64,000 bases of DNA from Candidatus Gastranaerophilales bacterium. Lineage in GTDB: Bacteria; Cyanobacteriota; Vampirovibrionia; Gastranaerophilales; Gastranaerophilaceae. The notes below the pieces were generated by a model that saw only the letters and a list, made by a program, of their open reading frames with translations, made no database searches and had not been told where the DNA came from. The position numbers and the translations under genes are program-made. The stretch is from the NCBI GenBank assembly GCA_905234865.1, contig CAJOJE010000001.1, positions 114,021 through 178,020 on the forward strand, in the 5' to 3' direction. Positions 1 through 64,000 of the stretch are shown here, one piece after another (positions within the stretch are counted from its first letter, which is position 1; the number at the start of each line of letters is the position of its first letter).

Positions 1-1
1 T

Positions 2-244
2 AACCGAATAAAAAACTTTTTCAAGTACACGAAAAACTATTTTGTTCGCAACAATCCCATAAAAGCATTCGCCGATGAATTCGTAATGGCCTTAAAAAAC
101 GTATTATCAATGCGTAAAAAGCAAAAGCTTGTTAAGTATCGTCTTAACTATCAAATGGGTAAGTTAAAACAAATGGAGAAGTTAATTGCAGCAAATAATG
201 ACCATGTTTTCTTAAAAGGAAGAAAATTCAACGAAATGAGATAA
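2..244 (+). CDS. hypothetical protein, C-terminal fragment (open at window start)
   Basis: Frame 2 is open from the window edge to TAA at 242-244. K/R-rich helical sequence with no recognisable family. Confidence 0.3.
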   Translation, partial: NRIKNFFKYTKNYFVRNNPIKAFADEFVMALKNVLSMRKKQKLVKYRLNYQMGKLKQMEKLIAANNDHVFLKGRKFNEMR

Positions 245-250
245 GCGAAA

Positions 251-577
251 ATGGGTCTTTTAATTGCCATTGCAAGAAAGGTACAACTTAATAGCTTAAG
301 GTTTGAATACGAGCATAAGCAAATTGCAATTTCTCGTGTAAGATCGTCTTTGTCGAATAAAATTTCCGATTATCAGATGATTTTAGCCGATTATGATGCC
401 AATTCGCCCGAATATAAAAAGTTTAACCAAAAAATCGAAAGATTAAATCAGGTTGAAAAACGCCTTAACGAGCAATTAACTAAAATTCAAAACGATCTCC
501 AAATGGTTGAAGCCGAATACAGGCTTTGCGATCAAATGATACAAAGTAATATTCAAAGGCTATATTCAGGACACTAG
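251..577 (+). CDS. hypothetical coiled-coil protein
   Basis: 108 aa ORF with heptad-like, Q/E/K/L-rich sequence. No recognisable family. Confidence 0.4.
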   Translation: MGLLIAIARKVQLNSLRFEYEHKQIAISRVRSSLSNKISDYQMILADYDANSPEYKKFNQKIERLNQVEKRLNEQLTKIQNDLQMVEAEYRLCDQMIQSNIQRLYSGH

Positions 578-579
578 AT

Positions 580-1170
580 TTAAAATTTCAAGTTTTCTTC
601 ATTAAGCGGTTGTTCGACATAAATCCCCTCGCCACCTATGTATTCGGCTTTTTTGCCTTCAATGTAAAGGTATACCGGTTTATCTTTTTTATAATAGTTG
701 ACCGTTTTAACAAGCTGAAGTAATCTCGCCTGAATGCTTTGTGCGCCTCCGCCTTCCTCAAATTCTTTTGAAAGATTTATCATAATTGAATCGGCATCTT
801 CCTTAAAAGATAATAATTTTGTATTTTTAGGTATTTCAGAATAATACCCGTCCAGTCTTTCTTGTCTTTCCGAGCCTTTTACAAGTTCCTTTAAGGCATT
901 TTCGAGGTTATTTTCATTTGCTTTTCTTTTCTTTGTTTTTGGAACATTTTCTGAATTTAGCATAAAAATTATGACTTCGTTTGAATTTCCTTCGTCTGTC
1001 GGGCGAATTTTAACCGCTTCATGAAAATTTTTATCATTTAATTTTAAATTCGGCTCATAGCTTTCTTTTCCGACAAATGCCCATATAAAATATCCAAGGC
1101 AAATAACAACGGTTATTAAAAATGTTCGTATAAAAAGCCCCATAAACTCTCCAAAATCAGTATTAACCAA
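580..1170 (-). CDS. membrane-anchored GerMN-domain-like protein
   Basis: N-terminal TM helix. The C-terminal segment (..EEGGGAQSIQARLLQLVKTV..PVYLYIEGK..) resembles GerMN/sporulation-germination-like domains. Confidence 0.5.
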   Translation of the reverse strand: MVNTDFGEFMGLFIRTFLITVVICLGYFIWAFVGKESYEPNLKLNDKNFHEAVKIRPTDEGNSNEVIIFMLNSENVPKTKKRKANENNLENALKELVKGSERQERLDGYYSEIPKNTKLLSFKEDADSIMINLSKEFEEGGGAQSIQARLLQLVKTVNYYKKDKPVYLYIEGKKAEYIGGEGIYVEQPLNEENLKF

Positions 1171-2047
1171 AAAATTTTTTGATTTTTATTTTATTATCTG
1201 ACAAAACGCCGATTGATACAAGTTTGTTATCAAAAATTAAAAAAACAGGCTCATTTTTTCGTATGTTTTTTGCATTGTGAGGAAAATTAATTGCTATGCC
1301 GTTTTTAACCATATTGTAATTTTTTATGTCAATTGTGATTTTATTGTTAATGATTGCATCTGTGGGGTTGATTGAGATGTTTTCAATATTGTCTTTTGTT
1401 ACATCTTCAATTTTAATCGAATTTTGTATTGAAAAATTTCCGCATTTTGTTCTTGTTAATTTTGTAAGGTATGCTTTTGTATTTAATTTTTTAGCGATAT
1501 CCTCCGCTAAAGTTCTTATATATGTTCCTTTTGAACAATTAACAAGGATTTTTGCCGTATAATTTTTGCAATCAAAATCTTGTAAAGCTATATTAAAAAT
1601 TTCAATTGTTCTTTTTGGAATTTCAATTTCTTTTTCGGGATTTTTTCTTGCTACATCGCACAGTTTTTTCCCTTGAACCTTTATTGCGGAAAATTTTGGA
1701 GGAGTTTGCTCTATTTTTCCGATAAATTCTTTTAATATTGATGTTAAATCATTTTTTGTAAAATGCGGAATTGTTTCACATTTTGTGATTTCGCCTTCTC
1801 TGTCAAGCGTGTTTGAAGTATAGCCGAATTGAATTTCTGCAATGTATTCTTTGTCGGAAGGAAGATAATCCAATAACTTCGAGGCTTTATTTATTCCTAT
1901 TTGTAAGACACCGTCCGCCATGGGGTCAAGAGTTCCCGAGTGTCCGATTTTTTTAATGTTTAATATTTTTCTCAACTTGTAAATAACGTCAAAAGATGTT
2001 ATTCCTTCGGGCTTATAGATGTTTAAAAAACAAAAGACGTTATCCAA
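1163..2047 (-). CDS. truB: tRNA pseudouridine(55) synthase TruB
   Basis: GHSGTLDPMADGVL catalytic-Asp motif and 294 aa length. Lies in the conserved infB-rbfA-truB order. Confidence 0.95.
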   Translation of the reverse strand: MDNVFCFLNIYKPEGITSFDVIYKLRKILNIKKIGHSGTLDPMADGVLQIGINKASKLLDYLPSDKEYIAEIQFGYTSNTLDREGEITKCETIPHFTKNDLTSILKEFIGKIEQTPPKFSAIKVQGKKLCDVARKNPEKEIEIPKRTIEIFNIALQDFDCKNYTAKILVNCSKGTYIRTLAEDIAKKLNTKAYLTKLTRTKCGNFSIQNSIKIEDVTKDNIENISINPTDAIINNKITIDIKNYNMVKNGIAINFPHNAKNIRKNEPVFLIFDNKLVSIGVLSDNKIKIKKFFG

Positions 2048-2048
2048 A

Positions 2049-2402
2049 TTAAAGCTCGCCCTTTGAAATTTTGTCTATTAAATCGGAAATCCTTGCGCCT
2101 CTTTCTAAAGATTCGTCTAAAATAAAATTTAGTTCGGGTGTTAATCTTAAACGAACTCTTTTTCCGATTTCATATCTGATTTTGGGTGTATTTTTTTGTA
2201 TGGCTTCTTTAATTTCTTCTTTTTTCTTGTCGTCTGAAGCTAAAACGCTGTAATATATTTTTGCATAAGAATTATCATGTGATACTTCAACATCGGTTAT
2301 TGAAACCAATCCCGAAATTTTAGGGTCTTTAATATCTCTTAAAAGGACGTCGGAAATTTCTTTCATTAAAGTTTTTCTGACTCTTTCATTTCTTAATGTC
2401 AT
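2049..2402 (-). CDS. rbfA: ribosome-binding factor A
   Basis: 117 aa with RbfA-like sequence (RVRKTLMKEISDVL...TDVEVS.D...AKIYYS), located between infB and truB. Confidence 0.9.
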   Translation of the reverse strand: MTLRNERVRKTLMKEISDVLLRDIKDPKISGLVSITDVEVSHDNSYAKIYYSVLASDDKKKEEIKEAIQKNTPKIRYEIGKRVRLRLTPELNFILDESLERGARISDLIDKISKGEL

Positions 2403-2411
2403 TTGATAATC

Positions 2412-5012
2412 CTATTCTAAACTGCTTCTTTCAACTTCTTTCGTCGTTGAAACTTCGATGATGTCGCCAACTTCTATATCGTTAAATTTAAAGAAGGAAA
2501 TTCCGCATTCAAAACCTGTTGCAACTTCTTTAACGTCATCTTTGAAACGTTTAAGCTGGTCGATTTCACCTTTAAATATTTCAACATTATTTCTTTTAAC
2601 GATTGCTTGTTTTGAACGGACGATTTTTCCTTCCGTAACGTAGCAGCCTGCAATTCTGGTTGTTTTTCCGATTGTGAAAATTTGTCTTACTTCGGCTTTA
2701 CCGAGTTCGACTTCTTCAATAACGGGCGCCAAAAGTGAGAGCATTGTCTTTTCGACATCTTCTAACACCTGATAAATGATATCATACTTTTTGATTTTAA
2801 CACCTTCTCTGTCTGCTGCCATTATTGCGTTTGAATCTTCTTTAACGGTGAAGCCCAAAATAATTGCGTCCGATGCCGAAGCAAGCATAACATCAGCTTC
2901 CGAAATATCACCTACGCCGACGTGGATAATTTTTGGAACGATTTTTGATGATTTAACGTTTTGAATTGCTTGTGAAACTGCTTCTGCCGAACCGTTCGTG
3001 TTTGCTTTAATGATAAGATTTAAGTTAATAATTTCATCATTGCTTAAAGTTTCTTTTGTAACATGGGATACCGCCATTGCTTCAAGTCTTGTCGTTCTTT
3101 CTTTGAGTTTTCTCTCTTGAACTATTCTTTTCATTTCTCGTTCATTTTCAACGACTTCAAGCCTGTCGCCCGCTTGAGGAACTTCATTTAATCCTAAAAT
3201 TTCAACAGGTGTTGAAGGTCCGACTGATTTAACTCGTCTGCCCGAATCGTCGATTAAAGCTCTTGCTTTACCGCCCACATTTCCTACAACTATTGAATCT
3301 TTAACCGTTAATGTTCCGTTTTGAATTAAAACGTGCGCAACCGGTCCTTTACCTTTATCAAGGTTTGCTTCGATTACAATACCCATTGCGGGACAATCTT
3401 CAACCGCTTTTAATTCCTGCATGTCGGAAACAAGAAGAATATATTCCAAAAGTTCGTCAATGCCTTTTCCTTGAAGCGCTGAAACATAGACCGCAATTGT
3501 ATCTCCGCCCCAACTTTCGGGAACAAGCCCGTATTCGGTTAACTGTTGCAAGACTTTATCGGGGTTGGCATCGGGCTTGTCAATCTTGTTTACGGCAACA
3601 ATAATCGGAACTCCGGCTGATTTTGCATGGTTTATTGCTTCAACCGTCTGAGGCATAACCCCGTCATCTGCCGCAACGACCAAAATTACAACGTCTGTTG
3701 ACTGTGCGCCTCTTGCTCTCATTTGAGTGAAAGCTTCATGACCGGGCGTATCAATAAAGACAATTTTTCTGTCGTTTAAGAATACCGTATAAGCGCCTAT
3801 GCTTTGAGTAATTCCGCCTACTTCGGTTGATACTATTTTATGTTTTAGAGCACGAATGCTGTCCAACAGAGTTGTCTTACCATGGTCAACATGTCCCATA
3901 ATCGTAACGACGGGCGCTCTTTTAACAAGTTTGCTCTCGTCTGTGTTTTTAATAATGTTTGAAAATTCTTCTTTTTCGATTTCTTCTTCCATAAAGGTTT
4001 CCAAATCTTCGTCCAAAACCTTTATTTCAAAATTTTCCGCAACTTTTTTTGCCGTTTCGACGTCGATAGGCGAATTAACCGTAACGAGAATTTTTTGCAT
4101 CATTAAATATTTAATGATTTCGGCAGGTGTTTTTCTTATTTTGCCTGCCAGTTCGTTAACCGTAACGGGGTGATTAATAACTACTTCCGTTACGTCTTCA
4201 AGTTGTGCGGTTGTTTGAGTATGTTTTTTGTGTTTTTGTTGAACCGCTTTTTCAAGACTTATTCTTTCCTGTTCTTCTTCCTTATTTTTATAAGATTTAT
4301 CTTTTTTCTTTTTCTTTCCTCTCAAGCCTTGATTTTGGTAGATATCTTGAGAAATCATATGCCTTACGACCGGCGCTTTTGAGCTTTTATTCTCCTGTTC
4401 GCCGCCTTGCTTTTTCTTTTCGTTTTCTTTCTCTTTTTTATCCTGAGATTTTTCTTCAGCCTGCTTTTTGTTTTCAATATTTTTTTTACCGAAATTCTTC
4501 TTAATCATTGAAGGAATATCGGGTGTTCTTTCGATAACCGGCTTTTTAATTTCAATTTTTACTTCTTTTTTAGTTTCCGTCTTCGTATCTTCTTTAAGTG
4601 CTTCGGGCTTAACTTCAGGCTTTACGGGCTCTTTTTTCTGTTTATGAGAAGTTGAAACCGGAGCAGGACGAACAATTTCTAATTTTGATTTCATTCTTTT
4701 CGGCTCAATAATTTTTAAGCCCTTTTCAATAACGGGAGTTTGAACATTTTCCGCCTTTTTCTCTATCGTCGATTCTTGTTTTTCTTCTTTAACTTCGGTT
4801 TTTGGTTTTTCTTTAACTTTTTTAACAACAAACGCTTTTGGTTTTGCTTTTTTGTCCGACGGATGTTTTATGAAATTTCTGATTTTAATGGCAGTATCCG
4901 GAGTAACGGAAGCACTATGGGATTTAAACGTTATCCCAAGTCCCGCCTCAACTTTAGTCATCAGCTCTTTTGCCGTTAAATTTAATTCATCTGCCAGTTC
5001 GTGTACTCTCAT
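2412..5012 (-). CDS. infB: translation initiation factor IF-2
   Basis: 866 aa. K/E-rich N-terminal region, GTPase motifs (GHVDHGKTTLLD, DTPGH, NKID) and IF-2 C-terminal domains. Confidence 0.97.
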   Translation of the reverse strand: MRVHELADELNLTAKELMTKVEAGLGITFKSHSASVTPDTAIKIRNFIKHPSDKKAKPKAFVVKKVKEKPKTEVKEEKQESTIEKKAENVQTPVIEKGLKIIEPKRMKSKLEIVRPAPVSTSHKQKKEPVKPEVKPEALKEDTKTETKKEVKIEIKKPVIERTPDIPSMIKKNFGKKNIENKKQAEEKSQDKKEKENEKKKQGGEQENKSSKAPVVRHMISQDIYQNQGLRGKKKKKDKSYKNKEEEQERISLEKAVQQKHKKHTQTTAQLEDVTEVVINHPVTVNELAGKIRKTPAEIIKYLMMQKILVTVNSPIDVETAKKVAENFEIKVLDEDLETFMEEEIEKEEFSNIIKNTDESKLVKRAPVVTIMGHVDHGKTTLLDSIRALKHKIVSTEVGGITQSIGAYTVFLNDRKIVFIDTPGHEAFTQMRARGAQSTDVVILVVAADDGVMPQTVEAINHAKSAGVPIIVAVNKIDKPDANPDKVLQQLTEYGLVPESWGGDTIAVYVSALQGKGIDELLEYILLVSDMQELKAVEDCPAMGIVIEANLDKGKGPVAHVLIQNGTLTVKDSIVVGNVGGKARALIDDSGRRVKSVGPSTPVEILGLNEVPQAGDRLEVVENEREMKRIVQERKLKERTTRLEAMAVSHVTKETLSNDEIINLNLIIKANTNGSAEAVSQAIQNVKSSKIVPKIIHVGVGDISEADVMLASASDAIILGFTVKEDSNAIMAADREGVKIKKYDIIYQVLEDVEKTMLSLLAPVIEEVELGKAEVRQIFTIGKTTRIAGCYVTEGKIVRSKQAIVKRNNVEIFKGEIDQLKRFKDDVKEVATGFECGISFFKFNDIEVGDIIEVSTTKEVERSSLE

Positions 5013-5079
5013 AATTGCCTTTTTTCCTTAACTAAAACTAATTTAACACAAGTATGAAGAATAGTACAGTCCTTAATAT

Positions 5080-5781
5080 TTATTCGTAAAATTCTTGAAC
5101 GTCAATTTTTTGGATACAGTTTGTTTCTTTGAAAATTTTATTAATGGTAATTAAATTTTTTCTTGTCGTAACCATTAGTTTAATTACGTAGTTATTATCG
5201 CTTCCGAGCTTATTTTCAAGCTTTGAGATATTTTTGAAATTGTCTGCGATTAAATTTTGTATGCATTCAAGATTTTCAATTGTACACTGTATTGAAATTT
5301 TTACCGTTCTGTATTTTTTCAGATAATCGGATAAAAATCTTCTTTCAAATTGTCTTATGATAATTAAAACAAATAACGTCATAAGAGTTGCAAAAAACGC
5401 AACGGAAAACATTCCGCATCCGCATGCCATACCTATCGCTGCAGCCATCCAAAGAGTTGCGGCGGTTGTTATACCTAAAATGTTTGCCCCTGTTCTTAAA
5501 ATTGTTCCTGCGCCTATAAAGCCTATACCCGTTATTATTTGAGCGCCGATTCTTGCAGGATCGTTTACGCCCGAATATCCCTCAATTACGTGCATTCTAA
5601 AGCCGTAAATCGACAAAAGCGTAAAAACACATGCGCCCGCACAAACTAAAATATGTGTTCTTAATCCTGCGACTTTACCCGTCAGCTCTCTTTCGGTTCC
5701 AAGCAAGGAAGCCAGAATTATTGATATGGCTATTCTTACCGATGTCATTGCGTAAAAATCTAAATCGTAATTAAATTCCAT
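5080..5781 (-). CDS. MgtC/SapB family membrane protein
   Basis: LGTERELTGKVAGLRTHILV motif, several TM helices and a soluble ACT-like C-terminal domain, typical of the MgtC family. Confidence 0.85.
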   Translation of the reverse strand: MEFNYDLDFYAMTSVRIAISIILASLLGTERELTGKVAGLRTHILVCAGACVFTLLSIYGFRMHVIEGYSGVNDPARIGAQIITGIGFIGAGTILRTGANILGITTAATLWMAAAIGMACGCGMFSVAFFATLMTLFVLIIIRQFERRFLSDYLKKYRTVKISIQCTIENLECIQNLIADNFKNISKLENKLGSDNNYVIKLMVTTRKNLITINKIFKETNCIQKIDVQEFYE

Positions 5782-5783
5782 TC

Positions 5784-6842
5784 TTACCTTCCGATTTCAC
5801 TTTTTGGGTCAAGCACATCTCTAATTGTATCGCCTATTATGTTGTATGACAAAACTGCAATAAAAATTAAAAATCCGGGAGTTAAAAGCCAAGGTCTGTA
5901 TAAAATATTGTAAAACTCCTGAGCTTCTTTAAGCATATTTCCCCAGCTTGCATCGGGCTGTTGTATTCCAAGCCCCAGAAAACTTAATCCTGATTCCGCC
6001 AAGATAAAACCGGGGATTGAAAGAGCTATTGCAATTATGACATAGCTTGATGTTTGCGGAAGAATATGTTTTAAAATTATTTTCAGGTTTGATTGTCCTA
6101 TGCTTTTTGCGGCTTTTATATAATCCTCGTTTTTGATTGATAAGACCATTCCTCTTACCACTCTTGAAAATCCTGCCCAGCCGATAAATGCCAAAATTAC
6201 GGTAATCAATGCAAACCTCTCCGAGCTTGTCATATTTGAGGGTAAAATTGCCGCCAATATTATTAAAAGGTAGAATGTGGGAATTGACATAACGGCTTCC
6301 GCTATTCTCATTAAGACGTTATCAATCATTCCGCCGAAATACCCTGAAATTCCGCCATAAATAAGACCGATTGGAAATGAGATAAAAAGCGCCAAAAAGC
6401 CGATTGTAAGAGAAATTCTTCCGCCGTATAACAGTCTTGAAAAATTATCTCTTCCGTTTATATCGCACCCTAAAAGGTGTAATTCTCCGCCGTTATCGGT
6501 TGTTATGAAATGTTTTTTTGTTTTAAAAACTCCGAACAGTTTATATTCAAATCCGTCAGAAAAAAATTTTACATAGTGTCTTTTGGTTCTATCTTCACGA
6601 AAATCCGTACTTAAAGTTTTGGGGTTAAACTCACGAATTAAATTATATGTATAAGGTTTTGAAAATTTCCCTTCCGGCGTGATTGTGTAAATTACACTGG
6701 GCGGAGCGTAGGAAAGTTTTCTGTTTGAATAATTTTTTTCATAAGGTGATAAAAAACTTGCAAATAAAATACAAACATATAAAACAATTAGAACAATAAA
6801 AGCAACGAGGCTTATTTTTTCTTTTTTGAAATTGATATTCAT
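5784..6842 (-). CDS. ABC transporter permease, OppC/DppC-like
   Basis: N-terminal TM helix plus long periplasmic loop. BPD-transporter signature region (..KAAKSIGQSNLKIILKHILPQ..). Confidence 0.85.
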   Translation of the reverse strand: MNINFKKEKISLVAFIVLIVLYVCILFASFLSPYEKNYSNRKLSYAPPSVIYTITPEGKFSKPYTYNLIREFNPKTLSTDFREDRTKRHYVKFFSDGFEYKLFGVFKTKKHFITTDNGGELHLLGCDINGRDNFSRLLYGGRISLTIGFLALFISFPIGLIYGGISGYFGGMIDNVLMRIAEAVMSIPTFYLLIILAAILPSNMTSSERFALITVILAFIGWAGFSRVVRGMVLSIKNEDYIKAAKSIGQSNLKIILKHILPQTSSYVIIAIALSIPGFILAESGLSFLGLGIQQPDASWGNMLKEAQEFYNILYRPWLLTPGFLIFIAVLSYNIIGDTIRDVLDPKSEIGR

Positions 6843-7810
6843 TAGTCGGCCCTCACTCTGGGGTCAGTTATTCTAAGTAAAATGTCCGAAATTATATTTC
6901 CCGAAACAAGCATGAAAGAACCTATTACAAGCCCTGCCATAACAAGATTTATATCCGATTTCATAACTGCTTCCAAAATTAACCTTCCGAGCCCCGGATA
7001 TTGAAAAACGTATTCCGTTAAGGCGGCGCCTGAAAGTAATCCCGCAAATTCAAACCCGAGCATCGTAATTAAAGGATTAATCGCATTTCTCAGCGCATGG
7101 TTTATTATAACTTTTTTTCTTCCGATACCTTTTGATATTGCATATTTAACATAGTCAGAATCAAGGGTATCCAATAAATTTGCTCTCATTTGTCTGGATA
7201 CCCCCGCAAGGGAGAGTGTGCATAAAACAAATGTCGGCAAAAAAAGGTGATGAAGAATATCGGTTATTTTTTGCAAAACCGTCATATTGTAAAAATTCGG
7301 GCTTGTCAGTCCTCCAATCGGGAATAAACCTGTTTTTTGGGCAAAGATTAACATTAAAACGGCAAAAAAGAACGAAGGAATTGCCATGCCTGCGCTTGAA
7401 AAAAGTGTTAATAATCTGTCAAATTTGCTTCTGTAATTAAGGGCGGCAATAATACCAATCGGTATTCCGATAAGCCACGTCCAAAAGATTACGTTAACGG
7501 ACAATAAAAGCGTATTAAGCGCTCTTTCTTTGATTTTTACGGAAACTTTTTCACCCGTAGTTGTTGTTCCCATGTCGCCTTTTATAAAATTTTTGCCCCA
7601 AATGAAATACTGTACCATAACGGGTTTATCAAGCCCCAATCGCTTTGTTTCGGCTTCAATCGTCTGTTTTGAAACGGATGGATTTAACCTCATTTCTCCT
7701 AAAGGATCAACGGGAGATAATCTTATTAAGAAAAAACTTATTAATGTTACCAAAATAAGAATCGGAATACTTTGTAAAATTCTTTTTAATATGTAGTACC
7801 AAATTGACAT
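6842..7810 (-). CDS. ABC transporter permease, OppB/DppB-like
   Basis: Typical OppB N-terminus (YILKRILQSIPILILVTLISFFLIRLSP.DP) and the EAA-like loop (DYVKYAISKGIGRKKVIINHALRNA). Confidence 0.85.
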   Translation of the reverse strand: MSIWYYILKRILQSIPILILVTLISFFLIRLSPVDPLGEMRLNPSVSKQTIEAETKRLGLDKPVMVQYFIWGKNFIKGDMGTTTTGEKVSVKIKERALNTLLLSVNVIFWTWLIGIPIGIIAALNYRSKFDRLLTLFSSAGMAIPSFFFAVLMLIFAQKTGLFPIGGLTSPNFYNMTVLQKITDILHHLFLPTFVLCTLSLAGVSRQMRANLLDTLDSDYVKYAISKGIGRKKVIINHALRNAINPLITMLGFEFAGLLSGAALTEYVFQYPGLGRLILEAVMKSDINLVMAGLVIGSFMLVSGNIISDILLRITDPRVRAD

Positions 7811-7861
7811 AAAATTAATTCTAAATAAAAATAAAGTATTTATAAATCGGAAACCATGACA

Positions 7862-9457
7862 TTATTCAAACAGGCTGTTTAGCCTGTCTTGAATTTCGTT
7901 TGAATCCATTTCTTTTGTTATTTGATTAATATCAAGCGCCGCTCTGTAATATTTAGCTGCCTCAACTTTTTCGCCCTTAATTGAAAGACATCTTGCATAG
8001 TTATAATGCGCAAGGGCATAATTCGGGTCATATTCTAGGGCGTTTTTAAAGCAATCAGCCGCTTTTTGAATTTGAGCCAAATCGTCAAGATATATAACAC
8101 CTAAATTGTTATGTGCAATAGCGTAATCGGGCGCATATTTAATGGATAAATCGTATTCCGCAATGGCTTCCGTTAAATTACCCAAGCCCCACAGTAAAAA
8201 TCCTAAATTGCAATGGATTTTAGCATTCTTCGGGTCAAGTTCTATTGCACGTCTGTAAACCTTTAGGGCATTAACGTAATCCTCTTTTTCATAGAATGCG
8301 GCACCAAGCCCTATATATACCTCTAAGTTTGATGTATCCATAATGTATGCTGCAAGAAAAGCAAGAACCGCAGCTTCATTATTTTCAATAAAATGCTGAA
8401 GCAAAAATCCTAAAGTTTGAGCAACTTCGGGTGCTTTTTGATGAGCAGGATTGAGTAAAATTGCGCTTTGATAGTGCGAAACAGCTTTATTGTGTTCGCC
8501 TTTCATAAAATATAAATTTGCGATTTGACTGTGTAAAACGGGATTATTAGGGTGAATTGCGATAAATTTTTGATAAGTTTCAATAGCCGATTCGTACTCG
8601 CCCATTTCTTCATACGCTTGAACCAAGCCGACATAAGCGGGTAAATACAGGCTGTCTATCCAACGAGCCATTTTGTATTCTATAATTGCTTCTTCATGCC
8701 TCCCCAATACTCTGTAAATATCCCCCAAAAGGCAATATAAAGTGGTAAATCCCGGCATTTTATCAATCGCTTTGGAATAATACTCGATGGCTTCCGTATA
8801 TTTCCTTCTTTTAGAAGCCTTTGCCGCAAGGTATAATTCTTTTGCAATACCAAAAATCTTTAATTTTTTTTGTACGTCTTTTTTTGCTTCTTTATCAAAA
8901 GGCAAAGTTAAATAGCTCATAATGAGCTCATATATGCTTTGTAATTTTGAATTTTTCTTTGAGAAAAAAGCAATTCTTAAAAGTCTGTGTTTAAGATAAT
9001 GTATTCTCGAAGTATTTAAGAATGAGGTTTTAAGAGCTTTTTCCGTTTCTTCTAGTGCATCCGTATAACGTTCTTTTTTCTTGTAACAATTTGCAATCAT
9101 AAAATGGCATTGAGCTTTATTTGTTTTTTTATCTCTGAGCGCCATTTCGAAATAGTTTAACGCTCTGTCCAATTCGCCTTTATGATAGAAAGCAAATCCG
9201 ATTTTATAATATATTTCACCGTTATCCACAATGTTTTCGGCTGCTTTTTGGTATTGTAGAATTGCTTCATCTATGTATTGTTTTGCTTGATAAACATCAA
9301 GGTGCCAGTCCATGTATAAATCGCCGAGTTTAATGTTTAATTCGGGATTAGACGGTTCTTGAAGCAAAATTGACTGGCAATATTCGATTGCTTTTTGAAT
9401 TTCGCCTTTATGTTTAAATTTGTCTATTTTCTTATTTATTTGTTTTAAGTCAGTCAA
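7862..9457 (-). CDS. tetratricopeptide (TPR) repeat protein
   Basis: 531 aa of repeated A..Y..A-type 34-residue TPR units (e.g. AIEYYSKAIDKMPGF, ALKVYRRAIELDPKNA). Confidence 0.85.
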   Translation of the reverse strand: MTDLKQINKKIDKFKHKGEIQKAIEYCQSILLQEPSNPELNIKLGDLYMDWHLDVYQAKQYIDEAILQYQKAAENIVDNGEIYYKIGFAFYHKGELDRALNYFEMALRDKKTNKAQCHFMIANCYKKKERYTDALEETEKALKTSFLNTSRIHYLKHRLLRIAFFSKKNSKLQSIYELIMSYLTLPFDKEAKKDVQKKLKIFGIAKELYLAAKASKRRKYTEAIEYYSKAIDKMPGFTTLYCLLGDIYRVLGRHEEAIIEYKMARWIDSLYLPAYVGLVQAYEEMGEYESAIETYQKFIAIHPNNPVLHSQIANLYFMKGEHNKAVSHYQSAILLNPAHQKAPEVAQTLGFLLQHFIENNEAAVLAFLAAYIMDTSNLEVYIGLGAAFYEKEDYVNALKVYRRAIELDPKNAKIHCNLGFLLWGLGNLTEAIAEYDLSIKYAPDYAIAHNNLGVIYLDDLAQIQKAADCFKNALEYDPNYALAHYNYARCLSIKGEKVEAAKYYRAALDINQITKEMDSNEIQDRLNSLFE

Positions 9458-9515
9458 AATTATTTATTTCCTTCATTTGAAATTTTACGATATTGAACGT
9501 TTTCATGCAAATATA

Positions 9516-10742
9516 TTAAAAATTAAGATATTCTTTCGGTGCCAAAACTACCGTTAAAGGCTCGTTTATCAAGTATTTTTTAACGGATTCCGTAATGTCT
9601 TTTGATGTTACATTTTTAATTTTATTAAGTAATTTTTCGCTAAAATCAATTTCTTTACCGATAATCGAAGAATATCCCGCCGTACTTGCGATTTGCGAAT
9701 TTGTTTGTGTATGTAAATATTTATACTTCCCGATGTAATTTAAAATTGCGCCTTGAATCTCTTCCTGTGTCGGCGGTTCGTCAATTAATCTTTGAATTTC
9801 GGATTTAAATCCGTTTAAAGATTTTTTTATGTTGTTCGGGTCGCAACCTATGTATAACATAAAATATGCACCGTCTTTCATTGTTTTATACGAGCTTCTG
9901 ACCGTATATGCAAGACCCATTTTATCTCTTAATACAACAAATAGTCTTGAAGATAACCCGTTTGCGCCCAAAATATTGTTTAAAACGGCAAGAGTTGCAC
10001 AATCTTTACTTTCTATACCCTCCGTTATCCAACCTTGAAAAATTTGCGCTTGCTTGGCGTCGTTTTTTTCGATTTTAAAAAGGTTTGATTTAAAAGAAGA
10101 AATTCTGTCATTTATCGGTTCAACTTTTTTAATCGATTTCATAAAATCAAGTTTTTCGGTTATTTTGTCGATAAAATCGTTTTCATTTTTTATATCCGCA
10201 GCAATTGAAATAAGCTTTTTGCCGTTCATTAAGTCGTTATAATATTCTGTTACATGCTCTTTTTTAAGATTGTCGATTGTTTCAAGAACTTTTGAATTTG
10301 TTATTCCGTATTTATGATTAATGAATAATTCACGAAGGAATTTTTCGCATGCTTTGGTTGTGGGCGAATCAAGCGAAGCAATTGTTTCGTTTTTAAACTT
10401 GAATACTTCTTTTTCAAAAGAGTCAAAAGTTGAATTTTTCATAAAATCCGAAACAACGTCAAGCGCTTTATTCAAATCTTCATTCAGACATACAATTGCA
10501 ACTTTTAAATAATCCGATTTTGATTCGATACTAACCTCAATACCTTCATTTTCCAACTCTTGAGCAATGGTTTCCGCCGATTTTGTTTTAGTTCCCTGTA
10601 GAAGAAGATTTCCTAAAAGTATATGCGCACCGAAAAAAGGAATAGGTTTATTTGAAGCTAAATAAAGATAAATTGCGCACCTTGGCGTATCTTTGGCATT
10701 CTCAAGAATAATATTTGTATTATTTATAAAAAGTTCTTTCAT
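9516..10742 (-). CDS. M16 family peptidase-like protein, probably the non-catalytic subunit
   Basis: M16 fold-like sequence but no HxxEH zinc motif (GAHILLGNLLLQGT at that position). Adjacent to the catalytic M16 gene. Confidence 0.75.
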   Translation of the reverse strand: MKELFINNTNIILENAKDTPRCAIYLYLASNKPIPFFGAHILLGNLLLQGTKTKSAETIAQELENEGIEVSIESKSDYLKVAIVCLNEDLNKALDVVSDFMKNSTFDSFEKEVFKFKNETIASLDSPTTKACEKFLRELFINHKYGITNSKVLETIDNLKKEHVTEYYNDLMNGKKLISIAADIKNENDFIDKITEKLDFMKSIKKVEPINDRISSFKSNLFKIEKNDAKQAQIFQGWITEGIESKDCATLAVLNNILGANGLSSRLFVVLRDKMGLAYTVRSSYKTMKDGAYFMLYIGCDPNNIKKSLNGFKSEIQRLIDEPPTQEEIQGAILNYIGKYKYLHTQTNSQIASTAGYSSIIGKEIDFSEKLLNKIKNVTSKDITESVKKYLINEPLTVVLAPKEYLNF

Positions 10743-12074
10743 TTACTTTGTTTCCTCCTTTTCGGGCATAAGAACACTTATTGAGGCAAATTCTTTGTTA
10801 AGATATTTTTTGGCAATTTCTTGAAGATAATTTTCATCAATTTCATCCAAAAATTTAAGGTATGAATTGACGGGTTTTAAGTCTTGAAATAAAACCATAA
10901 ATTCACCTATGTATTCCCCGATAGCCGAAACGGTTTCCGCATCCTGCGCAAAATTAACTTTCTCGAATTTTTTTGCCTTGTTTAATTCTTCTTTTGTAAT
11001 TTTAGAGAGTTTGTCAAGTTCATTGTTAATATCTTTTATGACTTCATCTTTTTTATTCGGGTCAAAATTAACGTCAATAAAGAAATTGTCTCCTTCTTTA
11101 AATCTGTAATGAGTTGTATCGACTTCAAAAACGTAAGGTTCGTCGACATTCTCGATTAAGTTTGTATTCAATCTTGAACTTTTGCCGTCTCCCAGTATTG
11201 TGGATATTAAATCAAGAGCAATTGTTTCTTTGAGATTTTTAGGCTCATCGGCCAAAAACCCGTACATCAAATATCCCGAATTTACATGGGATGTGTTTTC
11301 AATTATCTTTGGATGTTTAATTTTGGTTTCAATCGGGAAATTATCCGATTTTGATTTTTCAAACGGCTCATAATTCTTAAATTTGAAAAGTTCTTGAATT
11401 TTATTCGTTACATATTCAAAATCAATATCACCGACAACAACCGTTATCATATTTTGCGGCGTGTAAAACGTTTTATAATATCTTAAAATTTCTTCTCTTG
11501 AAATTGACGATATTATTTCTTTGGTACCGATAACGTTTCTTTTGTACGGGTGATTTTCATACATTGATTCGTTTAAGGTGTTATAAACTTTTCTCCAGTT
11601 TTTATCCTGAATCATTTTGATTTCTTCGATTACAACGTATCTCTCCCTTTTATCCTCAGGCTCAACGCCGTTTATATCGAACGGAGAGCCGATTTCATCT
11701 TCCGGAAAAATCGGGTCAATCATCATATCCGAGTGCATTTCAAGAGCAAGGTCCAAGTTTTCTTTCGGAATTGTTACATAATAAAAAGTATAGTCCTTCC
11801 ATGTCGCAGCATTTATAATTCCGCCGTTTCTCTCTAAAATCCTGTCAAATTCGCCTGCTTTGTATTTATTTGTACCTTTAAACATAAGATGTTCGAGAAA
11901 ATGAGAAACACCGTTATTTAGGGAATTTTCATTAATTGAACCCGTTGCAACCCATGTGCTGATATTTACCATTGTGCTCGGTTTGTAGCATAAAACCAAC
12001 CTGTGACCGTTATCAAAAGTAATTATTTCAACGGGTTTTGTTATATAGGGATATGAAATTGATTCTTTTTTCAT
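10743..12074 (-). CDS. M16 family zinc metallopeptidase (pitrilysin-like)
   Basis: Inverted zinc motif HFLEH (GVSHFLEHLMFKGT), 443 aa. Confidence 0.87.
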   Translation of the reverse strand: MKKESISYPYITKPVEIITFDNGHRLVLCYKPSTMVNISTWVATGSINENSLNNGVSHFLEHLMFKGTNKYKAGEFDRILERNGGIINAATWKDYTFYYVTIPKENLDLALEMHSDMMIDPIFPEDEIGSPFDINGVEPEDKRERYVVIEEIKMIQDKNWRKVYNTLNESMYENHPYKRNVIGTKEIISSISREEILRYYKTFYTPQNMITVVVGDIDFEYVTNKIQELFKFKNYEPFEKSKSDNFPIETKIKHPKIIENTSHVNSGYLMYGFLADEPKNLKETIALDLISTILGDGKSSRLNTNLIENVDEPYVFEVDTTHYRFKEGDNFFIDVNFDPNKKDEVIKDINNELDKLSKITKEELNKAKKFEKVNFAQDAETVSAIGEYIGEFMVLFQDLKPVNSYLKFLDEIDENYLQEIAKKYLNKEFASISVLMPEKEETK

Positions 12075-12433
12075 TTAAGATCCTTTCTAAGGGTTTGTGC
12101 GTTTCCGAGATAACAATGTTTAATTTCTTTTTGGGTTTTATTTGTATTAAATGTTAAAAGCATTCTTAAACACAAAGGAATTGACCCCTCAACTTCCATT
12201 TCTCTGTAACACATCATCGGGATTAAATCAAACCCGAGTTCAAGCCTTGCGTATTTTGCGGGAAAATCGGCATTAATGTCGTTTGTGACCGTATAAATTA
12301 CAAAGGCAATATCGTCTTTGTTGATGTTATTTTTTTCAAGTACTTCTTTTGTGAGTTTTATTGTGGCATTTTTTACTTCTTCTTTAGAATTATTTTCTAA
12401 CGTAATTGCTCCTCTAACCCCCCTTAATTGCAT
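12071..12433 (-). CDS. aroH: chorismate mutase, AroH type
   Basis: 120 aa starting MQLRGVRGAITLE, followed by ..FPAKYAR.., closely resembling monofunctional AroH of Bacillus. Confidence 0.8.
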   Translation of the reverse strand: MQLRGVRGAITLENNSKEEVKNATIKLTKEVLEKNNINKDDIAFVIYTVTNDINADFPAKYARLELGFDLIPMMCYREMEVEGSIPLCLRMLLTFNTNKTQKEIKHCYLGNAQTLRKDLK

Positions 12434-13377
12434 TTAATAACATCTCCTTTATTGATTTTTGCTCCCAAACTCCAGTCGTAAGCCGACATTTCTTTTTTTC
12501 CTTCGGGTTTTACCTTCGTAATTAAAACGGCATTTGTAGAGCACCCGATTAAAATTCCTTGCTTAGAAATGTTCAATACTTCACCCGCTTCTTTGGGTAA
12601 ATCGCATTCAACGGATTTTGATTTTAAAACTTTGATTAGTTTGCCGTTAAATTGAAAATGCGTTGTGTTTATACCGCAATATGCCCTTATTTTGTTATGT
12701 ATAACAGATGACGGACAGTTAAAATTTAAAATTTTGTCATCATTTGTCATTTTTTTTGTAAAGGTTGCTTCGCAAGCATTTTGTTTTACGGGCTGAATTT
12801 TATGTTCATATAAACCTATAAGGGTTTCTTTAATTAAGCTTGGAGAAATGTTTGAAATTTTATCGCATAAGATAGGATAATCGGTTTGTTCATCCAGCTT
12901 AATTTCTTTCGTCAGACAAATATCGCCCGCATCGAGTTCTAAAACGGTAATCATTGTCGTAACACCCGTTTTGTCATCTCCCCTTAAAAGACATTCGCAA
13001 ATCGGGTTTGCGCCTCTGTATTTAGGAAGAAGACTTGCATGAAGATTAATTGTATAAAATTTTGGAATATCAAGAACTTTTTGGCTTAAAATTTGCCCGA
13101 AAGCAAAAGTAACAAAAAAATCCGGGTTTAAACTTTTGATTTTTTCTAATACCTCATCGTCTTTTGAAACCTTAACGGGTTCAAAAACAGGAATATTCCT
13201 CTCTATTGCCTCCTTTTTAATCGGAGAATCAATAATTTTTTTACCTCTGCCTTTTGGTCTTGCAGGCTGTGTTACAAGGGCGGAAACGTTAAATGCGTTG
13301 TCATCGAGTAAAGATTTAAAACTGTTTAAGGCAATATCGGGAGTTGCAAAAAACACAACATTGATTTTATTCATCAT
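12424..13377 (-). CDS. fmt: methionyl-tRNA formyltransferase
   Basis: VVFFATPD... QPARPKGRGKK ... NLHASLLPKYRGANPI motifs. Overlaps def in the conserved def-fmt order. Confidence 0.93.
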   Translation of the reverse strand: MMNKINVVFFATPDIALNSFKSLLDDNAFNVSALVTQPARPKGRGKKIIDSPIKKEAIERNIPVFEPVKVSKDDEVLEKIKSLNPDFFVTFAFGQILSQKVLDIPKFYTINLHASLLPKYRGANPICECLLRGDDKTGVTTMITVLELDAGDICLTKEIKLDEQTDYPILCDKISNISPSLIKETLIGLYEHKIQPVKQNACEATFTKKMTNDDKILNFNCPSSVIHNKIRAYCGINTTHFQFNGKLIKVLKSKSVECDLPKEAGEVLNISKQGILIGCSTNAVLITKVKPEGKKEMSAYDWSLGAKINKGDVIKCN

Positions 13378-13945
13378 TTTCTGCCTTATTTAACAGTTCT
13401 TCTTCAATGTCGGGTTCGTCAATCATCTTTGTTTTATCAATCGGCGGAAGATTGTTTTTTTCTAAAACATCAATAGTTTCAAAAACATTTCTCGAGTGGT
13501 CAATAAAAAGAATGCCGTCCAAATGATCGTATTCATGCTGGAGCGCTCTTGATAAAAGCGAACCGTCTTTTGCCTCCGTTATAAACGGTTTTCCGTTTAA
13601 ATTAAGCGCTTTAACTTTGACGTTTGCGTATCTTCTTACATCAACAAAAGCGTTAGGAAAGCTTAAACATCCTTCCTTGTCATGAGATGCGCCTGATTTT
13701 TCGATTATTTTCGGATTGATAAAAACAATCGGATTAAAAGGTTCGTTATCTTTTGAAACATCAATAACGAACATCCTTATATTTTCGCCCACTTGCGGTG
13801 CTGCAAGCCCTACGCCGTTATTTTTATACATGGTATCAATCATGTTTTCGGCGAGAATTTGAATTTTTTTTGATATTTTTGAAATTTCTTTAGACTTTTG
13901 CCTTAGGGACGGTTCCCCGTATTTAACTAATTTTAATATTGTCAT
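13367..13945 (-). CDS. def: peptide deformylase
   Basis: GVGLAAPQVG, EGCLSFP and HEYDHLDG metal-binding motifs. Confidence 0.95.
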   Translation of the reverse strand: MTILKLVKYGEPSLRQKSKEISKISKKIQILAENMIDTMYKNNGVGLAAPQVGENIRMFVIDVSKDNEPFNPIVFINPKIIEKSGASHDKEGCLSFPNAFVDVRRYANVKVKALNLNGKPFITEAKDGSLLSRALQHEYDHLDGILFIDHSRNVFETIDVLEKNNLPPIDKTKMIDEPDIEEELLNKAENDE

Positions 13946-13998
13946 AGTGATTTTATTATACCAAAATTAGCTTTTGTGGGCAAATTATATATAAATTC

Positions 13999-15108
13999 TT
14001 ATTTACCTAAAAGTGCTTTAAGCATAACGGCAACACCAAGCTGTTTATCTACGTGTCCGCTGTCATAAACTCCGTCTGCGACATATTTTCCGGATGTATA
14101 GTTTGTTGTGCCCGCCCAAACGTAGGGAGATGACACACCTTTATTTCTGTATCCCAATCCGTTGTATCTCTCGGCCATATCATACCATGTCGATATATCA
14201 TTTGTAACGGAATAACCTTTAAGTGCGTCAATTGCGGATTCTTCCCAGCTTGAAAACTCGCCTAAGGGGCCGCCGTCATGAAGTCTTGCATCGAAGCTTC
14301 CCGATGCTTCTCTCCAATGTATTGCGGCGATTAATTCCGCAGGAATACCCGTTTTTTGGGATACCGATTGATACCTTGATTTATTTTGTTCGTAATGAGA
14401 TTTGAATTGTTCAAGAGCACTTTGCTGGCTTGAATCAAGATTTTCCGTAAAGTTAAAGTTGACGTCACTTGCATTAACGGAAGGTGTTGATGTTCCGTTT
14501 GAGGTATCGACGTTAAAGGTTCCCGTTTTTGAATCTCTCAAATTAAGCGCAGCTTGTTTTGCTTTTGCTTTATCGTCAGCTTCCGCCGCTTCTTCAAGTT
14601 TTTTAATCTGTTCTTCAAGAGTCGAAGTTAAGCTTACGATTTGTTTCCTTAAATTTTGAAGCTCGGTTGTGGCACTTTGTGCTTCGGAAAGTGCGCTCGA
14701 CATTTTGTCTTTATCTTTGGTGGAACCCATACTGCTGTATGATTTCCTTCGTTTTTCCTCTAATTCATCTATTTTTTTATACAACTCCAGTAATTGCTTG
14801 TCGTAGTTGTCTTGCAATTCATCGAGTTGTTCATCAATTTTTGCGTTTCCCGTTTTATGAGAAGAAGATTTATCATCATCCCCGCTTGTGTCATCGTCGT
14901 CCGTTAATGTATCCGTTTCGTCAATATCTTCATCGGTGTCGTCAATATCAATATCAACATCTATAAATTCGTCCTCGGTTACGATTTTATCTTTATCTTT
15001 ATCCAATTTTTTAAGCTGCTTGTTGGATGTTATTCCGTCTTCTTTAAGGATTTGATAAAGTTCTCTTGATTCAATTTTGTAATCGCCGATTCTGAATGTT
15101 TCGCTCAT
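13999..15108 (-). CDS. coiled-coil protein with C-terminal lysozyme-family-like domain
   Basis: Start moved to the ATG at 15108 (MSETF..., preceded by AGAGG). Architecture is an acidic D/T-rich tract, then a coiled coil, then a C-terminal ..HWREASGSF...YNGLGYR...SPYVWAGTTNYTSGKYVADG.. segment resembling an uncharacterised lysozyme-family domain. No signal peptide. Confidence 0.5.
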   Translation of the reverse strand: MSETFRIGDYKIESRELYQILKEDGITSNKQLKKLDKDKDKIVTEDEFIDVDIDIDDTDEDIDETDTLTDDDDTSGDDDKSSSHKTGNAKIDEQLDELQDNYDKQLLELYKKIDELEEKRRKSYSSMGSTKDKDKMSSALSEAQSATTELQNLRKQIVSLTSTLEEQIKKLEEAAEADDKAKAKQAALNLRDSKTGTFNVDTSNGTSTPSVNASDVNFNFTENLDSSQQSALEQFKSHYEQNKSRYQSVSQKTGIPAELIAAIHWREASGSFDARLHDGGPLGEFSSWEESAIDALKGYSVTNDISTWYDMAERYNGLGYRNKGVSSPYVWAGTTNYTSGKYVADGVYDSGHVDKQLGVAVMLKALLGK

Positions 15109-15127
15109 ATTAACCTCTTTAATTTTT

Positions 15128-16501
15128 TTATGCAAGTTTGGTTGATTCGGTTATTTCTTTACCGCTTAATTGTTTATATATCGATACTATTGATGGTATC
15201 CACCCCGAGTTTGTGCCGTTCGGGTCGTTAGCGGCGCCGACGGGACAATATTTTGCACCGATTGAACTTATATCCGTTAAGCCTAATTTAATATAATTTT
15301 CGGACAAGTTTCTGATAACGGCTTCTATCCCTTCTTCGAGAGTATTGAAGTGTTTTAATTCCATGCAATTTGTGTTGACATCCATATAACCGCCCGGGTT
15401 ATTACAGCTTACGATTGCATTACTTGTTCCCCAGCCTGTTTCACAAGCCATGATTGCTGAAGCCAAATAAGGGTCTACGCCGTATTTTTGGCAGCATTGT
15501 TCGATAAATGCGCCTTTATCTTTTAATACGCCTTGTGAGAAATTGCCCGAAGAAAAAATTTCAGCCAATTTTCCGCCGGTATTTGTTGTGCCTGTTGTGT
15601 TCGTACCGTCACCGGTTCCCGTTGTTGTCGTAGTTGTTGTAGCGGGGGTAGTTGTTGACGATACTTTTTGAACAAGTTCCGCCTTTTTTTGCATTAAACT
15701 TGAAAGTTCGTTTTCCTGTTTTGTTAATGTTTGCTGCAACGTTGAAAGATTTGATTCAAAAGTTGAATCGATTTCTTTAATTTTTTGCTCGGATTGTTTG
15801 ATTAATTTTGACATAGGTGAATCGTCGCCCGAATTTTCTTGAATTTTATCAAGTACGGCGGCTCTTGTTGATTTCTTTTTGTCTAAATTGCTTTTTGCCT
15901 CGGATAATTCTAAGTCGTAATCGTCGACGTTACTTTGAATTGCCGATTGATTGGATAAAAGTCTGTTTTTTTTGAATTGAAGTACGTCAAGAATACTTTC
16001 TTTTTTCTTGTTTGATTTCATGGCTTTATCGACGTTTTTTATTTCTCTGTCGACGTTCCTAAGGCTTTTTTGCTCTTTTGCTCTTTTCTTAGCCGCTTTG
16101 TCGTATTCGTTTCTTGCGTCTTGTTCTTCTTCTTTTGCTTGTTTATATTTTTCTTTTAATTCTTTTAAAAGTTCTTTATTGTCCTCAATTGCTTTTTGTT
16201 GGATATTTTGTTGTTCTTCTATATCCTGAGCCTTTTTCAAAACTAATTGGTCTATTTCGCTTCTTGTTTTCGGGATATCCGTTGTCATTAATTGTTTTAT
16301 TTTTGTATCGACTTCGTTTATCTCACTTGACTGATTTGAATCAATCTTAACCGACACAAGCTCATTTTCGTTAGTTGCGGGAGTTTTTGTTCCCGTTGTT
16401 GAACTTGTGGCCGTTGTTGAAGCTACTGTTTTAGCATCGCCTATACCAAGCATATTTTTAAGCGCCGTCAGCGCCGATGATATTGATGAAATATCAGGCA
16501 T
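15128..16501 (-). CDS. coiled-coil protein with C-terminal glucosaminidase-like peptidoglycan hydrolase domain
   Basis: About 290 aa coiled coil, a poly-Thr linker, then a C-terminal AIMACETGWGTS...NNPGG segment resembling mannosyl-glycoprotein endo-beta-N-acetylglucosaminidase (FlgJ/LytD-type). No signal peptide. Confidence 0.65.
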   Translation of the reverse strand: MPDISSISSALTALKNMLGIGDAKTVASTTATSSTTGTKTPATNENELVSVKIDSNQSSEINEVDTKIKQLMTTDIPKTRSEIDQLVLKKAQDIEEQQNIQQKAIEDNKELLKELKEKYKQAKEEEQDARNEYDKAAKKRAKEQKSLRNVDREIKNVDKAMKSNKKKESILDVLQFKKNRLLSNQSAIQSNVDDYDLELSEAKSNLDKKKSTRAAVLDKIQENSGDDSPMSKLIKQSEQKIKEIDSTFESNLSTLQQTLTKQENELSSLMQKKAELVQKVSSTTTPATTTTTTTGTGDGTNTTGTTNTGGKLAEIFSSGNFSQGVLKDKGAFIEQCCQKYGVDPYLASAIMACETGWGTSNAIVSCNNPGGYMDVNTNCMELKHFNTLEEGIEAVIRNLSENYIKLGLTDISSIGAKYCPVGAANDPNGTNSGWIPSIVSIYKQLSGKEITESTKLA

Positions 16502-16654
16502 TTAATTTTCCTTATGTTTGTATAGTTATATAAAATCTATACATATTTTTATGATGTAAAAAAATAAATAAGTATAGCTTGTAAATATATAAACAATATA
16601 TACTAAACAAAATTTCACAAAAATAAAAAAACTTCACAAAATGTAACAAAAGAA

Positions 16655-16690
16655 TAAAAAAGGACGAATAAAATTACTCGTCCTTTTTAA
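16655..16690 (-). terminator. rho-independent terminator downstream of the GGGtGRT gene
   Basis: AGGACGA / TCGTCCT stem with a 10-nt loop, followed by a T-run on the minus strand. Confidence 0.6.
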
Positions 16691-16709
16691 AATGTTAATC
16701 TCGCAAAAC

Positions 16710-17708
16710 TTACTTTGAAGCTCTTTCGACTGCTACTGCAACCGCAACGGTTGCGCCAACCATCGGGTTGTTACCCATGCCGATAACGCCCATCATTTCA
16801 ACGTGAGCGGGAACGGATGAAGAACCTGCAAATTGAGCATCGCCATGCATTCTTCCCATTGTATCGGTCATACCGTATGAAGCAGGACCTGCGGCAACGT
16901 TGTCGGGGTGTAATGTTCTTCCCGTTCCGCCGCCTGAAGCAACGGAGAAATATTTTCTGCCGTTTTCAAGAGCCCATTTTTTGTATGTGCCTGCAACAGG
17001 GTGTTGAAATCTTGTCGGGTTTGTCGAATTTCCCGTAATTGAAACGTCGACTTCTTCTTTTTTCATGATTGCGACACCTTCCGATACGTCATCAGCGCCG
17101 TAGCATTTTACTTTAGCTCTTTCGCCGTCGGAAAATGCGGTTTCTTTAACAACCTTTAATTCGCCCGTTTTATAATCATATTCCGTTTCAACGTGAGTAA
17201 AACCGTTAATTCTTGAAATAATGTAAGCCGCATCTTTACCAAGACCGTTCAAGATAACTCTTAAAGGTTCTTTTCTTACTTTATTTGCATTTCTTGCAAT
17301 GCCGATAGCGCCTTCTGCGGCAGCAAAAGATTCATGCCCTGCCAAGAAGCAAAAACATTTTGTTTCTTCTCTTAAAAGCATTGCGCCCAAGTTACCATGG
17401 CCCAAGCCTACTTGTCTTGTATCGCCGACAGACCCCGGAACCGCAAATGCCTGCAAGCCTTCACCGATTGCTTCAGCTGCGTCCGCTGCATTTTTAATGC
17501 CTTTTTTAAGTGCAATAGCACAACCTAAAGTGTACGCCCAAGAAGCATTATCAAATGCGATAGGCTGAATTCCTTTAACTATTTCATCAACGTTTATGCC
17601 TTTTGACAAACATAATTCATTAGCTTCATCCAAGGATTTAAAACCGTATTTTTCAAGAGTGATAGCTAAAGTTTTTTCACGTCTGTCTTGTCCTTCAAAT
17701 TTTGCCAT
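16710..17708 (-). CDS. GGGtGRT family protein (function unknown)
   Basis: Contains the eponymous SGGGTGRT motif (..SVASGGGTGRTLHPDNV..), 332 aa. Confidence 0.8.
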   Translation of the reverse strand: MAKFEGQDRREKTLAITLEKYGFKSLDEANELCLSKGINVDEIVKGIQPIAFDNASWAYTLGCAIALKKGIKNAADAAEAIGEGLQAFAVPGSVGDTRQVGLGHGNLGAMLLREETKCFCFLAGHESFAAAEGAIGIARNANKVRKEPLRVILNGLGKDAAYIISRINGFTHVETEYDYKTGELKVVKETAFSDGERAKVKCYGADDVSEGVAIMKKEEVDVSITGNSTNPTRFQHPVAGTYKKWALENGRKYFSVASGGGTGRTLHPDNVAAGPASYGMTDTMGRMHGDAQFAGSSSVPAHVEMMGVIGMGNNPMVGATVAVAVAVERASK

Positions 17709-17734
17709 TTTTCTATTCCTTTAATCTTATTAAA

Positions 17735-18436
17735 CTACTCTTGTCTCGGGTCGATTGTCTTAACGGCGTCAGCAAATCTGCCGTATGTACCGATATTTTT
17801 CTTGAATGCTTCGTTGGGTTCAATACCTTTTTTGATTGCATCCATTACTTTACCCAAGTTTACGAATTTGTATCCTATTATTTCATCATTTTTATCAAGT
17901 CCGAGTTCTAAAATGTATCCTTCGGTCAATGAAAGATATCTTGCGCCTTTTTGCTTTGTCGAATGAATTGTACCGACCATTGAGCATAAGCCTTTACCTA
18001 AATCTTCAAGACCGGCTCCGACGGGAAGTCCGCCTTCCGAGAATGCGGTTTGAGTTCTTCCGTAAACGATTTGAAGGAATAATTCTCTCATTGCAACGTT
18101 TATTGCATCGCAAACAAGGTCTGTATTCAATGCTTCAAGAATTGTTTTTCCGGGGAGAATTTCGGCAGCCATAGCGGCAGAATGAGTCATTCCCGAACAT
18201 CCTACGGTTTCAACGAGAGCTTCTTGAATAATGCCGTTTTTAACGTTTAACGTTAATTTACATGTACCTTGTTGCGGCGCACAGCATCCGCAGCCATGGG
18301 TTAAGCCCGAAATATCTTCGATTTTTTTAGCTTTAGTCCATTGACCTTCCTGAGGAATCGGAGCGGGTTCGCCCTTTACGCCTCTTTTAATACAACACAT
18401 TTGTTCTACTTCGTGTGTAACTTGTATCGTATCCAT
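17735..18436 (-). CDS. NifU/IscU-N-like iron-sulfur scaffold domain protein
   Basis: Cys-rich segment (HGCGCCAP..C) plus VGCSGMTHSAAMAAEILPGKTILEAL, resembling the IscU/NifU N-terminal domain. Directly upstream of the GGGtGRT gene. Confidence 0.7.
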   Translation of the reverse strand: MDTIQVTHEVEQMCCIKRGVKGEPAPIPQEGQWTKAKKIEDISGLTHGCGCCAPQQGTCKLTLNVKNGIIQEALVETVGCSGMTHSAAMAAEILPGKTILEALNTDLVCDAINVAMRELFLQIVYGRTQTAFSEGGLPVGAGLEDLGKGLCSMVGTIHSTKQKGARYLSLTEGYILELGLDKNDEIIGYKFVNLGKVMDAIKKGIEPNEAFKKNIGTYGRFADAVKTIDPRQE

Positions 18437-18502
18437 TTTTGTACTCCTTTTTAATAAAAACTTATTCTATAAATGTAACTTAAAAAAAATTTTTGTAAAT
18501 TA

Positions 18503-18988
18503 TTAAGTTTTTCCCAATGATAAAAGCGACATATCCGAAGCCGAGAAAGATGACCTGATTTTGTTAATTTTCTCAATTGCGGATTTCTTTGAAATATTTT
18601 TTTGCGTATGAATGTTTTGAATAAACGCTTTAGTGATTCCTTCGGGCAAATTATGGTTATTAACGGCAAAGACTTTACCCGTATTTGAATTAACAAGTAT
18701 AATTTTTACGGGAAATTCAACAAAATCCGTCGAGAAAAAATTCTTAACGTTTTCCGTAAACACGCAAGGTATGTCAATCCATTTTAAGTCGGAAAATTTT
18801 ATCAAAAGAAACATAATATCATTTTTGAAATAAAGTTGGAAAAACGGTTCGCAATTAATTGAATTTATAATATTTTCGTAAGGGTTTTTCCATAAAAATT
18901 TTAATAAAAGCCCCTCATCGGATAAATTGGCTATAATCCCCTCTCTGTTCGATATAAATTCTTCGTATATTTTTCCGACTTTATACAT
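18503..18988 (-). CDS. hypothetical protein
   Basis: 161 aa ORF whose start abuts the stop of the parvulin gene. No recognisable family. Confidence 0.5.
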   Translation of the reverse strand: MYKVGKIYEEFISNREGIIANLSDEGLLLKFLWKNPYENIINSINCEPFFQLYFKNDIMFLLIKFSDLKWIDIPCVFTENVKNFFSTDFVEFPVKIILVNSNTGKVFAVNNHNLPEGITKAFIQNIHTQKNISKKSAIEKINKIRSSFSASDMSLLSLGKT

Positions 18989-19353
18989 TATCTTTTGTCG
19001 GCAACCTTTATAACATGCCAGCCGAATTCCGTTTGAACGGGATCGGACATTTCCCCTATCGGTGTTTCAAAAGCCGCTTTTTCAAATTCGGGAACCATTT
19101 GTCCTCTGCCAAACCAGCCCAGATTACCGCCTTGTTGACCGGACGGGCAATTTGAAAATTTTCTTGCAAGCTCTCTGAAGCTTTCGCCGTTATTCACTCT
19201 TGTTATTATCATTTTAGCCTGATTTTTGGTTTTCGTTAAAATGTGATAAGCCCTGACTTCCGTATAACTGTCCGCATTGGGGTCAATGTTTTGCGCAAAA
19301 ACAGGAAGAATTAAATTAAGTAAAATTATTAATGAACCAAAAATTTTTTTCAT
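18988..19353 (-). CDS. secreted parvulin-type peptidyl-prolyl cis-trans isomerase
   Basis: Signal peptide followed by the PpiC motif (..CPSGQQGGNLGWFGRGQMVPEFEKAAF...GWHVIKV). Confidence 0.87.
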   Translation of the reverse strand: MKKIFGSLIILLNLILPVFAQNIDPNADSYTEVRAYHILTKTKNQAKMIITRVNNGESFRELARKFSNCPSGQQGGNLGWFGRGQMVPEFEKAAFETPIGEMSDPVQTEFGWHVIKVADKR

Positions 19354-19499
19354 AAAAATTACCGCCTTTCAGAAGTATTTTTGCATAAAATTAAAAAAAA
19401 TACCTTAATTACTAAGAAACGTATCAAAAAAGAAAAGATATAACCATATCCGTATTATTTTCTGATAGAATGATTTTATCGGAATTTTGGGGAAGTTAT

Positions 19500-21794
19500 A
19501 TGACGTACAATAAGATTATATCTGTCGTAAAACGTGACGGAACAAACGAGGAATTAAAAGTTAAAAAAATAAAAGACATTATTAAACTGGCTTGCAGAAA
19601 TCTTGATGTTGATCCTTTGGAACTTGAAATGGAAGCAGGGTTGCAATTCAGAGATAATATGCAGACCGTTGAAATTCAGCAAATTTTAATTAAAACGGCA
19701 TCCGAGATGGTAACAAAAGACCCTAAAACCCATGGTTGGATTAAAGTTGCAAGAAATCTTCTGTTGTATGAAATAATAAGAAGCGCAATGCTTATAAGAA
19801 ATTACGATACGTACGGCTACGGGGATTTTTACGAATTAATCAAAACCGGTGTCGAAAAAGAATATTATGATAAAAGACTTTTAAATTATTCAAAAGAAGA
19901 AATTATCGAATTTCAAAATTATATCAAAAAAGAACGTGACCTGAATTTAACATACGCAGGGTTAAATCAGCTTAAAACAAGGTATCTCCTGAACCAAATC
20001 GGTGAGCTTCCGCAGGAGATGTTTATGTTAATTTCCATGTTCTTGGCGCTTCCCGTTCCCGTCAGCGAGAGAAAACAATTTATTTTAAGGAATTACAATC
20101 ATTTATCAAATTTGGAATATATGATGGCAACGCCCTCACTGTCTGCAAGAAAAAAGGATAGAAACCTTGCTTCCTGCAATGTCATTTCGGTTGATGACAA
20201 TATTGAATCAATAATGGATACTTACAGAATTTCAGGGTTATTATCCAAAGGCGGAGCGGGGATAGGTTCTTATTGGGGAAGAATAAGAGGAACGGGCGCA
20301 GAAATTCAGGGGCAAAAAGGATGCGCCAATAATATTTCAAGTTGGCTTCGTATTTTAAACGATATTGCCGTTTCCGTCGATCAACTCGGGCAGAGAAAAG
20401 GCGCTATATCCTGCACTTTAGATATTTGGCATATCGATATTTACGACTATCTTAATTTAAGGCGTGAAGCCGGCGATGAAAAATTGAAAGCCCATGAAAT
20501 TTTTCCTGCCGTTTCAATCCCGAGATTGTTTTTGAAGAGGGTTGAAACAAATTCTAAATTCACTTTGTTTGACCCGTATTACGTTAAAAAAACCTTAACA
20601 AAAATCGGTACGATAAACGGAATTAACGTTAAAAACAAAACACTTGCCGATTTTTACGGCGATGAATTTGAAGCTGTTTACAACTATATTGAAAATCTTG
20701 ACGTTGAAAACTCTAAAACAATTCAGGCGCTCGATTTGGCTAAATTTTTAATCGCTTCAATGTATGAAACGGGGGCAACTTTCGTTTGTTTCAGAGATAC
20801 GGTTAATGAAGCAAACCCCAATAAACATAAAGGAATTATAGAATGCCTTAATTTGTGTACGGAAATTGCTCAAAATACGGGTGCTTTGTCTGATTTTAAG
20901 CAAGAGCTTGACGGTGACAAAATAAAAATCGAATATAAGACTAAAGGCGTTGTTCAATGCAATTTGGCAAGTTTAAATTTAACAAAAATAACCGATGATA
21001 TTTCCCTTCAAAAAACGGTAAAAGATGCGGTTATTGCTCTTAATTCGGTAATTGATATGCAGCATAATTCAATTCCCGAAACAAAATTTCATAACGAAAA
21101 ATATCGTGCAATCGGTCTTGGGGTTTGCGGATATCATTCCTACCTTGCAAAAAATACGACAATGTTTGAATCCGAGAAAAATCTTGAACTGACAGACATT
21201 CTTTTTGAAAAAATCGCTTATTACACAATTAAAGCTTCAATGGAACTTGCAAGAGATTTCGGAAAGTCTTATGAATATTTTGAAAATTCAGACTGGCAAA
21301 AAGGAATTTGGTTTAACAGAAGAATTGAAGAAATTCATGCCGACTCAAAAGCCGATTTGGATTGGATTGGACTTTATAATTTAGTACAAATGTTCGGATT
21401 GTATAACGGTTATTTGCTTGCTATTGCTCCGACCGCTTCAATTTCTCTTATATTGGGCGTATCACCGGGGATTGACCCCGTTGAAGGCGGTTTTTACATA
21501 GAACGAAACGCAAACGGCAATATACCGATTGTTATGCCGTATTATGAAGAATGTCCTCTTGCGTATAAATCAAGATTTTTTATTAATCCCGAATTTATTA
21601 TAAAAGCAACGTCAATCCGCCAAAAATGGATTGATCAGGCACAATCCATGAATTTATTTTTAGACAGGAATAAGGTAACGGGTAAAATTATTTTGGATTA
21701 TATTATAAAAGCCTCCGATTCGGGCGTTAAATCAATGTATTATATGAGAACAAAACGTCCCGATGAAATTACTTGCGTTAATTGTGAAAGTTAG
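19500..21794 (+). CDS. nrdA: ribonucleoside-diphosphate reductase alpha subunit (class Ia)
   Basis: Start set at the ATG at 19500. N-terminal ATP-cone (VVKRDGTNEELKVKKI), active-site region (NLCTEI..) and C-terminal Cys pair (CVNCES). Confidence 0.92.
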   Translation: MTYNKIISVVKRDGTNEELKVKKIKDIIKLACRNLDVDPLELEMEAGLQFRDNMQTVEIQQILIKTASEMVTKDPKTHGWIKVARNLLLYEIIRSAMLIRNYDTYGYGDFYELIKTGVEKEYYDKRLLNYSKEEIIEFQNYIKKERDLNLTYAGLNQLKTRYLLNQIGELPQEMFMLISMFLALPVPVSERKQFILRNYNHLSNLEYMMATPSLSARKKDRNLASCNVISVDDNIESIMDTYRISGLLSKGGAGIGSYWGRIRGTGAEIQGQKGCANNISSWLRILNDIAVSVDQLGQRKGAISCTLDIWHIDIYDYLNLRREAGDEKLKAHEIFPAVSIPRLFLKRVETNSKFTLFDPYYVKKTLTKIGTINGINVKNKTLADFYGDEFEAVYNYIENLDVENSKTIQALDLAKFLIASMYETGATFVCFRDTVNEANPNKHKGIIECLNLCTEIAQNTGALSDFKQELDGDKIKIEYKTKGVVQCNLASLNLTKITDDISLQKTVKDAVIALNSVIDMQHNSIPETKFHNEKYRAIGLGVCGYHSYLAKNTTMFESEKNLELTDILFEKIAYYTIKASMELARDFGKSYEYFENSDWQKGIWFNRRIEEIHADSKADLDWIGLYNLVQMFGLYNGYLLAIAPTASISLILGVSPGIDPVEGGFYIERNANGNIPIVMPYYEECPLAYKSRFFINPEFIIKATSIRQKWIDQAQSMNLFLDRNKVTGKIILDYIIKASDSGVKSMYYMRTKRPDEITCVNCES

Positions 21795-21806
21795 AAGGAT
21801 ATAAAT

Positions 21807-22877
21807 ATGAATACGACAATAAATCAGGATATTAAAAGAAAAGTTTTATTTAACCCGGATGGAGAAAGAGACGCCTTGAAATTAACTTTTATAGGTGCCG
21901 ATACAAATAATCTTTTACAGCTTGCTAAAACAAAATATCCGATTATGAGAAAACTGTACGAAACTCAAATGTTTCAAAATTGGCTTCCGCAAAGAATTTC
22001 AATGGTAGAAGACAAGGTGCAGTATTATGATGTTATGAATAATTACGAGAGAAGATTTTTGGACAAGCTCTTATCCTTTCTGATTTTTCTTGATTCAATT
22101 CAAACAAATCACCTTGCAACAATGCTTCAATATGTAACGGAACCCGTTTTAACCGCTTGTCTTGCGGAACAGGCAAGATTTGAAGCACTTCATTCATATT
22201 CATATACATATATGCTTGAATCAATCGTAACGCCGTCTGAGCTTGATGATATCATTTATCAATGGAAAGACGATGAAATTATGCTTACCAGAAATAAATT
22301 TATTGCGGAACAATACGAAGAATTTTATTCTAATCCTACAAAAGACGGCTTTTTAAAACTTCTGTTTTCAAATTATCTTTTAGAATCAATTTATTTTTAT
22401 TCGGGATTTGTCGGTGTTCATCTATTGGGAAGAAAGGGAATCATGCTCGGCGTTGATGAAATTATAACCTTAATTCAAAAGGATGAATTGTTACATATAA
22501 GTATTTTTCAACAATTGATTAAAATATTCAAAGATGAAAACCCTGATGTTTATGAAAAAAATAAACATATTTTTGTTCCGATGATGAAAACGGCGGTTGA
22601 ACAGGAAATTGCCTTCGGGCAGCATATAACCGATAATCAAATATTAGGTACCAATAACAAAAAAATCGAACAATATATCAAATGGCTTTCAAATAAAAGA
22701 ATGTCGACGCTTTCTGCCGTTGTGGGCGATTCGGATATTATTCCTCTTTATCCCGATATTACGGAAAATCCTATGAAATGGACCGAAAAATACGATGAAA
22801 ACGGGTTTGCCAATAATAATTTCTTTGAAAATAACGTAACTGATTATGAACAAGGAGACAGTTTGTCTTGGGATTAA
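21807..22877 (+). CDS. nrdB: ribonucleoside-diphosphate reductase beta subunit
   Basis: Di-iron/tyrosyl ligand pattern (E..H repeats: ARFEALHSYSY, KDELLHISIF), 356 aa, immediately downstream of nrdA. Confidence 0.9.
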   Translation: MNTTINQDIKRKVLFNPDGERDALKLTFIGADTNNLLQLAKTKYPIMRKLYETQMFQNWLPQRISMVEDKVQYYDVMNNYERRFLDKLLSFLIFLDSIQTNHLATMLQYVTEPVLTACLAEQARFEALHSYSYTYMLESIVTPSELDDIIYQWKDDEIMLTRNKFIAEQYEEFYSNPTKDGFLKLLFSNYLLESIYFYSGFVGVHLLGRKGIMLGVDEIITLIQKDELLHISIFQQLIKIFKDENPDVYEKNKHIFVPMMKTAVEQEIAFGQHITDNQILGTNNKKIEQYIKWLSNKRMSTLSAVVGDSDIIPLYPDITENPMKWTEKYDENGFANNNFFENNVTDYEQGDSLSWD

Positions 22878-22896
22878 TAATCAAATCAAAAAATAA

Positions 22897-22924
22897 AAAC
22901 GGGTATTTTCTACCCGTTTTTTAT
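22897..22924 (+). terminator. rho-independent terminator after nrdB
   Basis: AAAACGGGTA / TACCCGTTTT stem followed by a T-run. Confidence 0.75.
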
Positions 22925-23132
22925 TCCTAAAATCCTTTTAATGTTGAGTTTCCTAATTATTGTGTCTGTTTAAAACCTCTAAAAAATATTTTTTGCAAAT
23001 TTCGATTTTTATGTAAATTTTTGTAAAGAATAATAAAGTATAATCCCGAAATTGACGAAATGTATTCCTGTAAGGTTGATATTTTTCCACATTTTATTAA
23101 ATAGGATTATGAAAGGTTAAAAACAGGCTAAA

Positions 23133-23648
23133 ATGAGCATAAATTCCGTTTCACAGGCAATGTCGGCATCAAGTTGGGGAGTAAGCGCAATAAGGCTTCC
23201 TGAAGATATTATTCAAAAACTTATTGAGCTCGGGTATAATCCAAATGAAGTTACGACATTGGCGCAGGCTAAAGATTTAATTCAAAAATCCGAAAATCAA
23301 GCACAAAATAACTCTAATTCAAACTCAAAACAAAATAAAAGTGATGATAATAAGGATAACCCCGCTTTATATTTGAGGGCAAAAAATCTTGCGCAAAAAA
23401 TGGGATTAAATGTCGGCAGCAATCTTACCTTAGATGATATTTTATCCAAAATTTCGGATGAATCGGATAAAATTATGAAAAAAGCCGTTGACTGTAACGA
23501 CAGATTGCTTTTTGAAAAGGCAAAAATGTTTAAATCGGAATTACAATCGCTTCAAGAAGATGTAAACGGCGGCGGTATTTCTAACGGAATCGTGTATTCA
23601 TATATGGATATGATTGCAAAACAAAATAAATTAGCTCTTGGACTATAA
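23133..23648 (+). CDS. hypothetical protein (N-terminal MSINSVSQ motif)
   Basis: 171 aa with an N/S/Q-rich linker and no signal peptide. No recognisable family. Confidence 0.5.
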   Translation: MSINSVSQAMSASSWGVSAIRLPEDIIQKLIELGYNPNEVTTLAQAKDLIQKSENQAQNNSNSNSKQNKSDDNKDNPALYLRAKNLAQKMGLNVGSNLTLDDILSKISDESDKIMKKAVDCNDRLLFEKAKMFKSELQSLQEDVNGGGISNGIVYSYMDMIAKQNKLALGL

Positions 23649-23710
23649 TAAAATTTTACATTATTTGTTTTTCTTCATGGTATAATTCTTTTATTAACGG
23701 GGAGTTATAT

Positions 23711-26700
23711 ATGAAGATAAATAAATGGGTTATTGGTATCCTTTCTTTTCCTGTCGTGATTTATGCCGTTTTTTTATTGATACCTTTTTTTACGGGTTCT
23801 TTACTCGATAAAATCTCTACGGATATAAAAAAACAAATTAAAAATCAAACGGGAATCAATATCGAAATAACCGAATCAAGACTTGTTACGACGCCAAAAT
23901 TAACCGTTGGCATCAAACTGAAAAATTTAAAAGCGGATGAAAACGGCAGAAATTTTCTTAATCTTGATAATGCACAGGTAAAAATGTCATTATTACCTCT
24001 TTTATTGAAAAAGGTTGAACTGGACATAATAAGCGCCGATAACGTTAATTTGAATTTATATGTTAAAAAAGACGGTAATTTTACTTTATCCGACATTGAA
24101 GTTAAAAGCGCCGATAATGCCGAGAGCACTACGGCAAATGCCGGTTCGGACAACTCTTTATTGCCTTTCGGGCTGCATTTATCAAACCGTTTGCCTGATA
24201 TAAGGATTAAAAATTATAAAGTTGCCTTTATTGATGCCGAAACGTCTAAAAGTTATTCAATCGAAGGGAATAATGCTAATTTATGGGATTTTATAATTAA
24301 TAAAAGCGTAAAATTTGAAACTAACGGAAAAATGATTTTAGACGGATTTGTTCCGTTTAACTATAATGTTAAACTTGCAAATTATATTATGCCGAATCTT
24401 TCTTTGGAGGAGTTAATTGCTTCCGGTAATAACGATAGCGAGCAGAATACAGTCCAAAATACCCAAAATTTTAATATAATAGATACGTTTAAGTTAATTA
24501 AAGATAATAAAATCACAACCGATTTTACGGCAGATTTAACCGTAAAAGGAAATTCTTCCGAACCTTTAATAAAAGGTAAGGCTAACATTTCCGATTTTTC
24601 GATTTTGATAAACGGAAAATCATTGCCAAAATCGAATGCTGATATAGAATTTAACGATAATTCCTATAAGATATCTTCTTCAATTTATACATCTCAAAAT
24701 GAAACAACAAATGTAAACGGAACGATTAAAACGGGAAAAAACCCGAATATTGATATGAAAATTAAATCTAATGCCGCTTTAAGTTCGATTTTTGAAATTG
24801 CAAATTATTTTGCGCAAATTGCGGGAATTAACGATTTAAAAACTATCAGTGCAAAAGGAACGTTAGATGTGGATTTTAGTATTAAATCAGACCTGAAAAA
24901 CATCACATCCGACGGTCACATTAAATTAAATAACGGTTATATTTATTACGGATTGTACGATGTTCAATTAAAAGACATTATTGCGGATATAATTCTTGAT
25001 AATAATTCCGTTAATATAAACAGGCTCGGTTTTTCGACCTATTCAATACCTTTAAGCATAGCGGGTAAAATTTCTAAAGACTCTGCCTGCAATATTTCAA
25101 TCAACACTGCTTCTCTTCCTATAAAAGGTTTATTGGTTTCATTGGGGCAGGCTGCAATTTTAAAAGAAAATCCGATATCAAGCGGTACTCTTTCGATTTC
25201 ATCAAAAATTGAAGGTAAATTACAATCTCCGCAAATATCGGGAGATATTAATATAAATAACTTTAATGTCAAAAATATTCCGTCTGATACCGTATTATCG
25301 TTTAGTCCTGCAAATATCAGGCTTAAAACGACTAAAAACGGATATACGGGCACTTTTGACGCTTCTTCGATTGTTATTAATAACCCTGCGCTAAAAGTTA
25401 CGGCGCCGAATGTCAAAGGTGCAGTTGACGAAAAAACAATTGTATTATCAGACACAAAGGTTTCGGCAGAAAAAAATAATTTTACTTTAAACGGCAAAAT
25501 AACGGATTATATGACCGATAAAATCGGACTTGATTTTAATACGACAGGAAACCTGACATCAAATTTGAAAGGGTCCGTCAATCCGAATAAAATGACCGCC
25601 GATTTAATTTATTCCGTACCCGACGTTTCAACACTCGTGATACCGGGTTTTGATAAATCATTATTAAAATTTTCCGGAAATACTGCTATATCGGGTAAAT
25701 TTGATAATCTTATTCTAAAAGGCGAATTTAAAGTCCCTTCTCTTAATATACCCGAAATACCCGTTAATATGAAAAATATAACCGCAAAATTAAACGGCTC
25801 CATTCTTTCAGGAGATGTTATTTTAGATGAATTCACTTCAGGTACGATAAAAGCAACCGATATTAAATCTGATTACAAATTGTCGGGTAATTTGTTTTAC
25901 TTGAATAATCTTCAAGGAACAGCTTATGACGGTAAATTTAACGGAAATATCGAGTATAATATCGCAACCGCCAAAACCAAAGTTAAACTCAAAGGCGAAA
26001 ATATGACCGCACTTAAAGCAATTGAAGGCGCAGTAGGAATTAAGAACGCACTTAGCGGCACGTTAGGGTTTAATGTCGGTGTAAATTTATTTTGTAAAGA
26101 TTACAATGAAATGATGAAGAGTCTTTTAGGAAACGCTGATTTTGAGATAGCAAACGGAGTATTTCTGAATTTAGGCGGTTTGGATATGCTGATTTCGGCA
26201 CAGAACATTCTCTCTAATACCGTATTAAATTCTACCGTATCAAAGGTTAAAGGCTTATCAACCGTAAAATCCGCTTCCGAATTTTCATATATTAAAGGTA
26301 ATATTACATTTAAAAACGGCTATGCAAATTTATCCCCCGTTACGGTTCAAGGTCCGCTTATGGCATATCATGTGAGCGGTTCTTACAATCTGTTAAACGG
26401 TACCACAAACGTTATCGTTCTTGGAAGGCTTGCTTCAACCGTTGTTTCTGCTATGACGGGACTCGGTGATTTTGCGGTAGGTAAAATTACAAAGATTTCC
26501 CCTCTTTTTGCGAATTTAACTTCTCAAATCGCAAAACAAATGAATGAGTCACCTAACGGAATTGATTTATCCGTTATACCGTCTTTAAAATCATCTGATA
26601 CTCAATATAAAAATTTCAAGGTATTGTTTAACGGCGGAATTAACTCAAAAAGTTCCGTAAAATCCTTCAAGTGGTTAAATAACGTTGATACAACCGAGAT

Positions 26701-26905
26701 TGATAAACCCGCCGCAACAAATGCGACTTCCAAGACACAAAATGTTATTAATCAGGTTAAATCCACAGGTACTAACGTTCAAAACGTAATTAATTCCGTT
26801 AAAAACCAATCGGGAACGGAAATTAAAGAGCAAGTAAAAGAACAGGCAAAGCAGCAGGCAAAACAATTGTTTAACAGTCTGTTAAACGGTGCGAGCAATC
26901 AGTAA
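23711..26905 (+). CDS. AsmA family envelope protein
   Basis: 1064 aa with a single N-terminal TM helix, a long beta-rich repetitive body and an AsmA-like C-terminal region (..GNITFKNGYANLSPVTVQGPLMAYHVSGSYNL..). Confidence 0.75.
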   Translation: MKINKWVIGILSFPVVIYAVFLLIPFFTGSLLDKISTDIKKQIKNQTGINIEITESRLVTTPKLTVGIKLKNLKADENGRNFLNLDNAQVKMSLLPLLLKKVELDIISADNVNLNLYVKKDGNFTLSDIEVKSADNAESTTANAGSDNSLLPFGLHLSNRLPDIRIKNYKVAFIDAETSKSYSIEGNNANLWDFIINKSVKFETNGKMILDGFVPFNYNVKLANYIMPNLSLEELIASGNNDSEQNTVQNTQNFNIIDTFKLIKDNKITTDFTADLTVKGNSSEPLIKGKANISDFSILINGKSLPKSNADIEFNDNSYKISSSIYTSQNETTNVNGTIKTGKNPNIDMKIKSNAALSSIFEIANYFAQIAGINDLKTISAKGTLDVDFSIKSDLKNITSDGHIKLNNGYIYYGLYDVQLKDIIADIILDNNSVNINRLGFSTYSIPLSIAGKISKDSACNISINTASLPIKGLLVSLGQAAILKENPISSGTLSISSKIEGKLQSPQISGDININNFNVKNIPSDTVLSFSPANIRLKTTKNGYTGTFDASSIVINNPALKVTAPNVKGAVDEKTIVLSDTKVSAEKNNFTLNGKITDYMTDKIGLDFNTTGNLTSNLKGSVNPNKMTADLIYSVPDVSTLVIPGFDKSLLKFSGNTAISGKFDNLILKGEFKVPSLNIPEIPVNMKNITAKLNGSILSGDVILDEFTSGTIKATDIKSDYKLSGNLFYLNNLQGTAYDGKFNGNIEYNIATAKTKVKLKGENMTALKAIEGAVGIKNALSGTLGFNVGVNLFCKDYNEMMKSLLGNADFEIANGVFLNLGGLDMLISAQNILSNTVLNSTVSKVKGLSTVKSASEFSYIKGNITFKNGYANLSPVTVQGPLMAYHVSGSYNLLNGTTNVIVLGRLASTVVSAMTGLGDFAVGKITKISPLFANLTSQIAKQMNESPNGIDLSVIPSLKSSDTQYKNFKVLFNGGINSKSSVKSFKWLNNVDTTEIDKPAATNATSKTQNVINQVKSTGTNVQNVINSVKNQSGTEIKEQVKEQAKQQAKQLFNSLLNGASNQ

Positions 26906-26923
26906 ATTGAAAGGATATTACTT

Positions 26924-27400
26924 ATGAAAAAAACAAACATTTTACTATCATCATTAATTTTGGCAACGGGACTTGTAATCGGCTTAACCGTTAATACTCC
27001 GGCGCATTCCGATACTTCAAACGGAGTTATGAAAATTGCCGTAATTGATGTTCCTCAGGTTGTTGCTCAATCTGCACAAGTTCAAGCATTAAAAAAAGAC
27101 GAGCAGGCTAAAAAAGCTGAACTTGAAAAATGGTTAAAAACCGTAAAAGCTGATGTTGATAAACAACAAACAAAAGAAGGTAAAGAAAAATTAATCAAAA
27201 AGTATGACGCTGAATTTGCAAAAAAAGCAAATGCCAATAAAGAAGCTTACGTTAAAAGATTGAGCGAAATTGACGCAAGCATATCGTCTACAATAGTTGA
27301 ACAAGCTAAAATTAAAGGATATGACTTGGTTTTGGCTAAATCAACAGTTTTATACGGCGGCGATGACATTACCAAAGAAATATCAAAAGTTGTTAAATAA
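26924..27400 (+). CDS. skp: OmpH/Skp family periplasmic chaperone
   Basis: 158 aa with a signal peptide, a MKIAVIDV..V start to the mature protein and a K/E-rich coiled-coil arm. Confidence 0.85.
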   Translation: MKKTNILLSSLILATGLVIGLTVNTPAHSDTSNGVMKIAVIDVPQVVAQSAQVQALKKDEQAKKAELEKWLKTVKADVDKQQTKEGKEKLIKKYDAEFAKKANANKEAYVKRLSEIDASISSTIVEQAKIKGYDLVLAKSTVLYGGDDITKEISKVVK

Positions 27401-27408
27401 AAGATTTT

Positions 27409-27436
27409 GAGCGCTTTTTTAAGCGCTCTTTTTTTT
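27409..27436 (+). terminator. rho-independent terminator after skp
   Basis: GAGCGCTT / AAGCGCTC stem followed by T8. Confidence 0.75.
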
Positions 27437-27439
27437 AAA

Positions 27440-30076
27440 ATGATGTCAAACAAAATATTAAAAATTTTCAGGATTATTTTTCTCATTTTTTGCATTATAT
27501 ATTTAATGCTTATCTTTTTTCTGCCGAAGTTTTTAAACTCTTATACGTTTAAAAAAAGCTTTATAGCGTTTATTCAATCTAAAACCGATAAAAACACCGA
27601 ATGCGGCGATATTATTTTTTCAATTTCCCCAAACCTTAATTTAAAAGGATATTTTAAAAGGATAAATATAACCGAAAAAGACGATTTTAACTTAACTTTA
27701 AACGGTTTAACCTTCAGCTTATCGCCATTCAATAAAGGCTCCCATGCAAAAATTTTCATAGAAAATTTACAATATAAAAATATTTTTCTCAACGACCCTA
27801 ATTCAGATGAAGGGAAAAGTAAATTCAATCCTAAAATTTTAAAACCCGATTTTAGTAAACTTCCGGATATTTTTATAAAAAAGGCGGATTTGGAACTCGG
27901 GATATCGGGTAAGTCTAATTATAATATAATAATTACAAATTTAAGGCTGCATAATTTTTTAGATACAAAATCGCTAAGATTTAACCTTGGCGCCAAATCA
28001 AGATTTTTTACGTCCCCGATTGTCATTACGGACGATAATACTCTATATTTTTCAAAAACCGGATTATCAAGCGATAATTTTATGATTAATTTCGGCAAAT
28101 CCGGCGCTATATTGTCGGGTATAATTTACGACTACGTAAACGGCTCAGATTTTAATTTAATCGGCATTAATTTACCCGTTAAAGAATTAGAACATGCTTA
28201 TCTTTTAATTTCCGAACAATTTAATCCGAGAAAAAATTTCATTGAAAATTTTCAAAATTTTTCCGGCAACATGGACGTATTCTTGGACTTCGACAATAAA
28301 AAGATAAAAGGTCACGCCGTTATAAAAGATTTAAGAGCAAATACCGTTTTATTCAATATTCCGATTTATTTTAAAAGAGCAAAATTTATTTTCGACGGCA
28401 ACGACATACATTTATCCGAAAATGCGCTTCTGGGCGGTGAGAAAACAAACGTAACTTTTCTTTTAACGGGATTATATACTGATAATGTTGAAACTTTCGG
28501 TTCGGTTTCGTCAACTTTGGGAAGTGAATTTGCAAAAAAATATATAGAAAATTTAGATATTGAAGAAAGAATCTCTTTAAGCGTTGATTATTATATTAAA
28601 AATAAAGTTGTAGATGTTGTATATCAGGCAATTTTGGATAAAGGCTCCGATATTTCTTATTCGGGCGCTAAACTCGGGTTAATTGACCATAAAAGGTTAT
28701 TAACCGCTGTAACCGAGAAGCGGGGCGATAAAATCACCATGACAAGTTATGATTATTCGGCCGAAAACAATGCCCTATTAATAAAATTAATTTTCGGCAA
28801 TGCAGAATTTTCACGAAAAAACGGAAGATATTCAATAGATAAAATTACTGCCCAAACTCTTAAAGACGCACCTGTTTCGCTGCTCGGTTTTTTAGAAAAC
28901 AGGCTGCAGGGCGGATTTTTTAACGGAAATTTTATATACGATTTTAATTTTAAAAAATTTATAGGTTCAATTATTTTAAGTCAATCAAAATTTAACGGTT
29001 TTATTATTCAAGATGCCGCAATTTTCGGCAATGACAGTATTTTGTCCGTTTTAGCCGATGGAACATACAAAAATGAACCTTTTAGTGCTCAAATAGAACT
29101 TGAGAATAAATTTGTCAAAAATTTACATATAAGGAAACTCGATTTATTTCTAAAGCAATTCACCATGATATTAAACCGCCGTAAAAATAAAGAATTGTCG
29201 CCCGTAAATCTTGATAAAACCGTAAACTATTACCCGGACATTACGATTGATAACCTATCAATCAGGCTTGATAAATTTCTTCGAGGTAACTTGATAATTG
29301 AAAATATTTTAATTATCGGAAGCGTAAAAAATCATATTTTTGACTTTTCCGTTCCAAATGTTATATTTGCAGGCGGAAATATCAGTGCAAAAGGAATAGT
29401 AAATCTAAACAAAAAAAGATTTAAAGCTGATATAACAGCCGATAATATCGATTCGAATAAAGTTGCTTATCAGATTTTTAACTTGAAGGATACAATTGAA
29501 GGTAAAATGAACGCAAGACTCTCTCTTGAAGGCGGGAAATACGTCTCGACTTTTGTCGGAAAAGGCAGTTTTTCACTTAAAGAAGGAACTCTTACGAAAA
29601 TAAAAAATCATCAATTAATAAGCGAAGCAAAATTAAAATCGAATAAACTCGCAAATTTTGTATTTAACAGAATTAAAATTAAAACCGACAAAATAAATCC
29701 TTATTCAAATATTACGGGACATTTTGACTTGGCGGACAGAAAATTATCAAATATAAGGTTGTATGTTCAAAACAATTCTGTTTCCTTTTTTATAAAAGGA
29801 GATTATATACCTTATAACTCAAACGGTAATATTGATATTTGGGGCGCTTATGATGCAGAAATCGCCCAAAATATTTCATTTTTTAATATTCCGTTATCTT
29901 TTGTAAATAAAATTATTTGTAAAAAAATTATTCCCGATAAAAAAACTCTCGAAATAATCTCAAAAGTGCCAAAAATTAATGCAAACGGTGAATTCGTGAA
30001 AAATATATTAATCAAGCTTGAGGGAGATATTAATAATTATAAATCCCTCAAAGTTCGATTATACAGGTTTGAATAA
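27440..30076 (+). CDS. AsmA/TamB-like large envelope protein
   Basis: Start moved to the ATG at 27440, because the track start at 27407 lies inside the skp terminator. N-terminal TM helix and a long beta-rich body with AsmA-like segments (GKGSFSLKEGTLTKI). Confidence 0.6.
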   Translation: MMSNKILKIFRIIFLIFCIIYLMLIFFLPKFLNSYTFKKSFIAFIQSKTDKNTECGDIIFSISPNLNLKGYFKRINITEKDDFNLTLNGLTFSLSPFNKGSHAKIFIENLQYKNIFLNDPNSDEGKSKFNPKILKPDFSKLPDIFIKKADLELGISGKSNYNIIITNLRLHNFLDTKSLRFNLGAKSRFFTSPIVITDDNTLYFSKTGLSSDNFMINFGKSGAILSGIIYDYVNGSDFNLIGINLPVKELEHAYLLISEQFNPRKNFIENFQNFSGNMDVFLDFDNKKIKGHAVIKDLRANTVLFNIPIYFKRAKFIFDGNDIHLSENALLGGEKTNVTFLLTGLYTDNVETFGSVSSTLGSEFAKKYIENLDIEERISLSVDYYIKNKVVDVVYQAILDKGSDISYSGAKLGLIDHKRLLTAVTEKRGDKITMTSYDYSAENNALLIKLIFGNAEFSRKNGRYSIDKITAQTLKDAPVSLLGFLENRLQGGFFNGNFIYDFNFKKFIGSIILSQSKFNGFIIQDAAIFGNDSILSVLADGTYKNEPFSAQIELENKFVKNLHIRKLDLFLKQFTMILNRRKNKELSPVNLDKTVNYYPDITIDNLSIRLDKFLRGNLIIENILIIGSVKNHIFDFSVPNVIFAGGNISAKGIVNLNKKRFKADITADNIDSNKVAYQIFNLKDTIEGKMNARLSLEGGKYVSTFVGKGSFSLKEGTLTKIKNHQLISEAKLKSNKLANFVFNRIKIKTDKINPYSNITGHFDLADRKLSNIRLYVQNNSVSFFIKGDYIPYNSNGNIDIWGAYDAEIAQNISFFNIPLSFVNKIICKKIIPDKKTLEIISKVPKINANGEFVKNILIKLEGDINNYKSLKVRLYRFE

Positions 30077-30081
30077 TAATT

Positions 30082-31170
30082 TTATTTAATTTCGTCAATT
30101 ATACCGCCACCTAAAAGGTACTCTCCGTCATATATAACGGCGCTTTGTCCTTTAGCGGGGGATTTTAAATATTCATCAAAAATAATCCGATATTTTCCGT
30201 CAATAACTTCTATAACGGCATCTTTTGGAGCCATGGCCGACCTTACTTTTGCAAGGACTTTGGTTCCGCTTTTCGGAGGCTCCGCTATCCAATTAGTATC
30301 TTTAATCGATACCTCTTTTTTAAAAGTGGAATCAACCTTGCCCACTATTACTTCATTTTTTTCTTTATCGAGTTTTATGACGTAAAGCGGTTCCGGACTT
30401 GAAATTTGAAGCCCTTTTCTTTGTCCTGTCGTATAGTTAAAATACCCTTTATGGCGACCTAAAATTTTACCGTTTTCATCAACGATATTGCCCTCAATTT
30501 CTTTAATATTCAATAAATCGTTATAACTTCCGGAATAAAAATCTTGAGAATCTTTTTTATCATAAACCTCAAGCCCGTATTCTTTTGCTTTTTCTCTAAC
30601 TTTTACCTTAGTGAGTTCGCCAAGAGGAAACAAAATATTTTTCAGTTGTTCCTGTTTTAAACGATACAAAAAATATGACTGGTCTTTTTTGTCATCAAGT
30701 GCTTTTTTCAGGTAAAACTTACCGTCTTTTTCTTCAATTCTTGCATAATGACCGGTAGCAAACTTATCAAAAATAATTCCGTTTTGTTTTGAAATTAAAG
30801 GCAATGCTTTGAATTTAATTTCGGAATTACACCTTACACACGGGTTTGGAGTATTACCGTTCAAATATTCCTCTCTGAAATTTTTTAAAACTATTTCTTC
30901 GTATTCGTTTTCGCAATGAATAACATGGTATGGTATGCCGATTTTTTTTGCAATGTTTTCGGCTTCTTTAATATCCTCTGCTTCGTCAGGCGAATAACAA
31001 GCGTTTTTACTTTTAACATGCCCTTGAGGAGTAACTTTATTTTCGCCCCAAATTGCCATTGTTGCGCCAATAACTTCATATCCTTTTTCTTTTAATAAAA
31101 TTGCAGCAACAGAGGAGTCAACACCCCCTGACAGCCCCACAAGCACTTTTGTTTTATTTATTTCAGACAT
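30082..31170 (-). CDS. mnmA: tRNA-specific 2-thiouridylase MnmA
   Basis: PP-loop GLSGGVDSSVAA, catalytic Cys region (NPCVRCN), 362 aa. Confidence 0.95.
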   Translation of the reverse strand: MSEINKTKVLVGLSGGVDSSVAAILLKEKGYEVIGATMAIWGENKVTPQGHVKSKNACYSPDEAEDIKEAENIAKKIGIPYHVIHCENEYEEIVLKNFREEYLNGNTPNPCVRCNSEIKFKALPLISKQNGIIFDKFATGHYARIEEKDGKFYLKKALDDKKDQSYFLYRLKQEQLKNILFPLGELTKVKVREKAKEYGLEVYDKKDSQDFYSGSYNDLLNIKEIEGNIVDENGKILGRHKGYFNYTTGQRKGLQISSPEPLYVIKLDKEKNEVIVGKVDSTFKKEVSIKDTNWIAEPPKSGTKVLAKVRSAMAPKDAVIEVIDGKYRIIFDEYLKSPAKGQSAVIYDGEYLLGGGIIDEIK

Positions 31171-31376
31171 TTAATTTTTTTCCTTTATTTTATACTAATT
31201 ATTGTATAGAAATGTAAATATGTCAAAGAAAATCGGCAAAAAAAAATCTTTATGATTTTATATTGTAGTATGAACACTATTCGAATTAAAAACTTTAAAA
31301 AATATTTTTTCTGTTGTTGCATAAAGTGATTTTAAACATTGTGTAGCACTTTATTTTAGTTCGGAGATTAACAATT

Positions 31377-32927
31377 ATGATAAGTCCAATTTCGATGGAT
31401 AAAGCATCGAGTATATTATATACTTTAAATAACAATGACATGCTAAGTGCCTCATTTGTTGACGTTTTCGGCATGGATACACCAAGAACGATTGTTGAAT
31501 TTAACAATAGAGGTAAACAGGCAGGGATTGAAATGGCATTCAGAGAATACTCAAGCACGCTGATTTCCGTTTTTTCTCCCGCAGCATTTGCCCTTGTTGC
31601 TTCAAAAATCGCAAACAAGTTTATTAATCCCGACGTTAAAGCAAATCCCTCTCTTTGGGCAACAGATAAATCCCTGAATGTTTTTAATTCAATTTATCAA
31701 TCATCAGATAAAACAAAACGAGGTTTTGTTGAAAATTCCCTAAATTCAATGAGCGGACTTGTCGGGCATGAGGTAAAAAGTTTTGCCGATGTTCATCCTG
31801 AAGATAAAAAAGTAATTGTAGACGATTTTTTGGAACTTATCAATAACGGAAATTTAACAAAAAAACAGGCAGAAGCACTTGAAGTTAAAATTAAAGACGG
31901 AATTATTACGTCTTTGGGTGCTGATAATAACATATTTCTTAAACATGGCGAGCATGAATTAACTTCTAATTTATCTCATTCGGTAAGGGACATTAAAGAT
32001 TTGGCAAAGAATGTTTTCTTTAATGCCGAAGGAACAAATCCCGATACCATAATTGATAAACTCAAAAAAATTAATAAGACCAGAATAGGGTTTGCAATCC
32101 CTCTTGCGATGTTATTGGGAATTACAAACCAGTATATTAACAGACAATGGACTAAAAAAAGAACCGGAATTGATAATTTTGTAGGTGAAAACGGTTATGA
32201 AAACAATGTAAATCAAAAAAAAGAAGCAAAAGAAGAAAAAGGACTTTGGTTTAAAAAACTTGCTTCAGCGGGGATTTTCTCCGCTATGGTTATAAAAACC
32301 ATGGGTGTGAAAAAGCCGTCCGAATTAATTTCCAAACTTGAATTTGACGGGCCGGTTACAAGCGGAAATGCAATTAAAGCCGTATACGGTACGTTAATTG
32401 TAGGAAGAATGCTTGCCGCAAAAGATTCAACCGAGCTTCGAGAAACCAATGTAAGAGATTATTTAGGTTTTTTAAATTGGCTTGTGCTGGGCGGCTTTGT
32501 TTCAAAAGGCGTTGCAAAATTAATGGATAAAAAAGAAGATGTTTTATTTAACGTATCCAAAAAAGGCAAGGGTGTAAGCCACTTTTTAAATGACATATCG
32601 CTAAAATCACATAAAGAAATTATTGCTCAAGGCGGAGATATTCAAGGAAATCTTAAAAAGCTCAATAAAGCGAGCCTTGCCGGCATGGGTTACAGCTTTT
32701 TAATGCTCGGTGTGTTGCTTCCTAAATTCAACATTTGGATGACAAAAAATTACGACAAATTCTTTAATAAAAATAAAGCGGAAAAAGATGATACTAACGG
32801 CAAAACCGATAATTTATCTTCAAAAACTTTTGTAAAAAGCAGTATTAATTCAGATATATTAAATTCAAAAGACGTAAAATATGCAATAAAACCTGATATG
32901 AAAGATTTTATCAAGCAAGTATCATAG
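31377..32927 (+). CDS. hypothetical membrane protein
   Basis: 516 aa with several predicted TM segments. No recognisable family. Confidence 0.5.
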   Translation: MISPISMDKASSILYTLNNNDMLSASFVDVFGMDTPRTIVEFNNRGKQAGIEMAFREYSSTLISVFSPAAFALVASKIANKFINPDVKANPSLWATDKSLNVFNSIYQSSDKTKRGFVENSLNSMSGLVGHEVKSFADVHPEDKKVIVDDFLELINNGNLTKKQAEALEVKIKDGIITSLGADNNIFLKHGEHELTSNLSHSVRDIKDLAKNVFFNAEGTNPDTIIDKLKKINKTRIGFAIPLAMLLGITNQYINRQWTKKRTGIDNFVGENGYENNVNQKKEAKEEKGLWFKKLASAGIFSAMVIKTMGVKKPSELISKLEFDGPVTSGNAIKAVYGTLIVGRMLAAKDSTELRETNVRDYLGFLNWLVLGGFVSKGVAKLMDKKEDVLFNVSKKGKGVSHFLNDISLKSHKEIIAQGGDIQGNLKKLNKASLAGMGYSFLMLGVLLPKFNIWMTKNYDKFFNKNKAEKDDTNGKTDNLSSKTFVKSSINSDILNSKDVKYAIKPDMKDFIKQVS

Positions 32928-33530
32928 ATTTTCCATAGAAAGAATTTTTTCGGTTAAACAATTTGCAATAAGTCTGTGTTGAACGGGGTCAAGATGTAAT
33001 CCGTCAATCGGTGAAACTTTTACGATGTTATTCAAATCTATGAAATCCGAATTTGTTTTTTTGGAAATTTCTTTATAAATTTCGGAAAGTTTCTTTGATT
33101 TTTCAATTGATTTAATGTCAAACTGGTGAGCAAAATTGCCGTACAGAACGTCTTTTGTAAGACAAGGCGGGCATAATAGGATTTTTTTATACAATTTAAT
33201 TTTATTTAAAGTATATAAAAGTCCTGTTTTAAAATCGTCTAAATTTACGTTATACTTGAATTGAAGGTCATTAATTCCAAGCGCAAAAACAATAAGAGAA
33301 ATGTCATTATCCAAGTAATCCAAAATGGCACTGTGTCCGACATATAAAGCGCCGCCTTGATGATTTATAAAACAATTTCTGTCGTTCAACCCTGCTTCAA
33401 CTACGGTATATTTATTTTCGAGATTTTTAGAAAGAAGCCCTGTCCAACGTATGGATTTCGGGTATCTTGAACCATCTTTGGGATTGTAACCGTATGTATT
33501 CGAGTCTCCAAAACATATAATCTTCTTCAT
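32922..33530 (-). CDS. SGNH/GDSL hydrolase family protein
   Basis: Block I GDSNTYGY, block III GINDL, block V DGLHLD. Confidence 0.82.
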   Translation of the reverse strand: MKKIICFGDSNTYGYNPKDGSRYPKSIRWTGLLSKNLENKYTVVEAGLNDRNCFINHQGGALYVGHSAILDYLDNDISLIVFALGINDLQFKYNVNLDDFKTGLLYTLNKIKLYKKILLCPPCLTKDVLYGNFAHQFDIKSIEKSKKLSEIYKEISKKTNSDFIDLNNIVKVSPIDGLHLDPVQHRLIANCLTEKILSMENL

Positions 33531-33611
33531 AAATCAAATATAACACAAGATAATGTTTTTTTCATTAATATAGAGCTTATAGATTAATAATGATAATATT
33601 ATAAGAAAATA

Positions 33612-33636
33612 AAATAAAAAAGGCTCAAATGAGCCT
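33612..33636 (-). terminator. rho-independent terminator after tRNA-Gln
   Basis: AGGCTC / GAGCCT stem with an AAAT loop and a T-run on the minus strand. Confidence 0.6.
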
Positions 33637-33644
33637 TTAAAAAC

Positions 33645-33716
33645 TGGGGCGGAAGGACTCGAACCTCCGAAATGCCTGGACCAAAACCAGGTGCCTTACC
33701 ACTTGGCGACGCCCCA
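33645..33716 (-). tRNA. tRNA-Gln (anticodon UUG)
   Basis: The reverse complement folds as a cloverleaf: acceptor UGGGGCG/CGCCCCA, anticodon stem CCUGG/CCAGG with loop UUUUGGU, and a GGUUCGAGUCC T-arm. 72 nt, CCA not encoded. Confidence 0.9.
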
Positions 33717-33729
33717 TTGGTATAGTTAT

Positions 33730-33758
33730 ATAATATTATGAATTATTCATGATGTCAA
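33730..33758 (-). promoter_or_regulatory. sigma70-type promoter for tRNA-Gln
   Basis: Minus strand reads TTGACA-N17-TATTAT ending about 14 nt before the tRNA 5-prime end. The -35 overlaps the stop codon of the upstream gene. Confidence 0.55.
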
Positions 33759-34573
33759 ATATTTATTTTATTTTGTCTGTTTGTAACGGCACGTATTAAC
33801 ATGTTTGAAACTTCTCTGATGTATTCTTTGGTTGTTAGTCCGTTTATAACAATATCGGCTATTTCCATAGTCGGACGTATATAGCGGAATGCGGTTTGAT
33901 TTACGTCATGGAACTGCATTGTTGCAGCTTTTCCTACCTTTCCTCTTGTTGCGGCACGAGCAAACCATCGTTCTTTAATTATTTCAAAAGGAGTATAAAC
34001 ATAAATCTTAACATCAACAATATCTCTTAGTTCTTCGTTTAGTGCGTATAAGCCTTCATTCAAAATAATTCTTGCCGGTTTTTTCTCAATTGAATTTTTA
34101 ACGCTTTCGCAGGTAATAAAATCATATTTGGGGGCATAAACCGTTTTACCCTCTTTCAAGCTGATTAAATGTTCTTTCATCAGCTCTAAATCAACCGCAT
34201 CGGGAGTATCGAAACTAAAACCGGACGCAAAAAGAGCTTCATAGTTTCCTGCTTCTTTTAGTTGTTTTGAAGCATCTTTATAATAATCATCACAGCAAAT
34301 AACGGTATAATAATCCTCTGTATTACGCTTAATACAGGCTTTCACCGTATTTGTAACAAGTGTTGTTTTTCCCGAAGCCGATTCGCCCGCAATTGACATT
34401 AAATAAACCGAATCCGGATATAAAAGAGCTTGTCTTGCTATTTTAAAAATAAATGCTTCATTAATTTTTAAAATCAGAGGTTGTTTCTGTGCTGCATCCC
34501 ACTTGATTACTTCTCTTATATTTTCAAGGATTTTAGCTATATACGGCATTTTTTGGTATGAATCTGCTTCCAT
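33755..34573 (-). CDS. uridine kinase/phosphoribulokinase family P-loop kinase
   Basis: Walker A GESASGKTT, with PRK/Udk-like downstream blocks (..IILNEGLYAL.., ..DVKIYV..). Confidence 0.7.
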   Translation of the reverse strand: MEADSYQKMPYIAKILENIREVIKWDAAQKQPLILKINEAFIFKIARQALLYPDSVYLMSIAGESASGKTTLVTNTVKACIKRNTEDYYTVICCDDYYKDASKQLKEAGNYEALFASGFSFDTPDAVDLELMKEHLISLKEGKTVYAPKYDFITCESVKNSIEKKPARIILNEGLYALNEELRDIVDVKIYVYTPFEIIKERWFARAATRGKVGKAATMQFHDVNQTAFRYIRPTMEIADIVINGLTTKEYIREVSNMLIRAVTNRQNKINI

Positions 34574-34658
34574 AAATCAATAACCTTAATTCACGTCTAA
34601 TAATATTCTACAAAAAACATTGTCTCTTTTTTATGTTAATTAAGAAAATTTAACAAAA

Positions 34659-34913
34659 TTAATCATCTGCTGTTCCGGTAGACTCGCAGCCGTCAATATC
34701 GGCGAGTTCCAAAGCTTTGTATATGGCATAAGCACCGGTTGCAAGGGCTTTGGGGTCAAGGTCTGTCTTGGATGCAAGTTCAACTAAAATCGTATTTACT
34801 TCGGGGTTTTCTTCCTTTAAATATCGAACCATTTTTTTTCGCCAAACATGAGTGTCCGCAAGAATTGCGGAAATAATTTCAGATACGATATTTTCACTTA
34901 AAATGGGTAACAT
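34659..34913 (-). CDS. hypothetical small protein (apparently leaderless)
   Basis: 84 aa ORF with no Shine-Dalgarno. The promoter -10 ends 6 nt before the ATG. Confidence 0.45.
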   Translation of the reverse strand: MLPILSENIVSEIISAILADTHVWRKKMVRYLKEENPEVNTILVELASKTDLDPKALATGAYAIYKALELADIDGCESTGTADD

Positions 34914-34919
34914 AAATAT

Positions 34920-34948
34920 ATAATATAAATTTTCTTTCTACATGTCAA
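34920..34948 (-). promoter_or_regulatory. sigma70-type promoter abutting the start codon at 34913
   Basis: Minus strand reads TTGACA-N17-TATTAT, then 6 nt, then ATG. Confidence 0.5.
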
Positions 34949-34990
34949 ATACTAAAATATTAATACTATTAGTTATATAATGATAATATC

Positions 34991-36271
34991 TTATAAAAAA
35001 TTTTGCTCTTGCGCATATAAATCAATCATATCTTTAACATATCTTGCGGCAGCCTCGCCCATGCTCATACAGGAAATTTGCGTCCGTAAAGCGGAATGCG
35101 CCATATAATCCGCACCGACGTTTCTTCCTGCACAAAGCAGGTTTGGATGATTTTTTGAAATTAAAGAGTCAATTGAAAGGTAGTATTTTCCCGTTTTTTC
35201 CAAAGTAGATTTATCTTTTGAATTTGAATGAATATCAATCGGATAATCGCCCGATAATACCGCCCTTTTTGGTAATTTTCCGCTATACAGCGTTTTTTTT
35301 GTGCAAATTTCTTTAGGAATAATTCTGTTGCCGTCCCTTATACCCGTAATTGAAGCAATATTTGAAATATAAGCATTTTCAAAACCTTTAAAATATTTTT
35401 TAGTAAAATTTGACAACCGAAAAATTGATTTTCTTGCCTCAATTAAAGAATTTGAAAATGAATACGGGTCAGATTCATCGTAATCAGGCAGTCTTGGGCA
35501 ATTAAACGCAACGGAACCTTTTGCGCCCGCTATCGTAAAAATCTGAAAATATGCAGTATCAAACGGTTCCAGGTCACCGTTTTCAAGCGCTTTTTTAAAG
35601 ATTGGTGCCAGCCCCCAATTTTTATTGTCCCATGTATAAGCGGTCGTAAGGTGTATTTCATCGCCGATTTTAGCAGAATTTGTAACATTTCTGTCTTTAT
35701 CAACTTTAGTTATAAATTTTTCAAATTTCTTAATGTCTATTCCGCTCATGATAAACCTGAGCGATGAGGCTTGTTTTTCATTTTTTTCATTAAGAAATTC
35801 TTCATCAAGCAATTGAAAAATTTTTGAATTTCCGGTTGAATCAATAAAATAGTCCGAATAGATATGTAACGATAACATTTTTGTTTTAATTTTCAAGCCG
35901 ATAAGTTTGTTATTAAATTTTATAATGTCGTAGGGAATTGTTTCGTATAAAATTTTAACTCCCGAATTTATCAGCATATCTTCTAAGGCAATTTTCAAAA
36001 GTTCGGGATTAAACCAACCTCTATTCCCGTCTTTATAAGTTATTTGCGCATTGAATTTTTTTGCTTCACCAATCAGTTTCTCATAAAATTCTGTGTTGAT
36101 TTTCCCGCAATCGGTTTTCATAGCAGGGATGACAAGTCCTCCGGACGATAAACCTCCCAAGAAATTATTTTTTTCAATCAAAAGTGTTTTTAAATTTAAT
36201 TTCGCCCCTATATATGCTGCGGCACACCCTGATATCCCGCCGCCGATAACTACTAAGTCAAATTTTTCCAT
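34991..36271 (-). CDS. FAD-dependent oxidoreductase
   Basis: N-terminal dinucleotide-binding motif DLVVIGGGISGCAAA..E, 426 aa. Confidence 0.8.
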   Translation of the reverse strand: MEKFDLVVIGGGISGCAAAYIGAKLNLKTLLIEKNNFLGGLSSGGLVIPAMKTDCGKINTEFYEKLIGEAKKFNAQITYKDGNRGWFNPELLKIALEDMLINSGVKILYETIPYDIIKFNNKLIGLKIKTKMLSLHIYSDYFIDSTGNSKIFQLLDEEFLNEKNEKQASSLRFIMSGIDIKKFEKFITKVDKDRNVTNSAKIGDEIHLTTAYTWDNKNWGLAPIFKKALENGDLEPFDTAYFQIFTIAGAKGSVAFNCPRLPDYDESDPYSFSNSLIEARKSIFRLSNFTKKYFKGFENAYISNIASITGIRDGNRIIPKEICTKKTLYSGKLPKRAVLSGDYPIDIHSNSKDKSTLEKTGKYYLSIDSLISKNHPNLLCAGRNVGADYMAHSALRTQISCMSMGEAAARYVKDMIDLYAQEQNFL

Positions 36272-36435
36272 AAAATAATTATCTCATAATTAAAAAGCAT
36301 GGAATGTTTATCTTTGTGTTTAATTGCCTTTTTACCCCAAAAAATATAAAGCTTCTTACCAACGGGCTTTACAGCCTATTATAAAACGTGTAGTAATGTA
36401 TCTATAATGTATATTATGTAAAATGTCAAATATTT

Positions 36436-37083
36436 TTAACAGAGTAATATAGATGAACGACAAAAGACTAAAGACTGCTTATATAAAATTTCAGACCTTG
36501 ACCTTAAAACAACAGGATTAAGAGGGGATTTTTTGTTTTTATAATCAAAAATAAACTGTAAAGTTTTATTAACAAAATTCTTTGCACGTGCGTAAAATTT
36601 TTTATATAAATCAGGGCGAAATTTCTTAGTGAGTTCAATATAATAACGAGGAATTCGATATTTTTGCTTATCGAAAAAACAATAACCTTGACTAATAACT
36701 GAATCAATATTATCTAAAAAATATTTTTTACCAAAACCAATAGAAGCACGATTAAAACTGGGGACATAACCATAATCATCACCTTTTGCCTTATCGGTTA
36801 AATATCGAGCAGTATAAGAAGCTGCTTTTAATGAAAAAAACTGCCCAACAAAAATATAGCCAAACCGCCAAAGAGAATTAAGAAAGTCAAAGCCAAACAC
36901 GAGATTATTAGAGCGGCACCGACGCTTATAAGGGTTTCTGCGAATTCCTGGATTTTTCTCAACATAGGAATTATGGTATGACAATAAATCGTTAAAGTCA
37001 ATACCATAAAAAATAATATGATAATGCGGACGGTGATAATTAGAGCCATACTCACCACATAAAAAATATTTAATACCTTTTAT
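36436..37083 (-). pseudogene. 5-prime-truncated HUH rolling-circle replication initiator (Microviridae VP4 / phage CRI-like Rep) fossil
   Basis: The open frame extends upstream of the track ORF to a stop at 37084-37086. It encodes ..YFLCGEYGSNYHRPHYHIIFYGIDF.. (HUH motif 2) and ..AASYTARYLTDK.. (two-Tyr motif 3). There is no canonical start upstream of motif 2, and motif 1 is missing. Confidence 0.65.
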
Positions 37084-37173
37084 TTAAACTTGTGTAACAA
37101 TTTTTAAAAAAATATAAAGAATGAAAAAGAAATGACGTTTATATAAATATAAAAATAACGGAAGGAGATATTA

Positions 37174-37455
37174 ATGCCAATAGGCGGAATAGGCGGCGGC
37201 GGAGAAAATCCGTTTTTAAAAAAAATGGAAGAATTAAAAGATTTAAAAAATAATTCTCCGGACACCGTTAATAGCGACATTAAAACAACCTCGCCCGACA
37301 AAACATCCGAAGTAAAAAAAACCGATATGGATAAAGGGCAGAGCGAAAACAATGCCGACAACCATAATGCGGGCGCAATTGACCGATCACAATTTACTAA
37401 CGAAAGCGATATGCAAGAAATTGATTTAGAAGAATTTGAGGATGATTTCAAATAA
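37174..37455 (+). CDS. hypothetical small Gly-rich/acidic protein
   Basis: 93 aa with a strong RBS (GGAAGGAG) and a terminator downstream. No recognisable family. Confidence 0.45.
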   Translation: MPIGGIGGGGENPFLKKMEELKDLKNNSPDTVNSDIKTTSPDKTSEVKKTDMDKGQSENNADNHNAGAIDRSQFTNESDMQEIDLEEFEDDFK

Positions 37456-37480
37456 AAATTATCCGTTGTATTGCCAAAAA

Positions 37481-37520
37481 TTTGCCCTGTGAATTTCAAT
37501 AATCCACAGGGCAAAATTAT
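37481..37520 (+). terminator. rho-independent terminator
   Basis: TTTGCCCTGTG / CACAGGGCAAA 11-bp stem. Confidence 0.7.
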
Positions 37521-37754
37521 AGATTGAAAAATAATTATCGATACGTTTCTAATAGTATTATACTTATAATGTTTACGGGAAAAATCAAACTGTTATCATT
37601 ATATTGCTTTTAGAACTATGTTTTAAATTTACTTACTTTTAAAATTTCATTTGGAATTTTTTTTTCAAAACAGATAATATCGTTATTTTCTCCTTTGGAT
37701 TATCCAATGTATTTTTTATACAAAAAAATTATATTGAACAAAAAGGAGAGAAAA

Positions 37755-38432
37755 ATGTTTACAAATCCGATTTCAAAAATAAAAGTGCTCATTGCGGATG
37801 ATCATAAACTTATAAGACTGGGATTAAAGAACAGTCTTGAAAAAAACGGCGAAATTGAAGTCGTACAGGAAGCCGATAACGGTAAAGACGCTATCAGTAA
37901 AATTAAAAATCATAATATTGATGTTGCGGTTATTGACGTAATTTTAGAAGATATGTCAGGACTTGAAGTGATAAAAAGGGCGGGTGAATTCACAAACGAC
38001 ACCAAATTTATTGCTCTTACTTCGCAAATAAACGAAAAGGATGTCATAACTTCAATTCAAAACGGAGCTTTGGCATATGTTTTAAAAGATATATCAAGCG
38101 AAACATTTTCCGTTATCGTAAAAAGCGTATACAGAGGGTGTATGTGGCTTGATTGGCGAGCTGTATCCGCTTTAAAACAGTCAAAAAATTTAATAATTCC
38201 GCAAAGAGCAACTTCAAGGGCTAAATTTAAAGCAAGTCACAACAACCTGACAGAAAGAGAATACGAAGTTTTAAAACTCGTTGTTGACGGAAAATCTAAT
38301 CTTGAAATAGCTAATGAATTGCATATATCCGAGCACACATCAAAAGCGCATGTTTGCAATATAATACAAAAGCTTGTGGTGGATGACAGAACTCAAGCAG
38401 CCGTAAAAGCCCTTAAAGAAGGGATTGTCTAA
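37755..38432 (+). CDS. NarL/LuxR-family response regulator
   Basis: Start placed at the internal Met (MFTNPISKIKVLIADDH), preceded by AAGGAG. Receiver domain followed by a LuxR-type HTH (LTEREYEVLKLVVDGKSNLEIANELHISEHTSKAHV). No kinase gene adjacent. Confidence 0.88.
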   Translation: MFTNPISKIKVLIADDHKLIRLGLKNSLEKNGEIEVVQEADNGKDAISKIKNHNIDVAVIDVILEDMSGLEVIKRAGEFTNDTKFIALTSQINEKDVITSIQNGALAYVLKDISSETFSVIVKSVYRGCMWLDWRAVSALKQSKNLIIPQRATSRAKFKASHNNLTEREYEVLKLVVDGKSNLEIANELHISEHTSKAHVCNIIQKLVVDDRTQAAVKALKEGIV

Positions 38433-38433
38433 T

Positions 38434-38460
38434 AAAAGGGGTAATTAAACCCCTTTTATT
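38434..38460. terminator. bidirectional rho-independent terminator
   Basis: AAAGGGG / CCCCTTT stem flanked by A- and T-runs, lying between two convergent genes. Confidence 0.7.
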
Positions 38461-41416
38461 ATGCTTGTTTGCTCAAATTCTGTCTAAAACTGCTAAAAGA
38501 ATTAAATTGAGAATTTGCCGCTGCATTTCCGCTTGATAATTGAACTACGTTAGGATGAGGTGCAGAAGCATTTTCAACACTTTGATTTGACAAATTTTCA
38601 GGCACAAACGGAGTATTTGGGTGTAATTTATAAATGTTTAAGCCTTCCGTCACGGATTCATTTCTTCTTGTCATAAATGCTTTTGTTACGACAAAACTTA
38701 AAAATGCACCTGCGAGAGCGCCGACTGCAGCGTACTTGCGAAGTTGTTCTTTATGATTATTGCCCATAATTTTGATGTTATTTTCTAATTTTGCAATTTT
38801 TTCCTGAAGAGGCTTAATATCCTGATGATACTCGGGCGAGCCGGATTTAAAGAATAAAGCACTTGCAAGACCTGTAAGAGCGCCGCCTAAATATGTTTTA
38901 ATACGCCCTTGCATGTCATCGTGTTGTCTTTCGGCAATTGCATTTTTAACCGCATTGTCGTCGAACCCTAAAATATCCTCATTTATGGGAGCGGAGTAGT
39001 CTTTTTGCATATGAAGTTCTTTATACATATCAATGGATGATTGTCCGCTTGGGTGAAGACTATTGTTTGAATCCCAGCTTGTATCAAGTTTCTTTAAATT
39101 GTTGAAAATGGTTTCTTTTTCATGCTGAGGTGCGGTAGCGCATGCCTTAATGGCATCGGCCATTTCGTAGATTAAGATATCGTCTTTAAGGTTGCGAGCA
39201 AAACCTTTAAATTTAAAGTCATAATCTTTTGATAATTCGTCCCAATTATCCCAGTTGATAGGCGTATGAATTCCTGCAGCTTCTTTTTGAGCAATTTCTT
39301 CCAGTTTTGCATCATGGAATTTTCTGTAATCATTTCCGAATTTAATAAATACGCTCTCATCAAAGACTTCGTTACCGTTTTTATCTTTTTTTACAAATAC
39401 GGGGAATTCTTCTTTAACTTCATTAATTCTTGCTCTGTCTTTATCTGCGTAACATTGGACTATCGGCTCAACTTGGGAAGCTAAAAGATTAAATTCATGC
39501 TGAGATTTATACGAAGTAGCCTTAACTTTTTCATCTTCATTTCTCGGGTCAAAGTTTTTTTGTTTTAAACCTTGAGTATTGGTTACAATCGGCGTGCAAT
39601 AATATTTCATTGCTTCTAAATCCGTTAAACCGCAAGGTTCAAAACGTGAAGAAAATATTGCCGCATCGGCACAACTTGCAAGTGCATAAGCGGGTGCCCA
39701 GCCGTCAATATGAACAACACGTCCTTTTAAATCATCATCTTGAAGAATTTCGGTCATTGTATCGGTTATAACTTGCGATTCAGGGTTGTTCGGGTCAAGC
39801 CCCGCACCTAAAACCAAGATTGCATTCTTGCCTTCTTCTGTTTTTGCGAATTTTTGAAATGCTTTTAAAGTGATATCATGACCTTTTTGTGTATCCGCTC
39901 TACCCCAACTTACAAACAAAGGTACTTCATCACCATGACCCGTTCTTATTTTTTCCATTAAATCTTTTCTTATAGGTTCTGATGTATCGGCTCCTTCGAT
40001 ATTTGCCCATTCAGGGTTAATGTTTGCGTATTTATTGGGATTGCCCGATACAATACGAGTATCTTTTGCATACAATCTTTCAAGCAAATTCAATTTATTT
40101 TGATTTTTAACATCCCTCATCTGTTGATAAGTAGGATTGACAGGATAAGTTTTAAGAGGTTGAAACACTGTGCCGTCAGAATCCGTAACAGGTTCTTTGG
40201 AATACCATTGATTGGGCACATGTTTTGCTGCGTCAACCGTATCATCGTTTAAGGGGTTCATTATACCCGTAAATGTCCCTTGCTCGGATAATTGTTTAAG
40301 GTGATTATGAATATTATGTGCAGCTTGCGGGTTTTCAGCCAAACTTTTTGCATATTCTTCCGATACAACGGTAAAACTCTTAGCATATCCTTCACCTTTT
40401 GCGGTTTCTTTGCCGGCATAATGAATCGGAATCATAACGGCACTTGCCGTTCCCGTTTCATCAAGCGTTCTTTGAACAAAAGGTTTAAAATACTCGTCGC
40501 CCAAACGTCCGTCTTGATAAATCGGGTCATTTTCAACCATTCTTATTTGATTTGGAGTGGCGCCCAAATTTACGAACATATTTTGCTTAGAAGTTTCGCC
40601 ACAATATCCGGGACCCATATTATGTCCGACATAAGTCGGCTTAATTCCTGAATAAACGTTGTCATCCGAATCTTTTACGGATTTTTTTGCCATATATTCA
40701 TGGACGTAAGCCGTTTGAGAATCCGAACAGATTATTGTTGCAGGTTGAAAATTTTCTCCTTTATCTTTTAAGACATCGGGAAGCAATTCAACTGCGGCTT
40801 TAGAAAATTGAGCATAAGGATCTCCCGTCCATTTGTGCGCATCATCCCTGTTTACGTTTCCAAGACCTGTCGCATAAGTAAAACCTCCTTCGTAAGGCGC
40901 TTTAAAGTGGGCGGTTTGGTCATTAAAAACAAAATAATGAACATTTTTCTTTTGAGGATTTTTTTCTTTAAAAAGTTTTATTTGACTGTTGCTTGATAGC
41001 CCCCACTGCATGGTTTTTTCCGAAACAAGTTCAAGTTTTGTACCTTTGGAAGGAAGAACATAATCTCCGTCTTTATCTTTTGCAGGAGTTATATTTCCTA
41101 CCGAATCAACATTGGCACCGTAATAAGGAGAAATGACAACTTCATTCTCAGAGGGCATGGCATCGGCATAATCTTTCATAACCGTACCGACACCGCCTTT
41201 TTTTGAATATGGAGCAACTTCGGCACCGATAAAAATAACCTGACTTTTATTTTTAGCTTTGCCCAAAAAAGAAATCGGGGATCGCATGTAATCGGAAAAT
41301 GATACAACTTTTGGGTATGAACTTGATAAATTCTGACGGTTATCAACCTTAGAAACATTTTTGCTTCTGTTAAAACTTGTTTGATAATTTGTTTGGCTTA
41401 CTGAATTAACTCTCAT
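38459..41416 (-). CDS. GT5 glycogen/starch-synthase-like glycosyltransferase with long membrane-anchored C-terminal extension
   Basis: Start placed at MRVNSVSQ. Carries a K-x-GG-type motif (GAEVAPYSKKGGVGTV) and the GT-B C-terminal block SRFEPCGLTDLEAMKY. An extra roughly 350 aa tail contains two Gly/Ala-rich TM helices. Confidence 0.75.
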   Translation of the reverse strand: MRVNSVSQTNYQTSFNRSKNVSKVDNRQNLSSSYPKVVSFSDYMRSPISFLGKAKNKSQVIFIGAEVAPYSKKGGVGTVMKDYADAMPSENEVVISPYYGANVDSVGNITPAKDKDGDYVLPSKGTKLELVSEKTMQWGLSSNSQIKLFKEKNPQKKNVHYFVFNDQTAHFKAPYEGGFTYATGLGNVNRDDAHKWTGDPYAQFSKAAVELLPDVLKDKGENFQPATIICSDSQTAYVHEYMAKKSVKDSDDNVYSGIKPTYVGHNMGPGYCGETSKQNMFVNLGATPNQIRMVENDPIYQDGRLGDEYFKPFVQRTLDETGTASAVMIPIHYAGKETAKGEGYAKSFTVVSEEYAKSLAENPQAAHNIHNHLKQLSEQGTFTGIMNPLNDDTVDAAKHVPNQWYSKEPVTDSDGTVFQPLKTYPVNPTYQQMRDVKNQNKLNLLERLYAKDTRIVSGNPNKYANINPEWANIEGADTSEPIRKDLMEKIRTGHGDEVPLFVSWGRADTQKGHDITLKAFQKFAKTEEGKNAILVLGAGLDPNNPESQVITDTMTEILQDDDLKGRVVHIDGWAPAYALASCADAAIFSSRFEPCGLTDLEAMKYYCTPIVTNTQGLKQKNFDPRNEDEKVKATSYKSQHEFNLLASQVEPIVQCYADKDRARINEVKEEFPVFVKKDKNGNEVFDESVFIKFGNDYRKFHDAKLEEIAQKEAAGIHTPINWDNWDELSKDYDFKFKGFARNLKDDILIYEMADAIKACATAPQHEKETIFNNLKKLDTSWDSNNSLHPSGQSSIDMYKELHMQKDYSAPINEDILGFDDNAVKNAIAERQHDDMQGRIKTYLGGALTGLASALFFKSGSPEYHQDIKPLQEKIAKLENNIKIMGNNHKEQLRKYAAVGALAGAFLSFVVTKAFMTRRNESVTEGLNIYKLHPNTPFVPENLSNQSVENASAPHPNVVQLSSGNAAANSQFNSFSSFRQNLSKQA

Positions 41417-41528
41417 AAAATTTCCTATTATACACACACTAACTTAAACACTTATAAACAAAACTCATGATAAATAATATTTGCCGTCATGGGTTTTTAT
41501 GTAAAGTTTTATTACAAAAAAGAAACGG

Positions 41529-41546
41529 AGGGTCAGCCGACCCCCC
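41529..41546 (-). terminator. possible terminator after the flavodiiron gene
   Basis: GGGTC / GACCC stem followed by a T-rich run on the minus strand. Confidence 0.4.
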
Positions 41547-41553
41547 TTAAAAA

Positions 41554-42741
41554 TTAGTTAATTCCAATACTTTTATGTTTTTCGGCAATCCTGTTAATCA
41601 AAATATCGAGTTTTTTATAGTCGTCATTTTTTAATTTACCTTTAATTTGAACGGGTTCAATGACTTCGGGTTTAATTGAGGTAAATAAAGTGCTCAAAAC
41701 ACCGAACAAATTGCCGCCCCAACCATACGAGCCTATAAATGAAGCAAATTTTAATTTCGGTTTAAGCGCATTAACCAAAACACATGCACTGATTGCGGCA
41801 GGATGCGGGCCTGCAAGCACCATTGAAGCTCCGACAAGAATTGTTGCGCAATCAACCAGCTGAAGAGCAAGTTCGCCCAAATCGTCACGAATTAAATCAT
41901 GAGCATAAACTTTAATACCCTTGTTTTCTAAGCCTTTTTTAACATACTCCGCCATTTCTTCCGTACTGCCGTACATTGAAACATAAGGCATAACAACAAG
42001 ATTTTTCGGGACGTCTGATGTCCAATCGGCATAAGCATTTAAGATAAAATCAGGGTTTTTGTATAAAGGTCCGTGACTTGGCATGACGTAATTCGGGTTA
42101 ATATCTCGAACAACTTTAATATATTTGCTGCACATAACCCTAAAAGGCATCATAATTTCGGCATAATATCTTTTTGCCATGGAATATAATTCATCATCAC
42201 ACTTTGCCCATAAATCATCAAAAGGAAGATGCGCACCTAAAAAATCGCATGTAAAAAGAATTTTATCTTCTTTTAAATAACAAAACATGGTATCAGGCCA
42301 ATGTACGGCAGGAGCCATAATAAATTGAAGGGTTTTATCGCCGAGCGAAAGTTCTTCTTTATCGTTGACAGTGATTATTTTTGTTTCGTCAATAAGAAGC
42401 ATTTCAACCAAATTTGTTTTACACTTAGCGTTAGTTACGACTTTAGCTTCGGGATATTTTTGAAGCAAATAAGGAATGGAGCCCGAGTGGTCCTGCTCGC
42501 CATGGTTTGCAATAATATAGTCAACGGTTTTAATGTCGTTATTATCAAGATTATTAAGATAAATGTCCGAAAACGGCGGATACATGGTGTCGATTATTGC
42601 GGTTTTTTCGCTCCCTTTGATTAAAAACGAGTTATATGAAGTTCCTTTTTCAAGAGGAATTAATTCATCAAAAATAACTCTGTCAGAGTCGTTTAGACCG
42701 ATATAAAATACGCTTGTACCATCAATTTCCTTAAAATTCAT
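41554..42741 (-). CDS. flavodiiron protein (FprA-type O2/NO reductase)
   Basis: Metallo-beta-lactamase-like domain with the HGEQDHSG di-iron motif, followed by a C-terminal flavodoxin-like domain. 395 aa. Confidence 0.88.
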   Translation of the reverse strand: MNFKEIDGTSVFYIGLNDSDRVIFDELIPLEKGTSYNSFLIKGSEKTAIIDTMYPPFSDIYLNNLDNNDIKTVDYIIANHGEQDHSGSIPYLLQKYPEAKVVTNAKCKTNLVEMLLIDETKIITVNDKEELSLGDKTLQFIMAPAVHWPDTMFCYLKEDKILFTCDFLGAHLPFDDLWAKCDDELYSMAKRYYAEIMMPFRVMCSKYIKVVRDINPNYVMPSHGPLYKNPDFILNAYADWTSDVPKNLVVMPYVSMYGSTEEMAEYVKKGLENKGIKVYAHDLIRDDLGELALQLVDCATILVGASMVLAGPHPAAISACVLVNALKPKLKFASFIGSYGWGGNLFGVLSTLFTSIKPEVIEPVQIKGKLKNDDYKKLDILINRIAEKHKSIGIN

Positions 42742-42758
42742 TTTTCCTCCTGTAATTT

Positions 42759-42822
42759 AACATACAGAACAAGATTAAACTATCTGTGAGATTGAGATAG
42801 GAATAAATTTGTTCTGTATGTT
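42759..42822. repeat. perfect 14-bp inverted repeat (AACATACAGAACAA / TTGTTCTGTATGTT) with 36-nt spacer
   Basis: Read directly from the sequence. An inner 6-bp stem CTATCT/AGATAG lies in the spacer, and a third partial copy TCTGTATGT sits at 42853-42861. Confidence 0.8.
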
Positions 42823-42924
42823 TTATTTTACAATAAAAAGTTTTATTTTTGTGTCTGTATGTAAAATTTTTATGCTTTTATTCTTCTTTCACGCTAATGT
42901 TGTCCGTGCAAAGGAGGTTTTAGT

Positions 42925-43146
42925 ATGGAAGAAACCGGATACAATATTACTCTGAAAGAGTTTAAGCAGTTAAGTAAATGGGCAGAGGAAGTTTACAATA
43001 TTGCAGTGGTTGTTGATTATTTTTGTGAAACACAGTCGGATAAAGAAGAATGTTACAACTTGGCTCCGGTTGTGAAGTATTTGCATCGCGAAGCAGATTT
43101 GTTGAATGCATTTTTTATCGACCATGAAAAAGATATTGAAATTTAA
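42925..43146 (+). CDS. hypothetical small protein
   Basis: 73 aa ORF preceded by AAGGAGG. No recognisable family. Confidence 0.45.
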   Translation: MEETGYNITLKEFKQLSKWAEEVYNIAVVVDYFCETQSDKEECYNLAPVVKYLHREADLLNAFFIDHEKDIEI

Positions 43147-43192
43147 ACTGCGTTTAAAACTGGTTTAAAACCTTTTTAAACAGCATTTAAAA
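43142..43192. repeat. five TTTAAA(A)C units at exact 11-bp spacing
   Basis: TTTAAA starts at 43142, 43153, 43164, 43175 and 43186. Confidence 0.75.
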
Positions 43193-43282
43193 TTTGTGTC
43201 GGAATGATGCAAAATTTTGACATTGCACTTGATAATTTCCAAAACGCAATCGATTAATGTTAATGGCTGAAAGGAGTATCTT

Positions 43283-43483
43283 ATGATAGAAAAAGATTAT
43301 ATGCTGTATGGAACAAAGATTTTGAATTTAAAAACACAGGAAATTGGGTTACTGATTTGCTTATGGAAAAACAAATATGCTGATAAAACAGTAGATTTTG
43401 CCACCTGTGTAGATAAAACCGGCAAACGATACAATATTGAACTCGATAATATCAGAGGGTTTGAAGATGATTTTGAAAAATAA
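43283..43483 (+). CDS. hypothetical small protein
   Basis: 66 aa ORF preceded by AAGGAG. Its stop overlaps the start of the next ORF. Confidence 0.4.
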   Translation: MIEKDYMLYGTKILNLKTQEIGLLICLWKNKYADKTVDFATCVDKTGKRYNIELDNIRGFEDDFEK

Positions 43484-43700
43484 ATTAACTCGTGAAACTT
43501 TGGATATTCCGTATTCTGAATTCAGAAAAAAGTTTGCAAAAGAAATTCAGGATGCATTTGAAAGTTACCGTCAAACGCAGCTAAATAAATATTCTTACAA
43601 TTTTAAAGACGATAATTCTCTGGAATTCAATTTTTACTTTGAACTACAATGGAATTTTAACCATTTTGGTATGTCAAATTGGTACATTGAAAGAATGTAA
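43467..43700 (+). CDS. hypothetical small protein
   Basis: Start placed at the internal ATG (MILKNKL...), which overlaps the upstream stop and suggests translational coupling. Confidence 0.4.
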   Translation: MILKNKLTRETLDIPYSEFRKKFAKEIQDAFESYRQTQLNKYSYNFKDDNSLEFNFYFELQWNFNHFGMSNWYIERM

Positions 43701-43703
43701 AGG

Positions 43704-44327
43704 TTAAATATTTTGTTTAATAAAATCAAATAAATTTTTTGCAATTATTCTATGTGAGGATTCGTCATAATGCAAACCATCAATATCCGAAGGTGTTGCA
43801 AATTCATTTATATCAAAATATTTACAGCCATTTTTGTTTGCAATTTGTTTAAAAAATTTTCCGACTTCTTTTGATTTAATAATACTTGTTTCATCAAATT
43901 GGCAATTAAAATATCCTTCTAAAATTTTTTCACTTAAAACAACAGGCGGAATAATAATTATATTTTTTACTTTTTGTTGAGCTAATTTGATTAAATTTTC
44001 CAAGCCCTTCTCTATTGTTTCAAAACTTATATCATATTGAGATTGCAAATCATTTGTACCAACGGCAAGAATTAGTATATCTATATTATCAATTTCTAAA
44101 AATATCTTAGGAAAATGTTTTTGAGCAGAAAATAAAATGCCGTCAGGATTATCAACAAAACCAGTTCTGTTACACATTCCCTCATTTATAACTTTATATC
44201 CTGTTCCTAATTTATTCTGTAAAACACCTGTCCAGCGAATATTCTCATCAAATGGTAAACTGTCTTTCGGATTATATCCGAATGTATTTGAATCTCCGTA
44301 GCATACTATGGTTAATTTTCTTTCCAT
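43704..44327 (-). CDS. SGNH/GDSL hydrolase family protein (second copy)
   Basis: GDSNTFGY, GTNDL and DGLHYD blocks. Paralogous to 32922-33530. Start placed at the ATG (MERKL...). Confidence 0.8.
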   Translation of the reverse strand: MERKLTIVCYGDSNTFGYNPKDSLPFDENIRWTGVLQNKLGTGYKVINEGMCNRTGFVDNPDGILFSAQKHFPKIFLEIDNIDILILAVGTNDLQSQYDISFETIEKGLENLIKLAQQKVKNIIIIPPVVLSEKILEGYFNCQFDETSIIKSKEVGKFFKQIANKNGCKYFDINEFATPSDIDGLHYDESSHRIIAKNLFDFIKQNI

Positions 44328-44446
44328 ATTGATATAATAACACAAAAATAAAGTTACTATTGTGATTTTTTTCCCAAATGATGACTTAATCGTGAAAAAG
44401 TGTTCGTGCTTTATACAATCTTAATGTTCTTTATTTATTACATGTA

Positions 44447-44475
44447 TTGACATGAAAAATTTTATATAATAATAT
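44447..44475 (+). promoter_or_regulatory. sigma70-type promoter for adhE
   Basis: TTGACA-N17-TAATAT, about 40 nt upstream of the adhE ATG. Confidence 0.5.
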
Positions 44476-44476
44476 T

Positions 44477-44499
44477 TTGATTAAGGAATTTAATCACAA
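44477..44499. promoter_or_regulatory. imperfect palindrome, candidate Rex operator
   Basis: TTGATTAA-GGAAT-TTAATCACAA lies between the -10 and the RBS. It only partially matches Rex consensus half-sites (TTGTGAA/TTCACAA or TTGTTAA/TTAACAA). Confidence 0.3.
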
Positions 44500-44515
44500 T
44501 TAAGGAGATAAGATT

Positions 44516-47167
44516 ATGCCGAAAGTTAAAGAAAGAACAACAGAAAAAACAACTAAAAATCAAGACAGAAGCGGATTAGTAAACAACATTGATGCTTTGA
44601 ACAATTTGCTCGAACGAGTAAAAAAATCACAAATGGAGTATGCAAAGTTCTCTCAAGAAGATGTGGATAGAATTTTTAAGGCTGCTGCAACTGCTGCCGA
44701 TAAGATGAGAATTCCTCTTGCAAGAATGGCAGTTGAAGATACAGGCATGGGTGTTTTGGAAGATAAAATTATTAAAAATCACTTTGCTTCAGAATATATT
44801 TATAACAAACATAAAAATGCCAAAACTTGCGGTATTATAAATGTTGATAAAATCAACGGTACAAAAACAGTAGCAGAACCTCTCGGTATTGTTGCAGGTA
44901 TTATTCCTACAACAAACCCGACATCAACTGCTATTTTTAAGTCATTAATTTGCTTGAAAACAAGAAACGCTATTGTATTTTCACCGCACCCTCGTGCGAC
45001 AAAATCTACAATAGAAGCAGCTAAAGTAGTTCTTGAAGCTGCTATTGAAGCAGGAGCACCAAAAGATATTATCGGTTGGATAGACGAACCTTCAATGGAA
45101 TTATCTGACGCATTATTACATCACCCCGATGTTGCTTGCATTTTAGCAACAGGTGGTCCGGGCATGGTTAAAGCAGCTTATTCATCAGGGAAACCTGCAT
45201 TAGGTGTTGGTCCGGGTAATACTGCCGCAGTTATTGATGAAACTGCCGATATCAGAATGGCTGTTTCTTCAATTCTTATGTCAAAAACTTTTGATAACGG
45301 TATGATTTGTGCTTCTGAACAGTCAGTAATCGTTGTTGATGATATTTATGAAGAAGTTAAAAAAGAATTCATATATCGTGGTGCATATCTTGTTAAAAAA
45401 GAAGATGAAAAGAAAATGATAGACCTTCCGTTTATTGACCCGGCAAGAGGAACAGCACATCCGTCTATTGTTGGACAACCTGCTCATAAAATTGCTGAAC
45501 TTGCAGGATTCAAGATTCCTGAAGATTCAAAAATTCTTCTTTGTGAAAGAGCAAAAATGGATTGGAATGATCCATTCTCAAGAGAAAAGTTATCACCGAT
45601 TTTAACTATGTATAAAGCTAAATCTTTTGAAGAAGCGACAGAAATTGCACACGAATTGGTATTAAAAGGCGGTGCAGGTCATACATCTGTTCTTTATACA
45701 GATGAAAGAAAATCAGAAAGAATAAATGCTTATGCAGAAAAAATGCCTTCTTGCCGAATCTTAATTAACCAACCTTCTTCACAAGGTGGTATTGGTGATT
45801 TATTTAACTTTAGACTTGAACCGTCTTTATCATTGGGTTGCGGTTCTTGGGGCGGTAACGCAGTATCAGGCAACATAGGTGTTGAACATTTATTGAATTA
45901 TAAAACTGTAGCTGAAAGGAGAGAAAATATGTTATGGTTCAAAGTTCCTCCGAAAGTATATTTCAAACGTGGTGCAACAGATTTGGCACTTAGAGAATTA
46001 CAAGGTAAAAAACGAGCTTTTATTGTAACAGACAGATTCTTATTCAATTCAGGTGCGGTTGATACAATTACAAAAACACTTGATGAAATCGGAATTGACC
46101 ACCAAGTATTCTTTGATGTTAAGCCAGATCCTACAATAGCAACTATTAAACAAGCTATGGAAATAGTAAAACCGTATGAACCTGATGTAATTATTGCATT
46201 AGGCGGTGGTTCACCAATGGATGCAGGTAAGATTATTTGGTTATTATATGAACAACCTGATACAAACTTTGCTGATATTTCAATGAGATTTATGGATATC
46301 AGAAAAAGAATTTGTCAAATTCCTGATTTGGGTAAAAAAGCTACAATGGTTTGTATCCCGACTACATCAGGTACAGGTTCTGAGGTTACACCATTCTCAA
46401 TTATTACTGATGAAAAAACTCATTACAAATATGCAATAGCAGATTATGCACTAACTCCTAATATGGCTATTGTTGACCCTAACTATGTTGACGGTATGCC
46501 AAAAGGTTTAACTGCTGCAAGTGGAATTGATGCACTTGTTCACTCTTTAGAAGCGTATGTATCTTGTATGGCAACAAACTTTACTAATTCAAATGCTCTT
46601 GAAGCAACAAAATTAGTATTCAAATATCTTGCTCGTTCATACAATGAAGGTGCTAACGATCCTATCGCAAGAGAAAAAATGCACTATGCCGCAACTATTG
46701 CAGGTATGTCATTTGCAAATGCTTTCTTAGGTTTATGTCACTCAATGGCTCATAAACTCGGTGCAATGTATTCTATTCCGCATGGTGTAGCTAACGCATT
46801 ATTAATAAGACAAATTATTAAATTCAATGCGGTTGATAAACCTACAAAACAAGCAATATTCCCGCAATATAAATTCCCTAATGCTAAAACTAAATACGGT
46901 CAAATAGCAGATGAATTGAATTTGGGCGGTAAGAATGACGATGAAAAAGTTGAATTATTGATTAAGGCAGTTGATGATTTGATGACAGAAATTAACTTGC
47001 CAAAATCAATAAGAGACTTCGGTGTTGATGAAGGTGAGTTTAAGGCTAATCTTGATGTATTGGTTGAAAGAGCATTTGACGACCAATGCACAGGTGCAAA
47101 CCCAAGATATCCTCTTATGAGTGAAATCAAACAAATCTTCTTAAATGCCTATGAAGGTATTGTCTAA
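44516..47167 (+). CDS. adhE: bifunctional acetaldehyde-CoA/alcohol dehydrogenase
   Basis: 883 aa with an N-terminal aldehyde dehydrogenase domain (catalytic-Cys region GMICASEQS) and a C-terminal Fe-ADH domain (GGGSPMDAGK, His cluster). Confidence 0.95.
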   Translation: MPKVKERTTEKTTKNQDRSGLVNNIDALNNLLERVKKSQMEYAKFSQEDVDRIFKAAATAADKMRIPLARMAVEDTGMGVLEDKIIKNHFASEYIYNKHKNAKTCGIINVDKINGTKTVAEPLGIVAGIIPTTNPTSTAIFKSLICLKTRNAIVFSPHPRATKSTIEAAKVVLEAAIEAGAPKDIIGWIDEPSMELSDALLHHPDVACILATGGPGMVKAAYSSGKPALGVGPGNTAAVIDETADIRMAVSSILMSKTFDNGMICASEQSVIVVDDIYEEVKKEFIYRGAYLVKKEDEKKMIDLPFIDPARGTAHPSIVGQPAHKIAELAGFKIPEDSKILLCERAKMDWNDPFSREKLSPILTMYKAKSFEEATEIAHELVLKGGAGHTSVLYTDERKSERINAYAEKMPSCRILINQPSSQGGIGDLFNFRLEPSLSLGCGSWGGNAVSGNIGVEHLLNYKTVAERRENMLWFKVPPKVYFKRGATDLALRELQGKKRAFIVTDRFLFNSGAVDTITKTLDEIGIDHQVFFDVKPDPTIATIKQAMEIVKPYEPDVIIALGGGSPMDAGKIIWLLYEQPDTNFADISMRFMDIRKRICQIPDLGKKATMVCIPTTSGTGSEVTPFSIITDEKTHYKYAIADYALTPNMAIVDPNYVDGMPKGLTAASGIDALVHSLEAYVSCMATNFTNSNALEATKLVFKYLARSYNEGANDPIAREKMHYAATIAGMSFANAFLGLCHSMAHKLGAMYSIPHGVANALLIRQIIKFNAVDKPTKQAIFPQYKFPNAKTKYGQIADELNLGGKNDDEKVELLIKAVDDLMTEINLPKSIRDFGVDEGEFKANLDVLVERAFDDQCTGANPRYPLMSEIKQIFLNAYEGIV

Positions 47168-47176
47168 ATTGGTTCA

Positions 47177-47222
47177 AAGGCTCTGCTCTACCATACTCTT
47201 GCAGAGCCTTTAACCTTTCTCT
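47177..47222 (+). terminator. rho-independent terminator after adhE
   Basis: AAGGCTCTGC / GCAGAGCCTT 10-bp stem followed by a T-rich tail. Confidence 0.6.
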
Positions 47223-47278
47223 TTACAGTAGTAAAATAAAAAATAAGAGTTGGAAAAGAACAAAGGAGTAATGAAAAA

Positions 47279-47911
47279 ATGAGTATTCCTGACAAAGTTG
47301 TAAATCGTTTAACCTTATATCATTTTATTCTTGATGATTTAAGAGAAGATGAACAATATATTTCAAGTTCAAAAATTGCACAATTATTAAAACTTGATAA
47401 TTCGCAAATAAGAAAAGACTTGAAATATCTTGATAAACCGGGTAAGGCTCGTTTAGGATATGATGCAAAAATTCTTAAAAAAGCAATAGAAGAAAAACTT
47501 GGTTTTAAGCAAACTAAAGACGCATTTATAATCGGAGCAGGTAATTTAGGTTCAGCTCTTGTAAAATACTCCAATTTTCAAGATTACGGTTTAAATGTTC
47601 TCGCTATGTTTGATAGCGATCCGAATAAAATTGGAACAACAATAAACGGAAAAGAAGTTTTTAATATAACAAAAGTAGGAAATTTATCCCAAAGATTAGG
47701 TGTTGATATTGCAATATTGACCGTTCCGAGAGAATCGGCAAAGAGTGTTGCAAACTATCTGGCAGGTTCAGGAATAAAGTATATTTGGAATTTTACCACT
47801 TGTATATTAGATGTTCCTGAAGATGTACATGTTTGGAACGAAAACCTAATTGGAAATTTTTTACAATTCACAAATAATGACGAGGTTAAAAATAAGAAAA
47901 ATGGCAAATGA
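47279..47911 (+). CDS. rex: redox-sensing transcriptional repressor Rex
   Basis: N-terminal winged-helix (NRLTLYHFIL..SSSKIAQLL), Rossmann fold GAGNLGSAL, 210 aa. Confidence 0.9.
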   Translation: MSIPDKVVNRLTLYHFILDDLREDEQYISSSKIAQLLKLDNSQIRKDLKYLDKPGKARLGYDAKILKKAIEEKLGFKQTKDAFIIGAGNLGSALVKYSNFQDYGLNVLAMFDSDPNKIGTTINGKEVFNITKVGNLSQRLGVDIAILTVPRESAKSVANYLAGSGIKYIWNFTTCILDVPEDVHVWNENLIGNFLQFTNNDEVKNKKNGK

Positions 47912-48134
47912 AATTAAAGTTTGTATGGGTAGTGCCTGTTTTGCAAAAGGCAACCAAGAAAATTTAGAATTTATTAAACAATATATTGAAGAAAACAATT
48001 TAGAATCCGTTGTGACAATCACAGGCTCATTATGTGAAGGCAAATGTGATATCGGACCAAGAATTATTGTTAATGATAAAGAATACACAAATGTTACAAC
48101 CGAAGATTTAGAAAAAATATTAAAGGGGCTCTAA
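47901..48134 (+). CDS. thioredoxin-like [2Fe-2S] ferredoxin (NuoE/HndA-like)
   Basis: Start placed at MANEIKVC. Cys pattern C-x4-C ... C-x3-C (CMGSAC ... CEGKC). Overlaps the rex stop by 11 nt. Confidence 0.75.
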   Translation: MANEIKVCMGSACFAKGNQENLEFIKQYIEENNLESVVTITGSLCEGKCDIGPRIIVNDKEYTNVTTEDLEKILKGL

Positions 48135-48135
48135 T

Positions 48136-49875
48136 ATGGAAAAACAATATCCTGTCTATACTCTAAAAAATGAATGTAATGACTGCTATAAGTGTATAAG
48201 AGGTTGTCATATAAAAGCGATTAAAATTCAACAAGGCTCTGCTTCGGTTATAAATGAAAAATGTATAGCTTGCGGACATTGTGTAAAAGTTTGCCCCGCA
48301 GGAGCAAAAAGAGTAAGAAGTGATATTGATAAAGTTAAAACACTATTAATTGCCGGTAAAAAAGTATATGTATCACTCGCTCCAAGTTGGGCAGGTGTTT
48401 ATAATATCCCAAAAGAAAGAATGATAGCAGTTCTTAAAAAACTTGGCTTTGCAGGTGTATCTGAAACAGCACTCGGAGCTCAAGAAGTTTCTATTCAAAC
48501 TGCTAAAATGTTAAATAATGCACAGAAAGGTTTATTTATATCATCGGCTTGTCCTGTTATTGATGATTATGTAAGACTTTATAAACCGGAGTTTGCAAAA
48601 TGTATAACCCCTGTTGCTTCCCCTGCTTTAACGCATTGTGCCTTATTAAAAGATATGTTAGGTGAAGATATAAAAGTTGTATTTATAGGACCATGCATAG
48701 CAAAGAAAAATGAAGCTGATGAACACCCTGATTTAATGAGTGCGGCTTTAACATTTGACGAATTAAACTATTGGATAAAAGAAGAATTTATTGATGTTGA
48801 AAATATAGAAACCGATGAAAGCTGCCATTTTGTTCCAGAAAGTTCTTATGAAGGAGCTTTATATCCTATTGAAGGCGGTATGAATGAAACAATTAAAAGA
48901 GTCGGTATTGAAAAAGATGATGTAACATTTATTGCAGTAAGTTCTTTGGAAGATTTTGATAAATCACTACAAAACATAAATCCTGACAAAGTTGAAAATA
49001 AGATTTTTGTTGAAGCATTAGGTTGTTCAGGCGGTTGTATAAACGGTCCTTGCTTATCAAGTGATAAATCAAGAATTCTGATTACATCAGATATTTATGC
49101 AAATACTCAATACAGAAATGAAGTTCCGAAAGAGCCAAGAAAAGTTGTTGAAATCGAATATATACCAAACCCGGTTGAAAAATTGGAATATTCTCTTGAA
49201 CAGGTTTCAAATGCACTTAAAAAGATAAGCAAACACTCGGAAGAAGATGAGCTTAACTGTTCAGGATGCGGATACGCAAGCTGCCGAGAATTTGTTAATG
49301 CACTTATTGCAGGAGATGCAGAACCTTCTCAATGCGTTTCTTATATGAGAAAAATAGCAGTAAGAAAAGCAGCTGCAATGTTAAGATGTATGCCTTCTGC
49401 CGTTGTTATTGTTGATTCTGATTTGCAAATCGTTGAAGCAAATGATTCATTTGAACACATGTTTTTATCCGAAGAAATGTATGAAGTATTTACATCTCGT
49501 CAAGACGGTATGACAGGTGCTTGTATAGATAGAATTGTTCCATTCCCTGAACTCTTTAAATCAGCTCTCGATACAGGCAAAGAAATTCATCAGGAGCACT
49601 ATGCAATAAAAGATAAAGTATATGACATAAGCATATTTACTATTGAAGATAATGAACTTGTTGGTGCCGTAATTTCTTATGTTACAAAATCAGAAATTGA
49701 TAGATCAAAAATTGCACAAAAAGCAAGAGAAGTTATTACCAAAAATATTGCAACTGTTCAGGAAATCGCAAGTTTATTGGGTGAACATATGGTTGAAACA
49801 GAACTGCTTTTAAGTTCTATCGCTGAAGGTTATGAAGGAGCAAACAAAGGAACAAACGAAGGGGATAAGAAGTAA
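48136..49875 (+). CDS. putative sensory [FeFe]-hydrogenase (HydS-type) with C-terminal PAS domain
   Basis: Two N-terminal 4Fe-4S motifs. H-cluster motifs are SSACP, GPCIAKKNE and GCSGGCINGP. An extra Cx2Cx4Cx16C motif is followed by a PAS-like domain. Confidence 0.85.
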   Translation: MEKQYPVYTLKNECNDCYKCIRGCHIKAIKIQQGSASVINEKCIACGHCVKVCPAGAKRVRSDIDKVKTLLIAGKKVYVSLAPSWAGVYNIPKERMIAVLKKLGFAGVSETALGAQEVSIQTAKMLNNAQKGLFISSACPVIDDYVRLYKPEFAKCITPVASPALTHCALLKDMLGEDIKVVFIGPCIAKKNEADEHPDLMSAALTFDELNYWIKEEFIDVENIETDESCHFVPESSYEGALYPIEGGMNETIKRVGIEKDDVTFIAVSSLEDFDKSLQNINPDKVENKIFVEALGCSGGCINGPCLSSDKSRILITSDIYANTQYRNEVPKEPRKVVEIEYIPNPVEKLEYSLEQVSNALKKISKHSEEDELNCSGCGYASCREFVNALIAGDAEPSQCVSYMRKIAVRKAAAMLRCMPSAVVIVDSDLQIVEANDSFEHMFLSEEMYEVFTSRQDGMTGACIDRIVPFPELFKSALDTGKEIHQEHYAIKDKVYDISIFTIEDNELVGAVISYVTKSEIDRSKIAQKAREVITKNIATVQEIASLLGEHMVETELLLSSIAEGYEGANKGTNEGDKK

Positions 49876-51032
49876 TGTTCATTGATATAGCTTGTTCACA
49901 AAAAAAGAAATATAACCAAAATGCTTATGGAGACTTCTTTGCTTCAAACAGATTCCCTAATATGAACAGAGTCGTTGCGGTATTATCCGACGGTCTTGGA
50001 AGCGGAATTAAAGCAAACATCCTTGCTTGTATGACTTCAACTATGCTTCTTAAATTTATGGAAAGCCATTCTGATATAGAAAAATCTTGTGAAATCATTA
50101 TGAACTCATTACCTGTTTGTAAAGTCAGAGGTATTAGTTATTCAACATTTTCTGCGATTGATTGTTTTGAGGACGGCAAAGCAAAAATAGTTGAAGAAGG
50201 AAACCCTGATTTTATTTGGATAAGAAATGGTGAAGTTTTGAAACCGGAATACCAAACAATTCAATCAAAAGACTTTAAAAACAGAAAAATGAAAGTTTAT
50301 AATATTAAACTTGAAAAATACGATAGAATTATTTTCTGCTCAGATGGTGCGACACAAGTTGCAATGGGAACGAAAGAATATCCTTTAGGGTTAGAGAGAA
50401 ACGGACTTATAAAAATTATTCTGCGTAAGTTAGAGGCTGATCCTGAAATATCATCAAAAGATTTAAGCGAATTTTTGGTTAAACAAATAGAATTTATTGC
50501 TCCAAAAAGAGAACTCAAAGATGATACTTCAATTCTATCTATTTATTGCAGAGACCCAAGAGAGTCTTTAATATTTACAGGACCACCTTTCCATAGTGAA
50601 AAAGATAGTTTCTATGCTAAAACATTTATGGAATTCAATGGTAAAAAAGCAATTTCAGGCGGAACAACAGCTAACATTATTTCAAGAGAACTTAATATTC
50701 CTGTTGTTGCTGATATGTCCACAAACAGAGGTAAACTTCCCGGATTATTAAAAATGGAAGGTGTTGATTTGGTTACGGAAGGGATTTTGACACTAACCAA
50801 GACATTAGAATATCTGCGCATGGGTGAAAGTGAGAACGATGCTGCAAGAACATTAATGAATTTCTTACTTGATTCTGATGTAATAAGTTTCTTGGTTGGA
50901 GCTCAAATGAATAAAGCACACTACGATCCGAACCTGCCTATTGAAATTGAAATCAGAAAAAATATTATAAAACAAATGGCAAAAGTTTTAGAAGAAAAAT
51001 ATCTGAAAAAAGTAGAGGTACAATTTATATAG
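49875..51032 (+). CDS. PP2C/SpoIIE-family serine phosphatase
   Basis: NAYGDFF..VAVLSDGLGSGIKANI.. and ..IIFCSDG.. ..DDTSIL.. metal-binding Asp blocks. TAATG overlap with the hydS-like gene. Confidence 0.8.
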   Translation: MFIDIACSQKKKYNQNAYGDFFASNRFPNMNRVVAVLSDGLGSGIKANILACMTSTMLLKFMESHSDIEKSCEIIMNSLPVCKVRGISYSTFSAIDCFEDGKAKIVEEGNPDFIWIRNGEVLKPEYQTIQSKDFKNRKMKVYNIKLEKYDRIIFCSDGATQVAMGTKEYPLGLERNGLIKIILRKLEADPEISSKDLSEFLVKQIEFIAPKRELKDDTSILSIYCRDPRESLIFTGPPFHSEKDSFYAKTFMEFNGKKAISGGTTANIISRELNIPVVADMSTNRGKLPGLLKMEGVDLVTEGILTLTKTLEYLRMGESENDAARTLMNFLLDSDVISFLVGAQMNKAHYDPNLPIEIEIRKNIIKQMAKVLEEKYLKKVEVQFI

Positions 51033-51102
51033 ATTGTGCCGCAGAAACAAAAATGTTGAATTTTTGTTTCGAGGTACACAAATTAATAAAAGGAGTCAAA
51101 AA

Positions 51103-51363
51103 ATGGAAAAGATTTCAGTAAAAGTATGTACAGGAACAACCTGTTTCGTAATGGGTGGAGCTAATTTGCAAGAATTACACGACATTATTCCGAAAAAATA
51201 TGGTGATAAAGTTGAACTTACTGCTTCAAATTGCTTGGGATTATGCTCTATAAATTGGGAATATTCAAAAGCACCTTATGTTAAAGTTAATGAAGAAGTT
51301 GTATCTGAAGCAACTGCTGAAAAAGTTATAGAAGAAATAGACAGACAACTTGCAAAACAATAG
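51103..51363 (+). CDS. thioredoxin-like [2Fe-2S] ferredoxin (second copy)
   Basis: Start placed at MEKISVKVC, preceded by AAAGGAG. Cys pattern CTGTTC ... CLGLC. Confidence 0.75.
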   Translation: MEKISVKVCTGTTCFVMGGANLQELHDIIPKKYGDKVELTASNCLGLCSINWEYSKAPYVKVNEEVVSEATAEKVIEEIDRQLAKQ

Positions 51364-51373
51364 GAATTTTTAA

Positions 51374-52828
51374 ATGAATAATTTAGGACAAGCGATACAC
51401 ATAAAAAAAGAAATTTTAGTCAGAATAATTAAGGCTTTTTTATCCGATGATTTTGAACATCAGGCAAGACTAATTCCTTATGATATGCGACCAAAAGGAA
51501 TGGAAGTCCCTTATAGGTGTTGTGTTTATAAAGAACGTGCCATTATAAAAGACAGAACTATTGCAGGACTCGGTTTCCCTATTGAAGAAGATGATGAAAG
51601 AGTATCGCTATCCGATTATGCAAAACAAGCATTAGAAAGAACTCAAATCAGCGAAAAGAATTTGACCGTTCTTCAAGCCGCTTGTAAGGGTTGTGCTACC
51701 AATAGAATTTATGTAACTGATTTATGTCAGGGCTGTGTTGCAAGACCTTGCCAAACCACTTGTAAATTCGGTGCAATTTCTATTGTAAACGGAAGATCCG
51801 TTATTGATGATACAAAATGCAAAAAATGTCAGATGTGCGTTAATGCTTGTCCTTATAAAGCTATTGTAAAAATTTCAGTTCCCTGTGAAGATTCCTGTCC
51901 TGTCGGAGCAATAAAGAAAGATGAAACAGGGTTTGCAAGCATAGATTATGATAAATGTATAAATTGCGGAAGATGTACTGCCGCTTGTCCGTTTGGTGCG
52001 GTTCACGAAAGAAGTCAAATTATTGATATATTAAAAGCAATTAAATCCGATAAAAAAGTAATCGCAATGATAGCACCTTCAATAATCGGTCAATTCCCCG
52101 GAAACATTTATCAATTAAAAACAGCAATAATAAATTCAGGTTTTGATGATGTTTATGAAGTTGCTCAAGGAGCAGATGTTACGGCAAATACAGAAGCAAA
52201 AGAATTTATTGAAAGAATGGAAGAAGGTCAAAACTTTATGACAACTTCTTGCTGTGCCGGATATAATCAACTAATCAAGAAACACTTGAGTGAAATTAAG
52301 CCGTTTGTATCTGATACAAAGACTCCTCTATACTATACGGCTGAAATAGTGAAAAAAGAACACAGTAACGCAGTTACCGTTTTTGTAAGTCCATGTGTTG
52401 CAAAACGTGCAGAAGGATATGAAAACCCAAATGTCGATTATGTTATGAGTTATGAAGAACTTGGTGCTTTATTTGTTGCAAAGAAAATTCAAATTACAGA
52501 ATTGGAAGAAAGCAAATATATTGTTGAATCTTCTAAACAAGGTCGTAATTTTGGATATTCAGGCGGTGTAGCCGAATCAGTTAAAAAATCTCTTAAAGAT
52601 GAAGATTCTGTTAAGCCCTGTATAATAAACGGATTAAATAAAGACAGTATAAAACAGTTAAAGAAATATGCAGCAAGCGGAGTTTGCGAAGGCTGTAATT
52701 TGGTTGAAGTTATGTGCTGTGAAGGCGGTTGCATTGGCGGTAATGCAACATTAAATAATCAAAAAACCGCCAAAAAGTTAATTGATAATTTTACTCAAAA
52801 CAGTGAAGATATTAAAAAGGTAGAATAA
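51374..52828 (+). CDS. [FeFe]-hydrogenase, catalytic type with multiple N-terminal 4Fe-4S motifs
   Basis: H-cluster motifs TSCCAG, SPCVAKRAE and EVMCCEGGCIGG. Several CxxCxxCxxxCP ferredoxin motifs. 484 aa. Confidence 0.88.
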   Translation: MNNLGQAIHIKKEILVRIIKAFLSDDFEHQARLIPYDMRPKGMEVPYRCCVYKERAIIKDRTIAGLGFPIEEDDERVSLSDYAKQALERTQISEKNLTVLQAACKGCATNRIYVTDLCQGCVARPCQTTCKFGAISIVNGRSVIDDTKCKKCQMCVNACPYKAIVKISVPCEDSCPVGAIKKDETGFASIDYDKCINCGRCTAACPFGAVHERSQIIDILKAIKSDKKVIAMIAPSIIGQFPGNIYQLKTAIINSGFDDVYEVAQGADVTANTEAKEFIERMEEGQNFMTTSCCAGYNQLIKKHLSEIKPFVSDTKTPLYYTAEIVKKEHSNAVTVFVSPCVAKRAEGYENPNVDYVMSYEELGALFVAKKIQITELEESKYIVESSKQGRNFGYSGGVAESVKKSLKDEDSVKPCIINGLNKDSIKQLKKYAASGVCEGCNLVEVMCCEGGCIGGNATLNNQKTAKKLIDNFTQNSEDIKKVE

Positions 52829-53080
52829 ATGAGTGTATTTGAAGCAGGAATGATGATTTGTTTCGGTGTAAGCTGGCCTATTGCGGCTTGCAAAACATAC
52901 AAAGCAAAGAGTGTAAAAGGTAAAAGTTTAACATTTTCCTGCTTAATTCTTGTCGGTTATATTTGCGGAGTCATACATAAAATCTTTTTCTATTATGATT
53001 GGGTTTTATGGCTTTATGTATTGAATATGTTTTTCTTGCTTACTGATATGTTTTTACATTTAAAATACAGAAATAAGTAG
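52829..53080 (+). CDS. small three-TM membrane protein (PQ-loop/SemiSWEET-like?)
   Basis: 83 aa whose ATG directly follows the hydrogenase stop. The SWPIAACKTYKAKSVKGKSL segment is reminiscent of PQ-loop motifs, but this assignment is weak. Confidence 0.45.
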   Translation: MSVFEAGMMICFGVSWPIAACKTYKAKSVKGKSLTFSCLILVGYICGVIHKIFFYYDWVLWLYVLNMFFLLTDMFLHLKYRNK

Positions 53081-53293
53081 TTTGTGTTTATTATAAAAAG
53101 GGGCGTGTATGGTGTCAATTAACAAATCTGAAAAAGAAATTAAAAAGATAAAAACAAATCAGGATACAATGATGATTTTTCAAAATATCTTGAAAATCAG
53201 ACAAATAAAACTACCGTAAACGGTCAAGATATAAAGCCGTTTTCGTGGTATAAGAAAATTTTAGGACTAATGAAATAAGAAAGAGGGGCTAAA

Positions 53294-54487
53294 ATGATAA
53301 ATTGGGAAAATGATTTAAACATTAATGAAGTCAGAGAAATCAGAACAAGAACAACAGTTTACTTTGGCTGTGGTGCCATTCAGAAGATAAATGATATTGC
53401 AAAAATCTATGCTGAACGAGGAATAAATAAAGTTGTTGTTATGTCAGGCAGAAACGCATATAAATCAACAGGTGCGTGGGGATTTGTTGAGAAAGCTCTT
53501 AAAGACAATAAAATTGAATACATAAATTATGATAAAGTTACACCAAACCCGACAACCGATGCTATTGACGAAGCAACCGCATTGGCTCGTGATTTTGGGG
53601 CAAAAGCAGTTATTACAATAGGCGGTGGTTCACCGACTGATGCCGGAAAATCTGTTGCAATTCTTTTAAAATACCCGAATGAAACAGGTAGCAGCTTGTA
53701 TGAATTCAAATTCACACCGACAAAAGCCGTTCCTATTGTTGCAATTAATTTAACTCACGGAACAGGAAGTGAAACAAACAGATTTGCAGTTGCAACAATT
53801 TTAGAAAAGAATTATAAACCTGCTATCGCTTACGATTGTATTTACCCTGAATTTGCTATTGATGATCCTGATTTGATGATAGGACTATCGCCAAAACAAA
53901 CAAGATATGTTTCAATAGATGCAGTTAATCACGTAATAGAAGCTGCAACATCAACAGTTGCTTCACCATATTCTGTAACATTAGCAAGACAAGTAATTGA
54001 ACTTGTCGGGAAATATCTGCCAAAAGCGATTCAAAATCCTGCTGATAAAGAAGCAAGATACTACTTGTGTTACGCTGCTTTAATGGGCGGAGTTTGCTTT
54101 GATAACGGATTATTACATTATACTCACGCACTTGAACACCCATTGAGTGCTATGAAACCTGATTTTTCACATGGTTTAGGATTGGCTATTTTACTTCCTG
54201 CCGTTATTAAAAATATTTATCCTGCCAAAGCAGAAACTTTGCAATATATACTTGAACCTATTGTCAAAGATACTACAGATGCTCAAAAAACAGCAGAAGG
54301 TGTTTATGAATGGCTTAAATCTGTTGACGTTCCAAACAAGCTAAAAGATGAAGGATTTAGTGAAGCTGATGTTGAAAAATTAACAGAACTTGCGTTTACT
54401 ACACCTTCTCTGGATGGCTTATTAGGAATAGCACCGACAAAAGCAACAAAAGAAGCTGTATCTACTATTTATAGAGAGTCATTATAG
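53294..54487 (+). CDS. iron-containing alcohol dehydrogenase
   Basis: GGGSPTDAGK motif, conserved His cluster (HALEHPLS..HG), 397 aa. Confidence 0.9.
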   Translation: MINWENDLNINEVREIRTRTTVYFGCGAIQKINDIAKIYAERGINKVVVMSGRNAYKSTGAWGFVEKALKDNKIEYINYDKVTPNPTTDAIDEATALARDFGAKAVITIGGGSPTDAGKSVAILLKYPNETGSSLYEFKFTPTKAVPIVAINLTHGTGSETNRFAVATILEKNYKPAIAYDCIYPEFAIDDPDLMIGLSPKQTRYVSIDAVNHVIEAATSTVASPYSVTLARQVIELVGKYLPKAIQNPADKEARYYLCYAALMGGVCFDNGLLHYTHALEHPLSAMKPDFSHGLGLAILLPAVIKNIYPAKAETLQYILEPIVKDTTDAQKTAEGVYEWLKSVDVPNKLKDEGFSEADVEKLTELAFTTPSLDGLLGIAPTKATKEAVSTIYRESL

Positions 54488-54504
54488 GTATGTAAATTTA
54501 CCAG

Positions 54505-54535
54505 AGCACCCGATGTATTTCGGGTGCTTTATCAT
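54505..54535 (+). terminator. rho-independent terminator after Fe-ADH
   Basis: AGCACCCG / CGGGTGCT stem followed by a T-rich tail. Confidence 0.6.
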
Positions 54536-54947
54536 TCCATTCCCAAAATTTCTCTTTCAATTTGTCGAACAATATCCGGAGATAAGCAGCCTGTTGGTTT
54601 TTGTTTGGGAGTTTGTTCTTGTTGCAGAGAGTCTGTATATTGTTTTACAAGCGGAATCTCTTTTAAAATATTTATCAGTGAATATATTTCCGGAGGAGGA
54701 GTTTTTTGATTATTATCAATATCCGTAGATATTTTCTGCATCATTTTTCTTGCAAAATCAAGCAACTCCTCGCTGAAGCGATATTTTGTATGCTCAACTT
54801 CAAATCGCTTTTCATCCCATTTGTATTCCTTTTTCCAATAAAATAAAATCCTGCGAGAAAGACCTAGTTCCAAACCAATCTCTGCCAGAGATTTTTGTCG
54901 TAAATGTACATATGTTCAGCTTGTGTCAGTTGGTTGTATTTTGTCAT
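54532..54947 (-). pseudogene. HTH DNA-binding gene split by a frameshift in an A5 run
   Basis: An ATG at 54947 opens a 27-codon frame (MTKYNQLTQAEHMYIYDKN..) that ends at a TAG at 54866-54864. The track ORF (54532-54873) begins in the middle of an HTH (..SLAEIGLELGLSRRILFYWKKEYKWDE) in another frame. One extra A at 54892-54896 would fuse the two. Confidence 0.5.
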
Positions 54948-54949
54948 CG

Positions 54950-55504
54950 TTATACCTCAAAAATTATTCTGTCTAAACTGTATTCATTCTTTTCTGTCAG
55001 CCGTTTTACATAAAAATTTGTGTAATTTTTAATCAAACCTTCTGCTTTACAGTATTTTAAAAATTGTTTTAATAAAGCCATTGTATTTTTTAACCTTCTT
55101 GGCTTAAAATCTCTTTCTAAAAATGCGTTATGAATAGCAATAATATCCTTTGTTTCAAATTTAGTAATGCTATTTTTCTTTAAAATCGGTATAATATCTA
55201 ATTTAAAAGCTGCTTTATAAATTCTGTTTGTTTTCTTGGAACAGTATTTTGCAACATAATTATTTATGAAATATTGAACGGCATCTTCTATTGTTATTAC
55301 GACTTTTTTGTTTGAATTATCAATAAATACACCGAATTTTAATCTTTCATCAGTTTCAACGTATTTATACAAACCCTGTTCAAAGACTATTTTACCCTCA
55401 TTCAAAAGGTGTTCAAGTTCTGTTTTACAATCGCATTCTGCAATCATTTCGATTTCATCAAGAGTAAATTCTTTTAAATGTTGCGCCAATTTTTCTATGT
55501 TCAT
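54950..55504 (-). CDS. stand-alone phage-integrase N-terminal SAM-like (core-binding) domain protein
   Basis: Residues from about 70-165 (TIEDAVQYFINNYV..KKTNRIYKAAFKLDIIPIL..ITKFETKDIIAIHNAFL..RRLKNTMALLKQFLKYCKAEGLI) follow the tyrosine-recombinase core-binding pattern. There is no catalytic R..HxxR..Y domain. Confidence 0.5.
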   Translation of the reverse strand: MNIEKLAQHLKEFTLDEIEMIAECDCKTELEHLLNEGKIVFEQGLYKYVETDERLKFGVFIDNSNKKVVITIEDAVQYFINNYVAKYCSKKTNRIYKAAFKLDIIPILKKNSITKFETKDIIAIHNAFLERDFKPRRLKNTMALLKQFLKYCKAEGLIKNYTNFYVKRLTEKNEYSLDRIIFEV

Positions 55505-56181
55505 ATTATTTGACTTATGACCTCCATATTTATTTCTGTTAAATTATTATCTTTAGCAAATGTTTCCATTTGGTTTATCAATTGAGCAATTTGCCTGAAC
55601 CTATTAAATTTTGAATGTATATATTCAACAGCATCGGGGGTAAATTTTATTTCTGATAATTGGTTAATAATCTGAGATAAATCATTCACTCCAAAGGTTT
55701 CAAATTTTAAAATCTCCGAGAATCTGTCATAAAGATGCTTGTATCTTTCGAGTTTTCTGTGTGCCAAACCCATTCCGATAAAAATTATCGGACAGCCGGT
55801 TTCATCGTGAATATCACGCAGAGTTTCAATTGTTTTGTAGTTATTCATCAAATAATCAATTTCATCAATAAAAATTATCTGCGGATTTTGTTTCAGCTTT
55901 TTAACCACAATATTAAAATTATCAGAAGTCAAAAATCTTGGAATCTCGTCAAGTTCTTTAACCATCTCTTCCAAGAGCCATCTGCCTGTCATAAGATTAG
56001 ATGCTCTTAAATAAATTCCGTCGTACTTGCATGCAAGCCATAATGCAGTTTGAGATTTTCCAAGTCCTGGCTCACCGTAAACAAGTCCCATCTTAGGAAT
56101 ATTCTTTGGTTTATTTATCAAATTTTCAACTAATCCGATAAAGTTTTTCACATTTTGCGTTTTTACAAAAATCTTATTCAT
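55501..56181 (-). CDS. AAA+ transposition ATPase (MuB/TniB/TnsC-like)
   Basis: Walker A GEPGLGKS and Walker B IIFIDEID. Overlaps the transposase stop. Confidence 0.8.
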   Translation of the reverse strand: MNKIFVKTQNVKNFIGLVENLINKPKNIPKMGLVYGEPGLGKSQTALWLACKYDGIYLRASNLMTGRWLLEEMVKELDEIPRFLTSDNFNIVVKKLKQNPQIIFIDEIDYLMNNYKTIETLRDIHDETGCPIIFIGMGLAHRKLERYKHLYDRFSEILKFETFGVNDLSQIINQLSEIKFTPDAVEYIHSKFNRFRQIAQLINQMETFAKDNNLTEINMEVISQII

Positions 56182-57880
56182 AAAGCAGTTTGTACTCCTT
56201 TGTTTGCTTAAACTGTTCTATCCACTCATCTTGCGGATTATGGATTATTAAGTATTCATATTTATCAGCATTATTTTTAAACATCTTTTGAACACCATTT
56301 AAACGGGTATTAAACACTTCTTGAAGAGGTAAATCTAAAGATTGTGTTTCTATTTTTGTTTCCAAGAGTTTTATATCTTCTGTTTCCAGATATTTTTTGA
56401 CAGATTCTACAGTTTTCTTTTTTAATTGCCGTTGCCTTACAATCTTCTGCTTATAATCCTCATAGTCTTTGACGTCGCCAAGTAATTTTACCATCGGATG
56501 CGTTTCAGTTACACGTTCTGCTGTGCATAAATATTCGCCTTTTGGGGTGAAAACCTTAATGTTTGTAATGTCAAATAAGTTATATTTAATTAGTACTTTA
56601 CTTTTAAATCCGTATAATCTTTCATCGAAATAATCGCAGTTTAAAAATCTGATTCCATTTCTTTGAATTGTTTTGACTTCGGTTGCAAGCATTAAATCGT
56701 CAAGAGTATCAATATCAATATTCTGCCGTTTTCTTTCAGATAAAACTTCTGTGATTGTTTTATCCGGAGCATTTGGGCAGGGTTGAGAATTCTTAAAACT
56801 TAACCACATATCAATCATGTTTATTGTTTCATCTATTGTTGGGATATATTCATTATGAAGATTTTTGTGAAATTTTTCATTTCGCATCATATATGCCGGC
56901 TTATTATTTATTGATGAACCTATATAACTTGGCAATAATTTTTCAAATCCTTCCTGAAATTCTTTAAAAAATCTTTCAATAACTTTTGCTCTTGCATTGT
57001 ATGGTCTTGCAAAGACTGTTTCTATTCCGAGTTTTGAATACAATCCCTGAAATCCTAATTCAGTAAATCCTTTATCATCAGTAAAATACTTAGCTCTAAA
57101 AGCTCTGCCGTTATCCTGATATACAACTTTCGGTATCATATCAAGATTGATTATTGAATTACGCAAAGCACTTGCAATACATTGTGTATTTTCTTCAAGC
57201 ATTATTTCATAACCGACTAATGCTGTTGATTTCCAATCCAAAAAGCCAACAAGAGTTGCTCTGCATGGTTTTCCTGTAAACGGATTTATTACCTGAAACG
57301 CTAATTTATGCCCATCAGCGACAAGAATATCCCCGACTTCAAGCAGACTTGCATCACGTTTTATATATGGTTCAACTTTGTCAGAAAGTGCTTTTTCTCC
57401 ATCACGTGCAAGTATCCATTTATCATAATTGTTATTTTTAAACCATTTTGCATATCTTCTGAATGTAATATCAGTTGGAATAAAGTTCTGTCCTTGTTCT
57501 TTTAATTTGTATTTCGTAAGAGCAATTGCTTTTCCAATAGACAATCTATTGGGGTGCAAAAGTAATCCCATAAATATTTTTATTTCGTCATCATTAAGTA
57601 CGGTTCTGTAATCATTAACACTACTATATTTATACTGTGGCAATAACTTCGTATAATCTTCTATTCCGTTTAACATTGCATACCAACGATGCAAACTGCC
57701 GCGAGATATTTTACCTATAATCTCAAACAAGTGTGAATTTGAAGTATTATACAATTTTACAAAATCATAATCAGCTTGAAGTTTGTTTTTTGATTTCTTC
57801 CTGAACTCAAGCCACTGATGAACTACATCAAGTCTTGCTAAAGCGATTTGTTTACATTTTTCGGGAGTAAATTCTGCCAT
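56174..57880 (-). CDS. DDE transposase, MuA/TnsB/TniA-like (rve core)
   Basis: Start placed at MAEFTPEK, preceded by AAGGAG. DDE candidates are VADGHKL, YQDNGRAF and AKVIERFF. N-terminal HTH region and a Mu-transposase-like C-terminal beta domain. Confidence 0.88.
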   Translation of the reverse strand: MAEFTPEKCKQIALARLDVVHQWLEFRKKSKNKLQADYDFVKLYNTSNSHLFEIIGKISRGSLHRWYAMLNGIEDYTKLLPQYKYSSVNDYRTVLNDDEIKIFMGLLLHPNRLSIGKAIALTKYKLKEQGQNFIPTDITFRRYAKWFKNNNYDKWILARDGEKALSDKVEPYIKRDASLLEVGDILVADGHKLAFQVINPFTGKPCRATLVGFLDWKSTALVGYEIMLEENTQCIASALRNSIINLDMIPKVVYQDNGRAFRAKYFTDDKGFTELGFQGLYSKLGIETVFARPYNARAKVIERFFKEFQEGFEKLLPSYIGSSINNKPAYMMRNEKFHKNLHNEYIPTIDETINMIDMWLSFKNSQPCPNAPDKTITEVLSERKRQNIDIDTLDDLMLATEVKTIQRNGIRFLNCDYFDERLYGFKSKVLIKYNLFDITNIKVFTPKGEYLCTAERVTETHPMVKLLGDVKDYEDYKQKIVRQRQLKKKTVESVKKYLETEDIKLLETKIETQSLDLPLQEVFNTRLNGVQKMFKNNADKYEYLIIHNPQDEWIEQFKQTKEYKLLYE

Positions 57881-58080
57881 GTGTATGCTCCTTTGCATAC
57901 ACATTAATCGCTCTTTGTTACGGAAACATCAAGTCCTAAATCTCTTTTCCGCCTGTCAAATCAAAGATTTGAAACGGCGGCATCGTAGTGTTTCGTGCCC
58001 TGCTCGTCTTGCCCTACAGCAAGCCGACACCGGCACTTCACACCGGCTCACGCATCTTAATCTCAGAGACATTTCGACAC

Positions 58081-58240
58081 ATATCAAAATGCAAGATAAT
58101 TTATTTTTGCACTATATTGCACTATTCTGCACTCAAAAAATATCAAACACCAAGCGAGATAGATGCTGAAACGAGTTCAGCATGACTAAATATCAGTGCA
58201 AAATGGTGCAAAAATCAGGACAAAAGTGCAAGAATAGTCC
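58081..58240. repeat. phased array of AGTGCA/TGCACT hexamer repeats around a central hairpin
   Basis: TGCACT at 58108, 58118 and 58128, and GTGCAA at 58197, 58207 and 58227, all on a 10-bp register, plus TGCAAG at 58090. Hairpin ATGCTGAA/TTCAGCAT at 58163-58183. Confidence 0.7.
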
Positions 58241-58343
58241 GGTACATCTTAAGACTATAAACCTGCCTCTATCGCCCTAAAATTAGGCATACTTACAACA
58301 AAACTCCCATCCAAACAGTCCGGAAAGGTTATACCTCCTTACT

Positions 58344-58370
58344 AAAAAACCCGCTATACTAAGCGGGTTT
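58344..58370 (-). terminator. rho-independent terminator after tRNA-Leu
   Basis: CCCGCT / AGCGGG stem followed by T6 on the minus strand. Confidence 0.7.
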
Positions 58371-58374
58371 AAAT

Positions 58375-58461
58375 TGCCCTGGGCCGGACTTGAACCGGCA
58401 CGAGGGTATTAGCCTCATTGGATTTTAAGTCCAACGTGTCTACCGATTTCACCACCAGGGC
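58375..58461 (-). tRNA. tRNA-Leu (anticodon UAA)
   Basis: The reverse complement begins GCCCUGGUGGUGAAAUCGGUAGACAC. Anticodon stem UUGGA/UCCAA with loop CUUAAAA, a long variable arm, and a GGUUCAAGUCC T-arm. Confidence 0.9.
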
Positions 58462-58482
58462 AGACAGACACTTTATATTTAT

Positions 58483-58510
58483 ATTTTATACAATCAATTT
58501 AAAATGTCAA
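58483..58510 (-). promoter_or_regulatory. sigma70-type promoter for tRNA-Leu
   Basis: Minus strand reads TTGACA-N16-TAAAAT, about 22 nt upstream of the tRNA 5-prime end. Confidence 0.5.
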
Positions 58511-58514
58511 AAAG

Positions 58515-58721
58515 TTATTTTTGAGATTCGATTAAATCATTGATTTCTTGCACCATAACGTCAGGATTAACTCCATGAACCTTGGCTCCTGCTTCTAAAT
58601 TTTCAAATCTCGCAGCAGCACAACCTATGCAGCCCAATCCGTATTTTTGGAATATTTCAAGAGATTCGGGATGTTCTTGAACTACTTCGATTATGCTCAT
58701 ATCTTTTGTTACTTTACCCAT
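58515..58721 (-). CDS. DUF1858 / hybrid-cluster-protein-associated redox disulfide protein
   Basis: Start placed at MGKVTKDM. Typical ..IIEVVQEHPESLEIFQKYGLGCIGC.. motif. Confidence 0.7.
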   Translation of the reverse strand: MGKVTKDMSIIEVVQEHPESLEIFQKYGLGCIGCAAARFENLEAGAKVHGVNPDVMVQEINDLIESQK

Positions 58722-58875
58722 GATTTTTGCCTTTTCTATTCTTAACATTAAGATTATACTATGAAAAAATTAAAATCAATGAAATATTTTAGAGAATATT
58801 CTCCGATTGGCGTCGCAGGGATAAATAGAGCAATCCGCCTCGAAAAAATTACTTTTCATCCGATAGAAATTACGT

Positions 58876-59385
58876 TTATTGATCGGATTCATAGTTTTTA
58901 TCAATCAATTTTGCAAAATCGGAAGGCTTGATATCTTTGATAAAATTTCTAAATTCTTGAGCTTCTTCTTCATCTTTATCTTTATCAACGGAAACCGCAC
59001 CATCCATAATAACTCCGGCTGCAACAAAAATCGGTGCCGAAGCTCTAATTGCAATTGCAATGGCATCTGACGGTCTTGCATCGATTTCTATTTCTTTACC
59101 GTCTTTATCGATTAAAAAGATAGAAGAAAAATATGTTTGCTCATCAACGTCATTTATTTCAATCCTGTCAATTCTTGCACCGGTTTGATTTGCAAAATTA
59201 ATAAATAAATCATGAGTCAGGGGTCTTGTTGACGGAATATTTTCAATTTTTCTGATAATGGAACTGGCTTCGGCGGAGCCTATCCAAATCGGAAGTGCTT
59301 TTCTGTTTTCACTGTCGTTTAAAACTATAATCGGGGAACCGTTTCTGGTATCTATTGCAATTCCCATAACTTTCATTTCAATCAT
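58876..59385 (-). CDS. bifunctional nuclease (BFN) family protein
   Basis: ..PIIVLNDSENRKALPIWIGSAEASSI...TRPLTHDL...ARPSDAIAIAIRASAPIFV.. matches the BFN domain pattern. Confidence 0.8.
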   Translation of the reverse strand: MIEMKVMGIAIDTRNGSPIIVLNDSENRKALPIWIGSAEASSIIRKIENIPSTRPLTHDLFINFANQTGARIDRIEINDVDEQTYFSSIFLIDKDGKEIEIDARPSDAIAIAIRASAPIFVAAGVIMDGAVSVDKDKDEEEAQEFRNFIKDIKPSDFAKLIDKNYESDQ

Positions 59386-59487
59386 TTTAAACTCCTCTGT
59401 TGATTATAAAAATATTCTACACCAAAAACCCCGCCTTATAAAGACGGAGTTTTGTTTTGTATATGTATATGTATGTTAGTTTTGATT

Positions 59488-60858
59488 TTACCAAATGAAA
59501 TCTACAAATGAATCCCAAGCGCTTGATATGCCGTCGCCTAACCATGAGAAGAAACTGCCTATTCCGTTCATACAGCTTCTGATAAGGCCGGGTTTATCTG
59601 CTTTACAACCGAGAGTTTGAATTGCTTCTTCTCTGGTGCAGCCTGTGGATTTTCTTAAAGCAAATATTTTTGCTTCATCTTCATCAGAGTATTTGTCCGG
59701 TTCTTTAGCGAGTTCTTCAGGTACCTCATATCCTAAAGATTTCAAGTATTCAACCGCTTCATCTCTTTTGAAGCCGTAAATTAAAAGATTGTTTAATTTT
59801 TGTTCAATTTCCGATGTATCACCTTTAGCTTTTGCTTTAGAACCGAGTTGTTGAATTGCTTCATCTCTTGATATGCCGTATTTGTCCATCAAGAGTTGAA
59901 TTTGTTTTTCGGTACCTTCGTTATAAATACCCAGTTTTGCCTGTTCTTCGTCGCTTACGCCGTAGCCGTTAGCTTTTGTTGCTTGAAGCGCTTCGTTTAT
60001 ATTGCCGTAAACACCGGCATCAACAAGTTCTTGAAGATCTTGTGCGGTTAGCATTATTTGATTGCCGTCAGCATCGACTTTAACGGGTACCTGTCTGCCG
60101 TTTACGTTATATTGTTGCGTCGTAACGCCTTGATTAGGTCTGGTAACCACATACCCCGGACCCCAAGGATATTCGAGAAGTCCCGAAGGATTTGTACCGT
60201 TTGTTCCGTTGGTACCATTTGTACCATTTGTGCCGTTAAATCCGTTAGTGCCGTTAACGGCGTTTCTTCCCGCAATTCCGTTTAAACCGTTTGTGCCGTT
60301 AGTTCCGTTGGTTCCATTTGTGCCGTTTCTACCGTTGGTACCGTTAGTTCCGTTCAACCCGTTGGTTCCGTCGGTTCCGTTTGTGCCGTTTCTACCATTG
60401 GTACCGTTAGTTCCGTTTAAACCGTTGGTTCCGTTTGTGCCGTTTCTACCATTGGTACCGTTAGTTCCGTTAGTTCCGTTCAACCCGTTGGTTCCGTTTA
60501 AACCGTTTCTTGTAGTCGGGTTTTGAGTAATAGGGTTAGAAGAATTAGACGGTTGATTTGTTCCGTTGCCGTTATTTTGCGGTACAATTCCCGCACCGCC
60601 CGAAGTGAAATCAAATATCGTACCTGTTGTTTGATCATACCAGTTTTTTGTTGCCAAACTGTCTTGACCAAGCTGTTGAAGTTGAAAAATACCGGTATCG
60701 GTATCTTGAAGCGCATAAAATCCGCCTTGGTTATATATCGACGTAGGTGCGGTACCAACGCCCGTTGTTGTGGCATGACCTGCTTGAATACCTGCATAAC
60801 GTCCTTGAAATTTTGCTAATTCATTTGCGGTTGTAGGATTAAAAAACTCGTATCCCAT
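59488..60858 (-). CDS. collagen-like (G-T-N)n repeat protein with conserved N-terminal domain and repeated C-terminal helical motifs
   Basis: 456 aa. The first roughly 80 aa are shared with the neighbouring ORF. Residues 119-223 form 35 G-X-Y triplets. The C-terminus carries 3-4 G(I/F/C)xR(D/E)EA(I/V)xxLG motifs and a Trp/Phe-rich tail. No signal peptide. Confidence 0.7.
60190..60507 (-). repeat. 9-bp-periodic coding tandem repeat (GTN/GLN/GRN triplets)
   Basis: Seen directly as reiterated ccgtt(g/a)gt(t/a)cc-type units. The plus-strand shadow ORF 60209-60526 (VPF/VPL repeats) reflects the same periodicity. Confidence 0.85.
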
Positions 60859-60898
60859 CTTGATTCTCTCTTTCTCTAATACCCGTTTTTAAAGATGA

Positions 60899-61237
60899 TT
60901 ATTTTGCTAAATTTGCTATATCGCCGGCGGACATATTGTTTGATAAACTGTCTGAACTAAAAATGCTTGCAGAATTATTTTTAAAAGAAAATGTGTTTTT
61001 TAATGATTGACTGTACCATTCGTTGGTATTAATGCTGCTTTTACCTAATTGTTGAAGTTGAAATAAGCCTGTGTCGGTATCTTGAAGTGCATAAAATCCG
61101 CCTTGGTTAAATGCTTCCGTCGGTGCCGTTGCGGTTCCTGTTACTCTTGCATGCCCTGCCATAGAACCTATTAAAGTACCTTGAAAACGACCCAATTGGT
61201 TAGCTTTTGTGGGATCAAACATGATAAAATTGCTCAT
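60899..61237 (-). CDS. hypothetical protein, N-domain paralog of the collagen-like protein
   Basis: 112 aa. [22 protein letters not shown] is nearly identical to the neighbouring protein. Confidence 0.6.
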   Translation of the reverse strand: MSNFIMFDPTKANQLGRFQGTLIGSMAGHARVTGTATAPTEAFNQGGFYALQDTDTGLFQLQQLGKSSINTNEWYSQSLKNTFSFKNNSASIFSSDSLSNNMSAGDIANLAK

Positions 61238-61390
61238 TTATTATTTTCCTCTCAATTGTCCTCGTACAATAATAAAGAATTTATGAAAAGAAAAATTGCC
61301 TAAAATTTATAATAAAGATATATAACCCATATATAACAAGGGTTTTAGGATGTTACAAAACTTAATATAAGTTTGTGATAGATTAAAAAT

Positions 61391-62227
61391 ATGCTTAAAG
61401 GACCGTTTTTAGAGAAAAATTTCATAGGAGCAACAACAAATTACGATGAAGCCGAAATTGTTCTTATCGGCATGCCTTATGATTGCACATGTTCTAATCG
61501 TCCCGGCACTCGCTTTGCTCCACAGCAAGTAAGAGTTGAATCCGTCGGAATTGAAACTTATTCTCCGTACTTTGATTTTGATATTGCAAACAAGCCTTTT
61601 TTTGATGCGGGGGATTTGGAATTTCCTTTCGGAAACGCTGAAAAAACCTTAAAAATAATTGAAGAAAATACCGACTGTATATACAATGACGGCAAAAAAA
61701 TACTTGGCATAGGCGGAGAACATTTATTAACATTAGCGGAAATAAAAAGTATCCGCAAAAAATATAAAGACCTTGCAGTTATCCAGTTCGATGCACATAC
61801 AGATTTAAGGGAAGAATATTTGGGTGAAAAATTGACACATTCCGGTGTCATGTACAGAATTGCAAAAATTGTCGGATATGATTCTATCGCCCAAATCGGC
61901 ATTCGTTCGGGTCAAAAAGAAGAATTTGATTTCATGAATAAGTATCATACTCTTGTTAAATCGCCTCTTGAACTTGACAAATTCAAAAACAGACCCGTTT
62001 TTCTTACAATAGACGTTGATGTTTTAGACCCCTCATTAATGCCCGGTACAGGAACTCCGGAAGCGGGCGGTATGACTTATATTGAACTTATAAACATGTT
62101 AAAATGCATAAAGGATTTTAATATAATCGGCGCAGACATTATGGAGCTTGCTCCCGATATTGACCCGACAAAAGTTTCAACGGCAACCGCTTGTAAGCTT
62201 ATAAGAGAGGTTTTATCTTTTCTGTAA
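61391..62227 (+). CDS. speB: agmatinase (arginase/ureohydrolase family)
   Basis: Mn-binding blocks GGEHLLT, QFDAHTDL and DVDVLDPS..PGTGTPE. 278 aa. Confidence 0.87.
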   Translation: MLKGPFLEKNFIGATTNYDEAEIVLIGMPYDCTCSNRPGTRFAPQQVRVESVGIETYSPYFDFDIANKPFFDAGDLEFPFGNAEKTLKIIEENTDCIYNDGKKILGIGGEHLLTLAEIKSIRKKYKDLAVIQFDAHTDLREEYLGEKLTHSGVMYRIAKIVGYDSIAQIGIRSGQKEEFDFMNKYHTLVKSPLELDKFKNRPVFLTIDVDVLDPSLMPGTGTPEAGGMTYIELINMLKCIKDFNIIGADIMELAPDIDPTKVSTATACKLIREVLSFL

Positions 62228-62771
62228 AGGTATATACCTGTTTTTTTAATTCATCAATCGTGCCGTTATTTTTAATGACATAATCAGATTTATTTATTTT
62301 ATATTCTTCATTAATTTGGGCATTAATCCTTTTTATCGCTTCCGATTTGGATAAATTATTTCTTTTTTGAAGCCTGATAAGACGGAGATTTTCATTTGAT
62401 GAAACAAAAAGGATTTTATCAAAGTAAATATCGAATTTTGCCTCGAAAAGCAGGGGTACATCAACAAAAACGAAGTTTTTTTCGGTGTTTTTGTTGAAAT
62501 ATTGAAAAAGTTCATCTCTAATGAGAGGGTGTATAAAATCGTTCAAAAGCCTTAATTTATCAGGGTTTGAAAACACAATAGAAGAAATTTCCGTTTTGTT
62601 TGTTGTATAAAAATTTTCAATTAAAAAATTCCGGAATTGACGATTATTTGAATATATCTCTTTTGTGACTTCGTCTAAGCATAAAATTTTAATCGAGAGG
62701 AATTCCTCGATAAATTTTTTAACGGTTGATTTGCCCGATGCAATATTACCTGTGATTGCAAATTTTAACAT
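62199..62771 (-). CDS. coaE: dephospho-CoA kinase
   Basis: P-loop ITGNIASGKST, 190 aa, CoaE-like layout. Confidence 0.87.
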   Translation of the reverse strand: MLKFAITGNIASGKSTVKKFIEEFLSIKILCLDEVTKEIYSNNRQFRNFLIENFYTTNKTEISSIVFSNPDKLRLLNDFIHPLIRDELFQYFNKNTEKNFVFVDVPLLFEAKFDIYFDKILFVSSNENLRLIRLQKRNNLSKSEAIKRINAQINEEYKINKSDYVIKNNGTIDELKKQVYTFTEKIKPLL

Positions 62772-62824
62772 ACTTTCATATTACAACATAATTGAAGTAT
62801 AATCTAATAATTAAGGAGAAAAAA

Positions 62825-64000
62825 TTGCAAAACGACATTATATTAAAAGCAAAAAGAAGTGACGAGCCGGTTTTGATTTCATTGCTAAAATCAAGAGGAA
62901 TAGAGAATTACGACGAATTTTTAAACCCTGAGCTGTTGCCGTTTTCATCTCCATCGGTATTTTCTGATATGCTAAAAGCCGTAGAAATTATAAATAATGC
63001 AATAACAAATAAAGAAAAAATTCTCGTTTGGGGTGATTTTGACGCTGACGGCGTTACTTCAACCGCTATTTTACACAAAACATTAACGGCACTCAGTGCC
63101 GATTTTATGTATTTTATTCCCGACAGAGATAAATTGGGGCATGGAATTAATTCAAAAGAGCTGTTGAAAATAAAATCAAAAAACAATATTAAAGTTTTGA
63201 TTACGGTAGATTGCGGAATATCAAACGCAAATGAGATAAATTTAATTAAATCAATGGGAACAAAAGTCATAATAACGGATCACCATGAACCTCCCGAAAT
63301 CCTTCCCAAAGCTGATTGTATATTAAATCCCGTATGTTTAAATTCACTGTCTGAGACTCTTAATTGCAAAGAAATAGAAAAAGTTTCCGTATTGTCGGGG
63401 GCCGGAGTTGCTTTTATACTTGCAAGAGCCCTATTGAACAATAAATATCCGAATATTGAAAAAGAAATAACGGGATTATCGGCAATCGGTACAATAGCGG
63501 ATGTCGTTCCTCTGACGGGCGAAAATCGGATTATTGCCGCAAGAGGGCTAAAGGAACTTTCACAAGGGGTAAATTTAGGAGTTAAAAAACTTTTTGAAAA
63601 CCAAAATATTAAAAGAAATATAACAAGTGAGGACATAGGCTTTATTTTAGCTCCGAGAATCAATGCGGCAGGAAGGCTCGATTCGCCTTACGAAGCTTTA
63701 AAATTACTTATTGAAAATAACGACGTTGCGCTTGATTTGACAATTGAAAAATTAAATTCTTTAAATAAAGTAAGACAAAATTTATGCGATGTTATTTACA
63801 ATGAAGCAATCTCTTTAATAAAAAATCCTAAAAATTCAATCGTACTCTACCATGAAGGGTGGCATTTGGGGATAATCGGAATTGTTGCTTCAAGGCTGGT
63901 TGATAAATTTAATTTACCCGTTTTTATGATAACAAGTGATGACCGAGGCATGTACAGGTGTTCCATAAGAGGTACAAAGTGCCATGATATAGCTGAAATC
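62825..64000 (+). CDS. recJ: single-stranded-DNA-specific exonuclease RecJ (N-terminal part, runs off the window)
   Basis: My own translation of the open plus-strand frame from the TTG at 62825 (AAGGAG upstream). It shows DHH-family motifs WGDFDADGVTS, DCG and ITDHHEP, followed by the DHHA1 lead-in. Not in the ORF track because it has no stop within the window. Confidence 0.88.
   Translation, partial: MQNDIILKAKRSDEPVLISLLKSRGIENYDEFLNPELLPFSSPSVFSDMLKAVEIINNAITNKEKILVWGDFDADGVTSTAILHKTLTALSADFMYFIPDRDKLGHGINSKELLKIKSKNNIKVLITVDCGISNANEINLIKSMGTKVIITDHHEPPEILPKADCILNPVCLNSLSETLNCKEIEKVSVLSGAGVAFILARALLNNKYPNIEKEITGLSAIGTIADVVPLTGENRIIAARGLKELSQGVNLGVKKLFENQNIKRNITSEDIGFILAPRINAAGRLDSPYEALKLLIENNDVALDLTIEKLNSLNKVRQNLCDVIYNEAISLIKNPKNSIVLYHEGWHLGIIGIVASRLVDKFNLPVFMITSDDRGMYRCSIRGTKCHDIAEI

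Follow-up and report, generated by a model that had tools for sequence, protein, structure and literature searches.

The window, by which we mean the whole 64,000-nucleotide stretch analysed here, contains a block of foreign-looking genes between the host flavodiiron protein gene fprA and a tRNA-Leu(UAA) gene. The sequence-only reading had listed its contents as an SGNH hydrolase, adhE, rex, a hydS-PP2C-hydA cluster, an iron-containing alcohol dehydrogenase (Fe-ADH) gene and a DDE transposase gene at the tRNA, and all were found. The features are as follows, with the evidence for each in parentheses.

41,554-42,741, minus strand: fprA, host flavodiiron protein gene, left flank (Pfam ODP/Lactamase_B and Flavodoxin_1)
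42,746-42,750: left copy of the target site duplication (TSD), CCTCC, equal to GGAGG, the fprA ribosome-binding site (RBS) (same pentamer at 58,334-58,338)
42,751-42,831: distal (tail) end of the element, 5'-TGTAATTTAACATACAGAACAAG... (same end closes elements elsewhere)
42,852-43,703, plus strand: tail module, small ORFs and phased array (homologous in L006, L011, L013-18 and L113)
43,704-44,345, minus strand: SGNH/GDSL hydrolase, cargo (Pfam)
44,516-47,167, plus strand: AdhE, bifunctional aldehyde/alcohol dehydrogenase, cargo (Pfam Aldedh and Fe-ADH)
47,279-47,911, plus strand: Rex-type redox-sensing repressor, cargo (Pfam Put_DNA-bind_N and CoA_binding)
47,877-48,134, plus strand: 85-aa thioredoxin-like [2Fe-2S] ferredoxin, cargo (called gene with PF01257 in L005)
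48,136-49,875, plus strand: HydS-like sensory-type [FeFe] hydrogenase, cargo (Pfam Fe_hyd_lg_C, FeS and PAS_8)
49,875-51,032, plus strand: SpoIIE/PP2C-type phosphatase, cargo (Pfam SpoIIE)
51,103-51,363, plus strand: 86-aa thioredoxin-like [2Fe-2S] ferredoxin, cargo (PF01257)
51,374-52,828, plus strand: HydA, catalytic monomeric [FeFe] hydrogenase, cargo (TIGR04105, 520 bits, cut-off 450)
53,294-54,487, plus strand: Fe-ADH, cargo (Pfam)
54,532-54,873, minus strand: 113-aa head protein (weak match to phrog_756, 'DNA binding protein')
54,950-55,504, minus strand: 184-aa two-domain DNA-binding protein (Pfam, PHROG)
55,501-56,181, minus strand: B, MuB-like AAA+ ATPase (phrog_296, E=3e-39)
56,174-57,904, minus strand: A, MuA-like DDE transposase, 568-576 aa (Pfam rve and Mu-transpos_C)
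57,941-58,080, minus strand: GC-rich, strongly folding insert in the A-gene leader (MFE -51 kcal/mol)
58,100-58,333, minus strand: head end, 5'-TATAACCTTTCCGGAC, read from 58,333 (37 independent junctions; alignment)
58,334-58,338: right TSD copy, CCTCC (sequence)
58,345-58,461, minus strand: host tRNA-Leu(UAA), 58,375-58,461, with its native terminator hairpin, 58,345-58,373 (ARAGORN, Rfam)

The cargo is a self-contained redox-balancing fermentation module of AdhE, Rex, HydS with its PP2C partner, HydA, two ferredoxins and Fe-ADH, accompanied by the SGNH hydrolase. In the H-domain of HydS, SSACP replaces TSCCP, and a C-terminal Fe-S motif and PAS region follow; alanine at this proton-relay cysteine position is typical of sensory hydrogenases (PMC10055695). 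The PP2C gene overlaps the hydS stop codon. HydA carries the motifs TTSCCA, SPCVAK and EVMCCEGGC. Evidence for a Rex box at the module is weak. The SGNH hydrolase is, as had been proposed, a divergent second copy of one in the core (32,922-33,530; 38% identity by BLASTP).

Composition of the block

The shift in composition noted by eye in the sequence-only reading is real, large and sharply bounded, and extends to CpG observed/expected ratio (o/e), GC3 and tetranucleotides. CpG o/e is 0.82 in the block and 1.45 outside it. Each of the 12 block ORFs at 43.7-57.9 kb lies at 0.62-1.14; on the left side all 36 ORFs score 1.16-2.07, and on the right side the seven ORFs score 0.96-1.65. A Poisson likelihood-ratio change-point scan delimited a low-CpG segment at 42,701-58,800 (o/e 0.83 vs 1.45 beyond it), and the means of 1-kb windows were 0.84 inside the block and 1.46 outside (p=8e-9, Mann-Whitney). 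In 109 length-matched host blocks CpG o/e was never below 1.38, and the tetranucleotide L1 distance, 0.251 for the block, did not exceed 0.159 in host blocks. GC3 is 0.216 in the block and 0.301 in the host (p=3e-6), with per-gene ranges of 0.16-0.30 and, in flanking ORFs, 0.21-0.36. Since total GC is almost flat (0.33 in the block, 0.34 in the host), the shift is a dinucleotide and codon signal.

Insertion site and ends of the element

Synteny in relatives, the comparison called for in the sequence-only reading, revealed the empty site. The eight closest relatives all belong to Candidatus Gastranaerophilales and lack the block; their gene order is CoaE-arginase-...-BFN-DUF1858-tRNA-Leu(UAA)-fprA-GT-RR, with fprA directly after the tRNA gene at a spacing of 43-104 nt; terminators homologous to the tRNA-Leu(UAA) hairpin are present at these sites. 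Island genes were found near fprA in none of 80 relatives. In the window, the element starts 41 nt beyond the tRNA 3' end, between the tRNA terminator and fprA. Deleting it in silico restores terminator-AGTAA-GGAGG-AAAA-ATG, which resembles the relatives' empty sites, and fprA is now served by the duplicated copy of its RBS.

Both termini were defined independently. The tail end (...CTTGTTCTGTATGTTAAATTACA-3') also closes elements in L016-21, L113, L135, L155 and L185; its terminus is kept in six other contexts and its outer ~50 nt across the family. In the window copy, the terminal 23 nt repeat inverted at 42,807-42,831 to form an 80-nt palindrome. Inward of the head terminus lies a conserved block of three TTGCAC motifs, a hairpin and three GTGCAA motifs. 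The folding insert in the A leader occurs in some family members only, being missing from most aligned heads and present as a 96% copy in L115. Head and tail termini are weak inverted repeats of each other, and no transposase-binding sites were identified at them. The clean 5-bp TSD is demonstrated in the present copy only; the nested copies in L135 and L016 lack clean duplications.

We conclude with high confidence that positions 42,751-58,333 (15,583 bp) are one complete Mu-type transposon. The limits first drawn by eye, 42,759-58,343, fall 8-10 nt from its ends, and the ends, the TSD and the empty site in relatives bear out the proposal that the block was acquired as a single unit.

Transposition genes and transposon family

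What had been called a DDE transposase module is present and is, more specifically, a MuA/MuB-type pair belonging to a large tRNA-associated transposon family. A matches phrog_310 (E=2e-84, profile positions 99-666) but falls short of the phage-type profile by ~95 residues at the N terminus, and its catalytic residues D197, D264 and E310 fall in invariant alignment columns. In profile searches A matched MuA (4fcy, E=9e-15) ahead of TnsB (E=2e-12), and B matched MuB (8xvb, E=5e-34) ahead of TnsC (4e-11). A is 46-49% identical to its counterpart in a genuine Mu-like gut phage (L193). B has Walker A (GEPGLGKS) and Walker B (IDEID) motifs; in the alignment it lacks the N-terminal HTH domain of MuB. 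The 184-aa protein combines a winged helix with an integrase core-binding/SAM-like domain (2kkp, E=8e-10), and its AlphaFold2 model (pLDDT 82.6) resembles 3nrw (Foldseek TM 0.77) and lambda Int (1p7d); Pfam, PHROG and Foldseek found no catalytic domain in it. The 113-aa protein is 96-100% identical in L113 and L110; its counterparts in other members are ~135 aa long and match DUF1804 weakly.

The tail encodes ORFs of 73 aa (42,925-43,146), 66 aa (43,283-43,483) and 77/87 aa (43,437-43,700), the 87-aa form matching phrog_34337 (E=3e-17), and carries a conserved, phased array of five 11-nt TTTAARNNNNN units (43,141-43,195). This small-ORF module has a sharp end-like edge of its own at 42,852, so the element may have a composite history.

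Homologues of A number more than 5,040, the best 120 of which are 88-100% identical; the transposon family is a large, apparently undescribed one of gut and rumen bacteria. Its members share a head encoding A, B and the 184-aa and ~113-135-aa proteins, then variable cargo, usually defence genes, then a small-ORF tail and the conserved distal end, an architecture kept in L006-L021. The tRNA genes downstream of which they lie are co-oriented with them and represent many isotypes. Such a tRNA lies 355-570 nt before A in 43 of 84 loci; in another 12 a tRNA lies 0.9-2.1 kb before A in alternative layouts. Upstream tRNAs on the same and the opposite strand stand at 72:1. A single element variant occurs beside many isotypes, and an identical A protein (P0007) was found in three flank contexts. 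The distance from tRNA to head ranges from 25 to 250 nt (mode 40-60), unlike that set by a rigid protein ruler.

Origin of the cargo and alternative explanations

The sequence-only reading implied that a packaged NADH/H2-balancing module had come from Clostridia (Firmicutes). HydS-PP2C-HydA and AdhE-Rex arrangements do occur in Clostridia, as at the Ruminococcus albus and Thermoanaerobacterium loci, and low CpG and low GC3 are typical of many Firmicutes. However, the closest named AdhE homologues, at 88-96% identity, are from Candidatus Gastranaerophilaceae and 'Cyanobacteria bacterium SIG31'. Moreover, the whole series adhE-rex-2Fe2S-hydS-PP2C-2Fe2S-hydA-(ORF)-Fe-ADH is chromosomal in three other Gastranaerophilales genomes (L102, L105-107, L108), where it has no transposition genes, lacks the SGNH hydrolase and is collinear with the cargo, the identity being 78-84% at the nucleotide level and 86-96% at the protein level. 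Against native copies, identity is 93-96% for AdhE, 73-92% for Rex, 68-85% for the 85-aa ferredoxin, 86-95% for PP2C, 86-90% for HydA and 91% for Fe-ADH (L105); a benchmark of one host protein gave 56%, vs 90-95% for cargo. Nor does low CpG mark a foreign phylum: o/e spans 0.62-1.36 within Gastranaerophilales, and the present host (1.45) is the outlier. The contrast arises because host CpG is unusually high and the element and cargo keep the lower CpG of other members of the order. [FeFe] hydrogenases are, in addition, characteristic of fermentative Melainabacteria (bioRxiv 10.1101/328856). A Clostridial source of the island is thus very unlikely; the same-lineage AdhE matches remove the distant donor and leave acquisition as one unit standing. 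As other members of the order carry the module as a native chromosomal cluster, the event was a horizontal transfer within that order, and similarity and composition suggest that the donor, too, belonged to Gastranaerophilales.

Three further explanations concern how the block came to lie here. It is just as improbable as a Clostridial source that the block is a prophage remnant or classical tRNA-integrated island that a tyrosine integrase mobilised, its transposase genes being incidental. A tRNA gene adjoins it, an integrase N-terminal (SAM-like/core-binding) domain is present in the 184-aa protein, one tail ORF belongs to a PHROG and A and B are phage-Mu-like, but no recombinase catalytic domain, hence no catalytic integrase, and no structural phage genes were found in the island. 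The tRNA and its terminator are intact, with insertion 41 nt beyond and a 5-bp TSD in place of a direct repeat of the tRNA 3' end, and the conserved head and tail have ends set by junctions at many different tRNAs. Slightly less probable still is that the cluster is the host's own, vertically inherited, with a small transposon inserted beside it. The order does possess the cluster natively, but at chromosomal positions that vary between genomes and are therefore uninformative by themselves; yet head, tail and TSD enclose the cargo, tRNA-Leu directly adjoins fprA in eight relatives, and cargo CpG o/e (0.79, vs 1.45 in the host) differs by more than that of any host block. In L110, which comes from a second sample, this head is followed at the same junction by a 93% identical Fe-ADH. 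This independent junction also speaks against a chimeric contig joining two organisms at the tRNA gene, which we regard as extremely unlikely. The source is a metagenome assembly, and contigs of another sample break at 42,853 and 58,377, as expected from shared family sequence; however, the arrangement is found unchanged in at least three contigs, and each junction is a precise transposon end with a matching 5-bp duplication.

Relation to known systems

Phage Mu and Mu-like phages are nearest in sequence to A and B (MuA 4fcy, MuB 8xvb, PHROG 310 and 296), and share with the complete Mu-type transposon described here the order A then B inward from one end, a 5-bp TSD and a 5'-TG...CA-3' terminus, here the distal end. 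Unlike Mu, the element lacks phage structural, lysis and Gam genes, ~95 N-terminal profile positions of A and the N-terminal HTH of B, and family cargo consists of genes for defence or metabolism. Tn7-like transposons, especially the tRNA-homing cyanobacterial CASTs (types V-K, I-B2 and I-D), likewise have a DDE transposase, an AAA+ regulator and small accessory proteins at one end, insert orientation-specifically a few tens of nucleotides downstream of a tRNA gene with a 5-bp TSD, carry large variable cargo, often defence genes, and share the host phylum Cyanobacteriota; TnsB and TnsC rank second among structural relatives. TnsD directs CyCAST to a position 30-33 nt downstream of tRNA-Leu (PMC10293859). 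By contrast, we found no TniQ/TnsD, TnsA, Cas genes, CRISPR array or guide-like match to the tRNA in the element, the 184-aa fold is that of an integrase core-binding domain rather than TniQ, and one variant occupies many tRNA isotypes at variable distance. The cargo resembles modules of Thermotoga maritima (HydS), R. albus and Thermoanaerobacterium in its sensory hydrogenase with alanine, C-terminal Fe-S cluster and PAS domain, in the adjacency of HydS to a catalytic hydrogenase and in that of rex to adhE; it differs in lying inside a transposon and in having its nearest relatives in Gastranaerophilales, not Firmicutes.

Proposed mechanism and significance

In our model, a Mu-type element entered a Candidatus Gastranaerophilales genome at a point 41 nt past tRNA-Leu(UAA), duplicating 5 bp of its target. 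A would serve as DDE transposase and B as AAA+ target-DNA activator, both N-terminally shortened, through Mu-like chemistry that is probably replicative or nick-join. The small DNA-binding proteins, truncated B, or both may direct insertion beside tRNA genes. Once in place, HydS-PP2C and Rex may regulate expression of AdhE and HydA in response to H2 and NADH. Our findings suggest that a native redox module of the order has moved between its members as transposon cargo.

A Mu-type transposon between fprA and tRNA-Leu

The island between the flavodiiron protein gene fprA and tRNA-Leu(UAA) is a complete Mu-type transposon that carries a fermentation and H2-sensing operon. The family to which it belongs uses MuA/MuB enzymes and, like Tn7 and CRISPR-associated transposons (CASTs), inserts downstream of tRNA genes in one fixed orientation. 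Below, the head is the tRNA-side end with the transposition genes, and the tail, or distal end, is the fprA side.

Composition of the island and its host

Total GC is nearly flat along the window (about 0.28-0.43 per kb), and the compositional shift that the sequence-only reading had seen by eye proved to be a real dinucleotide and codon signal, present in CpG, GC3 and tetranucleotides. CpG observed/expected (o/e) ratios are 0.62-1.14 in the twelve island ORFs (43.7-57.9 kb), against 1.16-2.07 in every ORF to the left of the island and 0.96-1.65 in the ORFs to its right, and GC3 is about 0.22 inside versus about 0.30 outside. A Poisson likelihood-ratio scan delimited the low-CpG segment at 42,701-58,800 (o/e 0.83 inside, 1.45 outside; Mann-Whitney p=8e-9 for 1-kb windows). 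The island as a whole has a CpG o/e of 0.82, while none of 109 equal-length host blocks fell below 1.38; its tetranucleotide distance is 0.251, compared with at most 0.159 for host blocks.

The host backbone (window 1-42,750 and 58,339-64,000) has a CpG o/e of about 1.45 at 34% GC, which exceeds that of all 65 Gastranaerophilales loci examined (0.62-1.36). Element heads keep a CpG o/e of about 0.9-1.0 whatever the host value (hosts 0.71 to 1.46), and the cargo (0.79) resembles the genome of L108 (GCA_051875015.1; 0.76), which has a native copy of the metabolic cluster. The island thus stands out because this host is unusually CpG-rich: a compositional island can stem from an atypical host, and an exotic donor is not required.

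The insertion site in relatives

The window comes from ENA contig ERZ27234819:k141_1578843. The eight closest relatives (L022-L029) share the gene order CoaE-arginase-p112-collagen-BFN-DUF1858-tRNA-Leu(UAA)-fprA, followed by glycosyltransferase-response regulator-FAD oxidoreductase, and just 43-104 nt, holding the tRNA terminator and the fprA ribosome-binding site (RBS), separate the tRNA gene from fprA. No island gene was found within 10 kb of fprA in any of 80 relatives. This adjacency of tRNA-Leu and fprA in eight relatives without the island, a comparison that the sequence-only reading had proposed, supports acquisition. When species-representative genomes were scanned for the flavodiiron protein, only Candidatus Gastranaerophilales/Melainabacteria matched (60-74% identity), which places the host in that lineage.

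In sample ERZ1667847, the flanking contigs stop at the island borders, at window 42,853 (start of contig L002) and 58,377 (end of contig L004). We take these stops as assembly breaks at family-shared sequence and not as an empty site. Since the distal 103 nt of an element remain beside fprA in this strain, the same site is probably occupied there by a different family member.

Element ends and target-site duplication

The element and its borders comprise the following features (window positions):

42,746-42,750 and 58,334-58,338: CCTCC, 5-bp target-site duplication (TSD)
42,751-58,333: element, 15,583 bp
42,751-42,800: distal terminus, about 50 nt, ending ...CTTGTTCTGTATGTTAAATTACA-3'
42,751-42,862: distal-end region with an 80-nt palindrome
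42.9-43.7 kb: small ORFs of the tail module
43,141-43,195: phased array of five 11-nt units (TTTAARNNNNN) immediately behind the 73-aa ORF
57.9 to 54.5 kb: family head
57,941-58,080: GC-rich insert of about 140 nt in the A-gene leader
58,100-58,240: three direct TTGCAC (10-nt spacing), a hairpin, then three inverted GTGCAA
from 58,333, minus strand: head terminus, TATAACCTTTCCGGAC
58,375-58,461, minus strand: tRNA-Leu(UAA)
59,488-60,858: host collagen triple-helix-repeat protein, with internal DNA repeats of about 120 nt (88% identity)

A repeat and k-mer search of 42.7-43.7 kb versus 57.9-58.4 kb detected no simple terminal inverted repeats, and the ends were therefore defined by comparing independent insertions. 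At the head, homology always begins 5'-TATAGGTTTTCAGGACAG (37 independent junctions), of which the window carries a variant. At the tail, conservation of the small-ORF module stops sharply at 42,852, coinciding with the L002 contig break; this edge was discarded as the terminus because the TSD and the conserved terminus of about 50 nt lie 100 nt farther out. The same distal terminus closes the elements in L016-21, L113, L135, L155 and L185. Between module edge and terminus lies a second variable slot, which measures 100 nt in the window and holds 6.2 kb of restriction-modification (R-M) and OLD/UvrD genes in L016.

The CCTCC repeat flanks these independently defined termini in this copy only, and the nested copies in L135 and L016 gave no clean duplication. 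When the element and one repeat were deleted in silico, the junction became terminator-AGTAA-GGAGG-AAAA-ATG(fprA), the layout of the relatives' empty sites; the insertion duplicated the fprA RBS, so that fprA keeps one. The terminal bases are TG... at the distal end and TATA at the head. The tail contains three copies of TCTGTATGT, the third at 42,854, and the head contains TTGCAC/GTGCAA repeats; no motif common to both ends was found. The terminal 23 nt of the distal end recur inverted at 42,807-42,831, and no inverted second copy was seen in the other family members examined. What might be taken for an independent '80-nt MITE' was reinterpreted as the distal end of the transposon itself.

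Several further features lie near the ends. The TTGCAC/GTGCAA block, highly conserved family-wide, resembles an operator located ahead of the A gene. The position and period of the 11-nt array are kept in L006 and L113 despite sequence drift, and the array is therefore predicted to be a protein-binding or bent-DNA site of the tail module, probably one or the other. The strongly folding insert in the A-gene leader (-51 kcal/mol on the A-sense strand) is matched by a 96% copy in the corresponding position of L115 and by fragments in L134, L139, L147, L157 and L172, and most family heads lack it; a small mobile or regulatory RNA element is one possibility. A GC-rich motif, GGTTCRGCGCGAGTGAGC...GTGCGGAG, recurs beside element ends in several unrelated contexts, namely between tRNA and head in L124, L132, L136 and L141, and at L155:19,013-19,060.

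Transposition proteins

The ORF adjoining the tRNA gene (A, 576 aa; a 568-aa product in the source annotation) encodes a MuA-like DDE transposase. It matched Pfam PF09299 (Mu-transposase C; E=8e-14), with an rve match below its cut-off, and phrog_310 among PHROG families (E=2e-84). With profiles including distant homologues, the nearest match was the phage Mu transposase (4fcy, E=9e-15), and ShCAST TnsB came behind it (2e-12). The catalytic residues D197, D264 and E310 are intact and invariant, and about 95 N-terminal profile positions are absent relative to the phage proteins. Directly downstream, a 226-aa AAA+ ORF (B) matched phrog_296, 'DNA transposition protein' (E=3e-39), and in equivalent profiles its nearest match was MuB (8xvb, E=5e-34), with TnsC far behind (4e-11). 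B lacks the N-terminal HTH of MuB and retains intact Walker A and B motifs; its TniB Pfam match spans positions 115-182 only.

The third head gene encodes a 184-aa protein whose AlphaFold2 model (pLDDT 82.6) combines a winged-helix module with a four-helix integrase core-binding/SAM-like domain, with matches to 2kkp (profile, E=8e-10), to 3nrw (TM 0.77) and to DNA-bound lambda Int. The structure model contains no catalytic domain. A TniQ-like fold for this protein was ruled out by profile and Foldseek searches.

A family with a fixed architecture and variable cargo

More than 5,040 homologues of A were found at E<1e-10, the top 120 being 88-100% identical, and the family thus numbers over 5,000 A homologues in gut and rumen metagenomes. 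An architecture read from the contexts of two of these homologues consists of the head end, A (568 aa), B (226 aa), the 184-aa gene, a gene of about 135 aa, variable cargo and, encoded on the opposite strand, tail small ORFs of 77, 66, (70) and 73 aa. In those contexts the cargo includes GmrSD, Mrr, DpnII R-M, an OLD-TOPRIM protein with a UvrD-like helicase, NERD and DEAD helicases, and RtcB/RlaP. Head and small ORFs are the same in the window, where fermentation genes fill the cargo slot. Among about 100 members, only L110, from a different rumen sample, shows the head variant of the window followed by the same Fe-ADH, indicating that metabolic cargo is rare in the family. An identical A protein (P0007) in three flanking contexts indicates recent mobility of the family, and the insertion studied here is probably recent as well.

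The layout is not uniform, since some sub-families place a 66-aa or DUF1804-like small gene upstream of A, like the Mu early region, with the tRNA 0.9-2.1 kb upstream (L139, L147, L148, L157, L165, L170, L172, L173, L175, L177, L180, L181, L187 and L189). In another member, a tRNA-His gene lies within the cargo (L006:15,694-15,767; also L007, L009, L011 and L013), immediately upstream of genes for RtcB, an RNA ligase, and RlaP; this set may be a tRNA-repair or counter-defence cassette. The searchable literature yielded no description of such a family, which may be described elsewhere; it is abundant and seemingly undescribed.

Insertion downstream of tRNA genes

For the survey we took the 84 family loci whose upstream sequence reaches 600 nt or more. 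In 43 of them a tRNA gene lies 355-570 nt before the start codon of A, one further locus has a tRNA-Met at 900 nt, and 12 more, from the sub-families with small ORFs before A, have a tRNA at 0.9-2.1 kb. A co-oriented upstream tRNA was present at 55 of the 84 loci; by strand, the upstream tRNA was the same in 72 cases and opposite in one. The distance from tRNA end to head terminus is 25-250 nt (mode 40-60), usually just past the terminator, and the longer distances often hold remnants of earlier insertions. Nested or tandem insertions occur at L016:3,449-9,688, at L135:2,287-9,701 and in the head region of L132; incoming copies end 18-47 nt inside the resident head, so that arrays build up downstream of one tRNA. 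In L131, some 200 nt past tRNA-Gly(GCC), a duplicate of the tRNA 3' end (CGTCTCCCGCT) precedes the transposon head; it resembles an att repeat belonging to another, integrase-type element that shares the tRNA site.

The first four contexts had pointed to specificity for class II tRNAs (Leu/Ser only). This was overturned by the 84 loci, where at least 15 isotypes adjoin family members, extending beyond Leu and Ser to Ile, Gly, Tyr, Asp, Thr, Gln, Val, Met, His, Arg, Lys and Glu. The 184-aa protein was likewise dismissed as an isotype-specific selector, because a single variant (one cluster at ≥85% identity) accompanies seven tRNA species.

Comparison with known transposition systems

The element shares with Mu-type elements a MuA-family transposase, a MuB-family ATPase next to A and a 5-bp TSD. 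Mu-like phages, however, have structural, lysis and Gam genes, none of which occurs in the island, and choose targets near-randomly, whereas insertion of the element is tRNA-associated; it is therefore a phage-less transposon with Mu enzymes rather than a Mu-like phage. Phage genes of this kind are present in L193, an IMG/VR contig that is a genuine Mu-like phage: its A, 46-49% identical to that of the window, sits beside Gam, portal, protease, minor-head and tail-completion genes. At L191:566-7,262 (IMG/VR), an element-type set of A, B and a 225-aa gene is followed directly by phage-type A' and B' with full-length N-termini, a layout that hints at an association of these transposons with Mu-like prophages. 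Possibly the elements are satellites of Mu-like phages that reside in the same host.

Site- and orientation-specific insertion downstream of a conserved gene is a trait that the family shares with Tn7-like elements, which belong to the same superfamily, but TnsB and TnsC profiles score below MuA and MuB for A and B. No island protein matched the TniQ/TnsD selector (Pfam, NCBIfam, PDB), and no ORF between the ends encodes the TnsA endonuclease of cut-and-paste Tn7-like elements. In cyanobacterial Tn7-like elements, TnsD steers homing to a site 30-33 nt past a tRNA-Leu gene (PMC10293859); insertion there is functionally similar, with proteins different from those of the element. A CAST-like mechanism would place target choice in a guide RNA. 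The element contains no Cas gene, CRISPR array or Rfam RNA, and no match of ≥14 nt links element and neighbouring tRNA at five loci, which argues against a guide. Islands of tyrosine integrases also sit at tRNA genes, but they encode a catalytic recombinase, where the element has only an integrase N-terminal domain, and they leave att repeats of the tRNA 3' end, whereas here the tRNA is intact and the far border has no 3'-end repeat.

Beyond a transposon with Mu enzymes and tRNA-associated insertion, we offer a fuller interpretation only tentatively, as one that may well need revision. The elements would form an undescribed, Mu-derived, capsid-less family with generic, oriented insertion downstream of tRNA genes that uses neither TniQ/TnsD, guide RNA nor a catalytic integrase. 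Targeting would likely proceed through the 184-aa protein as an adaptor (a winged helix joined to a co-opted core-binding domain of an integrase) together with the truncated MuB, and in gut Melainabacteria the family would move defence systems and core-metabolism operons between species.

Fermentation cargo and its origin

The gene list that the sequence-only reading gave for the island was confirmed. One hydrogenase (579 aa) is HydS-like, with SSACP replacing TSCCP, a C-terminal [4Fe-4S] motif, CSGCGYASC, and a PAS_8 region; the adjacent SpoIIE/PP2C phosphatase gene overlaps the hydS stop codon. Because an Ala at the proton-relay position and a PAS domain are marks of sensory HydS enzymes (PMC10055695), the 579-aa protein is predicted to be a sensory (group C-type) [FeFe] hydrogenase. 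HydA (484 aa) is a complete monomeric [FeFe] hydrogenase (TIGR04105, 520 bits; cut-off 450). Together, AdhE, Rex, two [2Fe-2S] ferredoxins, Fe-ADH and the hydrogenases most likely constitute a self-contained NADH/H2-balancing unit. From what is known of these families, Rex would sense NADH/NAD+ and HydS-PP2C would sense H2, and the two might jointly tune ethanol versus H2 production. A Rex operator scan of the window was overall not above chance, its best Rex-box-like site lying upstream of adhE.

The nearest named relatives of AdhE come from Gastranaerophilaceae and 'Cyanobacteria bacterium SIG31' (88-96% identity). The same cluster occurs in the same order in L102 (GCA_017544545.1), L105-107 (rumen) and L108, among ordinary housekeeping genes and without transposition genes. 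Collinearity of the cargo with these native clusters begins about 105 nt before adhE and extends through hydA, with identities of 78-84% for nucleotides and 86-96% for proteins, and the Fe-ADH of the cargo is 91% identical to the L105 copy. Against L108, the cargo proteins are 90-95% identical and a host protein 56%, a suggestive gap from a single-gene benchmark. The Clostridial donor implied by the sequence-only reading does not hold, as both the named AdhE relatives and the native clusters are Gastranaerophilales, and these sequence comparisons indicate that the operon was transferred within that order. The accompanying proposal, that the whole module was acquired as one unit beside the tRNA, agrees with the empty sites, the ends and the TSD.

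Our findings show that a module central to fermentation and H2 sensing in a gut Melainabacterium can travel as mobile cargo between members of the same order, and metabolic reconstructions of this group from metagenome-assembled genomes cannot therefore assume vertical inheritance of such clusters. The vehicle is the more interesting part. The family links the two best-studied DDE/AAA+ systems, combining Mu enzymes with behaviour like that of Tn7 and CASTs, namely safe-site, oriented insertion by tRNA genes and large cargo, and it might yield a compact programmable-site insertion system. If it became clear how tRNA genes are recognized in the absence of TniQ and a guide, experiments could address how target selection evolved in this superfamily.

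Follow-up and report, generated by a model that had tools for sequence, protein, structure and literature searches.

The 64,000-nucleotide stretch of DNA analysed here (the window) carries four open reading frames, A to D, in a row on the minus strand next to a tRNA-Leu(taa) gene, and their positions and strand, as given in an earlier note on this DNA, were confirmed. That note had regarded the four genes as a unit of their own. They instead form the left arm of a complete transposon of 15,583 bp (42751-58333), which also has three core genes at its right end and carries about 11 kb of cargo (Table 1).

Table 1. Features of the element and of its insertion site, in window coordinates
Feature	Position	Strand	Remarks
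tRNA-Leu(taa), presumed attachment target	58374..58462	-	ARAGORN; Rfam tRNA, 62 bits
Terminator-like hairpin of the tRNA	58346..58372	-	AAACCCGCTTAGTATAGCGGGTTTTTT; between tRNA and insertion point
Target-site duplication, left copy	58334..58338	.	CCTCC on + strand, GGAGG in element orientation
Left end	58233..58333	-	Terminal site L1 (TATAACCTTTCCGGACTGTT, 58314-58333); second site L2 81 bp further in (58233-58252)
Operator-like block	58090..58235	-	Three TGCAC repeats (10-bp spacing), hairpin, three inverted TGCAC repeats, then promoter region of A
Optional structured insert in 5' leader of A	57944..58056	-	About 110 nt, two hairpins
A, MuA/TnsB-superfamily DDE transposase	56174..57880	-	568 aa; likely start ATG 57880; ORF reaches up to 57904
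B, minimal AAA+ ATPase of MuB/TniB type	55501..56181	-	226 aa; Walker A GEPGLGKS, Walker B IIFIDEID
C, proposed target selector	54950..55504	-	184 aa; N-terminal winged helix, linker, tyrosine-recombinase core-binding four-helix domain; no catalytic domain
D, HTH protein like small-terminase or Mu gp27 DNA-binding proteins	54532..54948	-	139 aa in relatives
Cargo	43704..54487	.	GDSL lipase (-), AdhE, Rex-like regulator, 2Fe-2S thioredoxin-like protein, 579-aa [FeFe]-hydrogenase-like protein, SpoIIE phosphatase, second 2Fe-2S protein, 484-aa hydrogenase-like protein, PQ-loop protein, Fe alcohol dehydrogenase
TTTAAAAC-type repeats	about 43140-43200		Right arm, after Z
Right-arm core genes, reading inward	42925..43700	+	Z (42925-43146, 73 aa), X (43283-43483, 66 aa), Y (43467-43700, 77 aa)
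Right end	42751..42875	+	Terminus TGTAATTTAACATACAGAACAAG...; inverted terminal-site copies at 42804-42827 and 42854-42868
Target-site duplication, right copy	42746..42750	.	CCTCC; doubles as ribosome-binding site of the flanking flavodiiron-like gene 41554..42741 (-)

Pfam and PHROG profiles agree with the earlier assignment of A and B to a Mu/Tn7-type pair. A matched Mu-transpos_C (8e-14), rve weakly and, among PHROG profiles, the Mu-like transposase family 310 (1.6e-84), and it carries the DDE motifs ADGH (196), QDNG (263) and IERF (308). Direct comparison gave 27-29% identity to the transposases of BalMu-1 and Fusobacterium phages (E up to 3e-32) and a weak match to ShCAST TnsB (E 0.01); on these alignments, the closest relatives of A are the transposases of transposable phages rather than TnsB. 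B is a bare 226-aa AAA+ core, with matches to AAA_22 (3e-12), AAA and TniB (2.6e-7), the best being to the MuB-like PHROG 296 (2.6e-39); its PDB sequence matches include no TnsC. The genes overlap by 8 nt (A/B) and 4 nt (B/C). No TnsA, TniQ, resolvase, integrase catalytic domain, phage structural gene or cas domain was detected in the element by Pfam, and the repeat search over positions 42000-59000 gave no repeat array, which bears out the earlier report that all such genes, and a CRISPR array, are missing.

Fold and ancestry of protein C

The third position, held here by C, is that of the TniQ gene in tniABQ and tnsBC-tniQ operons. An identification of C as TniQ was rejected: it has no TniQ match, and AF2 and Foldseek point to an integrase core-binding fold instead. 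In the AF2 model (pLDDT 80) a winged helix leads into a bundle of four helices, and Foldseek searches with this model returned the core-binding domain of lambda Int (1z19_B, Int 75-356; probability 0.99, rmsd 2.8 over 94 columns) as well as the integrase N-domains 2kiw and 2kj5. The window copy matched Pfam Phage_int_SAM_3 at 2e-4, just under the cut-off, and most homologues score above it; the PHROG_1 integrase profile matched at 7e-12, limited to the core-binding part, and Pfam gave no Phage_integrase match. Full-length integrases of 325-365 aa that do carry the Phage_integrase domain align to residues 3-176 of C (P0139, P0203, P0159 and P0224 at 22-30% identity, N-terminal winged helix included), and C ends at residue 184, where their catalytic domain starts. 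C is of integrase descent, and both the structural matches and the alignment support the earlier description of it as a core-binding-type protein comprising only the DNA-binding half of a tyrosine recombinase. It is nonetheless not the integrase fragment that had been suspected: with a length of 183-185 aa in hundreds of homologues, it is a conserved stand-alone protein. It was not found in 50,697 phage genomes or 72,556 plasmids, and IMG/VR held a single degraded copy.

Extent, ends and gene content of the element

The left boundary of the family was set from one element present in four different flanks; because this identical element stands behind four different left flanks, each a tRNA gene or, at locus L003, a tRNA-like 3' remnant, its left terminus is fixed. 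The L1 consensus and the L2 spacing were derived from related loci. A 50-bp right-end motif is kept at the right side of nine related loci (L037, L054, L059, L061, L069, L087, L092, L096 and L097) and in the window, lying downstream of C in seven relatives and just upstream of the left end of a second element in L061 and L096. The left and right termini are dissimilar and have in common only approximately TRTAA and an ACAG core. When the flanks of homologous modules were surveyed, as the earlier note had suggested, tRNA linkage emerged (see below), together with perfect 5-bp duplications at the window element (GGAGG), L054 (AGAGA) and L059 (ACCAC). Matching duplications were present in only three of the seven elements with both ends, and we infer recombination between tandem copies for the remaining ones. 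No gene follows the tRNA-side copy of GGAGG in the window; the other copy serves the flanking gene. No empty site was recovered, every contig of the species being occupied and JGI metagenomes yielding none. One sample has an assembly that is interrupted at each end of the element (L026 and L110).

Inside the left end, the operator-like TGCAC block is invariant in the alignment of relatives. The insert in the 5' leader of A, present in six loci and missing from most, is predicted to be stably folded (MFE -45.4 kcal/mol, z -3.3), with compensatory changes at six pairs; it matched no Rfam family, the tRNA being the sole Rfam RNA. The fourth gene had been noted as encoding a small HTH protein. Its HTH matches hold, albeit weakly, but its 113-aa open reading frame (54873..54532) represents just the 3' portion of D, a gene of 139 aa. 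In the window, one nucleotide is missing from an A-run near 54905, and this 1-nt deletion splits D into frames of 27 aa and 113 aa and removes half of the HTH. The truncated product recurs on three contigs, which may not be independent, and D is absent or relocated in some elements that still stand at tRNAs. Decay, raised earlier for the whole element, is therefore confined to D: A, B, C, Z, X and Y are intact, as are the two ends and the duplication.

About 40 related loci keep the right-arm core genes, X being up to 97% identical, and Y matches phrog_34337 (3e-16). Precomputed Pfam matches on an identical contig and a Pfam search identified the cargo as metabolic; apart from it, the 15.6 kb contain the small core genes. 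No homologues of this cargo were found in other elements of the family, whose own cargo is large and variable and includes defence systems.

Position beside tRNA genes and variation of C

In the window, the tRNA-Leu(taa) gene is intact and on the same strand as the module, and the left end of the element lies 41 bp past its 3' end. The order of tRNA, hairpin and insertion point recurs at most related loci. At least 206 relatives occur in species-representative genomes, and the best 80 of these are nearly all labelled Gastranaerophilales, Melainabacteria or related names. Of 54 independent species-level loci, 30 have a same-strand tRNA no more than 700 bp upstream of A; in 30 of the 54 testable loci the left end follows a same-strand tRNA at a distance of 25-100 bp, with 16 anticodons represented. 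Nine further loci have a tRNA within 2.5 kb and 15 have none upstream, some of the latter standing behind the right end of another element; the background amounts to only eight other tRNAs in 1.2 Mb of fetched sequence. Orientation is constant, the left end always facing the tRNA 3' end. Identical elements occur at different tRNAs, and at L003 the tRNA-like remnant, which lies beside an integrase island, suffices as target. These observations support real, family-wide homing to tRNA genes, as had been supposed from the single locus. Spacing is loose, the same element lying 55, 60, 77 and 83 bp from the tRNA end, unlike the tightly fixed spacing of Tn7 and CASTs, and this weakens a strict 'molecular ruler' model.

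Which component follows the tRNA was assessed in 32 elements, related to each other, with A and B of the same elements as internal controls. Over residues 51-135 of C, elements that share a tRNA are 70% identical and those with different tRNAs 37% (difference 0.33, permutation p<=2e-4), and over residues 136-184 this difference amounts to 0.20 (p<=2e-4); the corresponding values are -0.005 for A (p=0.65), 0.01 for B (p=0.21) and 0.05 for D (p=0.06). Types of C group tRNAs of different anticodons with a common T-arm sequence: one covers Asp-gtc, Gly-tcc and Gly-ccc, with GCGAGTTCGAG(C/T)CTCG, and another joins Ile with Tyr and His. Thr-cgt is an exception, belonging to a C type whose other targets differ in the T-stem. 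One L1 end sequence, TATAGGTTTTCAGGACAGTT, goes with several C types, so C does not track the ends. Since the sequence of C tracks the tRNA and those of A and B do not, the earlier idea of C as a new target selector is the best-supported reading: judged by this covariation, C appears to choose the targeted tRNA gene across this family of gut Melainabacteria, and is best read as an exapted integrase DNA-binding half replacing TniQ.

Proposed mechanism, alternatives and known systems

On this computational evidence we propose that C, a relative of tyrosine integrases that kept the winged-helix and core-binding domains and lost the catalytic one, recognises a particular tRNA gene by binding to the DNA of its 3' half (T-arm and acceptor region), and that its conserved N- and C-terminal parts recruit or position ATPase B. 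B would in turn activate A bound at the dissimilar left and right ends, and A would insert the element in one orientation, with its left end by the tRNA and 25-100 bp downstream, producing the 5-bp duplication and leaving the tRNA undamaged. Because there is no TnsA, only the 3' ends are expected to be cut, which would imply nick-and-join chemistry in the style of Mu or type V-K elements, either replicative or followed by repair. Regulatory roles, or accessory roles in end binding, are probable for D, Z, X and Y, which would act on the TGCAC and TTTAAAAC repeat blocks. We judge it probable that the complete transposon at 42751-58333, a cargo-carrying DDE element of the MuA/TnsB plus AAA+ kind, homes to tRNA genes with C as its selector. 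We also lean towards the wider view that site-specific targeting was invented independently in MuA/TnsB-AAA+ transposons, in a compact module (A, B, C and perhaps D, about 1,100 aa in all) in which an integrase half without catalytic domain, in place of TniQ/TnsD or CRISPR, reads the tRNA T-arm and has been retargeted to at least 16 tRNA anticodon species by swaps of about 130 residues.

It seems unlikely that C is instead an end-binding or architectural accessory or a regulator (arm-binding or Xis-like), with the tRNA chosen by D, a D-like paralogue, Z, X or Y, or the N-terminal domains of A. Core-binding domains usually bind the core sites of their own element, dissimilar ends might require an extra end-binding factor, and both the loose insertion spacing and the weak, non-significant link of D, an HTH protein, to tRNA identity would fit such a role; yet it is the tRNA and not the ends that the variable region of C tracks, A and B have no tRNA association, and D is missing or relocated in some tRNA-sited elements and frameshifted in the cleanly inserted window copy. 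We consider it highly improbable that the module is left over from a Mu-like prophage, or belongs to an integrase-borne island that entered by site-specific recombination, in which case tRNA linkage would be uninformative on transposition. The 15.6 kb contain no capsid, tail, lysis or terminase-large genes and no catalytic integrase, they are bounded by transposon ends whose 5-bp duplications fall outside the tRNA rather than by a duplicated tRNA 3' segment, identical elements stand at different tRNAs, and C is absent from the phage genomes and plasmids searched apart from the degraded IMG/VR copy. All this weighs against the PHROG matches of A, B, D and Y to phage families, the integrase descent of C and the fact that tRNA 3' ends are classic integrase sites.

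The window copy, with D frameshifted, may no longer move on its own. It could be a fixed, non-autonomous relic that arrived by the proposed mechanism and has been immobile since D broke, its metabolic cargo now effectively chromosomal, a reading that we hold to be a serious possibility, if somewhat short of probable. The split of D with loss of half its HTH, the recurrence of the truncated product and the occupied site on every contig, with no empty site in JGI metagenomes, are consistent with it. On the other hand, the other core genes, the two ends and the duplication are all undamaged, D may be dispensable and is lacking at that position in some relatives, the three contigs are perhaps not independent, and the assembly breaks at both ends in one sample could reflect polymorphism.

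Targeted DDE transposons such as Tn7 and CASTs are studied as drivers of genomic islands and as tools for inserting large DNA, and to our knowledge almost all of them choose their targets through TniQ/TnsD. If C is the selector, the integrase core-binding half with a minimal MuB-like ATPase would constitute a second, structurally unrelated class of adaptor. The family would then offer a natural series of retargeted variants in which to dissect how a site is handed from selector to ATPase to transposase, and a naturally modular, protein-programmable 'safe-harbour' transposase system. The family seems to have shaped Gastranaerophilales genomes to a large extent, moving defence islands, polysaccharide and aryl-polyene clusters and, in the window, a hydrogenase/AdhE fermentation block, and it would link integrase-mediated recombination with transposition, the two main ways in which tRNA genes serve as safe sites for insertion.

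No published description of this family was found in the literature. Like Tn7-like tRNA-homing elements and type V-K CASTs (TnsB-TnsC-TniQ-Cas12k), the element combines a MuA/TnsB DDE transposase, an AAA+ adaptor and a selector gene third in the operon, inserts in one orientation downstream of a tRNA gene that stays intact, at a distance of tens of bp, and has a 5-bp duplication, asymmetric ends and large variable cargo; as in type V-K CASTs there is no TnsA, the endonuclease partner of TnsB in the Tn7 family. Those systems have TniQ/TnsD or Cas/CRISPR, whereas here the selector would be an integrase winged-helix and core-binding fold; moreover A is nearer to transposable-phage transposases than to ShCAST TnsB, B is reduced to the AAA+ core and target spacing is loose. 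The order transposase-ATPase-selector is also that of Tn5053/Tn402 (TniA-TniB-TniQ-TniR) and Tn552, and Tn5053 shares the 5-bp duplication, but the element has no TniQ, serine resolvase or res site and targets a tRNA gene, not a plasmid res site. Tyrosine integrases with winged-helix and SAM_3 domains carry a Phage_integrase catalytic domain, before which C stops.

With Mu and transposable phages the element shares the adjacent, overlapping MuA-like and MuB-like pair (PHROG 310 and 296 being the best profiles) and the 5-bp duplication; subterminal sites, of which there are several, and a block of operator-like repeats close to the left end are further common features. Mu, however, inserts almost at random, whereas the element is site-directed and lacks phage head, tail, lysis and packaging genes. 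CasMu-I and CasMu-V are non-phage, cargo-carrying Mu transposons with CRISPR, directed targeting and an HTH protein (Altae-Tran et al. 2023, PMC10910872; PMC11656645); in contrast, targeting by the element would be protein-based, with no CRISPR component. A catalytically inactive relative of tyrosine recombinases also acts as DNA-binding selector of a DDE transposon in the case of TnsF (Tn6022, Tsy element; PMC10293859), the role that we propose for C. TnsF, at about 500 aa, has zinc fingers at its N terminus together with a pair of core-binding domains and an incomplete catalytic domain (Faure et al. 2023, Mol Cell, PMC10293859), and acts through TniQ in a TnsABC element that targets comM (PMC10293859). 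C, by comparison, has 184 aa, which in the AF2 model form a single winged helix and a single core-binding domain; it keeps no catalytic remnant and would work without a TniQ partner on tRNA genes, having diversified to many targets.

An element bounded at both ends

An earlier note had described a four-gene module, A to D, beside tRNA-Leu. We confirmed that module computationally at 54532-57880, from its ORFs and profile matches, but it is not self-contained: it forms one arm of an element of 15,583 bp with two dissimilar ends. Gene A encodes a MuA/TnsB-type transposase, with matches to Pfam Mu-transpos_C (8e-14), weakly to rve, and to the Mu-like transposase family PHROG 310 (1.6e-84). It carries the DDE signatures ADGH at residue 196, QDNG at 263 and IERF at 308. 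Among annotated transposases it is nearest to those of transposable phages, Bacillus BalMu-1 and a Fusobacterium phage among them (27-29% identity), and a sequence search against solved structures returned a sole match, ShCAST TnsB (E=0.01). The ATPase B matches AAA_22, TniB and the MuB-like PHROG 296 (2.6e-39), and its motifs are intact (Walker A GEPGLGKS, Walker B IIFIDEID). The A-B overlap is 8 nt and the B-C overlap 4 nt. Intact D is a helix-turn-helix protein related to small-terminase-like DNA-binding proteins of phages (Terminase_5, MerR_1, PHROG 756). The window copy of D is split by the loss of one base from an A6 run, now A5; the shortened product is present on three contigs, and the window element, with D broken, may be immobile. 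A domain search of the element and a repeat-array search found no TnsA, TniQ, resolvase, catalytic integrase, phage structural genes, cas genes or repeat array, in keeping with what had been read from the sequence alone.

Features of the element and its flanks (window coordinates)
Feature	Position	Strand	Description
A	57904..56174	-	ORF; 568 aa from likely start ATG 57880, as placed by the gene caller on an identical contig
B	56181..55501	-	226 aa; bare AAA+ core
C	55504..54950	-	184 aa
D	54873..54532	-	3' part of gene; 139 aa in relatives
Leader insert of A	57944-58056	-	GC-rich
Left terminus	58333		TATAACCTTTCCGGAC
tRNA-Leu(taa)	58374..58462	-	same strand as A-D
Z, X, Y	42925-43700	+	73, 66 and 77 aa; inward-reading, just inside right end
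Right-end block	42751-42799		50-bp block conserved in relatives
Duplication CCTCC	42746-42750 and 58334-58338	+	5 bp, flanking both ends
Flavodiiron-like gene	41554-42741	-	Lactamase_B, ODP and flavodoxin domains
Repeat protein	59488-60858	-	456 aa; long NGTNGTNG(L/R)NGTNG low-complexity repeat region
Paralogue of its N-terminus	60899-61237	-	112 aa; directly upstream of the 456-aa gene

The left terminus was fixed by an identical A-B-C-D and cargo element, that of the C homologue P0068, since its four differing left flanks diverge there: tRNA-Asp at two different loci (L001 and L002), tRNA-Gly-ccc (L004), and a tRNA-like 3' remnant whose locus opens with an integrase gene (L003). This element (L001-L008), more than 13 kb long, carries genes for DpnII-type restriction-modification, Nmad3/DUF6994, a Lamassu-like protein (LmuB_C) and AAA_21. 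In the window the terminus lies 41 bp beyond the tRNA, directly past its terminator hairpin. The left end has two related sites, L1 and L2, 81 bp apart, and inward of these are three direct and three inverted TGCAC repeats flanking a hairpin.

No inverted copy of the left terminus was found in the window or in about 100 loci by exact and 3-mismatch 16-mer searches, self-BLAST, a fuzzy 13-mer search or a PWM built from L1 and L2, which indicates that the right end is unlike the left. This absence had suggested a truncated element, a reading dropped once the right end was located. The right end was recognised as a conserved 50-bp block that precedes the left end of a second element in L061 and L096, and it also lies 3' of C in seven loci (L037, L054, L059, L069, L087, L092, L097). 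Another candidate, a conserved block of about 400 bp 3' of D, proved to comprise genes X and Y plus their promoter.

The right-flank copy of the duplication supplies the adjoining flavodiiron-like gene with its ribosome-binding site and the tRNA-side copy has no gene after it, as predicted for a target-site duplication. The search of homologues for duplications that the earlier note proposed yielded two further perfect 5-bp examples, L054 (AGAGA) and L059 (ACCAC), so that three of seven elements match and four do not. Short stubs derived from a second left end, seen at L034, L041 and L102, lead us to infer that the unmatched cases reflect recombination between tandem copies. The stubs (28-60 nt; L034 7116-7171, L041 7188-7250, L102 about 7100-7200) directly precede the complete left end of another element, a pattern suggesting that tRNA sites already occupied have been hit again, within the end of the resident element; target immunity is possibly weak or absent.

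A family inserted beside tRNA genes

A scan of one genome per species gave at least 206 relatives, and among candidates from a word-index protein search there were 838 homologues of C, nearly all 183-185 aa. Among the best 80 of the 206, most are labelled as Gastranaerophilales, Gastranaerophilaceae, Melainabacteria, Vampirovibrio or 'Cyanobacteria' MAGs; many others are labelled 'uncultured bacterium' only, and a few Fusobacterium, Muribaculaceae, Lachnospiraceae or Acinetobacter. Several genomes hold two or three copies. C was not found in any of 50,697 phage genomes or 72,556 plasmids, and the sole IMG/VR match (L028) is a copy full of frameshifts. The order A-B-C is kept wherever the module is whole, while D is missing or has moved elsewhere in some elements. 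Architecture varies at L045 and L059 (10546-12450) and at L055, L060, L062, L076 and L108: some variant elements have about 1.9 kb between C and D, and others have no D after C and a D-like paralogue (28-34% identical) upstream of A.

The tRNA linkage for which a survey of homologous modules had been suggested was borne out: a same-strand tRNA lies within 700 bp of the start of A in 30 of the 54 independent loci with enough upstream sequence, and within 2.5 kb in 9 more, with only 8 other tRNAs across the 1.2 Mb fetched. Sixteen anticodon species are targeted, including Ala-ggc, Asp-gtc, Gln-ctg/-ttg, Gly-ccc/-gcc/-tcc, His-gtg, Ile-gat, Leu-cag/-gag/-taa, Met-cat, Thr-cgt and Tyr-gta. The left terminus lies 25-100 bp beyond the tRNA, a distance that varies even for one element.

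As regards empty sites, an exact-protein look-up of three flanking genes returned occupied sites only, and two junction patterns had zero matches in JGI metagenomes, a collection from which the species may be absent. The reconstructed empty junction contains ...GGGTTTTTTAGTAAGGAGGAAAAATGAATTT.... In sample ERZ1667847 the assembly breaks within tRNA-Leu on one contig (end of L026) and about 100 bp inside the right end on another (start of L110), which could reflect polymorphism of the element or repeats.

About 40 related loci share the right-arm genes Z, X and Y, which come with their own promoter and TTTAAAAC-type repeats. Identity between copies of X reaches 97%, and of the three proteins only Y matches a family (phrog_34337); in L076 and L097, X and Y are placed upstream of A. 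Between D and Y the window element carries a GDSL lipase, AdhE, a Rex-like regulator, a SpoIIE phosphatase, a PQ-loop protein, an Fe alcohol dehydrogenase and two [FeFe]-hydrogenase-like proteins with 2Fe-2S partners. This cargo was not found in the other elements compared; relatives carry restriction-modification and Lamassu-like defence genes, polysaccharide clusters and aryl-polyene clusters.

Outside the element, the flavodiiron-like gene retains its ribosome-binding site solely because the target was duplicated. The insertion has left the gene's original upstream region 15.6 kb away, and the gene may thus rely for expression on read-out from the transposon's right end. On the other flank, local GC rises to 0.43 at the gene pair for the 456-aa repeat protein and its 112-aa paralogue.

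Protein C and the targeted tRNA

That C resembles the core-binding part of integrases, as the earlier note held, is supported by both profile matches, which cover that part only, and predicted fold. An AlphaFold2 model (pLDDT 80) comprises a winged helix (1-48), a disordered linker (52-66) and a four-helix bundle (72-154). As two domains on such a linker, C gave poor whole-chain Foldseek E-values (0.1 or worse), and domain-level matches alone were used: the lambda integrase core-binding domain (probability 0.99, rmsd 2.8 Å over 94 columns), two integrase N-domains and winged-helix regulators. Profile searching of 1.8 billion representatives recovered full-length proteins (325-365 aa) that align to C residues 3 to ~176 and have a Pfam Phage_integrase catalytic domain past the aligned part; C is thus related to integrases and stops at the position where a catalytic domain would follow. 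P0134 (417 aa), considered as a B-C fusion, has no similarity to B.

The target covaries with C. Among 32 elements with an assigned tRNA, compared by permutation, identity between elements at the same tRNA exceeded that between elements at different tRNAs by 0.33 for C residues 51-135 (70% versus 37%; p <=2e-4), 0.20 for 136-184 (p <=2e-4) and 0.04 for 1-50 (p 0.002). The corresponding differences were -0.005 for A (p 0.65), 0.01 for B (p 0.21) and 0.05 for D (p 0.06). When C is clustered by its variable region, targets within a type share T-arm sequence despite differing anticodons: Asp-gtc, Gly-tcc and Gly-ccc have the common T-arm GCGAGTTCGAG(C/T)CTCG, one type joins Ile-gat, Tyr-gta and His-gtg, and Leu-taa has its own; Thr-cgt is the sole outlier. 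Elements whose C types differ can have the same left-end sequence. In the simplest interpretation, C recognises the tRNA gene at its T-arm and acceptor portion, and the invariant parts of C presumably contact B or A.

The 5' leader of A contains, in the window and in L048, L043, L034, L045 and L076, an insert of about 110 nt that folds as two hairpins (z -3.3) and has no match among Rfam families; L045 shows compensatory changes, and L034 has an additional apical hairpin. Close to this position, L019 and L009 carry a structured insert of another kind (GGCGG...CCGCC, ~140 nt). RNA-guided targeting through the structured leader was considered and rejected, as most elements lack the two-hairpin insert and it is near-identical in elements at different tRNAs.

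Proposed mechanism and known systems

By analogy with Mu, Tn7 and type V-K CASTs, C would mark the tRNA gene and B would assemble beside it, whereupon A, bound to both ends, would join their 3' ends to the target 5 bp apart with the left end toward the tRNA. In the absence of TnsA, the expected products are Mu-like or V-K-like strand-transfer intermediates, which would be replicated or repaired. The loose spacing from the tRNA is easier to reconcile with a MuB-like filament than with a fixed ruler. A regulatory or architectural role is likely for D, Z, X and Y and for the TGCAC and TTTAAAAC repeat blocks.

Within the literature searched we found no published description of this family. Directed targeting by non-phage Mu transposons has been described only with CRISPR (CasMu; PMC10910872, PMC11656645), and the sole recombinase-derived selector described is TnsF of Tn6022, which, unlike C, is larger, bears zinc fingers, acts via TniQ and targets comM (PMC10293859). 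The window element would work much as the tRNA-homing Tn7-like and V-K transposons do, but without the TnsA and TniQ that define the Tn7-like family.

Follow-up and report, generated by a model that had tools for sequence, protein, structure and literature searches.

What might a protein domain do that opens two adjacent genes, is followed by a different C terminus in each and is preceded by no signal peptide? The question is raised by a gene pair in a 64,000-nucleotide stretch of a Candidatus Gastranaerophilales genome (contig CAJOJE010000001.1, positions 114,021 to 178,020), referred to here as the window; all coordinates are those of the window and all features described lie on the minus strand. 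Gene S (60899..61237) is an open reading frame of 112 aa that consists of one copy of this domain, termed the head, and a short tail, without the C-terminal body of its neighbor. Gene L (59488..60858; open reading frame and AF2 model) encodes 456 aa that comprise a head, a spacer, helix-hairpin repeats, and an amphipathic tail. BLASTP aligns residues 3 to 92 of S with residues 4 to 93 of L without gaps, at 50 of 90 identical positions (56%; E = 4e-33). The preliminary description of this locus had proposed tandem paralogs with a common N terminus and had written out a consensus for it; both hold, the common region covering approximately 90 residues and the consensus agreeing with the S-L alignment.

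From BLASTP and family alignments, the head occupies aa 1 to 92 of S (60962..61237) and aa 1 to 90 of L (60589..60858), and its core carries the motif APTxxxNQxGxYAxQDxDTG. In all aligned members, it begins within the first few residues of the protein. Profile searches of Pfam, NCBIfam, PHROGs, PADLOC, and PDB return no matches to the head, and Pfam scans of every family member yield only scattered single weak matches in this region. The head is a new domain family without detectable relatives, as had been suspected at the outset. AF2 predicts, at low confidence, a helix at residues 12 to 26, a Gly/Ala/Thr loop, and four or five short β-strands. The S model, built on 18 aligned sequences, has a pLDDT of 45, and the head scores 30 to 50 in both the S and L models; this low confidence bars fold-based inference.

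Among 1.84 billion proteins, the head is found in 16 cluster representatives, all of which come from a single clade of Gastranaerophilaceae (“Ca. Galligastranaerophilus” and its neighbors). The genome studied here encodes two copies, those of S and L, and the searches run found the head on no other protein. The pair belongs exclusively to a small group of Gastranaerophilaceae (Melainabacteria) from animal guts. The head is confined to the pair and its orthologs, and restriction to the pair had been named in the preliminary description as speaking against its own interpretation. Within the clade, the pair is present in all 11 same-genus genomes. Orthologs of S (107 to 119 aa) adjoin L there and in more distant lineages, and orthologs of L range from 348 to 456 aa; one lineage, L012, has kept L and is missing S. 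The dN/dS ratio between S and L is approximately 0.2 to 0.45, which shows purifying selection on both, and these values, together with the pairs in 11 of 11 same-genus genomes, identify S and L as real genes.

The pair occupies a fixed chromosomal slot. At all loci with a readable neighborhood, it lies between speB and a conserved gene for a BFN nuclease domain, which is the gene 3′ of L at every locus read, and the surrounding core synteny is recJ-coaE-speB / S-L / BFN-DUF1858-FDP-GT5. A functional link between S-L and BFN was considered and rejected: BFN is present in 19 of 19 other genera checked, the 14 head-lacking genera for which the upstream region was fetched have unrelated genes before BFN, and the terminator between L and BFN also counts against it. 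A gene pair upstream of BFN in L033 was likewise tried as a diverged homolog of the head and rejected (hhalign probability, 0.2).

The 153-bp region upstream of S is shared with the divergent speB (agmatinase) and includes a Shine-Dalgarno-like GAGAGGA (61247..61253), read from the sequence 9 nt ahead of the S ATG; no strong match to the sigma-70 consensus is found in this region. The 40-nt spacer between S and L (60859..60898) contains the purine-rich ribosome-binding stretch AGAGAAAGAGAGA, and a terminator scan between the two genes finds none on the minus strand, so that S and L are probably carried on one transcript. Past L, an intrinsic terminator hairpin (59425..59453) with a 13-bp stem and a following U run folds as RNA with a minimum free energy of -17.9 kcal/mol (z-score, -4.97; equal stability in 0 of 200 shuffles) and divides S and L from the BFN gene. 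Given the ribosome-binding sites on both genes, the 40-nt gap, and the strong terminator after L, S-L is a self-contained two-gene operon with its own terminator.

The short Ser/Asn-rich tail that had been described for S is indeed present, with the addition that it terminates in a conserved predicted helix (60902..60940), NNMSAGDIANLAK, whose consensus in the alignments is NMSAxxIAxL[DA]. The NMSAxxIAxL motif is kept in all S orthologs, the distant ones included, and the NMSA motif occurs once in the genome; several L orthologs carry a related SMSASDIA motif directly after the head. S amounts to a head plus the NMSAxxIA motif, and this motif is found behind the head in L orthologs too; S therefore looks like the product of a partial tandem duplication that copied the 5′ end of L. 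Each S of a divergent lineage is closest to the L encoded in the same genome; the tree clusters S and L together for L010 and for L005/L009, and exact S-L nucleotide runs of 31 to 41 nt are found in 5 of 9 genomes, against a between-lineage maximum of 26. It thus looks as if patchy gene conversion has kept S close to L in sequence. The heads of L have a mean identity of 73% between genomes, and head identity falls to 30% where speB and BFN hold 68 to 81%; S-L evolves much faster than its flanks, by a factor of several.

The spacer of L (aa 91 to 228) is of low complexity and includes the collagen-like tract (L aa 119 to 223; 60190..60504) that the preliminary description had placed ahead of helical repeats. 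Both elements were recovered, the tract by the Pfam Collagen family (PF01391; score, 58.6 bits; cut-off, 27.2; E = 5e-16; residues 121 to 221) and the repeats by AF2 at a pLDDT of 70 to 86 over residues 250 to 420. The tract comprises 35 G-x-N triplets, is free of Pro and poor in charged residues, and is reported by Tandem Repeats Finder with a period of 9 and 68% matches. Of the 35 triplets, 34 contain Gly, for which all four Gly codons are used, and 33 contain Asn; the tract is retained despite extensive synonymous divergence and is under selection for Gly periodicity. It is found in this strain only: in eight aligned L orthologs, and in the further L-type family members read, the spacer is S/T/N rich and aperiodic. 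AF2 leaves the tract unstructured (pLDDT of 25 to 36); it may form a collagen-like rod that would trimerize L.

L shares its layout, an N-terminal domain ahead of an uninterrupted G-X-Y tract, with bacterial collagen-like proteins such as streptococcal Scl and BclA of Bacillus; in BclA, a targeting domain at the N terminus precedes a collagen-like region, whose length varies, and a C-terminal domain. However, the triplet in L is G-T/L/R-N, without Pro and with almost no charged pairs, the tract is found in a single strain, and L lacks a signal peptide, an LPXTG motif, and a C1q-like C-terminal domain. NCBIfam Scl/Lcl matches to L are partial, at 58 bits against an equivalog cut-off of 325.

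A collagen-like shaft behind a conserved N terminus could also be the remnant of a phage tail fiber or another mobile element, with the N terminus attaching to a baseplate, and a phage-fiber N terminus was the alternative that the preliminary description had held against its own view. PHROG tail-fiber families do match L, and a Mu-like transposon lies approximately 1.1 kb downstream of the locus. These matches, however, are confined to the collagen tract, which the orthologs lack, and S has none; tblastn of the head against 50,697 phage genomes (INPHARED) and a search of IMG/VR return nothing, and Foldseek of the L fold against BFVD finds no match. The locus is moreover syntenic core chromosome in genomes that lack the transposon. 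Its fixed core-chromosome slot and its absence from phage collections indicate that S-L is neither mobile nor phage derived, and the phage alternative is refuted in practice.

The conserved C-terminal body of L (aa 229 to 422; 59593..60174), delimited by alignments and by AF2 (pLDDT of 70 to 86), consists of a YPWGxGY β motif and four helix-turn-helix repeats of approximately 35 aa each, with the consensus ..L..L...G.[ST]R[DE]EA[IV]..L... The AF2 model of L as a whole, from 14 aligned sequences, has a pLDDT of 49.8, and residues 250 to 420 alone are usable. The body matches UBA_4 below threshold in 6 of 14 members, with 0.0027 as the lowest E value, and similarity to ANTAR is weak and likewise sub-threshold. 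A PDB profile search retrieves a designed helical-repeat protein and noise, and nothing else; Foldseek searches of PDB and BFVD return nothing at an E value of ≤0.001.

The last segment of L (aa 423 to 456; 59491..59592) is a predicted amphipathic helix, with aromatic and hydrophobic residues on one face and Gly, Ser, and Asp on the other. Its hydrophobic moment of 0.44 at 100 degrees is reached by 0 of 2,000 shuffles, its mean hydropathy is below that of a transmembrane (TM) helix, and AF2 renders it, at low confidence, as a single long helix. A tblastn-type search and regex scans across the six-frame ORFs of the genome reveal no further protein with this tail, with the NMSA motif, or with several of the helical repeats. 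Across strains, three C-terminal architectures (types A, B, and C) are found, of which two coexist in a single genus. Tails of type A, to which L in the window belongs, have moments of 0.40 to 0.48 (0 of 2,000 shuffles) in this protein and in 5 of 6 other members tested; in P0010, a divergent type A member, the moment of 0.19 is not significant. In sister strains, the C terminus is swapped for a Gly-zipper TM segment and a cationic amphipathic helix. The Gly-zipper segment of type B is Gly/Ala rich and of TM grade (mean Kyte-Doolittle hydropathy over 19 residues, 1.69) and has no Pfam match; the terminal helix has a moment of 0.51 to 0.58 and a net charge of +5 to +8. A type-B-like C-terminal module is also found on head-less proteins. 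Type C is exemplified by P0013, in which the Pfam Gly-zipper_Omp family scores 26.1 bits against a cut-off of 25, the sole pass of PF13488; L in the window has no Pfam match to PF13488. Different C-terminal payloads, as previously described for the two proteins, are thus found and extend to three architectures across strains. Rather than enzymes or toxins, however, they appear to be membrane-binding modules in every architecture.

This last property speaks more for a tether than for a secreted cargo. The reading that we favor, with a probability of approximately 0.35, is that L is a membrane tether on the cytoplasmic face and that S, a free paralog of the head, assembles together with it; from the features above, we infer that L binds the membrane, that it is located in the cytoplasm, and that the heads associate. 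L would stay on the cytoplasmic side, held at the membrane by its C terminus. In this strain, the anchor would be an amphipathic helix of 33 residues lying in the membrane plane, and in sister strains a Gly-zipper hydrophobic hairpin together with a cationic amphipathic helix. By the positive-inside rule, a basic C-terminal helix that follows a hydrophobic hairpin places both ends in the cytoplasm. Ahead of the anchor would lie the four helix-hairpin repeats, a flexible spacer whose length varies, and the 90-residue head. Mechanistically, it is most likely that the heads associate with each other or with a common partner, in which case S would cap, extend, or titrate a membrane-tethered L assembly.

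Tethers of this general design are known: ZipA combines a binding domain, a flexible linker, and a membrane anchor, and FtsA and MinD carry a C-terminal amphipathic membrane-targeting helix. L resembles them in having a globular end, a variable low-complexity spacer, and a C-terminal amphipathic helix or a TM segment with a cationic helix, and in lacking a signal peptide. Unlike ZipA, L has the reverse orientation, and it differs from all three in showing no sequence or fold relation to them and no link to division genes, and in the acidic rather than basic polar face of type A. The comparison is one of functional analogy. Several further observations weaken the tether model. Long S/T/N-rich spacers and collagen-like tracts typify extracellular, spore, or phage proteins rather than cytoplasmic ones; the three Asp residues that make the type A polar face acidic are unusual for binding to anionic bacterial membranes; fast evolution and module swapping are seen more often in surface-exposed or conflict proteins than in housekeeping scaffolds; and L012 keeps L without S. 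Head-head binding is deduced only from paralogy and concerted evolution, and gene conversion alone could explain the concerted evolution.

In a rival reading, S and L would form a surface or secreted fiber, exported by an unrecognized Sec-independent route. The head would signal export or assembly, the spacer or collagen-like tract would serve as an extracellular stalk, and S would be a co-exported subunit, following the logic of major and minor subunits. The strictly N-terminal position of the head in each aligned member is consistent with such a role, as are the S/T/N-rich spacers, the selection for Gly periodicity in the G-x-N tract, the likeness of the collagen region to surface adhesins and phage fibers, and a divergence far above that of the flanks, as in surface antigens. 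The type A proteins also end in D-F-I-W, which we take to be similar to the acidic-plus-hydrophobic extreme C terminus of some T1SS protease and lipase substrates. Neither N terminus, one of which reads MSNFIMFDPTKAN, contains a signal peptide by hydropathy; the maximum 19-residue Kyte-Doolittle window is 0.46 in S and 0.64, at the C terminus, in L, in agreement with the earlier report that signal peptides are lacking. Searches of the genome (99.6% complete) for export machinery covered the T6SS sheath (VipB/TssC), the C39 peptidase (double-glycine exporter), flagellin as a proxy for flagellar T3SS export, and T1SS HlyD (TIGR01843). The first three are not found, and no HlyD match reaches the cut-off, the best scoring 57 bits against 209; generic membrane-fusion proteins are present.

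No common C-terminal export signal is shared among types A, B, and C, whose C termini differ: those of types B and C consist of a TM hairpin followed by a cationic helix, or of sequence unrelated to the others. A double-glycine leader reading of the invariant FQG was rejected for want of a C39 exporter, and the spacing of FQG does not fit the double-glycine leader consensus. N-glycosylation of the NGT sequons was rejected as well, the genome encoding neither GT41 nor STT3/PglB, an absence that also counts against a surface fiber, as does the restriction of the head to S and L in the searches run. Nothing found points to secretion, and an exported fiber is unlikely. Of the secretion or effector role suggested in the preliminary description, the new, strictly N-terminal domain and the variable C termini stand; toxins, immunity genes, and export systems to go with them were not found in these searches.

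A conserved N terminus, a strain-variable C terminus, and a small upstream gene are features that S-L shares with polymorphic effectors (LXG/WXG100 of the T7SS, MIX/PAAR/Rhs of the T6SS, and CdiA), and a polymorphic effector had been one of the initial suggestions. This suggestion finds only partial support. There is one locus with two head genes per genome; no toxin domain is found in C-terminal types A, B, or C and no immunity-like gene downstream of L, where BFN always comes next; and the T6SS is lacking. The predicted head is β-rich and not a helical hairpin, the variable parts of L are putative membrane anchors, and the small gene upstream encodes a paralog of the head itself.

A conflict module of a different kind is conceivable, in which L would be a membrane-permeabilizing effector (bacteriocin-like, abortive-infection, or toxin-antitoxin-like) that S regulates or triggers. 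Oligomerization of the heads would lead to membrane damage by the C terminus, possibly through amyloid-like templating by the Q/N/G-rich, β-rich head, comparable to that of Bab/Agp. In the latter system, a short amyloid motif of approximately 20 to 40 aa is shared by the C terminus of an effector and the N terminus of an adjacent sensor (NLR/TPR) (10.1101/2024.11.07.622273). Amyloid-signaling pairs (fungal HET-S/NWD2, bacterial BASS, and Bab/Agp of E. coli) resemble S-L in that the genes are adjacent, the common element is best matched within the genome, and one partner, here L, carries a membrane-directed part. The compact two-gene operon with a motif common to its adjacent genes, the swapping of C termini among membrane-active types inside one genus, the type-B-like module on head-less proteins, and the fast evolution are all consistent with a conflict module, and so are the β-strands predicted for the head in spite of its low AF2 confidence. 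In type C, the Gly-zipper region of P0013 gives weak PADLOC matches, confined to that region, to two candidate models.

However, S, L, P0003, P0016, and P0017 have no PADLOC match, and the toxin domain and immunity gene sought above are likewise missing. The amyloid-pair architecture is not seen either: the common region is 90 aa long, includes a predicted N-terminal helix, and is N terminal in both proteins, S is a head without a sensor domain, and no NLR, TPR, or nuclease sensor accompanies the pair, whose within-genome matching is largely explained by nucleotide-level conversion tracts. The locus occupies a fixed core slot in 11 of 11 genus genomes and not a defense island, and L012, which has L without S, shows that S is no essential antidote. 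A conflict module is accordingly rated distinctly unlikely. Curli were also considered, in which the tandem paralogs CsgB and CsgA act as membrane-associated nucleator and polymerizing subunit; L and S are likewise tandem paralogs, the former putatively tethered and the latter free, and their conserved core is rich in Q, N, and G. This reading was rejected, there being no Curlin repeat match, Sec signal, or CsgG-type export genes, and the likeness is one of analogy only. That the head represents a new N-terminal assembly or export element, whether of an undescribed Sec-independent surface fiber or of a self-templating switch in which S triggers a membrane-permeabilizing L, would be a long shot; such a fiber would be stalked and fast evolving and, in this strain, would bear a proline-free G-x-N collagen rod.

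The S-L pair is, in sum, probably membrane associated, and its wider consequence hinges on a demonstrated function. The 35-triplet G-x-N tract offers a natural test of collagen-like helix formation without Pro. Should one of the rival explanations be correct, the pair would represent a surface structure of a new kind or a novel module for cell death or defense. If the tether model holds, there would be a lineage-specific envelope or cytoskeletal element to seek in the Gastranaerophilales, uncultured, non-photosynthetic relatives of the cyanobacteria whose cell biology is barely known.

The short gene S (window positions 60899 to 61237, minus strand, 112 amino acids) and the adjoining long gene L (59488 to 60858, minus strand, 456 amino acids) encode proteins with a common N-terminal domain of about 90 residues, referred to here as the head. 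As the preliminary description had proposed, these are tandem paralogs with closely aligning N termini: L residues 3 to 92 match S residues 4 to 93 without gaps at 56% identity (BLASTP E value, 4e-33). The head also proves novel, as claimed there, with no match in Pfam, NCBIfam, PHROGs, PADLOC, PDB sequences, or 50,697 phage genomes. It is found in two copies in this genome (assembly of 1.87 Mb, 99.6% complete; G+C content of ~33% in the window), only in S and L; each of the 11 other genomes of the genus has it too, mostly as a pair of ~110 to 129 and 350 to 455 residues. It is absent at a significant E value from ~25 other genera of the family, and a profile search extended to 301 genomes across the class picked up just one more genus (G306). 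Among 1.84 billion cluster representatives, searched exhaustively with HMMER, 16 proteins reached an E value of ≤0.001; three further loci came from scans of 185,579 species genomes, two from JGI metagenomes, and none from IMG/VR. With the phage collections empty, an origin as a phage-fiber remnant is refuted. The head defines a tiny orphan family restricted to one lineage, whose related loci and homologs are labeled “Candidatus Gastranaerophilales” and “Candidatus Galligastranaerophilus gallistercoris,” nonphotosynthetic Melainabacteria of animal guts. One metagenome-assembled genome (MAG) labeled “uncultured Gammaproteobacteria,” despite its Gastranaerophilales-like genes, carries the S-L locus on two contigs (L010 and L011; CAYXRM010000005.1 and CAYXRM010000002.1) and looks like a mislabeled bin in which a region is duplicated (G002; contamination, 8%).

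An alignment of 9 to 14 orthologs divides L into five parts. In the head (residues 1 to 90), a predicted helix (residues 12 to 25) leads through a Gly/Ala/Thr loop into four or five short β-strands, and the core APTS..NQ.G...A...D.G is invariant; AF2 modeling of the head gave no confident result. The head is followed by a low-complexity spacer of ~60 to 140 residues across orthologs, a small β motif (YPWGxGY...VDxxG), four helix-turn-helix units of ~35 residues each (consensus, ..L..L...G.[ST]R[DE]EA[IV]..L...G), and a 33-residue C-terminal helix. The only matches of the repeats are subthreshold hits to UBA_4/ANTAR and one designed helical-repeat protein. The previously described order of a collagen-like tract and then helical repeats is borne out by a Pfam Collagen match at residues 121 to 221 (58.6 bits; cutoff, 27.2) and an AF2 pLDDT of 70 to 86 for the helical region behind it.

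In S, the head is followed by a short Ser/Asn stretch and a helix with the conserved terminal motif NMSAxxIAxL. A related motif, SMSASDIA, comes directly after the head in several L orthologs, so that S appears to have arisen by duplication of the first ~115 codons of L. The closest S homolog outside this genome (P0002 at locus L031, 72% identity), on a metagenome contig of 1,195 bp, ends in ...SSYISSNFFCV in place of this motif, which may reflect a frameshift or an assembly error at its 3′ end. Within genomes, S and L differ with a dN of 0.17 to 0.45, well below a dS of ~0.7 to 1.9, which indicates purifying selection. In divergent lineages, the L most similar to a given S is that of the same genome (72 versus 59%, 74 versus 65%, and 56 versus 50%), and identical S-L runs of 31 to 41 nucleotides occur in five of nine genomes, versus a maximum of 26 in 58 comparisons between lineages. 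The tree joins S with L in L010 and likewise in L005/L009, whereas S from the window groups with S of L003. These patterns are most simply explained by a single old partial duplication and subsequent gene conversion in patches, with coevolution of interacting heads as a possible alternative.

At every locus with readable flanks, the core gene order is recJ-coaE-speB (agmatinase), S-L, and BFN (nuclease domain)-DUF1858-flavodiiron protein-giant GT5 glycosyltransferase. In the window, a Mu-like transposon breaks this order after DUF1858: genes for a Mu/Tn7-like transposase (Mu-transpos_C with rve) and an AAA/TniB-like protein (55501 to 57904) lie between DUF1858 and the flavodiiron gene. Purine-rich ribosome-binding sites before both S and L, a gap of only 40 nucleotides between them, a hairpin 3′ of L (13-bp stem followed by a U run; z = −4.97), and the ribosome-binding site of BFN, itself preceded by a promoter-like match, argue that S-L is a self-contained bicistronic unit of the core chromosome, outside any prophage. 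BFN was rejected as a functional partner because in other genera of the family it has unrelated genes upstream. The slot upstream of BFN varies across the family: in G036 it holds a type IV pilin-like gene (L017:3035-3760; N terminus, ...AFTLAEVLITLVIIGVIAAI), and in another Gastranaerophilales lineage it holds two genes (L033:6001-9092) encoding the 616-residue P0030, with a Gly-zipper module like that of type B L proteins (see below), and a 351-residue protein with a Pfam Annexin match (31.9 bits; cutoff, 25). Annexins are rare in bacteria. These two proteins have a common 18-residue N-terminal motif, VDYSxAYDxI (E value, 3e-4), and no detectable relationship to the head (hhalign probability, 0.2). 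In one Gastranaerophilales MAG (L012:7844-7985), a 404-residue L follows speB after a 142-bp gap and S is absent, so S is dispensable or has been lost in that lineage.

Sequence change in the pair is far faster than in the flanking genes: across six related loci, speB retains 68 to 74% identity and BFN, where in the locus, 75 to 81%; identity of the L head ranges from 67% down to 30%, and that of the C-terminal half from 56% down to 15%. Such rapid change, a strictly N-terminal head, and the composition of the spacer, including the collagen-like tract, would fit a surface fiber exported by an unrecognized route. The tract is confined to this strain; orthologs carry aperiodic S/T/N-rich spacers. 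Fresh slippage is ruled out, since the 9-bp units match one another at just 68%, Gly (34 of 35 triplets) and Asn (33 of 35) are kept with all four Gly codons in use, and the X position of the G-x-N triplets varies (T, L, R, I, V, and F). Such a pattern points to selection for the G-x-N periodicity, and the proline-free tract could possibly form a rod or trimer. GT41 and STT3/PglB, which could use its N-G-T sequons, are absent from the genome. Export is nevertheless unlikely. As noted before, neither protein has a signal-peptide-like hydrophobic N-terminal stretch, and no Sec, Tat, or lipoprotein signal was detected; the genome has no type VI secretion sheath, flagellin, C39 double-glycine exporter, or HlyD above the type I secretion cutoff. 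Nothing supports the suggested secretion targeting or effector delivery. A FliP-like open reading frame lies near BFN in the sister genus G016 (L026:11-685), so flagella seem to occur in some members of the family and not in others.

The C termini, as probable membrane anchors, also count against export. Behind the first repeats, L takes three forms, of which type A is that of the window. Its terminal helix has a hydrophobic moment of 0.44, equaled by none of 2,000 shuffles, and a mean hydropathy below the transmembrane level; five of six other family tails tested repeat this amphipathic character. Type B includes a QDEQGFIGKAWNG motif and a SHOCT-like helix pair, together with a Gly/Ala-zipper segment whose hydropathy is of transmembrane grade; it ends in a cationic amphipathic helix (moment, 0.51 to 0.58; net charge, +5 to +8). 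In type C, a Gly zipper in the middle of the protein exceeds the Pfam threshold. All three modules are predicted to bind membranes. Types A and B occur within one genus on heads ~75% identical, and a type-B-like module is found on two headless proteins, so the C-terminal parts are exchangeable modules. The proposal of a conserved N-terminal module on variable cargo therefore stands as to position and differing C termini, but the head is found only in S, L, and their orthologs. By the positive-inside rule, type B, in which a strongly basic helix comes after a hydrophobic hairpin, would have both termini in the cytoplasm. The default reading places the head in the cytoplasm and L at the inner membrane face.

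By loose analogy to the Bab/Agp amyloid-signaling pair (10.1101/2024.11.07.622273), oligomerizing heads might switch on a membrane-damaging C terminus of L. Such a conflict role is improbable given the fixed core location, the lack of sensor, toxin, or immunity genes and of PADLOC matches, and the loss of S with L kept in L012. Our main reading, to which we give a probability of roughly 0.35, is that L is a membrane tether in which a spacer, flexible or rod-like, carries the head and is followed by helical repeats and an anchor. S would be a free head that associates with the head of L or competes with it for the same partner.
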